DNA of 51,891 nt, counting the filler, from Stramenopiles sp. TOSAG23-6 (Eukaryota): the NCBI GenBank assembly GCA_900128565.1. It is 2 parts of 2 records of this genome, joined end to end, with 100 filler letters (N's around TTAATTAATTAA, not from the genome) between each part and the next. Parts side by side here need not be neighbours in the genome. Positions count along the whole stretch, not along the records: positions 1 to 25,962 come from LT635990.1; positions 26,063 to 51,891 come from LT635991.1. One strand, written 5' to 3'. Numbering within the stretch: the stretch's first letter is position 1; every line of letters starts with the position of its first letter. Made by a program: the position numbers and the translations under genes. The notes under the pieces are model-generated. The model saw only the letters and a list, made by a program, of their open reading frames with translations. It ran no database searches and was not told the origin of the DNA. Shown here piece by piece: positions 1 to 51,891 of the stretch.

Positions 1-53
1 ACGAAATTTCCTACGAAAAAAACAAATCGAATTTGAAAAAAAATAAAACACAC
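1..53 (-). mobile_element. Element intron, 5' part only (cut by window edge); donor AT|GTGTGTTTT
   Basis: Reverse complement reads GTGTGTTTTATTTT...TTCGTAGGAAATTTCGT, matching the 5' half of the family. Confidence 0.75.
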
Positions 54-1639
54 ATGGTTCTACTAAAGAAAAGAGTGTTTCACCATATATGACCACTACC
101 GATGTACCATTTTCAAGGTGAGCACGGAGAAAAGAGTCAAGTATTATGCAAAAATATGTCAAATTTGAAATTTCTAAGGTACAAAACTTTTCGATTTTCT
201 AGGGAAAAAAAAATAAATAAAAAGTTGACAAAACTTTTCAATTTTCTAGGGGAAAAAAAAAAAATAAAAAGTTGACAACGTACAAATTCACTGCCATTAA
301 TGAGAACTCGATCTTTACGCCGTTGATCAATTACGCTAGCAACCTTTCGGGAACTCACTTCAAGTTCATGTTTCCACATACTCATCGCAAGATCCAAGCG
401 TAATAATAACATATCTTTAGTTACATACATGTATTTTAGAAAAATATTTCAAAAAAAATCTAAAAAACTTTGTTAGGTACAAATTTTTTATACTAAATTT
501 GATTTTTCTGTAAAAAAAAAAATAAAACATACATTGCAAGTGGAAACTTAATATTTGGTAGTTTTGGAATAATTTTTGTTAAAATTGTAGAACCTGACTG
601 AGCCGCATGCATCATATCGAATGTTTTCATTAAGTTTAACTTTGAATCTAATAACCGTTGAGTTGTAAAAACCATGTATTTTGGAAAAATATTTCAAAAA
701 AAAAAATTAAATTTTTGTTAGGTACAAAATTTCGTACGAAAAAAAATTCATACAAAAAAAAAAGAATAAAACATACATATCAACTATAGAACTATAATCA
801 TCACCTGAGCATATATTGTGAAAAATATTTTTTTTTTTGGAAAAAAAATTCGTTAGATACAAAATTTCGTACGAATTTGTTTTTGAAATTCATGATGAAA
901 ACGTACATAATTTACGCAGTTGAAGTTTCAATGCGGAGAGTTGCGCTTGATGACCCTTAGCTTCTTTTAGCTCTTTAGCCGCCATTTTGCACAGAGTATA
1001 ATTGATTATTTCATTTTCATGTCGTATACTACCGTGTATTGCATTATAGAACAAAGCTGATATGAATTTTTCGTGGTTCCTAATTTCTTGTTGGACTTCG
1101 ACTTCTTGTAGTATTTTTTCTACTTCTTGCAAAACATTATTTGGATCTGCACGTTCTGTTATCCTTAAAATTGGTTCTAAATGCTCAATTTTAGTTGAAC
1201 TCATTTTATTCGAACGTTTGATGTCTTCGAGAGATACTTTGGCTCGCGAAAGTAATACACAAATAAATTCATCATATACTTCTATTGGGCAATGTTTCTT
1301 ATTCGCAATTTCAATAGAAACTTCTAAACTTTGTACAAGAGAATACAAAGTATTTTGTAACATCTGTAGATCAGATAGAGAAGATTGATATCGCGGATGC
1401 ATGCTTTGAGTAGTCGATCGTGCCCTATCGATTTTTGTACTATATTTCCTATATATTTCGTCTTTTATATTAATTATGTCACTCAAATAGCCGGACATGC
1501 CACGTATTTTGGCAGAAAGATGCATCACAGCGGAAACTTCGGGTGGGAAATCAGCAATTCCAACGTCCATCCCAACTGAACGATGTAGCTGGAAATTCTC
1601 TAAAACGAATACAAGCAAAAAACTAAAAGGTACTCTCAT
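1..1639 (-). CDS. Hypothetical protein with probable signal peptide, 3'-partial; exons 1639-907, 810-777, 673-533, 428-284, 138-54, continuing off the window
   Basis: ORFs 890..1639, 493..675 and 137..430 join into one open frame (...LRKLC-SGDDYSSIVDM-VFTT...FPLAM-YVTK...GSEF-DSFLRAHLENG...) after removing four complete element introns. Hydrophobic N-terminus. No family recognised. Confidence 0.75.
139..283 (-). mobile_element. Element intron, 145 nt, GT...TT, with TT direct repeat
   Basis: gaatTT|GTACGTT...TACCTTAG...AATAC TT|gac. Removing 145 nt keeps the frame; removing only GT..AC (143 nt) gives a stop. Contains an internal ~47-nt duplication. Confidence 0.8.
429..532 (-). mobile_element. 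Element intron, 104 nt, GT...AT
   Basis: gcaAT|GTATGTTTT...TACCTAAC...AAAATAC AT|g. Joins ORF 493..675 to ORF 137..430 in frame. Confidence 0.85.
674..776 (-). mobile_element. Element intron, 103 nt, GT...AT
   Basis: gatAT|GTATGTTTT...TTCGTACGAA...TACCTAAC...CAAAATAC AT|g. Frame restored. Confidence 0.85.
811..906 (-). mobile_element. Element intron, 96 nt, GT...AT
   Basis: ttAT|GTACGTTTTCATC...TATCTAAC...CACAATAT AT|gc. Removes the in-frame stop at 890. Confidence 0.85.
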
Positions 1640-1936
1640 TTTCTTTTGGCAATTATACTACTAGTATATGTGAAGAATCCCGAGATCTTGATTCTTGAGA
1701 GGAAAGTTTCAAGTTTGGCTATACATACAACTTGAAAAGGTAGCAAACAAAAATTGTGTGTGTGACGTCATCATGTCACTCAGGATCATTTTCTCAATGC
1801 TCAATGCTCCTGTGTTATATTATACTTAATAGCAATTCGAATTTTTTTTAGGCTGTCAAATAAGAATGCTACTATCTACACTTACATTTAAGTAACCTCT
1901 TTAACAGAGAGCACTCGCAATTGTAATTGCCATCCA

Positions 1937-3739
1937 ATGGTCTCAGCTATCATTGAAAATGCAGTAGAATCACAAGTTAGCCGACCCATTACAGGGATAG
2001 TAGCAGTCCCCACTTCCACTAAAATAGCTAAACCAAAGTCTTCCGTTAAAAGTGTATCATCACTCGCAACTGGCGAATCTGCAAAACTTGGAGTTGTCGA
2101 GTCGACCGGACTTCGCTCTCGAGGATCAGCAAAGCAACGAACTTTTACGCCAATTCCAGGAACAAATGAGGTATACGTACATTGTGCATATGGTTGTGGA
2201 ACTACATATCGCACACCGGCTCAGCAATCGAAGGGGACGTACAGACCTCCACCAGACAAAGTTGGGAAAAAGGAATGGCACAAAGTTATCCGTCGACTAA
2301 ACTCCCACGAATCTCAACGATGCCAAAATATGCCCGCATATAAGACAGCAAAGTCGGTAAAAAAATCAAGAATTGCTAAGCATAGTTGTAAAGAAATTAC
2401 AAAAGTTAATATGAATCCGGCAGGAGCAACGGTCCAACGTCGTTTTCGTGTTGTTTCAGGAGGCTTGGCTGACCTATCAAACGTTGAGTCTGATCCAAAT
2501 AGATTGGCTACATTGAACAGCACAAAACCAATGTCAATTACTTCAATTATAGATAACCGTATGAAACCGAGATCTTCTTCTTTGGATTATAGCTCTGCAC
2601 AAATCTGGGATTCAGATTCAGCAAATCATAGCAATACGAAAATTCGAAATGCATTGATGCCCCTTCGGCAGTATAGTGTGCCTTGCAACAACACTTGGTC
2701 AAACATTCCCCCACCTCCACCATCTGATAAATCAGATCGTGCTTGTTTAGCTTGTTTGGATGGGAAAATTTGGTTGTCTCATGTACGTTTTATTTTATTT
2801 TTAATTTCGATTTTTGTTTCGTACGAAATTTTGTACCTAACAATTGTTTTTAGATTTTTTTTGAAATATTTTCCAAAATACATGAAGAATATCAATGGGT
2901 CAGTTTAAATTTACCGGAAGCACATCTCATGTCCATTTCTAGTGTGAAAGAAGCTATTTCCATGTTGTGCACACGGCAATGGTCTACTGGTGGTGATAAA
3001 AAGAACACAGACAATATATTAGCAGCACATTCTGAAAAAAACAATATAATTGCACAAAATGCGATTTTAAGTAAGGCGACTTTCAATAGCAAAGAACATC
3101 AAAACTCCGTTGATCGAATTATGGAAGGCATTCTCAAAGGAAACGCACAGAAAAATATACTTGCTACATCAAATAATGAAAACTATAAGACTTCAAATGT
3201 TTCAACTGGTCAGAATACAAAAAATACGAAAACAATACGTTTTCATCATTCATTTCAAATTCTATTTTTTTTCATACGAAATTTTGTACCTAACGAATTT
3301 GGAATTTCAAAATTTTTAACAATACATAAAGCAGTTAATAAGAGCGGAAAATCTGGAGAAGATTCAGTCTTAGCTTCATTACTTTTACAGTTGAGCCGAG
3401 CACCAAGAATAGGCGGAAGCGTTGATAATTCTCCAAGGGATATAATGAGAACATCTTCAATCGGATCTTATGGCTTACCAAGTAAATCAGATATTTCATT
3501 AAACATTTTAGAAGCTTCAAGAAATTCAAGAGACGCTACTCTTCCTGGGATTCCTAGTGATAAAATACATGTATGTTTTATTTTTTTTCAAATTCGAATT
3601 TTTTTCGTACGAAATTTTGTACCAACTGTCTGACATATCTTGTATTGGTAATAAACGTCTTCATATCAATGCATGTGGGGATTCCATAATTAATTTGGAA
3701 GGTAAAAACAAGAGACTTCGTCCAAGTTTACTTTCATAA
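1937..3739 (+). CDS. Hypothetical protein with putative C2HC zinc finger; exons 1937-2782, 2884-3234, 3328-3570, last exon uncertain
   Basis: ORFs 1937..2908 and 2929..3633 join (WLSH-EEYQWV) after intron removal. Contains C-x3-C...H-x4-C (HCAYGC...SHESQRC) within a basic region. The 3' end depends on a truncated element at 3571. Confidence 0.65.
2783..2883 (+). mobile_element. Element intron, 101 nt, GT...AT
   Basis: tcAT|GTACGTTTT...TTCGTACGAA...TACCTAAC...CAAAATAC AT|gaa. An internal TAG at 2851-2853 would also be in frame, so this copy alone is not diagnostic. Confidence 0.8.
3235..3327 (+). mobile_element. Element intron, 93 nt, AT...AT
   Basis: aca|ATACGTTTTCATC...TACCTAAC...ACAATAC AT|aaa. 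Length is 3n with no stop, so intron status rests on family similarity. Confidence 0.65.
3571..3636 (+). mobile_element. 3'-truncated element copy
   Basis: AT|GTATGTTTTATTT...TTCGTACGAAATTTTGTACCAAC, then lacks the T-tract and TTCCAAAATAC end. Confidence 0.65.
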
Positions 3740-3958
3740 ACGCAATATATATATCAATGACAGAGTGATATATTTCTATTTTATGATACTGAGTATGCTG
3801 AAAACGGTGTTCAATAATTGAATCTTTTGGCATTTCATTCAACGCATTTTGATTATATGACACGTATTAAAATCATAGTGCTGTGTATTGATACATATTT
3901 CAAATCCATCAATAAAAGGTTATTAGAAATTTTCTTTATACAAACTTATACTTTAAAA

Positions 3959-6122
3959 TTACCATTCCATATCCGCCTTTTTTATAACATCATCTTGGAA
4001 TATGTCATGAAGATGTTTTCTCATAGACGTGTACAACGACGCTAACATACTTTCAAGCCAGTCTTCTAATTTATTTGTCGATGAAACTCCAGGTATAGAT
4101 GAATGCTGTGGTGCTTCCCCTTCGTTGACCTGTGCATACAATTCAGTATATCGAGGTAAAACTTCCTCCCGAATCAAATCTTTGATTTTCTGTATTGGAA
4201 ATTCTCCCTTCAGTTTCTGTTCTATGTTATTTATATGAAGACTGATTGAGGGCGCAACAACACAAAGTCTTACCATAGAGTGCATTGCTGCCTTGAGAAT
4301 ATCCTCTTTCATTTTAGCTTCATTATTCCTACATAAGTCTACAATATTGCGATTTTCATCTTCCAAAGTTTTGCAACGTAAACGAAGACATTTTACATCT
4401 TTTTCCAGACGTCTTTCACTACTTTGAGATTCAGTATACTTTTCTTTCTCTAACTGCATATTTGCTATTTGATCCAAATACGTCTCAATCTGTAGTTTTG
4501 CTTGCTGATTTTTCCATTTAGCGTCATCTCGCTCCTCTTTAGATAGTACTAACTTTTTAGCAATGTCGGCAAACTTATTTTCATTATTTTCTTGTTTAGA
4601 TTGAGACGATATTTTTAATTCTCCAATTTGTATTTTCAACCGTTTTATTTCCATATCTTTTACTTTATGTCTCTGCCTTTCATTTCTCATCGTGTCTTTT
4701 GATGACTGTACCAATTTTCGTAATCCTTTGACTGTATTGTAAAAAATATTTAAAAAAAAAATCGTTAGGTATGAAATTTGGTACAAAAAGATAAATTCGA
4801 AATTAAAATGAAAACGTACCCTCTTGCTGTAGGAAATGGACTTCATCTTTTAACTCAAGATTTTTTTCATTTTGCTGTATATTATCTTTCTCAAACAATG
4901 AAATGCGTTCATCTTTTTGAATAGATTCGCACCGAGATGTTTTTAATTGAAGTTCAAGTAATTCAATAATTGTCTGTTTTTCGTCTAATTCCATTCGTAG
5001 TTTTTTATTAGCAGCCAACAATTTTTCAATTTCATTTGCTTGGTCCCGATGTTTATCAGTGGCCTTGTCATTCGCTTCAATCATTGATTCTCCCATTATA
5101 GCTAACTTCTTGCACAAACTATTTCTCTCATTATCAATTTGCTTTTGATATGCCTCGTCTATTTTATATTTTTTTTCATTTTCTATTTTAATTATTTTTG
5201 CTGTTTCTTGTGCTGTTTCTTGTGCTGTTTCTATTTGACGAAGTTTTTGATTACTTATTCTAAGTTTTTCTTGCATCTCAGAAAGATCTCGATGGAGCTT
5301 TTTGTTTCCAGCTACTAAGTTTGCATTGTTCTTCGAAAGCTGAGAATTATTTTGAGTTATTTTCCGAATATTTGCTTTGAAATTTGCACATGTAACACAA
5401 TCTCTCTTCTTTGGTGTCGGGGCTGATTGCGGTCGCCCGCTTGCCGATATCCTGAAACCTCCTCCGACAGCAAGTTTTTGACCTCTAGTACCTCCGAAAT
5501 ATGAGTTAGAAGGATGATTATCCAGTGCAATTCGTTCTAGTCTTTTGACTTTTCGCTTCAGAAATAAATTTTGTTGTATTAGTTTGTCTCGATCTATATC
5601 GTCTTGTAAGCCCTGTACTTTGAGAAATCCATCTGAAAATTGTTCTACTCTTGATTTTTCAGCACGTCCAAATACATCTACTAATGAATCTTGTAACTCG
5701 AAACCATCTTCGCTACTCATATGATTTCTATTTGCTATTGGGTTGAAAAATCTATGTCTTGGATCAAGCAGTCTCACTGCACCACTTTTTGATTTTATAT
5801 TTGTTGTTGGCATATTAACTTGTTGCTTCTCTGATCGCCAACTTTGATTTGCTGTGAGAGGTCTTTTTTGTATTTGTTTCTTTTTTTTTAGGCGTGACTT
5901 TTCGAGATTCTTAAGGGTAGTACTTTGAACTTTCGTCTTATGACGATTGTACCGACTGACCTGTTTTTGCTTTGGTTGACTCAGTCGAGACCACTTATCA
6001 ACTTTCTTCTTTGCTTTTACCACCCGGATTCGATTCTTCGTAGATTTATTGGTTTTTGGGTTCAAAGAACGTTTACTCTCTCTCGGCTGAGTTATACCCA
6101 CAATTGACTTTGAGACAAGCAT
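3959..6122 (-). CDS. Coiled-coil protein; exons 6122-4820, 4731-3959
   Basis: ORFs 4803..6122 and 3959..4846 join in frame (QQE-VKGLRK) over an 88-nt GT-AG element intron. K/E/Q-rich heptad character. Confidence 0.8.
4732..4819 (-). mobile_element. Element intron, 88 nt, canonical GT...AG
   Basis: gaGG|GTACGTTTTCA...TACCTAAC...TTACAATAC AG|tc. Frame restored. Confidence 0.9.
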
Positions 6123-6559
6123 TATCTTGTACCACAGTCACTTCAACTTTTCAATATGATTAGTAATTTGAGAAATTTCTATTTTCAGCCAGTCAATGGT
6201 ATTTAAATCGAAGCATCTTTCGATGAAATAATGATGGTACTCCAATGTAACATAAAAAGAAGATAATCAAGATTCAAGAGACTACGAGGTACCTATACAA
6301 GTGACGGAAAAATGACAAAATTTAACGGATATTGGAAATCCCGTAACTGTATTCCATTGTCGGTTTATTATATGAAATAGGATCTTGCATATTATACGCA
6401 CAAGATTCGTATACACTATAGCTATACAAGGATTAGCTTCACTATATAAACAGCATACGCTCCACCAAATACTCATAAATATTACACATTTGTTTGCAAC
6501 ACTAATTTCTATTTAATGCGTACGAATTGAGGCAATTATTTTCAGTAAAACTCACAAAA

Positions 6560-8755
6560 ATGGTTGGCTCAAAATTAAGTTCTATGGCTGCGCCTTCCGC
6601 GGAAGAAAAACATCGCTGGAGTAATTTGTTAAATTTTGTAGAAAGCGGACAAGGCGGTTTAGGATTTGATCCACTTCATTATGTAGAAGAATTGAAAAAG
6701 AGTACAGATTATATTCCTGAAGGAATGGAACTGAACACCATTGAGGATAGTTACCAGGAGAATATGACCGACACCTTACTTGATAGTTTCTTTGAAAAGC
6801 TAAGAGTTTCTACCCCAGAATTATCTAATAGTGATTCTGTGCATACAACTACTCCAACTGATGAAGAATATCCCATAAATGCGTCACTTTTTGAAAATAC
6901 GGATACAGAAACGGCGCAATCATCAGCTGAGAACTTTAGGCTAAATAATTGGGAACAAGAAAAACCAGTACACAAAGTAATGTCATATGGAGCAAGTACT
7001 CGAGGAGATGTATCTCAACTTGATGGTGAATTACTAAGCCCTGCATTGAATACACGTCATCAACATGCCCGTATTCCGGATAAAATAAGTGTTTCAGTTA
7101 AAATACCAATACCAAGAGGTAACCAAGGTGGTTCGTCTCAAAGAAACACCGAGACTGATGTTGAGGAATTTATTCAAGGAAAGTTATACAGCAATGAAAA
7201 CTCCAAAGATGTTTTGGATACACAAAACACTACTCTAGAAGTACGACATCAGACTTATCAACACAGGATGCGTGAGGAGCAGAATCGACTTCATCAGAAT
7301 AGGATAAAGGTATGTTTTATTTTTTTAATTTCGAATTTATGTTTCTTTTTCGTACGAAATTTTGTACCTAACGATTTTTTTTTGAAATATTTTTCCAAAC
7401 TACAGGGAGCTCATCGCAGTACTAGGAAGCAACCACTTGAATTATGCTCCTCCACTTCTATTTTCCGTACCAAAAAAACAATTACACCCAGTAAAAATAA
7501 TTCAGTCGATCTGTCTAATGCAGTATCTAACTTGGAATACAAGAATTTCGGTGAAATATCGACTACACCATCGTTAGAATTTATTACACAAAAACAAATT
7601 GAAGCAAATTTCACGCAAAAGAAAAAAAATCGAATACCTAAATTATCTTCAATGTTTTCGGAAACTTTCACAGCTGCTACACCTAAAATCGAAGCAAGTA
7701 TGGCAGTAACACCAAGAATAGACCGACCACATAAAGGTTATAGATATGTATGTTTTATTTTTTTTTTATGATTTTTTTTTTCGTACGAAATTTTGTACCT
7801 AATATATATATTTTTTTTTTTGAAATATTTTTCCAAAATATATTTCAATGGTGAAGTTTTAACAAAAAATGTAATAAATACAAAACAAGTTGATGATTCA
7901 AAAGGTAAATTAACATCCACAATTACCCATGGAGAAATAATTGAAAATACTAATATTGATGTAATTACTCAACTAAGATCTGCAAATGAGTCCCTTCAAA
8001 AACAGATAATATTATTGAAATCAGAAAAAGAAATGAAAAACTTTCGAATAGTTGAGAATACCGAAATTGCAGATTTAAAAAAACAAATAATCTCTACGAA
8101 AGAAGAGTTATGTAAAAGTTTAGAGGAAAATAAATCAAAGCAAGAAGAGATTTTTCGTATCAAAAGAGACAGCACCATGAAAGAGAGTGAACTTAGTACA
8201 CAACTTAGTACTGTTGTAGCGGCTCTCGATAGGGCAAACAAATTAATTGCAACAATCAAATCAAAAAAGCTGCATGTAAATCATAACTCTTTAATAGGAT
8301 TGCCTAAAGTACAGGAATCATTCAGTACATTTCCTACCAGTCTAAATGGATTGCCGAAGGTGCAGGAATCATTCACTTTAACTCCAGCGAGTATAGCTCT
8401 GAATCTAGATAAACAACGAATAAAAGCTCTCACAAAAGAATTTCACTTGGATGTGAAATCTTATGTAAGTAAAAGAAGTGAAAGAAGTGAAAAATTATCA
8501 AATGTTATCACTTCTTTGTCAGAAACAAGTAGAGAAGTAACTAGGAGATTGATGAATAGGATGAATGATTCTGTCTTGCCAAGTTATAAGGATACATACC
8601 CTAATATTCACGACAAAACATCAAGTGATCCAAGTTATAGTAGTTTGGATGATAGAATTAATGGATATAGATCACGACCTACAATGGTAAAGAGAAAAAA
8701 ATATTCATTTAGGAAACCACGCCCAGTTCAAGTGAAAGCGTTTACATATCTCTAA
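6560..8755 (+). CDS. Hypothetical protein with C-terminal coiled coil; exons 6560-7309, 7406-7747, 7844-8755
   Basis: First ATG at 6560. ORFs 6527..7771 and 7793..8755 are in the same frame and are separated by an element carrying a stop. Confidence 0.75.
7310..7405 (+). mobile_element. Element intron, 96 nt, canonical GT...AG with AG direct repeat
   Basis: aaAG|GTATGTTTT...TTCGTACGAA...TACCTAAC...CAAACTAC AG|gga. Confidence 0.9.
7748..7843 (+). mobile_element. Element intron, 96 nt, GT...AT
   Basis: tAT|GTATGTTTT...TACCTAAT...CAAAATAT AT|ttc. Removes the stop ending at 7771. Confidence 0.85.
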
Positions 8756-8883
8756 ATTTTAGTTTATTTGTACCGATCAAAATAAATTTTGAAAATTCTT
8801 ACATTTCAGATTTTCGTTTTATAGTTCCTTTGTTGACACATACTTTTTCCCAACCAGCAGTTACAATGCTAGAAGTTCGTTTG

Positions 8884-11295
8884 TTAAACAATCACTCTTT
8901 GACTTAATTCAATAGATCCAGTTCTATACAACGTTTTGACACGCCCGTTATCGACATTAATATCATGTTTTTGTTTTTCCTTAGCATATCGCTCTTCATC
9001 GTGAATCTTTGCATTTGTTTTCATCTCCTTCAAAATTCTTTTCATCAAATGTCTTTCTCCAAACCGCATTTCAACGTGAATTCTGCAAGGTTTGACATGA
9101 TCTTCACTGAAATGGCCGAGGTCTACATCTAGCCAGGCCTCATTTGCTTCTCCATTAGGAAAGATATGGTTTCCTTCTACATTTACAACATCGCGAATAT
9201 TAACATTACAAAAACCTATGACCCTATCCAATTCAGTAAGATGACCTTCAACGACATCCATTAGACTAATTTTTATTATATCATTTGGCATTCCTGGTGT
9301 TTCCACATGAAACTTAAATTCATTCTTTTTGGTATACACAGGATGGAGAGTATTGTACATGACTTGCGTCGAATAAGATTGATGATTACATTCAATTAAA
9401 ACGTAAGGATCGCACAAATCATCTGTGGAACCATCGGCAGGAACTCCAGCCACTTCAAGGACCTTTATATATAATCTATAGCTTCCGCGTACTCTGCCAA
9501 TGTGTTTACCTTTGCCACCATCGGTCCATCCTTTCATTAACTTAAATGCAATAAAATCAACAATTATATATACGACAGCTGCTGAAGCAATTGCCGCTAC
9601 AAAGGCAGCGAGAAATGCATCAAGATTAAATGCACCTACTCGACCTGTGACACGAAATATTATACGAATTCCGTGTCGATTGAATACTTCTCGATGTGTA
9701 GATGACTCTGAAACGTGTTGTAATAATTTATACTCCATTTTATTAATCACGTTTGCTGTCATGGTATATCGATAATTATCAAGATTAAATGATCCTCCCA
9801 TATTATTATAATCTAATGTGAGAGACACAATGACACCTGCATGTATTATGGAAAAATATTTTTTTTTCCTGTAAAAATTCGTTAGGTACAAAATTCTCTA
9901 CCAAAAACAACACTTATATTTATGAAAACATACATATCGATTTGTTTCGCCCTGGCTTGATTCCGATTCTGTATCTAGATCTACAGATGCCATTTTCAAA
10001 ATTGTACCAACTGTCAAAATATCCATGAGCTCATTATTTTTGCAACTACAGGACTTTTTACTAGCATCTTTTCCATGTATTATGAAAAATATTTTTTTTT
10101 GATTTTTTTTGTTAGGTATAGAATTTTGTCTTAAAAAAAAAAATGAAATTCAATTTTGAAAATGTACATCTTCATTTGAACAATCTCCTGGAGATTGATC
10201 TATGTATTTTGGAAAAATATTTCAAAAAAAATTGTTAGGTACAAAATTTCCTATAAAAAAAAATAGAATTTGAAAAAAAAATAAAACATACATATGTGAA
10301 TTCTCTTTACAACCTACTGAGATGAAGTGAGGACACTTGTAGTTGTTCTTTGTGTATTGTGAGCATGGATCGATAAAATTGCCCTCAGTGTCTTTGAGGT
10401 ATCCGACCATTTCTCTTTGGTGTTTTTCGACAGACAAATTTTTTGTCCCAAAAATACTTGGAATTTCAGCATGCATAGAATGGTCAATTTTTAATGTAGC
10501 AAACTCAACATTCCTTGCAAAATTAGATTGAAGAATTTCTCCTTTTTTTTTATTTACCCACTCGTTATGACTATCACGAGTTGAAGACTCAGTTGTCAAT
10601 CTGGTACTTATAAAAATTGTATTCAATTCCGATGTGGGATAGACCAATTCAAAAGAGTCATAATTTTCACATGGAAAGACATATCTATATTGTTTCACCC
10701 TATTTTTATAGTCGCTATATGAACCTAATCGAAGACGATCTTGGAGAAACCATTGTCCGGAAATTGTATCACATTTTTCTTTAGTTGTTTGCTGGAGAGC
10801 CACAGAAAGTTCATTAGCAACAATATAGGTAGATTGGTTAGGGAGTGTCCCTGGAGTGGTCTGAATTCGAGTACCATTACCAATTATTCCGAGTGAACCA
10901 CAGGTTTTGCAAGTGTTTGACACTACGCAAAATCCTTTAGGACAACTTGGTTTGCTTAAATTTACAGTTTTTTTATCAGTATCAACGCAGGCTAGAGCGT
11001 CCTTTGAAGGTAAGCAATATTCATACATCACACTTGGCTTGGAAAAATCTGATGAAGCAGCGAATACTCCGGGTCGTACGAAACCCGTGGGTTCTGTGAT
11101 ATACGCATATCCAAACGCACTAAACATTTTCCAGATAAGAAAACTTAGAATACCCAATTGTAATAGTGTATTTAACAAACCTAGCCTCCAATCATTTATG
11201 ACAGCAACACGGGCCGTAGTATATGGGAAATATCGATTGAGGGTACGTGTTGAAGGCATTGCGGTTGTTATCTTATTGTACAACTTTGTCATCAT
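8884..11295 (-). CDS. P2X: P2X purinoceptor-like channel with C-terminal C2 domain; exons 11295-10292, 10201-10168, 10074-9934, 9840-8884
   Basis: N-terminal YTTAR (YxTxK/R) then TM1 (RLGLLNTLLQLGILSFLIW). Ectodomain DILTVGTILKMASVDLD, RYAGVIV, NYRY. Pre-TM2 RHGIRIIFRVTGRVGAFN and TM2 ending VDF. C2 motifs LYIKVLEV, CDPYV, NTLHPVY, DRVIGFCNV. Confidence 0.85.
9841..9933 (-). mobile_element. Element intron, 93 nt, GT...AT
   Basis: cgatAT|GTATGTTTTCA...TACCTAAC...CATAATAC AT|gca. Gives NRY-AGVIV. Confidence 0.85.
10075..10167 (-). mobile_element. Element intron, 93 nt, GT...AT
   Basis: gAT|GTACATTTTCA...TACCTAAC...CATAATAC AT|gga. Confidence 0.85.
10202..10291 (-). mobile_element. Element intron, 90 nt, GT...AT
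   Basis: catAT|GTATGTTTT...TACCTAAC...CAAAATAC AT|a. Removes the stop at 10222. Confidence 0.85.
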
Positions 11296-11567
11296 TTTCG
11301 TGGAGAGTGAATGGTGTTCTGCTTCAATCTTGGTGTTGAAATGAAACAACTCTCTAGTAGAGACGAAGGAGAAAACAAAGCGAAATATTAATATTGTTTT
11401 CGAGGTCACCTCTGGTTATCACGATTTCGATTTGATCTCAAGATGTCGGTCAATCTCAAATCGGACTTTTTCAATGAAAAGCTCCTGACGCTGACAATTC
11501 AAAAATCATATATATAGCAGTGCACTACTCTCTCGCTCCTCTTGAAAAAAGTAAATCGAATGTTTCA

Positions 11568-13228
11568 ATGTTGAGTGGTTTAGATATGAAATTCGAGCGT
11601 ACACAGAATAGCATACCATATTCTTGCAGTACGTTAAACCAGAGTCACATGTACCAGGAGAAGACGCGATCAAAAACGTCTGCATATTTGCCGAAAGTCA
11701 TTCTCATGGGCGTTTTCATTATTGTTTCAATACTATTCTTCATGTTAAAGGTTTTATCCGGTCAGTGGACTATATTTGGTCTAGGTGAATTCCAAAACTG
11801 CTCACAGAGTATCGATAACTTACAAGGTAAATTAGCTAAAGCTAGTGTGAATTATGCAGATTTGCAGAAACGATTCAATCTTTTATTGTATTCAGTTAGA
11901 ACTCATGCTCCTCATATTGAAGATATATACTTGATGAATGCACAAACTTCCGGCGGTAGTGCTTTTAATTACTACAATGCAAATGACCCAAATTCGAGTA
12001 GGCCTAATAATAATCATACATCCCACTTACAGCATATTCAACACCAGTATCAAATGAACTATGCACAGCAAATGCAATATATGCAACAGCTTCGTCAAAA
12101 GCGAATCCATGAGGAACAAATCCATCAACAGCAGAAACAACGGGAGCATCCAAACAACATAACTGAAGAGTCTCCAGAAACTAAAGCATCAAGAATCGAA
12201 AGAGTCAGAGCAATAATTCGAATGCCAGAAACTTTGACTAATGAATGTAAAATTCCTTCGGACTTTGATTGGACATTTTCAACGATTATTGAGGATTTCA
12301 AAGCACAACAGCTACAAGATAAATTCTTACTCACAACATTATTACCAGAGGATAAACAGAGCCATGGAACATTTGTCGAGGTCGGTGCAGGGGATGGAAT
12401 TATTTTATCAAGTACATATTTTCTAGAGAAACATCTTTGCTGGAGGGGAGTTTGTATCGAACCCTCACCTTCAGTGTTTCATCATTTAAAACAAAATCGC
12501 CCAGATTGCATAGCTTTACACGGTTCAATTTGTACGGAAAATAAATCTCGAATATTTATTGAAATCACATCTGAAACTGGGAAATGGACAGGCTTATCTG
12601 GATTCAAAGATAACTTTTCTCCTGCTCATTGGGAAATGGTCAATAAAAGTGTAAATGAAAAATCATATCAAATGGAAGAGATTGAGGTACCATGTATGTT
12701 TTATTTTTTTTTCAATTTCAAATTGTTTTTTTTTCGTACGAAATTTTGTACCTAACAAATTTTTGTTTTTTTTGGAAATATTTTTCCAAAATACATGTCA
12801 TCGTTTGGATACAGTCATGGAACACCTAGGGATGAAACGAGTAAACTACTTAGTTGTTAAGGCTGATGGTAGTGAGTTGCAAGTTCTTCAAACTATGAAC
12901 TTTACTCATGAAACAGATGTAGATGTTGTACAAGTAGAAGTTTTTAATCAAAGTGGATCTAATATTGACGCTATAACAAATTCTATGACAACTCAAGGAT
13001 TTTGGGGTCCTTTCACTATGCCTGTAAATTCTAAAGGTACTACATTAGACTACTTCTTTATTCATCATCAAGGTGTATCTAGACCAATTGTTGAGAAACA
13101 CATTCAGAACAATCAAAGACAACAAACTTATGCCTATCATCAACCACCACCACCACCTCCTCCTCCTCCTCCTCCACCCCCTCATAAACAGCAGCAACAA
13201 CAACAACAACGACGACAACAGCAACAAC

Positions 13229-13260
<32 letters not shown>

Positions 13261-13350
13261 CAAAGTAATCAAACAGCATCAAAAGCTAAAATGTCTGAGT
13301 CGATTTCATCTACTACAGCTCCATCTGATCCAGCATTTTGGTCATATTAA
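11568..13350 (+). CDS. FkbM-family (Methyltransf_21) SAM-dependent methyltransferase, membrane-anchored, poly-P/Q/H tail; exons 11568-12693, 12797-13350
   Basis: GTFVEVGAGDGIILSSTYFLEKHLCWRGVCIEP, a spliced EVPC-HRLD junction, and VNYLVVKADGSELQVL. N-terminal TM segment. Confidence 0.85.
12694..12796 (+). mobile_element. Element intron, 103 nt, GT...AT
   Basis: ccAT|GTATGTTTT...TTCGTACGAA...TACCTAAC...CAAAATAC AT|gt. No AG between the branch motif and the end; the next AG (12812-12813) is out of frame. Confidence 0.9.
13141..13263 (+). repeat. Coding trinucleotide repeats (CCA/CCT/CAA/CAC) encoding poly-Pro, poly-Gln and poly-His
   Basis: Directly visible runs. Confidence 0.9.
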
Positions 13351-13513
13351 TAACTGGAAATATTTGGTAAAAGGCAAATACAAAATTATTTCACTACATA
13401 TTTTATATAAAATTATACAAAAACAAATATTGTTTTTTTCTAAAAATAATGATACTGATCTAATTCTTTTGTTGCCAATATTGCTTGCGAAAGTATTGGG
13501 ACTTGGGCAAAAT

Positions 13514-13580
13514 CGAAATTGAATTTTAAATCTGCTGAATGTCAAAAACCGAAATTGAATTTTAAATCTGCTGAATGTCA
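13514..13580. repeat. Intergenic tandem repeat, period 36 (CGAAATTGAATTTTAAATCTGCTGAATGTCA x2)
   Basis: Identical 31-mers at 13514 and 13550. Confidence 0.9.
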
Positions 13581-13602
13581 CCCCCAATGTTTATTGGAAA
13601 AG

Positions 13603-15595
13603 TTAGATTTCGTCACAATGGAGTCTAAAATCAGTCCAACCATGAATTGGAAAATTTAGTTTTGTTTGTATATAATTATTCACTTCACACATTCCAGCAA
13701 CTTCACTCTTCCTTTCTTGTGTAATGATAGCAGGGAGACAAGACAAACCTAAACTAGCATGTTTTGTAAAAGAATATATCAAATCCGATATTCGTAAGGT
13801 ACAGAAAACAAAAAAATCGTACAAAAATTCGTACCAAAAATAAATAAATTTGAAATTCATGATGAAAACCTACAGCTTCTTCCAAGACATTTATAGCAGC
13901 ATAGATGTAACCACTAGCCCACCAAGCCATGGCATCTAAACGAATTGATGCTAAAATTTGAGAAAGACTTCGGAAACGTTCAAGAACAAACCTACTACTT
14001 GAAATGTCATCCCCAGAGCCTGCTCTTTTTGCACTATCATAATGTACATATTGAAACATTTGTGATTTGTTTATATTTTCGGTAGCTGAGTTCGATGTTG
14101 TATTAAATTCTCTTGATGCCCAATTATTTCGAAACTTATTTGATAATGAATTCCATTTTTTATAGATGGAGCAATCAGTAGATACGGTGTTATTAGGATT
14201 AGAAAATGAGTCACGCAAACAGTTATAATATTTCACTTCATTGTCGAAGCGCTTATTAATCATTTTAGGCGATGAAAGTGCCATAGAGAATAGCTTTTTA
14301 CGCATGTTTTTTGCCTCCACGCTCTTTTCTGCATTCTTTTTACATAAAGTAAAATTATTATCCTTTTTATCTACCTCATTCACAGAAATCTCTCTCGCAC
14401 ATGATTTAGTTTTATTACTATGTGTATTATCAATGTATTCAAATAATACTGCACCTGTGTTTGGGTCAATTTTTCTTGTTTTTACATCATAAAATGAATT
14501 CACAGCGGATTCAATATTTCGGAAAAAAAAAGGACAAACTCCAGAAGTAGGTAACCAAAAACCAGGATAGTTGCGTCCAGGATTAGATGTCCCTGAACTT
14601 CGAAACATAAGTTCTCCATCAAGCATTGCAAATTCTCGACCGGAAAGGACATTTCGATGAGCACCCGAGTCAGTGTATACACTAAAGACATGCGCTTTAC
14701 CGGGTATCAGAACAATACTTTTTTCACCAGTTTGTTTTGAATTTGAAGAAATTTCCTCATAATTTCGACTTTTTTCCTCCTGTTTTTTTTTTTTTTTCTG
14801 TTGTTTTTCGTTGTTTTCAAACATCGTAGTTGTAGAATGAACTATTGGTGAGGCAGAAAAGAAAATTTTATCTTTAGTAACAATAATACGCCCACTCTCG
14901 CTTATGTTTGATCTTGATTCTACATTAGTTTCTACACTCACTGTTGCAATATGATATCCAGCCATGTCAGAAGGTAAAGTCAGATTTAGAGTGCTTTGAA
15001 CTCCAGAAATACAAGTTTTTTGATTCGTTTTTCTAATTCTACCTTTTTTCTCTTCTTGTGGAGGAATATAAGATGTTAGATCTATACATGTAAAAGCTGT
15101 TATAGCATTGTGTGATATTTCATTTTGTGTACTGACATTTTCATTGAATTGAATTTTTTTGATAATTGTCTTGATGGATTCAATCGATGGAAAATAATGA
15201 ACACGGACAGAAACGTTTCCAGGAGATGTTATCCTCTTTGTACTATCTATTATTGAGGCTACCCTTACACCAATGACTCGATTCGAATCGAAATATGGTG
15301 TTTGTACACCATTTTCTATTCTTTCAGAGAGTGCACTCATTTTGGATTGCTCCAATTTTATAGCAGACTCAACACTAGAACAGTCAATATTGGAAACACC
15401 ATTATAAGCACAAAACCGAAGAGCAACTATAAAAGGTGAATCATCTAATGAAAAGACAATCTTCTTTGGGTTGTTACGGTTCCCTTGGTCAGACAAATAT
15501 ACTTGTATTGAAGCAGTCTGGGAACCATCCACAAGTAAGAGTGATGATATAAATATAAGCACTCGAAAAGCAGTAGATGCAAACACTATTCTCAT
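13603..15595 (-). CDS. Hypothetical secreted protein; exons 15595-13874, 13758-13603
   Basis: Signal-peptide-like N-terminus. ORF 13754..15595 joins ORF 13603..13860 (LEEA-ASLGLSC) after intron removal. Confidence 0.75.
13759..13873 (-). mobile_element. Diverged element intron, 115 nt, GT...AT
   Basis: gCT|GTAGGTTTTCATCATGAATTTC...GTACGAA...TACCTTAC...TTACAAAAC AT|gct. Frame restored. Confidence 0.75.
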
Positions 15596-15621
15596 GACGA
15601 AACTAGAAGGTTGCCACCAGC

Positions 15622-15969
15622 CTAAACAAAAATCACGTGCCGCTCAGAGCCATGCGACAATAGTGTGTTTGCGACACACTCTACGATAAATTTACAAGGA
15701 TTTCCACGGTATGAACTAAATAAGGTCAGAGCAGAACGAATCTGAATTTTGCCTTCACAAGGTACTCTCAGTAAAAAGGTTCGAGCGGCAGAATCGAACT
15801 TTACGATGTCTATCGTCCACTGCGATGATCCAACAACACCAAATAATCCACGAGTTGCCTGAACAACAATAGACTTTAGTAGCTTGTAATCAACTTCTAT
15901 CGGTGTTTTGCTCTTAATGGAAAATCGGGCCTTTAGAAAGCAATGCGTAGGTGTTGGGAGATTTACCAT
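15622..15969 (-). CDS. RNase P/MRP subunit, Rpp14/Pop5 family
   Basis: About 115 aa with LFGVVGS, FLLRVP, IRSALTLFSSY and CKFIVECVANTLLS, resembling the Rpp14/Pop5 pattern. First ATG at 15969. Confidence 0.7.
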   Translation of the reverse strand: MVNLPTPTHCFLKARFSIKSKTPIEVDYKLLKSIVVQATRGLFGVVGSSQWTIDIVKFDSAARTFLLRVPCEGKIQIRSALTLFSSYRGNPCKFIVECVANTLLSHGSERHVIFV

Positions 15970-16457
15970 TTTGTGAACACCGTTGTAAGCTGCAAGCCCC
16001 AAGCAAAGAAGAAATATCCGTTAATCGGAAGCACGTGTAAAAGTTAGAATTCGTGATGTTTGTGTCGACTATTATTCAAATGGTAGCAGATCGACCACTC
16101 ATTTCGATACCGTTCGTGTGTCTGTGTGGTTACTAACAACTAAATTGTTATATGTTATTAAGAGAATAAAGAGATTAATCGTTAAGTTAATTAAGTAGAT
16201 TTAGATTATATCGGACGCGATACTTTCTTTATCTGAATTATTACTAACCTAAATTAAGAGAGATAAAGTATCTAAATATCGGATACTGAGATACACGAAA
16301 TATTAACTAATTTTTTTGGGTTTTCGTGTTTTCATTATTACGGTCAACTTGCGGTCAACTTGATGTTTTTTGAATCAACTTCTTGGAAGACGATCTGATC
16401 CATCCATAAAATTCCCACAGTTTGGATTAGGAATTCTCACTCGCAACAGAGACTCCA

Positions 16458-17508
16458 ATGAACCAGCCTTGGTATGTAATTCTTTTACTTTTGACATTGT
16501 CATCCAGCCTTACCTATGTAACATGTCGGGAAATTGGTGGGAAAGTGTTGCTAGAAACAGTCAAAGCAATAACGTTGAAGAAGGGTAAATACACGAACTC
16601 TAGACGAGTCTCGGCAATTCCACAGATAACATGTATAAATGGTTGTCATCTTGCCAGCCCAAATAGAATTCAATGCAAAAACTCAGGTTCGGATGGTGTT
16701 GATATTCAGTGGGAATGTTCTACAGATCTTCCAGCGGGTGTTTCGTTCGAAGCAGTTGAAGTTCTATGCGAAGGTTACGATTATCCGGAAGATGAATATG
16801 TTTTAAAAGGTTCCTGTGGAGTAGAATATTCTTTATCGGGTCATCGCAGCGATAATCATTCCCAACATAGCAGTTGGGGCAATGGCTATGCTGATAGTGA
16901 TCCATATGGTTATTCAAGTTCAGATTATAGCTATGATAGATCAGAGAGTACTTTTAGTTTTTTTCGGTTATTTATTCTTATCGCTATAATTCTTACTGCT
17001 TATTCTTGCTGTTTTAGTGGTGTCAACAATACAACGAATACAGGGCGCGGTGGAGGTCCTGGAGGTGGAGGTGGAGGTGGTGGAAATAATTGGGGAGGTG
17101 GAGGGGGTGGCCCACAAGGTGGAAATCCTCCTGGAGGTAATGACTGTGGACAACAAGGAACGGGTTTTGGAGGCGGTGGATTTTTTCCCGGAGCAGGACT
17201 CGGTGGATTACTTGGCTATGCCTTGGGTCGTGCAACCGGTGGTGGAGGATATGGAGGATACAACAATAGATATCGCCGAAATGGATATGCTGCTGGTGGT
17301 TATAGAAATACAGGTGTACGTTTTCGAAATTGATTTTTTACCTAAATTTATTTTGTACCACATTTCGTACCTAACAAAAAAAAATCAAATGAAATGTTTT
17401 TTCACAATACATGGTGGAGGAATGAGATTCTCGAGTAGAGGTGGATCCTCCTCCAGTGGTGGTGGTACACGTCGTGCTACAGGTTTTGGGGGGACGCGCC
17501 GTCGTTAA
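16458..17508 (+). CDS. SARAF: Store-operated calcium entry-associated regulatory factor (TMEM66); exons 16458-17315, 17413-17508
   Basis: Signal peptide, then TNSRRVSAIPQITC, GSDGVDIQWEC and VLCEGYDYPEDEYVLKGSCGVEYSL, a TM segment and a Gly-rich region. The conserved C-terminus TRRATGFGGTRRR is reached only after intron removal. Confidence 0.93.
17316..17412 (+). mobile_element. Element intron, 97 nt, GT...AT
   Basis: gGT|GTACGTTTTC...TACCTAAC...TTCACAATAC AT|ggt. The five downstream AGs up to 17440 are all out of frame. Confidence 0.9.
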
Positions 17509-17630
17509 CTTAATTGTCATTTGGTTATATAAAGTTTACCACTCTAATTACATACAAAAGCAATAAGAAAAAAAAATCAATTATAAACAGAAGATTAGAC
17601 TTTTTTTTATGTGGGTGTTTTATTTTTTTT

Positions 17631-17867
17631 TTACATACTCTTCTTCATTGCTATTTTCGATCTTGTACATGTTGCAACAGGTTGAATAAAAGTAAAAGTG
17701 TGATCTCCTGAATTCCTAAATGGGTTAGGCGGATGGGCGCCACATCCATCATCAATGCCAGTTCTTGACACGCCGTTTATAAGATGAGTGATTACACCAT
17801 TATCATTAATGAGCAATTTTGGTCTCTCACGTCGGCTAAGTGACCAAGACGAATCATTCCTGTCTTC
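17631..17867 (-). pseudogene. Orphan C-terminal fragment resembling a GH43-like beta-propeller glycoside hydrolase
   Basis: Open frame EDRNDSSWSLSRRERPKLLINDNGVITHLINGVS...DHTFTFIQPV, preceded by TTCAG. There is no room upstream for a full gene. Family assignment is from motif recall only. Confidence 0.45.
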
Positions 17868-18212
17868 CTGAAGGTTATTACTAATTGATTGTTTTCAATA
17901 AAATAAAAGTAAGACTAAAAGGCGAAAAAGATTTTAAGTTATACATTCCTGTTGATGATGTCCCTGGAGTGGGAGATGATTAAATGATTTAGGATTTTTT
18001 TAGAATGATAAAACAATTACAAAAAATAATTCAAATTGAATTTTTATTCTTCCATAATTCGTTTTATTCTCCGAAAGCTAGCCCCAGGGTCAAAAAATGC
18101 GTCAAAAATGTACTTTTGAAACCCTAGTTTTGAACTTTCATCTTGATATCTAGTTTATTTTCAGCAGTAAACTTGAACAGTCAAAAACTCATTACTTGTT
18201 ATCGCTCTCAGC

Positions 18213-19001
18213 TTATTGACCTTTTGTCTCTTCTTGTATAGTATCATCCCCTGATCCAAGCAAGTATTGATCATAGAGTTCGTAGCATTCTTGCGGGCAA
18301 TTTTCAGTATACATCAAACCTGTACCGACGGCACCGGCACCACCGACGGCAAGTAACGCTTGATTATTCGACATACAATAAAGTGCACAAACCGCAACAA
18401 GTCCCAATGCACTATTTAGATATTCACCCTTATTCAACTCTTCAGCTCTCTCCCGTAAGAATCCACCGGCACGTGCAGTTGCTTCGTTTAAACTGCTTAT
18501 GACTCTGGCGCGTGTAGCGCGTTGCGCAGCTTCTGCGTCAGCAGCACGTCTCGTCTCTTCAGCAGCAGCAGCAGCAGCAGCAGCATCAACAGCAGCATTT
18601 CTCGTCTTCTCTTTCTCAACTTCTTGCTTGAGTTGAGCCAAGCCTCTTTTACGAAGACGCTCAATTTCCTGCATGACTTCAGCTTTCTCTTGCTTAAGTT
18701 TTTCTGGATCATAAGATTTTATTCTTTCATTTACGCGTACATCATGCATAAAACTGTCGCGCAAACCGTCGTTGTTGAGCTCTTGTTCAAAGGCAAGATC
18801 AAACTCTTCCTTTTGTTCCTGTACCGTTGGCAGAGGTCCAAGATAGCCATGGGACCACTTTCCGCTTTCTTCCAGATTCGTAATAGACCTTTTGAGCGCC
18901 TTCTGAATACATTTTTCACAACGAGTTTTTTTTAAAAAACCGAACATTCCATGTGTTTGCTGAAAACACACAGCGAAAAGAAGGAGTAGTATCTTATTCA
19001 T
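18213..19001 (-). CDS. Hypothetical secreted or membrane protein with coiled coil and poly-Ala
   Basis: 262-aa ORF with signal peptide MNKILLLLFAVCFQQTHG and hydrophobic C-terminal segments. Confidence 0.75.
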   Translation of the reverse strand: MNKILLLLFAVCFQQTHGMFGFLKKTRCEKCIQKALKRSITNLEESGKWSHGYLGPLPTVQEQKEEFDLAFEQELNNDGLRDSFMHDVRVNERIKSYDPEKLKQEKAEVMQEIERLRKRGLAQLKQEVEKEKTRNAAVDAAAAAAAAEETRRAADAEAAQRATRARVISSLNEATARAGGFLRERAEELNKGEYLNSALGLVAVCALYCMSNNQALLAVGGAGAVGTGLMYTENCPQECYELYDQYLLGSGDDTIQEETKGQ

Positions 19002-19331
19002 TGGAAGTGTTGAAAAAATAAATTGCCTTAACGATTAGGAAGTGAGGAACTGTTGAAGAATTTGCGGCTCTTTTTGCGAGGAACTCAACTCCAGGAACTG
19101 ACGCTGACTTTATATTACTACTATGTGGAATTTCACATATGGAATTTAGGAAATGGGGGGAACAAAACTGTTTTTGTAGGAGATTATCAAATTTTTCAAA
19201 TCGTCCGTTGAATTTTGAATAATTTTGAACTAAAGCTCGTCGTCGTCGATCCATGCATGTCGTATCCATTTTATATAGTGATTGACTTTCAAGTTTATAC
19301 AATTACATTACAACAATACTGAAAACAAAAG

Positions 19332-20027
19332 ATGAAGCTTTTACAAATATCAACATTCGCTTTATCTATTTCTGGAACAGTTGGAGTTGGACACTTCGCC
19401 TACCCTAACTCTTCGCCGACTAAAAATATTTCTCCTCCTTTGAACGTTCCGACTCAAACTATTCGACCTCTGTCCAACGATGATGGTGATTTAATAATAG
19501 AGCCACGAGATTTTGAACAGGAACCAACAGAAAAATGGAACTTTATTCAACCAGAAGTAGTTCAAAAACAACGCGTTGCTCGTACTCTAGAAGAGACAAA
19601 AAAATGGAAACGACCAGAATATACAACTAATTTTGATGAGGAGACAGATCAACTCATGCCTGGCGTGTATAACGTCATCCATTCCGAATTCCGTGCTGAG
19701 TTACCAAATGAAAATGAAATATCGGATGGTCCGGCTACTTTATCTTCTGATATAATACCAGGATCTTTAGCAGACGATAGTGAGAATGATGAGAATGGCG
19801 TGAGTGTTATACCAGACGAGGGAAACTCGAATGATGCTGAAGATGATGAGGATAACGCAAATGATGATCAAGATTCTGATGATGAGGATAAAGGTGAAGA
19901 AGAAGAAACACCGAAAGATGAAGGAGACATTGAGGCAGGAGTGGCCAACACTGATGATGAAGCTGATGAAGATGATGAAGATCACACAAATGATGGAGAA
20001 GAATCCCCAAGATTCAGACACAAATGA
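19332..20027 (+). CDS. Hypothetical secreted acidic (D/E-rich) protein; true end possibly 20079
   Basis: 231-aa ORF with signal-peptide-like start and D/E-rich C-terminal half. Confidence 0.75.
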   Translation: MKLLQISTFALSISGTVGVGHFAYPNSSPTKNISPPLNVPTQTIRPLSNDDGDLIIEPRDFEQEPTEKWNFIQPEVVQKQRVARTLEETKKWKRPEYTTNFDEETDQLMPGVYNVIHSEFRAELPNENEISDGPATLSSDIIPGSLADDSENDENGVSVIPDEGNSNDAEDDEDNANDDQDSDDEDKGEEEETPKDEGDIEAGVANTDDEADEDDEDHTNDGEESPRFRHK

Positions 20028-20083
20028 TAAAGAAGACTCGGAGACTCCACAAGATTCAGACAGAAGTCCAAATAGTTAGGGAA

Positions 20084-20273
20084 TTATATTTTGATACAAA
20101 GAAGAAAAACAACATTTGATTTTGTTAGGTACAACATTTACTATGAAAACAAATAGAAATATTTGTACACAAAACTATATATTATTTTTTAATCGAATAA
20201 ATATATCAAAAAAAATCATTAGGTACAAAATTTCGTACGAAAAAAAAATGAATTTGAAAAATATTTCTTTTAC
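20084..20273 (-). mobile_element. Two adjacent degenerate element copies (~20273-20177 and ~20168-20084)
   Basis: Each has a TACCTAA(C/T) motif and an AATAT end; one keeps TTCGTACGAAATTTTG. Donors are diverged (GTAAAA, GTACAA). Confidence 0.6.
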
Positions 20274-23200
20274 GAATCATGAACATTTCTTATAGTAATG
20301 TCTCCTTTTAAAATATTTTGACCTCTAGATGAGATCAAGTGCCGAAGCAAAGGTCTGTAAAAATTTCCCCATAATTCGTGAGCTTTAAGAACTAAATTTC
20401 TAGTATCCTTTCTATGGGCTGAAATCTGTGCAATTCGAAAAAAAGCTTCCAAGAAATCATCAAATGTGATTTCATCAGATGCAGGTCTGTGGGGCTGCTC
20501 TATCAAGGGATTAATTTGTAGCATTCTTGACTGATTGAAACAAAGTCTGATAGTTTTCTCACTAAATCTTCCATTCGGACCAGACAAACCAACTTTGACT
20601 TTCCCACAACTTAATAGTGTATTGAAATCTACTTTTTGCTTTACCTTTTCACTTGTATTTTCTATTTCTACTTTTTGCTTTACCTTTTCACTTGTATTTT
20701 CTATTTCTATATCTACTTCATCCACTTGAGATTTGCCCTCTTCATCTTGGTTTACTTTACTATCAATATCTGAAGTGGATTGATTTAATTTTTCAATAGG
20801 GACATCTTTTGAATCGGTATTTGGTTGCGATGTAGTAGATGTACCGTGGTACATGCAATCCATTAAACCTGAAGCTTTCAAAAGATCTCTAAATGATTTA
20901 TACTTCATATTAAAATTTCTTGATAAGTCTGCATTCTTGTCGTCGGAATCAACATAAAACATAAATAATTGTTTCATGCTTTTAAGAAACTTGTTTGATA
21001 AATAAGCAGGTCCGGTTTTCATTATTTCCTCCTTTCTAAATACATTTCTTTCTAATGTCAATCCAAATGATAAAGCTTCTTTCTTTTTGGCTTCTAATGC
21101 ACTATTAAAGTTGAGTTTGAAAAACTTTTTCACTGCATCTGATGTCGATTTACAAAGCGACTTATTACCTCCACCTCTCCCACTACCATCCGAGTAATAC
21201 CTACATATAGCAAGCATTACAATACACGAAATAAACTCGTAACGAACAAGTCCGCGATCTGGATTTGCTTTCTCTCTCGCTTTTCGTTTTTGCACACTTT
21301 CATGCGTGATTTTATTACGTATTTTCTTATTGATGACCTTTGCATATTTATGAGCAATTAGACCGAATTCATCAGCATCTATACGGCCATTCATGTCTGT
21401 ATCAGCTTCCTTTACCAATGCTTCGATTTCTTCTTCTGTGCAAGTAAGTCCAAGATTCTGTAATGCCAATAACAACTCGTCAGGAGTAATATCCCCACTG
21501 TCATCTTTATCAAATATCTGAAATACCTTGTAGATCATTTCCTCGTCTTTTTTCTGTTGCAATTCTTCCGCACTTGGATTTGACTCTATATTAGCAAGCT
21601 GAAAAATAAGGTCTATGTCTTTCTTTTGTAAATATTTTTCATGTGACATTTTGAAAGAAGTTGCTACGTCTGAAAAGGGAATCCATGCAAGAACGCCACA
21701 CCCTTTTGACATTGAGCAAGTGTAATTAAATAATTCTACAATATCTTCATAATGATCCTTAATACATCGATATATCACTTTGGTGTCTGCTTTTGTCGTA
21801 TCTCGACCTAAAATTCGGACTGTATTTACATGATTCCAATCGATGCGAAAGGCTTCTCTATACGCTCTCGAAGAATCTAGAATATCTCGTGAATCGCAAT
21901 GTTTTAATCGAGGCTTAAAAGGATTTGATGATGAGTGAGAATCCAGAATACCAACTTTCAAATGCCCTAACCGTTTCAGAAATGCAAACATGTGATTTCC
22001 TCGAATTTCATCATCTTTTGAAAAAGAGTCATCATCGTTTTGTGTAAAATTTTCTGTGGCATCTTCATTGTGAACTCCAAATACTTCAACAGCTTCTTCC
22101 CATAAAAGTTTCTCACGTCCTTTCATCTCCATTAACCAATGCATGTCATGAAAAGTATCAATGATTTCTTCTTTTGTATTTTCTGTTTTAACATAAAATC
22201 CAAATCTTTTCAAGTAACTCTTCCACAAACCAAGATATGACAAATGTTCAGCTAACCATCGCCATACAGGCATTTTCTCCTTTGCTTGAGCTTCTGGAAG
22301 TGCATGAAAAAAATGTTTGGATTTCTTCCTACTCCATAGCCAGCCATTGTCATTATCATATTTATAATCCATTCGACGAACCTCATCTAAATTTTCTGAT
22401 GTATACATATCAGTTTTACGTACGATACTTTCAGTAGGGCTAGAGTTTGGTTTAGATTTTGGCTCTTTACCTTTACTTGAAGTACACCCCCTTTCCTCAA
22501 ACAAAAAGTTTACAATAGAAATTTGGGAATGTAAGGGACTTGCATTTAATCCTTTCTGTTTTGTAATTGACCCTCTTTCATGTGTTGCAATCCCAAATCT
22601 CAGAAGCTCTTCTAAATTCAAAGGTGGTAGTCCCGATATTCCCTCATCTAGAGCATTTGCTAATTCAGATTTTGTCATTTTAACTAAATCTCCAACTTTC
22701 AGTGAATTAGCGTGGACACATCCTTCACGGTTTCCAATTTCAGAGAGATTTTTATTATTACATTTCCAATCAGCATCGCCTTCAGTGACTGGATAAGTAA
22801 TTCGTGGCATGTGTTTGATTTCATACGACGTAAATGGTCTTAGATTACGTTTCGGTCGATGTGGTAACTTTTTTCCCTGGTTTGAAATTTTCATGATTGG
22901 GTATTTACATTTTGGATGAGGAAAGGTTCCTTTGCGGGTCGGTCTATATCGGCGCATAAACTTCGGATGTGATGTACCTTCCCAGCCCCAATGATCACGA
23001 ATTGCATAGATATAACGACCATCTGCACCGAGGTTATCTCCGTATGCATCGATGATCTCACATAAAGACCACCCAGGAATTTCCGGCGTTTTTTCAGTGG
23101 AATTATTTTTCTTCTTCTTCTTTGTGTCTTCCTTAACTTCCGGTTTTGGGAGACCTGCTGTAGCTAATTGCTCTTCTGTACAATTACATCGAACTTCAAC

Positions 23201-25894
23201 AAAATCACCTATTTGAAACTTTGGGCGCATGTTTGTGTTACCATTGACTTTCTGAAATGCCTTTCCAGCTAATGCACCTTCGATACATTTTACGTCAAAT
23301 AAGCCCAAATCCTGATTTTTTTGGATCTGCGTTTTTACAGGATGTACATTATTTATTTCTGCTACTGCCCAAATACGTTTTGCATAAGGCCCGACGGTTG
23401 AGTCTGGATTATCTATGAGGCATTCAACTACACCATCAACTACAAAATTTGAGTTACAAAGTTTCTTCCATATAATTTCTCGTTTTCTCTCTTCAGCGTT
23501 GAAATCTGCTTTCGCAATTCTTGTTTCTTCGTGATCTTCTATCAGATTTTCTAAATTATTACCTCCTTGATCTTTGGATACTTTGGTAAGATTGTATGGT
23601 GTTTTCGGCAGTTTATGTACAGGTGGAATAATCCCCCAATTGCACTTCTGATCTTCTGCAGCAACTTGTATCTTATCGAAAGCTTCATTATCTGACGATT
23701 GCCCATTAATATTACAACGTGGCTCGCCATTAACATTACAACGTGGTACTTTATATATATAATGAATTCGTTCATTTGGAATCATCGTTGGTGCGATAAG
23801 CGCTTGTGGACGTTTTTCTAGAGAAGATTTAAGCTCTTCAATTTCTTTTCTACGTTGTTTTCCTGTTGGGATTATACCAGTACATTGCTTATAGTATTTT
23901 TGAACCCTTGCGTTTTCTTTCTCTAACCTCATAGAACTATTATCGAGCATATAATACGAGAAAGGGTTCCATGTTGAAGAACGAAGTGACCCTTCTTTAA
24001 GCTTATCACATATATCCACTACTTTGGCGTGAAAAGTATTATTGTAGTTTTCACAAGGCTTTTTTGACACAGCAGATACGAGATCTCTCCCACCCTTATA
24101 ACGAATATATACCGCTGCTGCTAACAACGGAACTTGTATCCCAAAATTTTGAGTAGTACCAGATATATTTTGTTCATTTGCTACCCCAACTTCACCATAA
24201 GTAAAGTGAAGCGCGGTTTCGCCAGCAACATTTTGATGATTCACATGTGCTCCACTATCAATTAATAACTTAACAATTTCTAATACTGAACAATATGCTG
24301 GGCTTGGGTGACCTCGTCTCTTTTGCTTACTAATTTTTCCATTTTCCATGTTAATACTAGAACTAGAAGATGTACTACTAATGTCATCGGTTTGAATGCT
24401 TGAATTTTGACTTAATAATTTGTCAGGCACTTTTGTAAAATTTGGCGTCAAACCATTACTTGTAGGTTCATTCGGTGGTTCAAATTTGTTCCGTTTCTTT
24501 CGAACTTCGTGAAAACCCCATCGGCATGCATGTATTTTGGAAAAATATTTGAAAAATAAATCGTTAGGTACAAAATTTCGTACGAAGAAACAATTCATAC
24601 AAAAAAAAAAAAATAAAACATGCATGTATAAGTGGGGAGTTCATATCTGCATCAATTTCATTAGGATCACTGCCTCTATCCAACAAACGAACAACGCAAG
24701 CTGAATCTGAATTAGCCGCAGCTCTCGACAGAGCACGAGTATTGTTTACCCCCAAATTAAATGAAAGATAGTTTTGGAGTCTCAAATCTTCTTCGGCATG
24801 AATTTTGATCCAAATATTTTGTTTCCATTCAACTTCCGCGTCAGCTTTGCCAGCCTCAAAATCCTCCATCATTTCGACGAAATCTTTTGATACTTCGTTG
24901 GTACTTTCAAAATTAGACATACTGTTTATAGAAGTTGTGCTTTCTGTATTTTTTTCTACTTCCTCTCTATGACGATTTTTTTTCTCTTTTTCATATATAT
25001 CGTGAAAAAATATTTAAATTCCTTTTTTGTTAGATGAAAATTTTAATACGAAAAAACATTATTTTGAATTCAATATTGAAAATGTACATGCATCCTTTAC
25101 AACTTGTTTTCGCCGAGCCCATTCTATTTCGAAATCATTTCCACCTAATTTGGCAAAGCGTAACCAGCGACGATATTTCAAAATATGACGCCGGAATGTA
25201 TATTTTTGAATGATACTTGCGGAGTAGTTTTGCCGTTTTGCAAGTATTTCGTCAATTGAGATTTCTCCAGAGATTTGACTACGTAGTTGAATACATTCAT
25301 CCCACCCACGACTATCCCACATACGAACTCCTAATGTACGATCATTATTTAAACTAGGATTTTCTTTTATTTTATTCTTTTGGGTGTCTACCTCTTGGTT
25401 CTCACTATATGGTTTAGGCCTGTAATGAAATGTGTGATGACGCCACCCATCTGTAATGAAACAATCATTTAAAGTGTACCATTTTTTATCAAGAATGATT
25501 GGAGAAAATTGAGGTATATTTGGAAGATTTAAGAAGCGACAAGCTACCTTAAAATATTTCCTACGATCCACATGTAGTGATGATATAGAGAACTTGTCAT
25601 GAAATGGAGCAACAGTACCATCTCCTTCGACTATGACATCATTTCCAGTTAAATGCACGCAATGTAATCCTTTATTACCTTGGAAAGCTTTAGTTAAATG
25701 TTCAATATTTATTTTGCTACACCCAATTCCACAATGATCTAACTGAAGTACTTGCAATACTGTATTTTGAAGTAAGGCATTGGCTAACACAGGGATCGAT
25801 GACCAAGTTATCCACCCAGCATCAATTTCTCTTGTCGGTTTCGTAGTAGACACTTCATTCTCTACTGGAGAAGGATTTACATAAATGGTAGAGA
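20270..25894 (-). CDS. Large multidomain protein (LRR, IQ-like, ankyrin, EF-hand pair), 5'-partial; exons 25894-25088, 24994-24624, 24529-20270
   Basis: RNI-like LRR LANALLQNTVLQVLQLDHCGIG. IQ-like SASIIQKYTFRRH. Ankyrin NSPLIH-ACRWG and GETALHF. EF hands DKDDSGDITPDE and DTDMNGRIDADE. Three ORFs join in frame. Confidence 0.85.
20628..20709. repeat. 39-bp coding tandem duplication (EIENTSEKVKQKV x2)
   Basis: Identical units start at 20628 and 20667. Confidence 0.9.
24530..24623 (-). mobile_element. Element intron, 94 nt, GC...AT
   Basis: atacAT|GCATGTTTT...TTCGTACGAA...TACCTAAC...AAAATAC AT|gcatgc. Restores the ankyrin repeat. Confidence 0.9.
24995..25087 (-). mobile_element. Element intron, 93 nt, GT...AT
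   Basis: gcAT|GTACATTTTCA...CATCTAAC...TTCACGATAT AT|at. Removes the stop at 25059 and joins ORF 24564..24920. Confidence 0.8.
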
Positions 25895-25962
25895 ATGTAT
25901 TTTGGAGAAATATTCCAAAAAAAAAATGTTAGGTACAAAATTTCGTACGAAAAAAAATTGAA
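25895..25962 (-). mobile_element. Element intron, 3' part (cut by assembly gap), ending ...AAAATAC AT
   Basis: TTCGTACGAAATTTTGTACCTAAC...CTCCAAAATACAT on the minus strand. Confidence 0.85.
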
Positions 25963-26062
25963 NNNNNNNNNNNNNNNNNNNNNNNNNNNNNNNNNNNNNN
26001 NNNNNNTTAATTAATTAANNNNNNNNNNNNNNNNNNNNNNNNNNNNNNNNNNNNNNNNNNNN
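25963..26062. other. Artificial scaffold linker (N44-TTAATTAATTAA-N44)
   Basis: Exactly 100 nt with a central 12-mer giving stops in all six frames. Genes on both sides are truncated. Confidence 0.95.
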
Positions 26063-29000
26063 CGCCCTCGCCGTAATAGATGTACATGCAAAAGATGTAT
26101 CAAAAAAAATGATTGAAAAGAAAGTTTGTAAGAAAGAAGATTTTTCATGGATAACTCAATTACGGTACTATTGGCGCAATGGTGATTGGAAGAATGGGAA
26201 AATGGAACAAGTTCAGGGAGACCTTGAAGTCATCATGGTTACTTCTAAAAGACCTTACGCATATGAGTATCTTGGTAATTCCTTTCGGTTAGTTATCACA
26301 CCATTAACAGATAAATGTTATCTTACATTAATGGGTGCAATTGAAATGATTCTAGGTGGATCTCCTGCGGGGCCAGCCGGGACAGGGAAAACAGAAACGG
26401 TAAAGGATATGGCGAAGGGTTTGGCAAAACAATGTGTAGTATTCAATTGCTCTGATGGCATGGACTTCAAAATGACTGCCAAATTTTTCAAGGGTTTAGC
26501 TTCGTGTGGTGCCTGGTGCTGTTTTGATGAATTCAATCGGATTCTTATAGAAGTTCTTTCGGTTATTGCGCAACAAATTATGACGTTGCAAAATGGTGTC
26601 CGAGCCGGACAAACTCGAATTATTTTTGATGAAACGGATATTAAGCTTGATTGGCAATTTGCTGTTTTCATTACTATGAATCCGGGGTATGCAGGTCGAA
26701 CAGCATTACCAGATAATCTTGCTGCTCTCTTCCGCCCTATCGCAATGATGGTTCCCGACTACGCTTTAATTGGAGAAATTATGCTTTTTGCCTATGGTTT
26801 TAGTAAAGCAAGATCAAATGCACAAAAGATGGTTGCTACATTTCGTCTATGTTCTGAACAGTTATCTTCACAAGACCATTACGACTATGGAATGCGTGCT
26901 GTGAAAACGGTAATAGTAGCTGCCGGTAATTTGAAAGGCGAAGAACCAGATGAAGACGAAGAACTTCTTATGCTTCGTGGCCTTATTGATGTAAATGTGC
27001 CCAAATTTCTAAGTCATGACTTACCCTTGTTTGAAGGTATTATGTCTGATTTATTTCCTTCTAAAAAGAAACCTGAAATTGATTATGGTGCACTACTTGC
27101 ATGTATAAAAACTGTTTGCAAAACGAAACATTTACAGCAACACCCATGGTTTATTGAAAAGGTGATTCAACTATATGAGATGATAGTAGTTCGTCATGGG
27201 CTTATGGTAGTAGGTCCAACGGGGGGTGGGAAAAGTAGTAATATATTTGTTCTTCAAGGCGCCCTCACAATGTTAAAAGAGTATGGTGTAGAAGGTAAGC
27301 GTTATGAAAAAGTTTCAGTAAAATATATAAATCCAAAAAAAATAACAATGGGGCAACTATACGGGAACTTTGATCCAAATACACATGAATGGCGTGACGG
27401 AGTTCTAGCAAATATGATTCGTGTGTGTGTTCAACAAGCAGACTCATCTTTGAAATGGGTTCTATTTGATGGCCCCGTAGATACCTTATGGATCGAGTCA
27501 ATGAATACAGTTCTCGATGACAATAAAAAACTTTGTCTGAATTCTGGTGAGATGGTTGCTCTTTCACCAGAAATGACAATGATGTTTGAACCAGCTGATC
27601 TGGCAGTGGCATCGCCTGCGACAGTAAGTCGGTGCGGTATGATCTACATGCAACCCCATTCTCTTGGTTTAGATCCCGCAATTGACTCATGGTTCTCATT
27701 ACTTCCAAAGAAATTTTCTACCAAAATGAGAATTCGATTGAGAGAACTATTTGATGTGCATTTGCGAGGCTCCCTTACTTTTCTGCGACGACATGTTAAC
27801 GAACCCGTGCCGTCTGCTGATAATAATCTTTCTGGGTCCCTCATGCGTTTTTTGGATTGCTTTTTCCAAAAGTATCGATATAGAAATGGCGAAGAGCCTC
27901 CCTCATCTAAAGATATTGCAATCATAGAGTCTCATCTTGATCCAATATTTTTATTTTCATTTGTTTGGACAATTGGGGCAACATCTGATTATGCAGGTCG
28001 TCTCAAATGGGATGGATTTCTACGTTCAATCATGATAGGATCAGGTATGGCACACCATGTGCCTAGTGAAGGTTTACTTTATGACTACTATTGGGAAACA
28101 GAATCTGCAACTTGGCAAAAGTGGATGAAATTATCAAAACCTTATATTCACGACACATTTTCTGAAATCACCGTAGCAACGACTGATTCAACGCGTTACA
28201 CGTGGATTCTGGACACTTTGATTAATAACGGCAAACATGTTCTTATGTGTGGACCAACTGGAACTGGGAAAACAGTAAATATCAATAAACATTTACAGAG
28301 TGGGATGTCGAAGGAATATATACCACTCTGTTTTACATTTTCAGCACAAACTTCAGCAAATCAAACACAGGATATTATTGATGGTAAATGCGATAAAAGA
28401 CGCAAAGGTATATTTGGACCAATGATTGGTAAAAAATATATCATATTTGTGGATGATGTAAATATGCCTCAGCGTGAAATATTCTTTGCGCAACCTCCAA
28501 TTGAGCTTCTTCGTCAGTGGCTTTGCTCTAGCGGTTGGTACGACAGGAAAACATTGCGCTGGAAAACAATAGTTGATTCTCAACTAGTTGTTGCATGTGG
28601 ACCACCAGGAGGTGGCCGAAATCCAGTGACACCTCGGTTCTTCAGACACTTCAATTACGTATCATATACAGCAATGGAAGATGATGTAATGTATACAATT
28701 TTCTCAAGTATATTGAAGAATTTCTTAGTAATGGGAAAATTTGACGAGTCCATGCATTATCTAACTGATGCTATTGTATGGTCGTCAATTGAAGTCTATA
28801 ACAGAACTGTGAATGAGCTACTACCAACGCCGAGCAAGCCGCACTATACCTTTAATCTTCGAGATCTTGGGAAAATTTTCCAGGGCCTGTTGATGGCAAA
28901 TAAGACCAAAGTAGGATCTCAAACACAATTGCTTCGTATGTGGATTCATGAAACTCGGCGTGTTTTTGTCGATCGCTTAGTCAACACTCACGACAGAACA

Positions 29001-32000
29001 TGGTTTAATGATAAACTGAAAGAAAAAGTATCATCAAGAATGAATATGAAGTGGGCAGACATTGTACCAAATGATCTTTTATTGTTTGGTGATTATATGA
29101 TTCCTGGAGCTGATCCTAGGGTGTATTGTGAAGTTGTTGATAACGCTACAGTATTACCTATCGTGGATGAATATCTTGCGGACTACAACGCAGAGACAAA
29201 AACTCCAATGAATCTCGTGTTGTTTACAGATGCAATTGAACATGTTAGTCGTATTTCTCGTATCATTCGCCAGCCTCAGGGTAATGCGCTATTGTTTGGC
29301 GTTGGTGGGTCAGGTCGTCAATCTTTGACACGTCTTGCAACATCAATGTCAGAATACGATTTATTTCAAGTAGAAATAGCAAAGGGGTATGGACAGTTTG
29401 AATGGCATGAAGATTTGCGTAGTTGTCTTCTCAAGGCTGGAATTGAAGATGTACCTGTCGTGTTTCTCTTTGTTGATACACAAATAGTTTTCGAAGGAAT
29501 GCTCGAGGATATTAATAATATATTGAATTCTGGTGATGTTCCTAATTTATACGGTCCTGAAGAAATGGAACAAATTGTCTCCACATGTCGGATTGAATGC
29601 ACTAAAAAAAGAATACCACCGACGAAAATTAATATTTATGCCCAATATATAATTCGCGTGCGCCGGAATATTCACATTGTCATTGCAATGTCACCAATTG
29701 GAGATGAGTTTCGCCGGAGATTGAGAATGTTTCCATCGCTCGTGAACTGCTGCACTATAGACTGGTTTGATCCATGGCCAGACGAGGTTTTAATATAGTA
29801 AGAATGGTGTTGTAGAGTTCTTCAAAACGATTCACCAGAGTGTGTCTACAATATCACAGGATTTCTTATCAGAGATTGGAAGATATAATTACGTAACTCC
29901 AACGTCATATCTTGAATTGCTTGAAGCGTATAAGAAGACATTAAAGAGAAAACGTATAGAAATAGGAAATATGAAATTCAAATTACAGAATGGTTTAGAC
30001 ACAATGGCGAATACCGAAAAAGAAGTCGGGACTTTACAGGCGCAAATCATTAAAATGCGACCAGTACTTGAAAAAACTAGTGAAGAGGTGAAAGACATGA
30101 TTGAGGTTATCAAAGTAGATTCTGCTGAGGCAGCGATTACTAAAACAGCAGTAGAGGCAAAAGAAAAGGAAGCCAAAATTCAAGGTGCGGAAGCTCAAGC
30201 TATCGCCGATGACGCACAGAGAGATTTAGACGAAGCACTTCCTGCTCTTGATGAGGCTGTCAAATGTTTAAGCCTTCTGAAAAAGAGTGACCTAGATGAA
30301 GTTAGATCATTGAAAACTCCCCCAAAGGGGGTTAAACTTACTATGGAGGTTGCATGTGTCATCTTTGGCATACCTCCAATTCGAGAAAAAGATCCAGAAA
30401 ATTTAGGTAAAAAAATTAATAATTATTGGGCATCGGCCAAGTCGAAATTACTGCAAAATCCAAAGAAATTGCTGGAAATGCTTATTGAATACGATAAGGA
30501 TAACATGGAGGAAGCAACGGTTGAAAAAGTCGCCGTGTATTACAACGATCCTGATTTTACACCGAAAAATATCGAAAGGGCATCAAAGGCATGTACCGCA
30601 ATTTGTATGTGGGCTCGAGCTATGTACAAATATAGTATGGTAGCGAAAGAAGTTGAGCCTAAAAAGGTTTTACTAGCTGAAGCACAGGCTTCACTAAAGA
30701 TAACGATGGGGGTGCTAGAGGAAGCTCAAACCAAATTAGCTGCCGTGATGAAAAAGTTAGCTGGATTAGAAGCTGATCTAAAATCAGCAATGGATAAAAA
30801 GAATGATTTGGAAGCTCAGATGAAGCTTGCAACTGATCGTCTTCAACGCGCTGATGTTCTCATTGGTGGTTTAGGTGGCGAGAAAGCTCGCTGGAAAGAA
30901 ACTGTAGGTACTTTGAGTATTGCTTACGATAATCTGATTGGTGACGTACTAGTAGCTTCGGGTACAATTTCATATCTTGGATGCTTCACCCCCGCATTTA
31001 GAAGCCGCACCGTCAAGTTATGGATTGAAGAATTATCAAATCTAAAAGTAGTGCCTTACTCACCTGGTGCTTCGATTAGGACTGTATTAGAAGACGCTGT
31101 AGAGGTTAGACAATGGATACTCACTGGGCTTCCAACCGATCAACATTCAGTTGAAAACGGTATTATAATGTCCTATGCTCGACGTTGGCCATTGTTCATT
31201 GATCCTCAACAGCAAGCAAATCGATTTATTCGTAATTTGGGGAAAACGGAATCAGATAATGGTATAGATTTAACCAAACTTTCTGACCCGAACTTTTTGA
31301 GAACACTCGAAAATGGAGTTCGTTTTGGTAAATGGGTATTATTAGAAAATATACTAGAAGATTTAGATGCTGCGCTTGAGCCGTTGCTCCAACAACAAAA
31401 GTTTAAACAAGGAGGTACAATCATGATAAAGATTGGAGATTCTTCTATACCATATAATGAATCCTTCAAATTCTTCATGACAACTAAGCTTCCAAATCCT
31501 CATTATCCGCCAGAGGTTTGTGTCAAAGTTACGCTACTCAACTTTACAATTACACCTACAGGATTGGAAGACCAATTGTTAGGTGTTGTTGTAGTGAAAG
31601 AACGACCAAAGTTAGAAGATCAAAAAAACAAGCTATTAGTATCAAATGCTAAGATGAAAAGAAAACTAAAGGAAATCGAAGACCATATTTTGAAACTACT
31701 TGCCGATAGCACAGGAAATATTCTGGACGACATTGATTTAATTAATGCACTTGCAACATCAAAAAAAGTATCAGCGGAGATAAAAGAGAAAGTTGTTGAA
31801 GCGGTTGAAACAGAAAAGATAATTAATACAGCAAGAGAGAAATACAGACCAGTTGCGTTTCGTGGTTCACTGTTATATTTCTGTATTTCAAATCTTGCAT
31901 TAGTTGACCCTATGTACCAATACTCATTACAATGGTTTGTGGCTCTATTTACTAAAGGCATTAAAGAAACAGAAGTATCAAGGAATGTAGAAGTACGAAA

Positions 32001-34344
32001 AGCTTCACTCATTGCACATTTTACACTTAAACTTTACATCAATATTTGTCGTTCTCTTTTCGAATCCCATAAGTTGATATTTTCGTTTTTGATGACAACA
32101 GCTATTCTCAAAGGCAAAAAGGCAATCAATGAGGCAGAATTTAAATTTCTCCTTTTGTCACAAGCTGAAAGCTCAAGAGATTTGCCAAATCCCGCAAGTG
32201 GGTGGATTGTTGCAAGGGCATGGTCAGAGTTGTGTGTGCTTTTTACGCTACCTTCATTTAAGGGTTTTGATATTGACTTCATTACAAATATTGACTTTTG
32301 GCGTGGTTATTTTGACTCTTTAAATCCACACGAGTATTCTTTCCCAGAAAAATGGGATTCAATTCTCAATTCATTACAGAAACTTTGTGTATTAAAATGC
32401 TTAAGGCCAGACAAGTGCACGGACGCAATTACAAATTATGTTGTTGAACATATGGGGAAACCATTCGTTGAGCCCCCACCATTTGACCTCAATGCAGCGT
32501 TTAATGACTCATTATGTTTCACCCCTTTGATATTTGTCCTTACTGCGGGTTCAGATCCAACAAAAATGTTTAATTCGTTTGCACAAGAGATGGATATGGG
32601 AAATAAAACAAATGGAATCTCTTTAGGGCAGGGGCAAAACATAATTGCGGAAAAAATGATACGTAATGGTATTGAAATGGGTACTTGGGTGTATCTGCAG
32701 AATTGTCATCTTTATGTTTCATGGATGACTTCACTAGAGCAACTTTGTGAAAATATTGATCCTGACACATGTCATCGTAATTTTCGCTTATGGTTGACAT
32801 CAATGCCTTCGAAGTCATTTCCAGTTGCTATATTACAAAATGGGGTAAAAATGACAGTAGAACCTCCGAAAGGATTAAAAGCAAATCTAAAGAATGCGTA
32901 TTATAAACTTGACAATGAAAAGCTAGATAAAACGAATAAGCCTTTTGAATACAAGAAACTTTTATGGGCACTTTCTTTCTTTCATGCTCTTGTTCAAGAT
33001 CGGCGTAAATTTGGTGGATTAGGTTGGAACATACCGTATGAGTTCAATGATACAGATCTAGAAATTTCAAAATCTCAACTTGAAGCTTTTCTTGAAGCAT
33101 ATGAAGAAACACCTTACACACAGCTTAACTTTCTAATATCTTATATCAACTATGGAGGCCGTGTTACGGATTATATAGATTTGAGAACTATTGATGTCAT
33201 CCTACGCGATTTATATGTTTCTGATATAATGAGTGACGATTACAAGTTTTCAAAATCTGGAATTTATTATTCCTTACCCGTCGACCCAGATGACCCACAT
33301 AGAAAGTATATGGAATTTATTGATCAACTGCCTTTAAATCCGGCTCCAGAAGCCTTTGGAATGCACGAGAATGCGGCTATAATTTGCGCTGAAACGGAAA
33401 GTAAAACAATATTCGATATTGTTGTGAAGCTGCAAGCAAAGAAGGGATCAAGTTCCGGGAAATCATATGAAGAAATCCTTGATGAGGCAGCCGAATCTAT
33501 TCTAGATGCAGTGCCCCCCCCATTTCAGGTCGATGCTGTTAGTATGGAATATCCACTAACTTACAATGAATCAATGAATACGGTACTTGTGCAAGAACTT
33601 ATGCGCTACAATAATATTATCAATGTTATTAGACACGAATTACCAACTCTACGCCGTGCACTCAAAGGTCTTGTTGTCATGGGAGTTGAACTTGAAGCAA
33701 CTGGTAATGCGATATTTATGCAGAAGGTACCCCCAAGCTGGGAAGCAGTTGCATATCCTAGTTTGAAAGCACTAAATGCTTGGAGCGATGAGCTGGGCGA
33801 GCGACTGAAATTCCTGCAACGATGGATTGACAATGGTTCACCAGCAGCATACTGGGTACCCGGATTTTTTTTCCCACAAGCCTTCTTTACAGGAACACTA
33901 CAGAATTATGCGAGAAAATATATGTTACCTATTGATACTCTTAGTTTTGACTTTATCATGATGAAGGAAAATGTTGAAGTTATTGACAAAAAGCCCGATG
34001 ACGGTTGTTACATTTACGGTTTGTACCTCGAAGGTGCTAGATGGTGTTCTGAGAAGATGACACTTGACGACTCAAAACCCAAACAACTTTATACACACGC
34101 TCCTAGTATGCATTTAAATCCAGTGAAAGACAGAGAACCACCACAATCAGGTATTTATAGATGCCCAGTGTACAAAGAACTTCGAAGAGCCGGAACACTT
34201 TCAACAACTGGGCATTCTACAAATTTTATAATGTGGTTTGAAATTCCCGGAGGCCGTGGAGATATAAAGAATAATTTGGAGTTACCCGATCAAGATTATT
34301 GGATTAAAGCAGGTGTCGCTATGTTCTGCGCATTGAGATATTAA
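26063..34344 (+). CDS. DNAH1: Axonemal inner-arm dynein heavy chain (DNAH1-like), 5'-partial, with a frame break at ~29787-29799
   Basis: P-loops GPAGTGKT, GPTGGGKS, GPTGTGKT and GVGGSGRQS. YEYLGNSFRLVITPLTD, stalk/MTBD, AAA5-6, and C-terminus RAGTLSTTGHSTNF...WIKAGVAMFCALRY. The paralog call is less sure than the family call. Confidence 0.93.
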
Positions 34345-34545
34345 TGTATTTTTATACTCATACTGCTATTAATGCAAAAAAAAATAGAGATTTAAAAAAT
34401 AAAAATCCAAATTTATTTCAATCAAACTTTTTTTGATGAAAATATTTACTGGTACCGTAGTGCAATAAAATTCCTTTATATATTTTTTCATCATAGAAAC
34501 AAAAATATTATTCTTTCTGGGTAAGAAATGTGTACAAAGATTCAA

Positions 34546-36649
34546 TCAATCATTCCATTGTGTACCTGCGTCAACTTGGAGCATACTCGCAAGCTCCATA
34601 GTCTGTCTATAGACTACAAAACCTCCTGGTTGATCACCCGATGGTTTAATACATTGTTCAATCGTATCCTTACATTTACTTTCAGTTGCCTCGAGATTAT
34701 CATCACTATTTTCAATACCCTGTAATTTAGTTAAAGGATTATTATTAAGACTCTTCTGTACAGCATGTATCCTATTTTTTTTTTCTTTTTCATTTATTTG
34801 AGCCCCTCCTGAGGAACCACATTTGTATGTTTTACAATATTCCTGAATATATTTACCGTATTCGAAATTTTCTANATACAAAAATAATACTAAAATAATT
34901 CTTGTTCCTTTTGTTATTGGAAATCCAGCGTGACGCAACGGACCAGCAAAAAGAACAGCTTGTCCAATTTCAGCTTTTATTACTTTTCCATCAGGCCCCA
35001 ACGCCTCAAACCAAGTCCCTCCACCCTCAAAATTTGAGTTCAGCGATACAGTGAAACTCATCGATGATGTATCACAGTGCTCAGGAAGAGACATGGACTT
35101 ATCACATTCATCATACCGAACAATAAATGCATCATGAACTCGTAATCGATTTGAAGGAGACGTCCCATCCGCAAGTATTGGGAATGCTGCAGCAACCATA
35201 GGATATAACCTTGAATGTAATAGTTCTAATAACCACGAGCTCAATTTTGGTATATCTTCAACCGCAATATCAGTAGTCTTTACACTAGATTGTCTCACTG
35301 TAGGCCATTTATCATTTTTCTCAACTTTTATATATTGATTAACTTCTTCTAATACATTATCACACTCTTCTTTGGTAAGTAGGGAACTCTTACTCCTAAA
35401 GACGACTCGTTTACCTTGAGCACTTTTGTTGAATAATGATAGTGCCGGCGTTTGGTTAAAATGAGAAGAGTGAACTTCAAAAGAGTCTAAATCACATTCC
35501 ACATCAAATACACCATTACCATGCGCACCCTGACCAATTAAATGACTACCAGTATAAACATTACTACAGTCAGCGACTACGAAGGAGTCCCAACAATCGC
35601 GTTTTTTTGCTTGGCGTTTTAAACGCGGACATGAAGTTATTGCTTTATGCCCATTTGTCCAAGCATTGTATGCCGCTGTATGATTGTCACTATGGATATT
35701 TACCCATCCTGCGAGATAATGTATTGTGAAAAATATACGAAATTAGAAATTCGTTAGGTACAAAATTGGGTACAAAAACAAATTGAAACTCATGATGAAA
35801 ACATACATATGCTTCAGCTGCGTCCTTAAGAGACACAAAATTCCCATCGGGCTTTGTTTTCCATCTCAAAAAAGCATCACAAACAAATTGACACATTTTC
35901 AATGCCTCCTGTTTTTTGTTCGCACGAAACAAAATTTTAGCAAGCGAAATTGTAAAAGCTGAGTTATACTGAGGAAATTCGTTTATCGCAGATTTCAAGC
36001 AAGCAATTGCCTCGTCTTGGCGGGACAATCCATCTAAAGCAGCAGCATATGTTATGTACACTGATTTTGCCGTACAAGAGTCATCTTTTTCCCATATAGA
36101 ACACTTTATCATTTGGCGACAAAGATAAACGTCGTCAGCATATTTTTTCTTCAGTTTTATGATAGCAATGTCTTCTATAGATATACCATCAGCTAGTAGC
36201 ATTTTAGCTTCACGATTTGCAATATTTTCATACGCAATATCAGCGTCTATTACACCATCGGTGTTTTGCATTTGTATAGCGTCAAAGGTTTGTGGTACTA
36301 CACGCGGTTGTGGTAATTGTTGAGGCAAAACTGAATGTCTCGTAGAAGTAGTGAGAGCTATACCCTTTTCTTTGATATCTTTCGAAATTTGAGCATTTAT
36401 TCCCTCTCCATTTTCATCGCTCTGAAAAAATACACTTTTTAGTCTATTCGCTGCAATGTGTGTTAATGGAATAGATCCTGTATCTGATTTTAAATAGTCT
36501 AAAACATTGCAACGTGATGGACACTTCTTTGTAGCATTTTCGGCTGAAGAGCTAGATAAAGCTACGGTAGAGAGAGATCCTTCTTCTCCTGAATCAGCTG
36601 ATACATCGCCAAACAACAATGTAAAGTTATCAGTCCGTTCTTTATCCAT
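34546..36649 (-). CDS. TPR-like region plus 2OG-Fe(II) oxygenase (prolyl/lysyl hydroxylase-like); exons 36649-35807, 35718-34546
   Basis: DAFIVRY, HCD (HxD), FEGGGTWF, LRHAGFPITKGTRIIL. The two ORFs join through 72 open codons after intron removal. Confidence 0.85.
35719..35806 (-). mobile_element. Element intron, 88 nt, GT...AT
   Basis: gcatAT|GTATGTTTTCATC...TACCTAAC...TTCACAATAC AT|tat. Frame restored. Confidence 0.88.
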
Positions 36650-36952
36650 ATTTATTTAAGTTCATTCATCTAATATTTACGTTTTAGGGAAGAAAGCATT
36701 AATTAAGGTGATTAAGGTTTGTTGTAAGTCAAAGTCAAACTCAAACATTTCCATATTCAGCTGAACTTTAATTGACACCCGGTAACAAAAGGTTTTTCGA
36801 TATTTCGTGCTCCGACTAGTGCCTTTTCTTATGGGTACCTGTAAGAACTTTCTTTACGAACGTTCTTCTTGACGTTGTTATGCAAATACAAGTGTACTAC
36901 ACATTTCTTTTTCCAGGACTTGAACAATTCATTCAGAAAGTTCCTGTATAAA

Positions 36953-38376
36953 ATGGCAGAAACAAGATCAAGCCCATCTCGAAGTCATCTTCACCGGTAC
37001 GTGATCTTAAACTAATTACAAATAAGTTTGAACGTGAGAGAACCAACTCGATTGTTGTATTTTCTTTTCATTTCTTAATATCCGTTTCTATAATAACTGG
37101 TTTTACTTACTATCCTTTGAGTTATCTATAAAACTTCAATTTACAGTCTTGCAAGATTAGTTCTTCCTATACGAGACTTACGTAACTTACCCAAGATGCA
37201 GCTTTATGCAAAGTTGCGGAAACAGTTCGGATGGAATAGACTTACCCGTCGTGAACGTAGGCAAAGTCAGAAGTTAGATAAAACCGATGAAACAGAAAAG
37301 TTGGAAAGAGCCAGATTTCGATCCAGTAGTGGTAGTGAACAGAGACCCGAGTCATCTCAAAAGAACAATAGTGAAGTCAATGCATCTCCAGGACAGAAGC
37401 GTAAGTTTTACTCTCGTTGTAAAAGTCAAATACGAAAATCAAGACGCCCAAAATCTCCACGCATAGATGAAAGTATTGCTAATCTTATTCGGTCAAAACA
37501 TCACAGTGCCTCAGATGACCCCCAAGGTGGTAAGAAAATCAAAATGAAAGACAAAACAAAAGTTTGGGAGCAGAAAACTGACCCTATTACTCTGTGTGAT
37601 CTTGGAAAGAATGTGTTTACGACAAAAAGGTCAGATGGAAAAAAAGGTACTTCTTTCGATGTTGAAACGTTAGTAAATTATATATTGTTGTCAGGAGATT
37701 TCACAAATCCTACTACCAGGGTTACATTTACAGAGTCCGAATTAAAACGCTTAGATAAATGCGCTAATAATGCTGGACTAACTTTACCAAGTGTACGGGA
37801 CTTGCGAGACGATTTGAAATATCACGAACAAAGAAAACAAAAGAAGTTTCGAAGAGATGCAATGCTTGGGTTAGATCGTTGCCTAGGTGAAGTGGTTGGT
37901 AATATGGTCGATTTGATTGAAACCTGTGAAAATGCAGAGCTTGGAGAAATTAGACTCGTTACTGAACTTTTCCCATTATTTTCATTTTATCTTCGGCAAA
38001 TTAGTGATGTAGATTCCGAATTCGCGCGTCAATGTGTGAAGCATTATCGAGAATACACAACAGGTCCGCCAAACAAGCCTATCAATGACGCCGGTGGATT
38101 AAAAGCACCAGTTCTTCGTTTTCTTGAACAAGCGCTGAAGTCTCCTAGAGTTGGTGACGATTCCCATTTTTTACAAGGGTTTTCTTCAAATACAACATCA
38201 GCAAATAATAGAAATAATGTTAGTGTACGTTTTTTATCTTGAATTTAAAATTTTTTTTTAATACGATATTTTGTACCTAACGAAAATATTTTGAAAATTC
38301 GACATATTTTACCAAAATATATGATGCTTCTGAGTCAACTTGTGAGTCTTCTCGAGCAGCAACGAGAACTCCATGA
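36953..38376 (+). CDS. Hypothetical protein with U-box/RING-like motif; exons 36953-36996, 37147-38224, 38323-38376
   Basis: The ATG at 36953 splices in frame through a canonical intron. Motif DPITL...FDVETLVNYIL...NPTTRVTF. Confidence 0.7.
36997..37146 (+). other. Conventional GT-AG intron, 150 nt, unrelated to the element family
   Basis: cg|GTACGT...TTACAG|t, phase 2, in frame with ORF 37196. Lacks the family palindrome and TACCTAAC. Confidence 0.7.
38225..38322 (+). mobile_element. Element intron, 98 nt, GT...AT
   Basis: aGT|GTACGTTTT...TACGATATTTTGTACCTAAC...CCAAAATAT AT|gat. Confidence 0.75.
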
Positions 38377-38660
38377 TAAATACGTCCCAAAAAATAAAAT
38401 TATTGCTTAATAAACTCAAAATTTAGTGCAAGTGTATTTAAATGAATTGTTGGATATAATTTGAAATGAACAATTTTTCTATAAATTGAAATAAAAATTT
38501 TTAATTCAAGGAATTCAATTTTCTTGAATTTTTATAAATTTCATTTTTTTCGAAGCACGCGCCACGTGGCGGAAAAATGCTTTACAAGAAATTTTTCTAT
38601 CAAAAAACAGCAAGAAACAAGGGTTCTAGGAGAGCTATTTGAGCTATATTATTTATTAAG

Positions 38661-39464
38661 ATGAACCAATCAACGAATATAGACAGAGATCTGAGAGATC
38701 TGTATAGTGTTTTTGGAATCATTGCAGTAACTATGATTTTACAGTGGGTCTTTTGGAGTAGCGGTAAAAGTAAGATTAAAAAGCTTTCTGCACCAGATAT
38801 GCATCTTTCTCGTAGGTTCCAACACGCCACTACGGGTTTACTTTTTTTTTTAGAGCTCGAGCTAAAATTTCTCCCGAGTGTTAAATACGATATTGTCACG
38901 TTATTGGTATGTGCTGCCTTATTTTACACGATCCATCGAGTTAGATTATACTATCCACGTTTAAATTTACGTCTTGTTGCACTATATCGCCCAATACTTA
39001 GAGAAAAGGAAGCCTCAGGCGAAAAGATTCCGTCTGCTTTCTTCTTCCTGATAGGCACTGCGTTTACAATGATATTATTTCCTCAACCGATTGCTGCTAT
39101 TGCTTTATTGCACCTCAGTTTGGGTGATCCTATCGCAGGCATCATCGGTAGTTGTTTTGGTTCTTACCCTCTACCCCACGTGTCACCAAAGAAGACGGTG
39201 GAAGGGTTTGTTTCTTGTGTCATTATCTGCACTTTAGTTTCACTTTTATACTTTATATGTTCACCGACATCAGATCAGTTATTTGTTAGTTCCAAATACA
39301 ACCCAAAGTCAAATTATTTACTTTTCGCTGTAATTGCAGGTTTATGTGGAGGTTTCGCTGAAGTTTTAAGTATTGGTGAGCTTGATGACAACCTCACTTT
39401 ACCTGTCTTGTCTGGAACTTTTTTTACCATAATCCATCATATAGTACTGAATTATATACAATAG
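38661..39464 (+). CDS. CTP-dependent lipid kinase (DGK1/phytol/dolichol kinase family)
   Basis: Multi-TM protein with RRFQH, LREKE, GDPIAGIIG, SPKKTVEG and DDNLTLP. Confidence 0.88.
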   Translation: MNQSTNIDRDLRDLYSVFGIIAVTMILQWVFWSSGKSKIKKLSAPDMHLSRRFQHATTGLLFFLELELKFLPSVKYDIVTLLVCAALFYTIHRVRLYYPRLNLRLVALYRPILREKEASGEKIPSAFFFLIGTAFTMILFPQPIAAIALLHLSLGDPIAGIIGSCFGSYPLPHVSPKKTVEGFVSCVIICTLVSLLYFICSPTSDQLFVSSKYNPKSNYLLFAVIAGLCGGFAEVLSIGELDDNLTLPVLSGTFFTIIHHIVLNYIQ

Positions 39465-39784
39465 ATATACAATAGATGATTTAAGCTTATTTTTATAAAC
39501 ATTTATAATTGAAATTATTTTATCACTTTCAATGATAGTTGTAGTCAGGAATGGATTCGGATTATAAAAATTAATAGTATATATATTAATTGTAATAATT
39601 TCATTTCATTTTTTTTTGAAACTTTTGCTACCCTACCAAAACACGTCTATCCAGCCAGCTAGGAAATACAAAATATTGAATACAGAACTTATGTAGTCCA
39701 TTGCGATTGATGTTGAATTAAAAACTCGAAAAGTTGACGCTTTCCCCTTGTCGGCTATTATTGAATACCGGTTTCCTTAGAACA

Positions 39785-40492
39785 ATGTCAACCTCAAAAA
39801 CTATTATTAGTGGACATCGTATTGGAATTTTACAGGGTTTAAAGAAAGTGATGCGATCAACAATTACAAAGAAATTAAAAGTTTTATCAGACCAAGAACT
39901 TAAAAAGCAGTCTGAGCTCGTACACAAACGTTTGCTCTCAACTAGTATCGTAAACGATAGTAAATCAATAAGTATTTACATAAACATGCCAACCGGGGAG
40001 TTACTTACAGATCAATTATTATTGGATTTGTTTGAACTCAAAAAAAACATTTTTATTCCTCGCGTTGACGGAATGTTTTCGGATGATATGCGTATGTTAC
40101 GTTTAAAAAGCGTGGAAGAAATGTCCCAATTTGTAAACAGCAAGTGGCACATAAAAGAACCAACTATACATGCTGCCAGTAAAATGGAAAATGCTTTAGA
40201 TAGTGGAGTAGTAGATCTTGTTATTGTTCCTGGAGTGGCTTTTGACAAGCAGTGTCACAGATTGGGTCATGGAAAAGGCTATTATGACTGTTTTTTACGC
40301 AAGTTGCAAACCGTAAGAAAGGAAAAAAATCTCCCCCCAGCTTTTACTGTTGGCCTGTCACTTAGTGATCAAGTTGTTAATGAAGTACCCATTATGGATC
40401 ATGATGTCGCCCTTGACTTTGTTATTACACCAAATAAAATATTTACAAGTACTAGCACTACAAGAAGAGAGAGTCTTAAGGGTACCGGGTGA
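39785..40492 (+). CDS. MTHFS: 5-formyltetrahydrofolate cyclo-ligase
   Basis: WHIKEP, DLVIVPGVAFD, RLGHGKGYYD, VPIMDHDVALD. Confidence 0.95.
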   Translation: MSTSKTIISGHRIGILQGLKKVMRSTITKKLKVLSDQELKKQSELVHKRLLSTSIVNDSKSISIYINMPTGELLTDQLLLDLFELKKNIFIPRVDGMFSDDMRMLRLKSVEEMSQFVNSKWHIKEPTIHAASKMENALDSGVVDLVIVPGVAFDKQCHRLGHGKGYYDCFLRKLQTVRKEKNLPPAFTVGLSLSDQVVNEVPIMDHDVALDFVITPNKIFTSTSTTRRESLKGTG

Positions 40493-40618
40493 ACCATAGT
40501 TGACCTTGGGTGAACACTCTAAATTTTGAAAGGTGCTAGTAAAATATAGTAACAATATTAAATACATTTTCATAGATTGAGAACTTATTTTATATGTCAA
40601 TATATCCTACAATAAATA

Positions 40619-41233
40619 TTATTCCACAAGGTAGTCCATCAAGGCTTTAACTTTTTCCATTTCTGCAAGAAATTCGTAAAATTGACTTAGGGTCATTTCC
40701 ATATTAATAATTTTTACTCGACCTTTCCCCTGGCTAAGTGTCAACTGCACTTGTAAAAATGTTGCCGATATTTGACGTAGCTCATCACTGGAAGCAGATA
40801 CACCAAATTTCCATTGCATATCGATTAATTTATTCACACGTAATGTTTGAACAAGCATGGTCTGAAATAGAACTCCGCGAGTTTCTTTCCATGAAGAAGA
40901 AACGATATCTGCATTATTACTTTTGAGCTCAAGCTGTTTCAAATCTCTCTCGAGCTGTGAATTTGATATATTATGACGCAAAGCACCTTTAAAAACCAAT
41001 AGCGAGCTACGCACCATACTTTTTAAAAGTCGAGAATTAACTTTATGTTCATCACAAAACGTAGACACATTTCCCAGAATATCTGTCGATGTGGGTTCTT
41101 TAAGAAAATCTGTCACTAAAGTAATGAAGCTCTTTAACTGCACAGGATTAAATGAATTCAATCCTTTGATATCGGAAAGCAAATTGGGGTCAGCTTCCTC
41201 CAATTTTGTACCTCCCAAGAAATTGAGACTCAT
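40619..41233 (-). CDS. COMMD7: COMM domain-containing protein 7
   Basis: VNKLIDMQWKFGVSASSDEL...FLQVQL...MEMTLSQFYEFLAEMEKV. Confidence 0.9.
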   Translation of the reverse strand: MSLNFLGGTKLEEADPNLLSDIKGLNSFNPVQLKSFITLVTDFLKEPTSTDILGNVSTFCDEHKVNSRLLKSMVRSSLLVFKGALRHNISNSQLERDLKQLELKSNNADIVSSSWKETRGVLFQTMLVQTLRVNKLIDMQWKFGVSASSDELRQISATFLQVQLTLSQGKGRVKIINMEMTLSQFYEFLAEMEKVKALMDYLVE

Positions 41234-41456
41234 TATCAACTATTCTAAATCTGAAATAAGAATGAAAAGTGCAAAAATAAGTAAATTCGAATCGAATCGA
41301 TCATCGATCACAATCACACACAATCAAAATCGATTTGACCGACACGAAATCTACGACTTTTTTTTTTTGTAGGGTAAAAAAGGCAAGTGTTTTTAGATAC
41401 GGAGTCATCATAAAAATAGTAAGTTGTTGTTTTTATGCTATAGTACCTGCGCAGTG

Positions 41457-43856
41457 ATGTCCGGGACACATGCAATATCATTTATAAATAGCATGCTACA
41501 TCATCGACAATATGGGGACCGGACCCCTATGTTTTTGTCAATGGATCAAATCCAGACTAAGGTTTCAAGTATCATTCAAAGTTGTTTGAAGGTGACCCAA
41601 CTCAAAGTAATATTACGCTCGTTAAACTTGACAATATCTGGCCGTAAGGATGCTCTTATAGCACGTATTTTGACTTACTTAAGAAATAGTGGACGACGCG
41701 GTGGTCCTTCTCAGGCAAATTATTTGATACTCTTTACTGCTGCAATTCTGGAAAAAAATCTTGATATTGCAGTTCGTAACAGACGAAGCGTCGACTATAA
41801 AAAGCCACAATTTACACCGATCTCTCTGATTAGGAGTGGTGTCTCTCTGATTAGGAGTGTTGCCGTTCCTTCAGTCGAAAGTAACCCTTTGAAATATACT
41901 GGTAAGGTACGCATTCAGAAATGGCAAGTATCTGTACCTCACAATTCACCTCACTCCCCATGTTTTTGTAATGATGGAAGAAAACATAATTATGTACGGT
42001 GTAGTAGTTGTTATGCTCTCCGTCATTTGCAATGTGTTTCTTCTTTATCCAGTAAGGAAACTAATGTGTGTCGGCTATGCCAGGTAAATTCATTTTTTAT
42101 TTTTAGTAAACCAGTTGAACATGTTATTAGGCCAAGAATTGTAACAGATAATTCTTCGCCCTCGACTTTCAACGTAAAATTCCAACTAAGCAGCCGGCAA
42201 CTCTCGAGTTTCAGTTTCTCTGAAGCTCACGAGTGTAAATCGTGTCAGAATAAAGCTGAAGCTGAGTTATGGGCAGGCCATGGCGCGTGGGATAAATCCA
42301 ATCCATTACCAATTGATGCAATCGAAACATGTTCGTCTGCAAAAGCAGAGGGTGTTGGTTCGATTAAAACTGTTTCAGTGAAAACTGATTCGAACGAAAT
42401 GAAAAACTGTGAAAATAGTTTTATAAAAATAGGAAAGAATCATGGAAAGTCTCCCATAATTAAACAAGATTCTGCAGATAAGAACATTTTAGGGAGTAGC
42501 ATAGACAAAAATTTATCCAGAAAAATACATCGATATCGACATGCGTTGTATGTAGCTTGTGTTGACTTTTCGGGTGTAGTCCCAAAACTGAGATGGCCCC
42601 AATTTTCGAGCCTCCAGTCTAATGGAACAACATCGGCAGAATTGGATTCTAAACTAAATATTAATGCACCGGCGAATATCTCTAGATTAGTTAGACCTGG
42701 AATGAATACATTAAAAATTTCTGTTGGGGCAGATTCAATTGCGAATGAAAATAAACTAATGGTTTTCGTGTTTATAGCTCAATATAGACCAACCGAGGAT
42801 GTTGTCACTGAAATAACTACCAACAAAGCGTGTCAGATCTCTATTAGTAGTAGTAAGAACAAATTTATGCGTATGTACGGCAATTCAAATAGTCCAAAAT
42901 CACGTGCTCGAAGCGTAAGTATTGCTAGTGATGATGAGGCGTTCGAGTGTCTTGAAACTGATTTGAGGATTCCAATTAGATGTCCTCTAGGAATGTGTGT
43001 CATGGACTCGTCAGAAAGACACTTTCCTGTAAGGGGAAAAAGATGTAAACATTTCCAGTGTTTTGATTTGTACACATTTTTAGCATATAATAGGCAAAAG
43101 TATTTCGAATATCCTGCAGAAAATCTGACTAAAACACTTAATGAAAAGGAAGAAAAGAGATTAGCAAGAAAATGGCGGTGTCCTCATTGTAATGAAATAT
43201 GCCGTCCTCAGGATCTTATGTATGATTTGTATATCTGTGATATAATAAGAAAGGCAGTTCAGATTGATGCTGAAATGGATCAGGTTCGTCTTCTCCCTGA
43301 TGGTTCATGGTTACCCCCAGAAAAGCATATCAAACGGAATTCTGTTGGAAATAATAATAGTCTACATTCTAATAGTGATCCAAAAATATCTATGAATACA
43401 GAAGAGAATAATGATAATTGTAATAGTAATCCAAATATATCTATGACTACAGGAGAAAACGATCCTTTGGGTACTGAGACTAATACACAAATACCTATAA
43501 ACACTTCAAATTCTAATGAAGTAACGAATGACGTAATTTGTCTTTCTTCTGATTCGGAAGATGAAGAAGTAGTCGGTGGAAGCTCATCTGCTCCTAAACC
43601 TACTGGAGCTACTGCTGTATTTGCTCCTACTGAAACTATTGCTGCATTTGCTCGCGCTCCTTCTGGGCGGGGTATTTTACTTCCTAATGGTACATTGGTG
43701 AGTAAAGATACATTGCTTCAACGGGCTGTATTAGTGCATCAGTTGCTTCGAGAAGCTCAAAGAAGTCGGAATACAGCCCCAACAAGTCAATCTACGACTA
43801 CGACTATTGGAAGTGGCAGTGGTTCTTCTTATATGGATGCAATTGAATTGGATTGA
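41457..43856 (+). CDS. SIZ1/PIAS-like E3 SUMO ligase (SAP, PHD-like, SP-RING/MIZ, SIMs)
   Basis: SAP LKVTQLKVILRSLNLTISGRKDALIARI. PHD-like CFC...CSSC...HLQC...CRLC. SP-RING RCPL...PVRGKRCKHFQCFD...WRCPHC. SIM-like VICLSSDSEDEE and IELD. Confidence 0.88.
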   Translation: MSGTHAISFINSMLHHRQYGDRTPMFLSMDQIQTKVSSIIQSCLKVTQLKVILRSLNLTISGRKDALIARILTYLRNSGRRGGPSQANYLILFTAAILEKNLDIAVRNRRSVDYKKPQFTPISLIRSGVSLIRSVAVPSVESNPLKYTGKVRIQKWQVSVPHNSPHSPCFCNDGRKHNYVRCSSCYALRHLQCVSSLSSKETNVCRLCQVNSFFIFSKPVEHVIRPRIVTDNSSPSTFNVKFQLSSRQLSSFSFSEAHECKSCQNKAEAELWAGHGAWDKSNPLPIDAIETCSSAKAEGVGSIKTVSVKTDSNEMKNCENSFIKIGKNHGKSPIIKQDSADKNILGSSIDKNLSRKIHRYRHALYVACVDFSGVVPKLRWPQFSSLQSNGTTSAELDSKLNINAPANISRLVRPGMNTLKISVGADSIANENKLMVFVFIAQYRPTEDVVTEITTNKACQISISSSKNKFMRMYGNSNSPKSRARSVSIASDDEAFECLETDLRIPIRCPLGMCVMDSSERHFPVRGKRCKHFQCFDLYTFLAYNRQKYFEYPAENLTKTLNEKEEKRLARKWRCPHCNEICRPQDLMYDLYICDIIRKAVQIDAEMDQVRLLPDGSWLPPEKHIKRNSVGNNNSLHSNSDPKISMNTEENNDNCNSNPNISMTTGENDPLGTETNTQIPINTSNSNEVTNDVICLSSDSEDEEVVGGSSSAPKPTGATAVFAPTETIAAFARAPSGRGILLPNGTLVSKDTLLQRAVLVHQLLREAQRSRNTAPTSQSTTTTIGSGSGSSYMDAIELD

Positions 43857-43942
43857 AGACTGATATAATATGATACCGCATTAAATAATGATGAATATTT
43901 ATAATTGTATGATTTCTTTTTGTGTGTGTTTTTATTTAAAAT

Positions 43943-45409
43943 TTACGAATCACTACCACTATCATCATCAGATCCACTTTCGTCATCAGATCCACTTTCG
44001 TCAGAATCTATTTCTGAGTCCTCTTCTGTCTCCTTTTCAGATCCATCATCTGAATCTTCCTCTTTCTTATCAATATTTGTAATACTAACTCCACGCGTTA
44101 CACTGTCTATTTTGTGTAATATTTTAAGCTTTTTTCGATGACCCATTTTAGTCACACCTAATGCATCTAGGTCTTCATCACCTAAGCCATGTTCAGCAAT
44201 AGCACTCAAGTCATCATATCCAAGCGCTCTAAATGATTCGCCATATTGTCCGAGACCAATATAATTCAACCACGAAACTACACCAGCGACACCGCTGCTC
44301 TTTTCTTGTTTGTCTTTGTGAGTCGCTAATATTGAATAAACCTCTTGGAATTCAGGCTGTACCAAAGCAAAATCTAGAGGAGTGTGGCCACAGTTACTCT
44401 TAGCAGACACAATGGCTCCTCGTGTTAAAAGTAATCTCACAGCAGCAGTATGCCCATAAGCGGCTGCATAATGTAGAGGTGTGTGGTTACAGACGTCGCG
44501 TCCATTAACTAAGGCTCCATGGGAAAGAAGTAGCTCAATAATCTCAGCAGCACCATGACGAGCAGCCACATGAATTGCCCCAAACTTACATTTTTCAAAA
44601 CCTTCTGCTGAGTAAGCGTCATTTTCTATATTTTTAATATTGGAATCATCATTAACACCAACACCAACACCTGGCGTTACACTACTTTCTACTTTACTAT
44701 CAAAATTACTCGCATTAGCTTCTAAAAGAATTTGTGCTGCTCTTCGACTATTCATCGCACAGCAAAAGTGCAAGCCTGTAAAACCTGAACATAACTTGTC
44801 AACTTCATCTAATATCTGAGAGGATTGATTGCCAGAGGAAAGCCGCTCGGATATAAACTGAGCAACATCACCGGCGCAAGACGCATAAGGTTTCTTCACT
44901 TGTAAATTACTTTTCGGACGAAATTCTATAGGTACACTTTGGGATATCTCGTTATTATTTTTCACATATTTCCCAGAGTACTGGCGCGAGTATACTTCTT
45001 TTGGCGCAAATGGATTTTGCATATAATAGGGTTCTCGGGCTTTCATCGGGTATTCATTTGATTGAAAGTCCTGGGTAATATTTTCGTATCCTTGAGAATA
45101 AGGTGAGAGTTGGGAACCGTCTCTCCCCCACGAGGACTGCAATGATCCCCTAGGATCAAACCCTTTGTCTAATGTTCGTCGATAGTCAACTCGATTATCC
45201 GGACGCTGTAATGAGAAATTAATTTTTCGTGNNNNNNNNNNNNNNNNNNNNNNNNNNNNNNNNNNNNNNNNNNNNNNNNNNNNNNNNNNNNNNNNNNNNN
45301 NNNNNNNNNNNNNNNNCCGTGCGTTCAACTGTGTGGAGGGGTAACTTGATTGTGAATGTTGGAATGATTCATACTGTGGCGAATTTCTACTAAACCTTGA
45401 AATATCCAT
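43943..45409 (-). CDS. Ankyrin repeat and SAM domain protein (spans an N gap at 45232-45316)
   Basis: HTPLHYAAAYGH, GAIHVAARHG. SAM domain WLNYIGLGQYGESF...LGVTKMGHRKKL. Acidic tail. The 5' part is uncertain across the gap. Confidence 0.85.
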   Translation of the reverse strand: MDISRFSRNSPQYESFQHSQSSYPSTQLNARXXXXXXXXXXXXXXXXXXXXXXXXXXXXXRKINFSLQRPDNRVDYRRTLDKGFDPRGSLQSSWGRDGSQLSPYSQGYENITQDFQSNEYPMKAREPYYMQNPFAPKEVYSRQYSGKYVKNNNEISQSVPIEFRPKSNLQVKKPYASCAGDVAQFISERLSSGNQSSQILDEVDKLCSGFTGLHFCCAMNSRRAAQILLEANASNFDSKVESSVTPGVGVGVNDDSNIKNIENDAYSAEGFEKCKFGAIHVAARHGAAEIIELLLSHGALVNGRDVCNHTPLHYAAAYGHTAAVRLLLTRGAIVSAKSNCGHTPLDFALVQPEFQEVYSILATHKDKQEKSSGVAGVVSWLNYIGLGQYGESFRALGYDDLSAIAEHGLGDEDLDALGVTKMGHRKKLKILHKIDSVTRGVSITNIDKKEEDSDDGSEKETEEDSEIDSDESGSDDESGSDDDSGSDS

Positions 45410-45705
45410 TTATATATCCCAAGAAAAATTCCAATACTCAATCTAAAATCTAAATTTGGAAATAATCATGGAAAAGGCACACACACGACATACGAACACT
45501 CAAAGATCGAGATATTTTTCAAAATCGAAATTTTTCTTGGACGTTTTCTACGAAAATGGTACAAATTTTCCTACCTAATTTAGCCGTTTCGGTACGTTGA
45601 ATGAAGGCAGGCCAGCCCTCCTGTGCAGGTAGCAGGTAAAGGTATGCCCATAGTAACCGAAAACTTGAATACAAGTTAGTTTGTCCGTCAATGATTCAAT
45701 AGATC

Positions 45706-48700
45706 ATGCCTCGAGCAGAGCGAGGAAAATCAAAAATAGGAGGAAATCGAATGATTTCGTTGGACTCCAAGCCACATCGCAATATCTCTGGGATTAGAAA
45801 AGTCGAAAGCAAAACCAAAATCAAACTAAGCCACTTAGACGGCAATTTTCGAGCAAATGGTAAATATCATCTATTTGCAGATAAGAGTTTCTATATTTTT
45901 GATAGATATAATTCCTTCAGGCAACTTTTAGTTCGTGTTAGTACTAGTGACTGGTTCGAAATATTCATTATGTCAACTATTTTCCTCAATGCCATTTCCC
46001 TGACTTTATATGATTTTAATGTTGTTACGAAAGAAGAAAATCCAACTTTTATCTTTCCGGTTAAGGAGGGTTATGATATAAGGTATGGACTCAAAGCAAA
46101 AGTAGAGACTACTTCCGAAATAAATGGAATTCTCGATACTTTAGAAAGCATTTTCCTTGCTGTTTATGTACTCGAGGTTCTTATTAAGTCAACTGCAATG
46201 GGGTTCATTTATGGTAAAAACGCATACCTTAAAAATCGGTGGAATCAATTTGACTTTTTCCTGATAGTTGCTAGTCTTTTGGCGATACTTCCTGGAGTCC
46301 CTTCTTTAGTAGTTTTGCGTTGCTTGCGTGTTTTTCGTCTGTGTAGAGCAATAGAATTTACAGCAAAATTACAAATCATGGCAAAGTCTCTCTTTTCTTC
46401 AGTTGGGGCGCTAGGACGTCTACTTTTTCTCTTTGTGATTAGTTACTGCATTTTAAGTTTCATTGGTTTACAAATGTGGTCCGGTTTATTACATTATCAA
46501 TGTCGTCTTACTCCAGAGCCCGTACAACTTCCCACTGATTGGACTGCAGAAGACTATATATCGAGTCAGTATCGTGGGAACCTTGTACACGGTAAAACAC
46601 CTGAATGGTTAAAAACTTATTTGATTGAAATGAACGAAAGTAGAACCAGTGTAACACATCCTTGTGGGGGGCAAACACAGAAGTTTGCTGATGATAAAGA
46701 TGTATGGTTAACCCGTGACAAAACTTGCGTGTGGCCGATTGATAGAAATGATACTAAGGTATGTGGTTTAAAAAGCAATAATGCTGGTTATCTGTGTCGT
46801 ATGGAAACAAAAAAGTCGTGGTGTGGTTCTAACTTTGATAGAAATGGCCAACCGAGGTTTGAAGAAACATATATGAACATTGAAAATAGTCACGGTGCTC
46901 GATTTTGGGGAATTTTCAGTTTCGATGACTTTGGGTTCTCATTATTCACGATGTTTTTATCCTCTAGTCCCCGCTGGTGGAGTCACATAATGGATGCATA
47001 CTCCAATGCGTTCAATCCAATCATTATTCGACCTATTTTTGTGTTTCTCTTCTGTGTTGGGGCTTTTCTGGTGGTCAATTTAGCTTTAGTTATTATCAAG
47101 AATGAATTTGAGGAAAATGAAACCAACATTGCAAAAAATAAAAAAAAAAAAGAAAAACGAGGCATATTAACATATGATATTCCTAAGGGGACATGGCACG
47201 GGAAAATACGTTCAAAGATATTATTTCTGATAGAACGACGTAGTTTTGTTAGATTAATACGACTTTGTATTATAATGAATATGTGTATTATTATGCTCAA
47301 CACATACCCTGGTAACCCCGATCATATGGATCTTTACAGACAGGGAAATCTCATATTTTTGTTTATATTTGTAATTGAAATGGTGCTCAAGATTATTGGT
47401 TATGGTCCTATGAGGTTTATGAAAAACACATATAATCAGTTTGATTTTGTTATCGTTGCTTTTTCAGTAATAGAAGTCATTCGTGCACCAGCTTTAGTAA
47501 CGTCTAAAGTGGCTGAAACAGAATCTTGGAGCGTTGCATCAAAATCAAGAGTATGTGGGCTCCTAGCTCTTCGAGCACTAGATATCATGAATGTATTGAG
47601 TGAGACTCGTACTTGGAGTGAACTACAACAAGTACTCAGCGGATTAAGTGCAGCAAGAGAATTATACGCGTATAGTTTCTTCTTTGTATTATTTTTGGTT
47701 GTATACGCATTGATAGGAATGCAATTATTTTTACATCGCTTTCAGTTTGAAACAGCAACAAATGTTGTCCTGTCAGTTGACGATGCAATGTATGCTCAAT
47801 CAGAAACAAGTTCCGGGGTTCGAAACAATTTTAATACATTTCCTTGGGCACTTGCCACAGTCTTTGAAGTTATGACGGCACATAATTTTAGCAAAATAAT
47901 GTACGCAGGGTCTCAAACCCTAGGGATAATATCGCCTTTTTATTTTTTATCCCTTGTAGTTTTGGGGAATTGGCTTATCTTGAACATGTTTATCTCTATA
48001 CTTCTTGCCAAGTTTGAGACGGCGACATTGGTAAACAATGATGTGGAATCTTTAATACAAAGACTAAAGAGGCTTACTTGCATGCGAAAAAACATTTCAC
48101 AGGTCGTACCTATTGATGATGACCAAAGTATTAATTCAGCACACACTGATGCAAAATGTGAAAGTAAGAGTAAAATAGTTGAAAAGGAGTCAAAGACAAA
48201 TATATTGGGGACAAAGATATTAGAAGAAAAAATCCAGTCTGTACATAGAAAAAGTTTACATGAAATGCAGGGAAATTCGGATGCTTCTTCTGAAAACGTG
48301 TGCAACGTCCAAATACCACATGGAACTTCGCTTTATATTTTTTCTTCCTCAAATTGTATGCGAAAATCTTTGTTCAAAGTAGTGACTTCTAGATCATTTA
48401 ATATTGCGCTGGCTTTCTTGATTTTTGTAAGTGCGATCTTGTTAGGTTTTAATGATCCAATGTCAGCACCAACCAGCAACAGTAGCAAAATAATGGTTGC
48501 ACTGGATTACTACTTCGTTACAATTTTTAGTGTAGAAATGTTTATGAAGATTATTGCATATGGTCTTGTATTAAATAGACATTCTTACTTAAGAAATCCA
48601 TGGAATGTATTTGATGCTACAATTGTGGTGATTTGTCTATATTCTCTTACACTCGATAATTTCCAAAAGATAAGCGTTATACGATTGCTTCGTGTGCTCA

Positions 48701-50904
48701 GGGTAGTAACATTAGTAAAGATGTTACCAAGATCAAGTGGAATTCGTTTGGTAACGGAAACAGTGGTTTCCTCTATTCCTTCATTGTTTAGTGCATGTCT
48801 CTTGATTGTAATATTCTTTTTCATACTGGCTATTACAGGAATGCACTATTTAAAGGGAGCTTTGTCCAAATGTTCCTTTGACAAATTAGGTGTGACAGAT
48901 GCAATGAAAGAAGCTATTATAAACCCTAAACCATTTATTGATCTTGGTGTCCAAACTGTTAAAGACTTTGCTGATTATGGTATAAACACTTCATTACCTT
49001 ACACAGGTACTGGTGGTGGCAGTGGTGCAGTATATGTCACATCAAAGGATGTATGCATTTGGTCTAATTTACAGTGGGTAAATGTACTGCCCGTAAATTT
49101 TGACGATGTAGGTCTCTCATTTACAGCGGTTGTTGAAAATTCTGTAGGGTTTTGGTTTCCATTAGATTTTTTTCAGGCCGTGGTAGACCAGCGAGGAATG
49201 GATATGCAGCCTGCAGAAAGCAACAATTTCATCAGTATTATAATTTTTCTATTATTTTATATTGTTGGCACATATTTTATTGTTGCCTTAATTATGGGGG
49301 TTGTTTACTATAATTATCATACGCTAGAATTTAGCTCAGTTAATAAATATTTGATGACAGATAATCAATCTCGATGGGCAGAAGAACAGGCAGAAATATT
49401 TACAGACTGGCATCCACGTATTCGCGAAAGAAAACCCACGACTAAACTTAGTAGGTTTTGCTGGAAAATTGTACATTTTAAGTATTTCGATCATTTCGTT
49501 AATGTGGTTATTTCTGTAAACTCTATTGCTATGGCAATGAAATATTTTGGCTCCAGTGTAAAGTATAATACATCTCTTGAGATTGTCTATATTGTATGCG
49601 GATCAATATTTTGTATTGAAATGTTTATTAAGCTTCTTGCCCATGGAAGACAGTTCTTTCACAAATCTTGGAATAAGTTTGACTTCTTCATTTTAGTGGG
49701 ATATGTACTCTTCTGCTTCTTGGAGATTATAGGAAATAACGTAGCTAGTGCAATGCATGCAATGCTTGCCATTCGTACTTTCCGGATTTTTCGAAGTTTA
49801 CAACTTGGTCGAAGTTTCCAGATACTATTAAGAACATTTATTCACATACTTCCATCGGTGTGGAACGTGGGTCTTTTACTAATTATTTTCTTATATTTGT
49901 ATGCAGTTATTGGAGTACAGTTATTTGCATTTGTACAAGATGGGGATATGATTGGTACATATCGAAACTTTCATTCCGTTTCCCAATCTATGCTAACACT
50001 CTTCTGTGCAGCAACTTCCGGTGGTTGGAGTACTTTCATGCATGACACGGAAAGTAAAAAAAAGGTTGTGTCGTACGACGGTTTGTACTGTTCAAACAAT
50101 CTTAGCTTTAACTACAATGAGCATGTTTGTGGTTTTAGCGATGCAGAAGATTGTATGCCACTGTATGGCTGTGGAAGCTCCCTTTCATTTGCGTATTGGA
50201 TTTCTTTTTATGTCATCATTGCCTATATAATAATTCAACTATTTATAGGAACTCTGATCAGTAGTTTCAGAAAATCATTAAAGAAAGAATATTCCTTGCT
50301 TTCTAACGAATACAAGAATCAATTTCTCATTGCATGGGAAATGTTTGATCCTATGGCTAAGCGGATGATACTACGGAGGGATTTGGGTAGCTTTGTCAGG
50401 GCGCTGCCTCCACCCATGGGATTTGATTTAGATAGCACATCTCAAAACTTGGAGATACAAGAAGCTATAACACAGATGAATCTGCCAACTTTCAAAGAAA
50501 ATGGAGAAAGCGTAGTGCTTTTTTCTGACGTTGCTTTATACTTCGCAAAGAGAGTTCTTCATATAAAAAGCGATCCATTATATACCAAAACGAACAAAAC
50601 AAGCGAAACAAAGGACAAACAAAGACACCGAATAGAGAAAAAGCACTCTACATTTATTGACAAAACCGACTATACAAGTCAACTTGAGGTCCTAAAATTA
50701 ATTCATACATTCGAAACATGGAAAATACGCAGTCGCCTTGATGAATGTATAACTCTGCGTAAAGAAAATACTCAGACAGGTACTAAATTTACTCAAGATT
50801 CAAATGCTCAGACAGGTACTAAACTTACTCAAGATACAAATCATCACAGAAGAAGGCTTCACAAATATAAAACTCAAAGATCGGAGCTTCGTAGAAGTAT
50901 ATGA
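45706..50904 (+). CDS. Four-domain voltage-gated cation channel (Cav/Nav superfamily), divergent
   Basis: 1732-aa intronless ORF with four 6-TM repeats, WNxFD S2-S3 motifs, S4 segments LRCLRVFRLCR, IRLLRVLRVV and IRTFRIFRSL, and C-terminal WEMFDP...LPPPMG. Confidence 0.92.
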   Translation: MPRAERGKSKIGGNRMISLDSKPHRNISGIRKVESKTKIKLSHLDGNFRANGKYHLFADKSFYIFDRYNSFRQLLVRVSTSDWFEIFIMSTIFLNAISLTLYDFNVVTKEENPTFIFPVKEGYDIRYGLKAKVETTSEINGILDTLESIFLAVYVLEVLIKSTAMGFIYGKNAYLKNRWNQFDFFLIVASLLAILPGVPSLVVLRCLRVFRLCRAIEFTAKLQIMAKSLFSSVGALGRLLFLFVISYCILSFIGLQMWSGLLHYQCRLTPEPVQLPTDWTAEDYISSQYRGNLVHGKTPEWLKTYLIEMNESRTSVTHPCGGQTQKFADDKDVWLTRDKTCVWPIDRNDTKVCGLKSNNAGYLCRMETKKSWCGSNFDRNGQPRFEETYMNIENSHGARFWGIFSFDDFGFSLFTMFLSSSPRWWSHIMDAYSNAFNPIIIRPIFVFLFCVGAFLVVNLALVIIKNEFEENETNIAKNKKKKEKRGILTYDIPKGTWHGKIRSKILFLIERRSFVRLIRLCIIMNMCIIMLNTYPGNPDHMDLYRQGNLIFLFIFVIEMVLKIIGYGPMRFMKNTYNQFDFVIVAFSVIEVIRAPALVTSKVAETESWSVASKSRVCGLLALRALDIMNVLSETRTWSELQQVLSGLSAARELYAYSFFFVLFLVVYALIGMQLFLHRFQFETATNVVLSVDDAMYAQSETSSGVRNNFNTFPWALATVFEVMTAHNFSKIMYAGSQTLGIISPFYFLSLVVLGNWLILNMFISILLAKFETATLVNNDVESLIQRLKRLTCMRKNISQVVPIDDDQSINSAHTDAKCESKSKIVEKESKTNILGTKILEEKIQSVHRKSLHEMQGNSDASSENVCNVQIPHGTSLYIFSSSNCMRKSLFKVVTSRSFNIALAFLIFVSAILLGFNDPMSAPTSNSSKIMVALDYYFVTIFSVEMFMKIIAYGLVLNRHSYLRNPWNVFDATIVVICLYSLTLDNFQKISVIRLLRVLRVVTLVKMLPRSSGIRLVTETVVSSIPSLFSACLLIVIFFFILAITGMHYLKGALSKCSFDKLGVTDAMKEAIINPKPFIDLGVQTVKDFADYGINTSLPYTGTGGGSGAVYVTSKDVCIWSNLQWVNVLPVNFDDVGLSFTAVVENSVGFWFPLDFFQAVVDQRGMDMQPAESNNFISIIIFLLFYIVGTYFIVALIMGVVYYNYHTLEFSSVNKYLMTDNQSRWAEEQAEIFTDWHPRIRERKPTTKLSRFCWKIVHFKYFDHFVNVVISVNSIAMAMKYFGSSVKYNTSLEIVYIVCGSIFCIEMFIKLLAHGRQFFHKSWNKFDFFILVGYVLFCFLEIIGNNVASAMHAMLAIRTFRIFRSLQLGRSFQILLRTFIHILPSVWNVGLLLIIFLYLYAVIGVQLFAFVQDGDMIGTYRNFHSVSQSMLTLFCAATSGGWSTFMHDTESKKKVVSYDGLYCSNNLSFNYNEHVCGFSDAEDCMPLYGCGSSLSFAYWISFYVIIAYIIIQLFIGTLISSFRKSLKKEYSLLSNEYKNQFLIAWEMFDPMAKRMILRRDLGSFVRALPPPMGFDLDSTSQNLEIQEAITQMNLPTFKENGESVVLFSDVALYFAKRVLHIKSDPLYTKTNKTSETKDKQRHRIEKKHSTFIDKTDYTSQLEVLKLIHTFETWKIRSRLDECITLRKENTQTGTKFTQDSNAQTGTKLTQDTNHHRRRLHKYKTQRSELRRSI

Positions 50905-51006
50905 AACATCATGTAGATTTTTACTCTGATATTATAAATAAATACCCAATAATTTTATCAATTTTATTTTTATTTTGTTGTTGATGTATTGATTGATTTG
51001 TTTCAA

Positions 51007-51891
51007 ATGAGTGCAAAAGCCGTTGTAACTCCAACGATCGAAGGAAGAATACGTTTGTTGAAGAAATATTTATTACAAATAAGTACAGTAATTGAGAAAA
51101 AAAGGTATGTGCAAATATTAGTTGGAACAATGAAAATGAAGTGGGCTGCACTTTCAAAGACAAGTCAACATCCAATTAATGCTCATGCTGCACAACTAAG
51201 TGCATTCCAAAGTACTTCTAAAATATATCGGAATGCTGTACAACAGATTCCAATACCAAAGAAAAAGGGTGGAAGAAATACCAAACGAAAGAAGAAAGGT
51301 AAAGGTAAAGGTAAAAGCACGAAAACAAGTCTTCGGAAAACAAATGGGACTTCAGGAAAGGGAAAAAATCTAATGCGTCGAATGGATTTTGCGGAGCTAA
51401 AAGATGTATCGGGCTTTCGTCCAAAGAAGAAAGACAAAGAAGGATTAGAATGGGATACTGTGTACCGACCACTTCCTGCAGATGTGTCAGAAGATTCCAC
51501 ATACGCAGAAGAACATGCCTGGAACAAGGAACAAATCCCTGAAGAAATCGCGTTCAATTATGATGATGATCCTTATGAAACTGCAGCGAGACTTACACAT
51601 ATGCATTTTGCCCCCATTGATGCCATGAGCCGTGGACTTCCTGGCAAAGTAGTCAACGCAGCAAGTTTTTCGACAGCAGAAATGAAAGCACTAGGTCCAC
51701 GAAAGGCTGGTGCAGATAAAATCATTAACAATTTCATGTTTAAGCATTTTTTCGAACTAGTGGATCTTATCAAGGATCACCAAGCGAATTATACAAAGGG
51801 ACACGAACCTTTGATACAGGATTTTCATACAGTTGAAAGATCTCATATGAAGGATGGTAAACAGTATGACATGGTTATAAAACATGAAGTT
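51007..51891 (+). CDS. Hypothetical protein with K/G-rich basic patch, 3'-partial (absent from the ORF track)
   Basis: Open from ATG 51007 (MSAKAVVTPTIEGRIRLL...) to the window end, 295 codons without a stop. Confidence 0.75.
   Translation, partial: MSAKAVVTPTIEGRIRLLKKYLLQISTVIEKKRYVQILVGTMKMKWAALSKTSQHPINAHAAQLSAFQSTSKIYRNAVQQIPIPKKKGGRNTKRKKKGKGKGKSTKTSLRKTNGTSGKGKNLMRRMDFAELKDVSGFRPKKKDKEGLEWDTVYRPLPADVSEDSTYAEEHAWNKEQIPEEIAFNYDDDPYETAARLTHMHFAPIDAMSRGLPGKVVNAASFSTAEMKALGPRKAGADKIINNFMFKHFFELVDLIKDHQANYTKGHEPLIQDFHTVERSHMKDGKQYDMVIKHEV

What the first reader, a model, noticed from the sequence alone, without database searches (positions are those of the whole stretch)
139..38322. Introner-like family whose introns mostly end in AT rather than AG
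Seen: 19 complete related copies of 88-145 nt, all inside CDSs and all in the host's sense orientation. Each has a donor-like GTAYGT, a branchpoint-like TACCTAAC and an end ...ATAC/ATAT followed by 2 nt. Removing element+2 nt gives a continuous frame in all 19; 11 have non-3n lengths and several 3n copies carry stops. The terminal dinucleotide is AT in 16, AG in 2 and TT in 1. Splicing restores recognisable motifs in SARAF, FkbM, ankyrin and P2X proteins. Established: GTATGT and TACTAAC are U2-type signals; introners are known from Micromonas and Aureococcus; non-canonical intron expansions are known from Amoebophrya, Fritillaria and euglenids. Inference: this is a mobile intron family processed by a spliceosome with relaxed 3' AG recognition. 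I do not know of a described GT-AT-dominated family with this structure, but I cannot search the literature.
Basis: partly seen in the sequence, partly recalled or inferred. Interest (0 to 1): 0.95.

Follow-up and report, generated by a model that had tools for sequence, protein, structure and literature searches.

The report
Mobile introns that end in AT
A tiny mobile DNA element has filled the genes of an uncultured marine protist with introns that start normally but mostly end in AT instead of the near-universal AG, apparently because the last two letters are a copy of the insertion site.

Summary
There are 19 complete copies (88-145 nt) of one AT-rich element, all in the sense orientation, in 11 genes between 139 and 38322. 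Cutting out exactly the stated intervals makes all 11 reading frames continuous. Homologues or a repeat consensus confirm three junctions to the residue.

The ends are AT in 16 copies, AG in 2 and TT in 1. They are identical in 14 of 19 copies, including the AG/AG and TT/TT cases (shuffle P about 0.002). That is the mark of a 2-bp target-site duplication. So this is a MITE-like "introner" that brings its own donor and branch site, while its acceptor dinucleotide comes from the insertion site, usually AT.

Two cautions apply:
- Nine copies could equally be read as AT-AC.
- Direct RNA proof is missing. One copy is seen unspliced in RNA-library contigs, and no excision joint was shown. Support from RNA is limited to a roughly 12-fold depletion of element sequence in a polyA library and one contig that breaks at a predicted donor.

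The host is a marine stramenopile, with Incisomonas (MAST-3) as the closest named relative. My literature searches found no GT-AT introner family. I rate it a new variant of a known kind, of high interest, pending junction reads.

The parts
139..283 (-). Complete copy, 145 nt, with an internal duplication. GTACGT...TT; the upstream exon also ends in TT.
429..532 (-). Complete copy, 104 nt, GT..AT. An 8-nt direct repeat spans both junctions.
674..776 (-). Complete copy, 103 nt, GT..AT, young subfamily.
811..906 (-). Complete copy, 96 nt, GT..AT (ATATAT end). A polyA-run contig stops exactly at its 5' boundary.
2783..2883 (+). Complete copy, 101 nt, GT..AT.
3235..3327 (+). Complete copy, 93 nt, with the atypical donor ATACGT..AT and no in-frame stop.
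4732..4819 (-). Complete copy, 88 nt, canonical GT..AG.
7310..7405 (+). Complete copy, 96 nt, GT..AG. The upstream exon also ends in AG.
7748..7843 (+). Complete copy, 96 nt, GT..AT.
9841..9933 (-). Complete copy, 93 nt, GT..AT, in the P2X gene. The junction is confirmed by gapless alignment to two homologues.
10075..10167 (-). Complete copy, 93 nt, GTACAT..AT, in the P2X gene.
10202..10291 (-). Complete copy, 90 nt, GT..AT, in the P2X gene.
12694..12796 (+). Complete copy, 103 nt, GT..AT, in the FkbM-type methyltransferase gene. The junction is confirmed by homologues.
13759..13873 (-). Complete copy, 115 nt, GTAGGT..AT, an old copy with an internal insertion.
17316..17412 (+). Complete copy, 97 nt, GT..AT, in the SARAF gene tail. 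It is seen unspliced in RNA-library contigs.
24530..24623 (-). Complete copy, 94 nt, GCATGT..AT, with an 11-nt direct repeat. The junction rebuilds an ankyrin repeat.
24995..25087 (-). Complete copy, 93 nt, GTACAT..AT.
35719..35806 (-). Complete copy, 88 nt, GT..AT.
38225..38322 (+). Complete copy, 98 nt, GT..AT.
1..53 (-). 5' part of a further copy (GTGTGT donor, AT upstream), cut by the window edge.
25895..25962 (-). 3' part of a further copy ending in AT. Its 5' part is lost in an N gap.
3571..3623 (+). Copy lacking its 3' part, at the end of a gene. Read-through stops after 20 codons.
20079..20258 (-). Two degenerate copies downstream of the stop codon of the 20270-25928 gene. They are sense-oriented and outside the CDS.

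Best explanation
This is a non-autonomous, MITE-like 'introner' of about 86-113 bp. Its own sequence runs from GTAYGT to ...ATAC.

Each copy carries:
- a yeast-like 5' splice site;
- a TACCTAAC branch site 33-44 nt from its end;
- a U-rich tract and a conserved 3' box.

Insertion duplicates two target bases, usually AT. In a sense-strand insertion, the spliceosome removes the element plus the downstream repeat copy. That restores the original coding sequence. The intron is therefore GT...AT, or GT...AG or GT...TT when the target was AG or TT. The acceptor dinucleotide is supplied by the target-site duplication, not by the element.

Shown here: the family, its sense-only placement, the 2-nt repeat, the exact interval that must be lost, and very high copy number in an independent DNA sample.

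Inferred: removal by the spliceosome at the RNA level, the cut at GT rather than two bases upstream, and transposition as DNA.
For: Family and signals.

Sense orientation: all 19 complete copies, and the 5 partial ones, lie in the sense of the nearest gene. This argues for strand-specific removal, that is, removal from RNA.

Frames: all 11 genes become continuous. 11 of 19 copies are not multiples of three, and 6 of the 8 that are carry stops.

Exact junctions:
- FkbM: gapless alignment to 2 of 2 homologues, with a conserved Cys codon assembled across the junction.
- P2X third intron: a conserved block spans the junction without a gap in both full-length relatives that were aligned.
- Ankyrin: the repeat spacing is rebuilt.

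Target-site duplication: the upstream and terminal dinucleotides are identical in 14 of 19 copies (12 AT, 1 AG, 1 TT). The shuffle mean is 10.3, with P=0.0017. For the two non-AT matches P=0.006. AT makes up only 9.6% of window dinucleotides.

GT rather than AT-AC:
- A constant 5' GT fits 18 of 19 copies, whereas AT-AC fits 9 of 19.
- The two AG copies are perfect GT-AG at the homologous positions.
- In all 5 imperfect repeats the downstream copy keeps A(T/G) and the upstream copy deviates.

Copy number: element bins have about 1,200 times the depth of unique bins in the independent DNA run X3. X3 contigs run from unique exon into the element at 4 loci.

PolyA run X9: the element-to-unique depth ratio is about 100, roughly 12-fold below DNA. 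One X9 contig (906-1141) ends exactly at the predicted donor with 7 unmatched letters (the ratios are my arithmetic from its table 2).

No transposase was found in the window.
Against: - No excision joint was among the 15 joints displayed; 443 were not shown.
- An X7 contig (16902-17567) spans copy 17316-17412 unspliced. A polyA X9 contig (17011-17372) runs 57 nt into the same copy.
- In X5 and X7 the element-to-unique depth ratio (about 850 and 1,300) is as high as in DNA. Those libraries therefore show no removal; the cause could be DNA carry-over or unspliced RNA.
- The tool warns that contig depth is a poor measure.
- An X9 contig ends at 7739, 8 nt before the donor at 7748, which the model does not predict.
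- 4 of 18 copies have an AG between branch site and end that would have to be skipped.
- The terminal inverted repeat is only 5-6 bp and shows no covariation.
- No empty site was available to prove the duplication.
- G1 with a 3'-terminal U is not a known natural second-step pairing (my recollection of spliceosome structures, not from any call).
Confidence: 0.6

Rival explanations
1. Same mobile element and same mRNA product, but the spliceosome cuts two bases upstream at both ends. The intron is then the upstream repeat copy plus the element, that is AT...AC, a known terminal pair.
For: 9 of 19 copies allow AT-AC without changing the product. AT-AC is an established natural intron class and AG-AC/AG-AT classes exist in Fritillaria (passages of PMC11282704). 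The element proper ends in AC in 15 of 19 copies.
Against: - The reading fails for 10 of 19 copies, which would be TT-AC, AG-AC, AT-AT or impossible.
- It ignores a conserved GTAYGT that would then sit at +3.
- It turns two perfect GT-AG copies into GG/AG...AC.
- In all 5 diverged repeats the upstream pair is not AT.
Confidence: 0.15
2. The elements are removed from RNA by a non-conventional route guided by end-pairing or position, as in euglenid non-conventional introns or Amoebophrya hairpin introns. The donor-like and branch-like motifs would be incidental.
For: A direct repeat overlaps both junctions, and the ends with the flanking AT are complementary over 6 nt in 81.5% of cells. Both features are described for those systems (passages of PMC7789003; PMC11282704).
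Against: - RNAalifold finds no consensus structure: 0 pairs.
- The terminal pairing shows no compensatory change, and all 500 shuffles score as high.
- The best conserved blocks are exactly a 5' splice site and a branch site at a normal distance.
Confidence: 0.08
3. The elements are excised or polymorphic at the DNA level (IES-like, or recent insertions absent from many cells), so functional alleles lack them.
For: The ends resemble a transposon with a short inverted repeat and a 2-bp duplication. RNA-library contigs contain the element.
Against: - The strict sense orientation of all 19 copies is not expected for DNA excision.
- Independent DNA run X3 carries exon-element junctions at 4 loci at normal depth, and no element-free DNA joint was displayed.
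Confidence: 0.04
4. The elements are not removed. The interrupted genes are pseudogenes or the elements are artefacts of a draft assembly.
For: The window is a gapped draft with 174 N. The dynein gene has a gap-like defect. One copy is seen retained in RNA-library contigs.
Against: - Frames resume precisely after 19 of 19 copies in 11 genes, and conserved residues line up across junctions.
- The same junctions occur in an independent metagenome.
Confidence: 0.03

Closest known systems
Introner elements of Micromonas pusilla and Aureococcus anophagefferens (MITE-like DNA transposons that become introns)
   Same: Both are short, non-autonomous, highly repeated elements lying in the sense orientation in genes. 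The element carries one splice site, and the other is created in the target-site duplication (as summarised in passages of PMC11282704).
   Different: In those introners the result is canonical GT-AG, and the Micromonas duplication is 3 nt. Here the duplication is 2 nt, usually AT, so the acceptor dinucleotide is non-canonical in 17 of 19 copies. The host is a heterotrophic stramenopile near MAST-3.
Non-canonical introns of Fritillaria borealis and other larvaceans
   Same: Both are transposon-linked intron gains, with many introns ending in 3' AT or AC and processed by a U2-type spliceosome (passages of PMC11282704, and PMC13326754).
   Different: Fritillaria introns mostly begin with AG, lack a strong donor consensus and are of many kinds. 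There, divergent U2AF paralogues are implicated. Here a strict GTAYGT donor and branch site are kept, and only the last two bases differ. Nothing is known of this host's U2AF.
Amoebophrya non-canonical introner elements
   Same: Both are marine protist systems with repeated introns that carry direct repeats overlapping the junctions and inverted repeats (passages of PMC7789003).
   Different: Amoebophrya elements have 8-20 nt hairpin-forming inverted repeats and no preferred terminal dinucleotides. Here there is no predicted structure and the ends are uniform.
U12-type and U2-type AT-AC introns
   Same: These are non-GT-AG termini accepted by a spliceosome. An AT-AC reading is possible for 9 of 19 copies.
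   Different: The donor does not match the U12 consensus as I recall it (/RTATCCTT), and the branch site lies 33-44 nt from the end rather than about 10-20 nt.

Membership tests
Introners (transposon-derived spliceosomal introns) | Many sequence-similar introns at unrelated gene positions | tested here: met
   19 complete and 5 partial copies in 11 or more genes. Mean pairwise identity is 68%, and a young subgroup is 78-91% identical.
Introners (transposon-derived spliceosomal introns) | Transposon hallmarks: target-site duplication and terminal inverted repeats | tested here: met
   The 2-nt direct repeat is identical in 14 of 19 copies, P=0.0017. The inverted repeat is short: 6 nt counting the repeat, 81.5% complementary. 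No empty site was available.
Introners (transposon-derived spliceosomal introns) | Removed from transcripts by splicing | tested here: inconclusive
   Frames and homology require removal. No excision joint was displayed, one copy was seen unspliced, and the polyA library shows about 12-fold depletion.
Introners (transposon-derived spliceosomal introns) | Canonical or accepted splice-site dinucleotides | tested here: not met
   The 3' end is AG in only 2 of 19 copies. The PNAS 2025 survey lists AG and AC as the expected 3' sites and manually re-checked families that were mainly noncanonical (passage of PMC12130899).
U12-type (minor) introns | Donor /RTATCCTT and a branch site 10-20 nt from the 3' end (recalled definition) | tested here: not met
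   The donor is GTAYGTTTT, and the branch-to-end distance is 33-44 nt in 17 of 18 measured copies. The 18th value came from a mis-picked motif.
Euglenid non-conventional / Amoebophrya hairpin introns | Stable pairing of the intron ends and no conserved donor | tested here: not met
   The consensus structure has 0 pairs, there is no covariation, and the donor is conserved.
Ciliate-type internal eliminated sequences | DNA-level excision that is independent of orientation, with the element absent from somatic DNA | tested here: not met
   All 19 copies are sense-oriented. The elements are present at the same loci in independent environmental DNA.

The most novel reading that the evidence does not exclude
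This stramenopile's major spliceosome routinely completes the second step at a position fixed by the element (two bases after a pyrimidine that follows a conserved 3' box), whatever those two bases are. Thousands of introns with canonical donor and branch site would then end in AT, and occasionally TT. This would be the first lineage in which a transposon's AT target preference, not AG recognition, sets the dominant acceptor.
Probability: 0.5. Interest if true: 0.9.

Novelty: new variant of a known kind. Interest (0 to 1): 0.8.

Why it matters
The AG at intron ends is among the most conserved signals in eukaryotic gene expression. The known mass departures from it (Fritillaria, Amoebophrya, euglenids) also scramble the donor.

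Here the donor and branch site stay textbook, and only the acceptor dinucleotide is replaced, apparently as a by-product of where a transposon lands. If junction reads confirm it, this is a clean natural experiment on how the second catalytic step picks its site. It would also show how far a spliceosome can tolerate G1 paired with a terminal U.

There is a practical side. Standard gene finders that insist on AG will mis-annotate most genes of this abundant uncultured marine grazer lineage, and surveys of introners based on annotated GT-AG introns would miss such families.

Tried and rejected
**Whole genome.** None is held for this window, so genome-wide counts, snRNA genes and U2AF/Prp8 could not be examined.

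**RNA data.** One run search and one read-laying run were allowed. All runs served are contigs, not reads. Parts of the stretch without RNA cover say nothing.

**JGI metagenome contigs.**
- A P2X exon as protein query found no relative.
- The 22-nt element core found 0 matches.

**Viral contigs.** A 17-nt core gave 6 single matches. The family profile scores only the motif itself there (best E=0.0012), so these are chance matches.

**Protein database.**
- No near-identical protein was found for the FkbM exon (2 distant hits only).
- No short fragment was found for the junction-proximal part of the 908-1657 exon.
- So no transcript-derived protein of this organism could be used.

**Other checks.**
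- Rfam and tRNA scans of the window found nothing.
- Earlier findings of this scan held nothing on this genome or element.
- Consensus RNA folding found nothing.
- The break in the dynein gene at 29792-29809 was checked as a possible ordinary intron. It is a deletion-like gap with a frameshift and has no inserted sequence.
- The equal exon sizes in two genes (34 and 141 nt) were checked. The 141-nt exons share 81 of 141 positions, so I found no relationship.

**Literature.** Searches found no GT-AT introner family and no description of introns in MAST-3 genomes. Supplements were not seen and could hold splice-site tables.
Full report
**What the window is**

The window is eukaryotic. No prokaryote genome is held for it, GC is 36%, and it is a draft with four N runs. 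Its open frames are very long and tightly packed on both strands.

Genes identified:
- a dynein heavy chain and a four-domain cation channel;
- a P2X receptor fused to a C2 domain, SARAF, an FkbM-type methyltransferase and ankyrin/EF-hand proteins;
- 5-formyltetrahydrofolate cyclo-ligase, a COMM-domain protein and Pop5.

The dynein motor is at most 68% identical to anything in the protein collection. All named hits among the 120 listed are stramenopiles. The 67% cluster contains Incisomonas marina, a MAST-3 flagellate. Runs holding the DNA are seawater metagenomes and metatranscriptomes. I therefore take the host to be an uncultured marine heterotrophic stramenopile. That rests on best hits, not on a tree.

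**The observation**

A profile built from the motif-bearing copies finds 23 hits at E<1e-4. All lie in 1-38331, and none reaches E<0.05 in the last 13.5 kb. GTACCTAAC occurs 14 times against 0.18 expected.

I fixed the boundaries of 18 copies and of the 19th, 139-283 on the minus strand.
- Lengths are 88-145 nt and GC is 14-26%.
- Every copy lies in the sense orientation of the long frames that flank it.
- Removing the 19 intervals turns all 11 host genes into single open frames. For example, the ankyrin/EF-hand gene reads 1823 codons instead of 289, and the P2X gene 751 instead of 397.
- Eleven of 19 lengths are not multiples of three. Six of the eight that are multiples of three contain in-frame stops.
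- Shifting the 3' cut by 1, 2 or 4 nt destroys the frame wherever the flanking exons are long.

Frames fix the removed length only modulo three, so I tested exactness with homologues.
- FkbM gene: the conceptual product aligns without a gap across the junction to both homologues found. A Cys codon assembled from both exons falls on their conserved Cys.
- P2X gene: the third junction lies inside a strongly conserved block that aligns without a gap to both full-length relatives examined. The other two P2X junctions fall in a variable, gapped region and are only consistent.
- Ankyrin gene: at 24530-24623 the join rebuilds an ankyrin repeat with correct spacing (judged by eye against the recalled consensus).

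The last two bases of each intron repeat the two bases just upstream of the donor.
- They are identical in 14 of 19 copies: 12 AT/AT, plus AG/AG at 7310 and TT/TT at 139-283.
- Shuffling the upstream pairs gives a mean of 10.3 matches and reaches 14 with P=0.0017. The two non-AT matches alone have P=0.006.
- AT is 9.6% of window dinucleotides but precedes 12 of 19 donors.

This is what a 2-bp target-site duplication with an AT preference looks like. The mobile unit is then GTAYGT...ATAC, and the acceptor dinucleotide is host-derived. The same logic has been described for Micromonas and Aureococcus introners, where the second splice site is created in the duplication (passages of the review PMC11282704). 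The difference is that here the duplicated pair is rarely AG.

The DNA metagenome agrees. Loose ends of many other copies begin just outside the flanking AT at 908 and 3569, and other copies share the ...ACAATACAT end (table 7).

**Where the cuts fall**

Because of the repeat, the cut sites are not determined by the product.
- GT-AT is possible in 15 of 19 copies, with GT-AG in 2, GT-TT in 1 and AT-AT in 1.
- AT-AC is possible in 9 of 19 copies.

I prefer GT as the 5' boundary for four reasons:
1. GTAYGT is one of the best conserved blocks.
2. A constant GT fits 18 of 19 copies.
3. The two AG copies are perfect GT-AG at the homologous positions.
4. In all five imperfect repeats the downstream copy keeps A(T/G) while the upstream copy varies. 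That is what constraint on the downstream copy as a splice site predicts.

**RNA evidence**

This is the weak point. Only contigs of four runs could be laid, once.

Against splicing:
- No excision joint is among the 15 joints displayed; 443 were not shown.
- An X7 contig covers 16902-17567 straight through copy 17316-17412.
- A polyA X9 contig runs 57 nt into that copy.
- In X5 and X7 the ratio of element-bin to unique-bin depth (about 850 and 1,300) equals that of the DNA run X3 (about 1,200).

For splicing:
- In the polyA run X9 that ratio is about 100, roughly 12-fold lower.
- An X9 contig (906-1141) stops exactly at the predicted donor of 811-906 with 7 letters that do not match the intron.

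The ratios are my arithmetic from table 2: five element-rich bins over 16 element-free bins. The tool itself says that contig depth is a poor measure. The retained copy sits in the SARAF tail, where retention only shortens a low-complexity C-terminus. An X9 contig that ends at 7739 remains unexplained.

The strongest argument for RNA-level removal is indirect. A DNA transposon inserts in both orientations, yet all copies are in the sense orientation.

**Structure and mobility**

- There is no consensus RNA structure.
- The 6-nt end complementarity shows no covariation.
- A 12-nt palindrome sits in the centre of 8 copies.
- No transposase is in the window.
- Copies range from a young group (78-91% identical) to old ones (55-70% identical).
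- The window contains no other intron. The dynein break at 29792-29809 is a deletion-like defect.

**Comparison and novelty**

The kind is known: transposon-derived introns, some with non-canonical ends.
- Fritillaria: AG-AC/AG-AT introns and divergent U2AF (passages of PMC11282704 and PMC13326754).
- Amoebophrya: direct plus inverted repeats and no preferred termini (passages of PMC7789003).
- The 2025 introner survey lists AG and AC as the expected 3' sites and manually re-checked families that were mainly noncanonical (passage of PMC12130899).

Nine literature searches found no GT-AT introner family. Passages of two MAST genome papers do not mention one. I did not see supplements.

My verdict is a new variant of a known kind. 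The sequence-level case is strong, and the splicing claim awaits junction reads.

Noticed in passing
window 29792-29809: The dynein heavy chain reading frame breaks here. About 21 residues present in three homologues are missing, only 16 nt lie between the two matches, and the frame shifts. There is no inserted sequence, so this is a deletion or an assembly error, not an intron.
   Followed up: partly
window 25963-26062: The dynein gene starts abruptly at homologue residue ~1330-1400, right after two N runs. A minus-strand gene lies just upstream. The scaffold join probably hides or misplaces the first ~4 kb of the dynein gene.
   Followed up: no
window 8884-11415 (-): This is a P2X receptor with a C-terminal C2 domain. 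A 678-aa relative on a 3,077-nt contig is one uninterrupted frame, so the three introns here look lineage-specific.
   Followed up: partly
window 730, 2817, 3603, 7348, 7779, 12732, 20231, 25941: A perfect 12-nt palindrome (TTTCGTACGAAA) lies in the middle of 8 copies, just upstream of the branch motif. It could be a protein binding site or a remnant of the transposon. Its role is unknown.
   Followed up: no
window 533-810 and 9934-10201 (-): Two unrelated genes each have a 34-nt exon followed by a 141-nt exon between element copies. The 141-nt exons share only 81 of 141 positions, so this looks like coincidence.
   Followed up: yes
window 38332-51891: The last 13.5 kb holds about five genes, including a 1733-codon channel gene, and has no copy of the element and no other intron. 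The insertions are unevenly spread.
   Followed up: no
window 534/671-674 (joints in DNA run X3): Many X3 contigs join an element 3' end to an element 5' end with 0-4 nt between them. Elsewhere in the genome, copies therefore sit head to tail, as expected if new copies land in the AT that flanks an older copy.
   Followed up: no
window 7558-7739: A polyA-run contig matches up to 7739 and then carries 18 unmatched letters, 8 nt before the donor at 7748. Neither the spliced nor the unspliced form predicts this.
   Followed up: no
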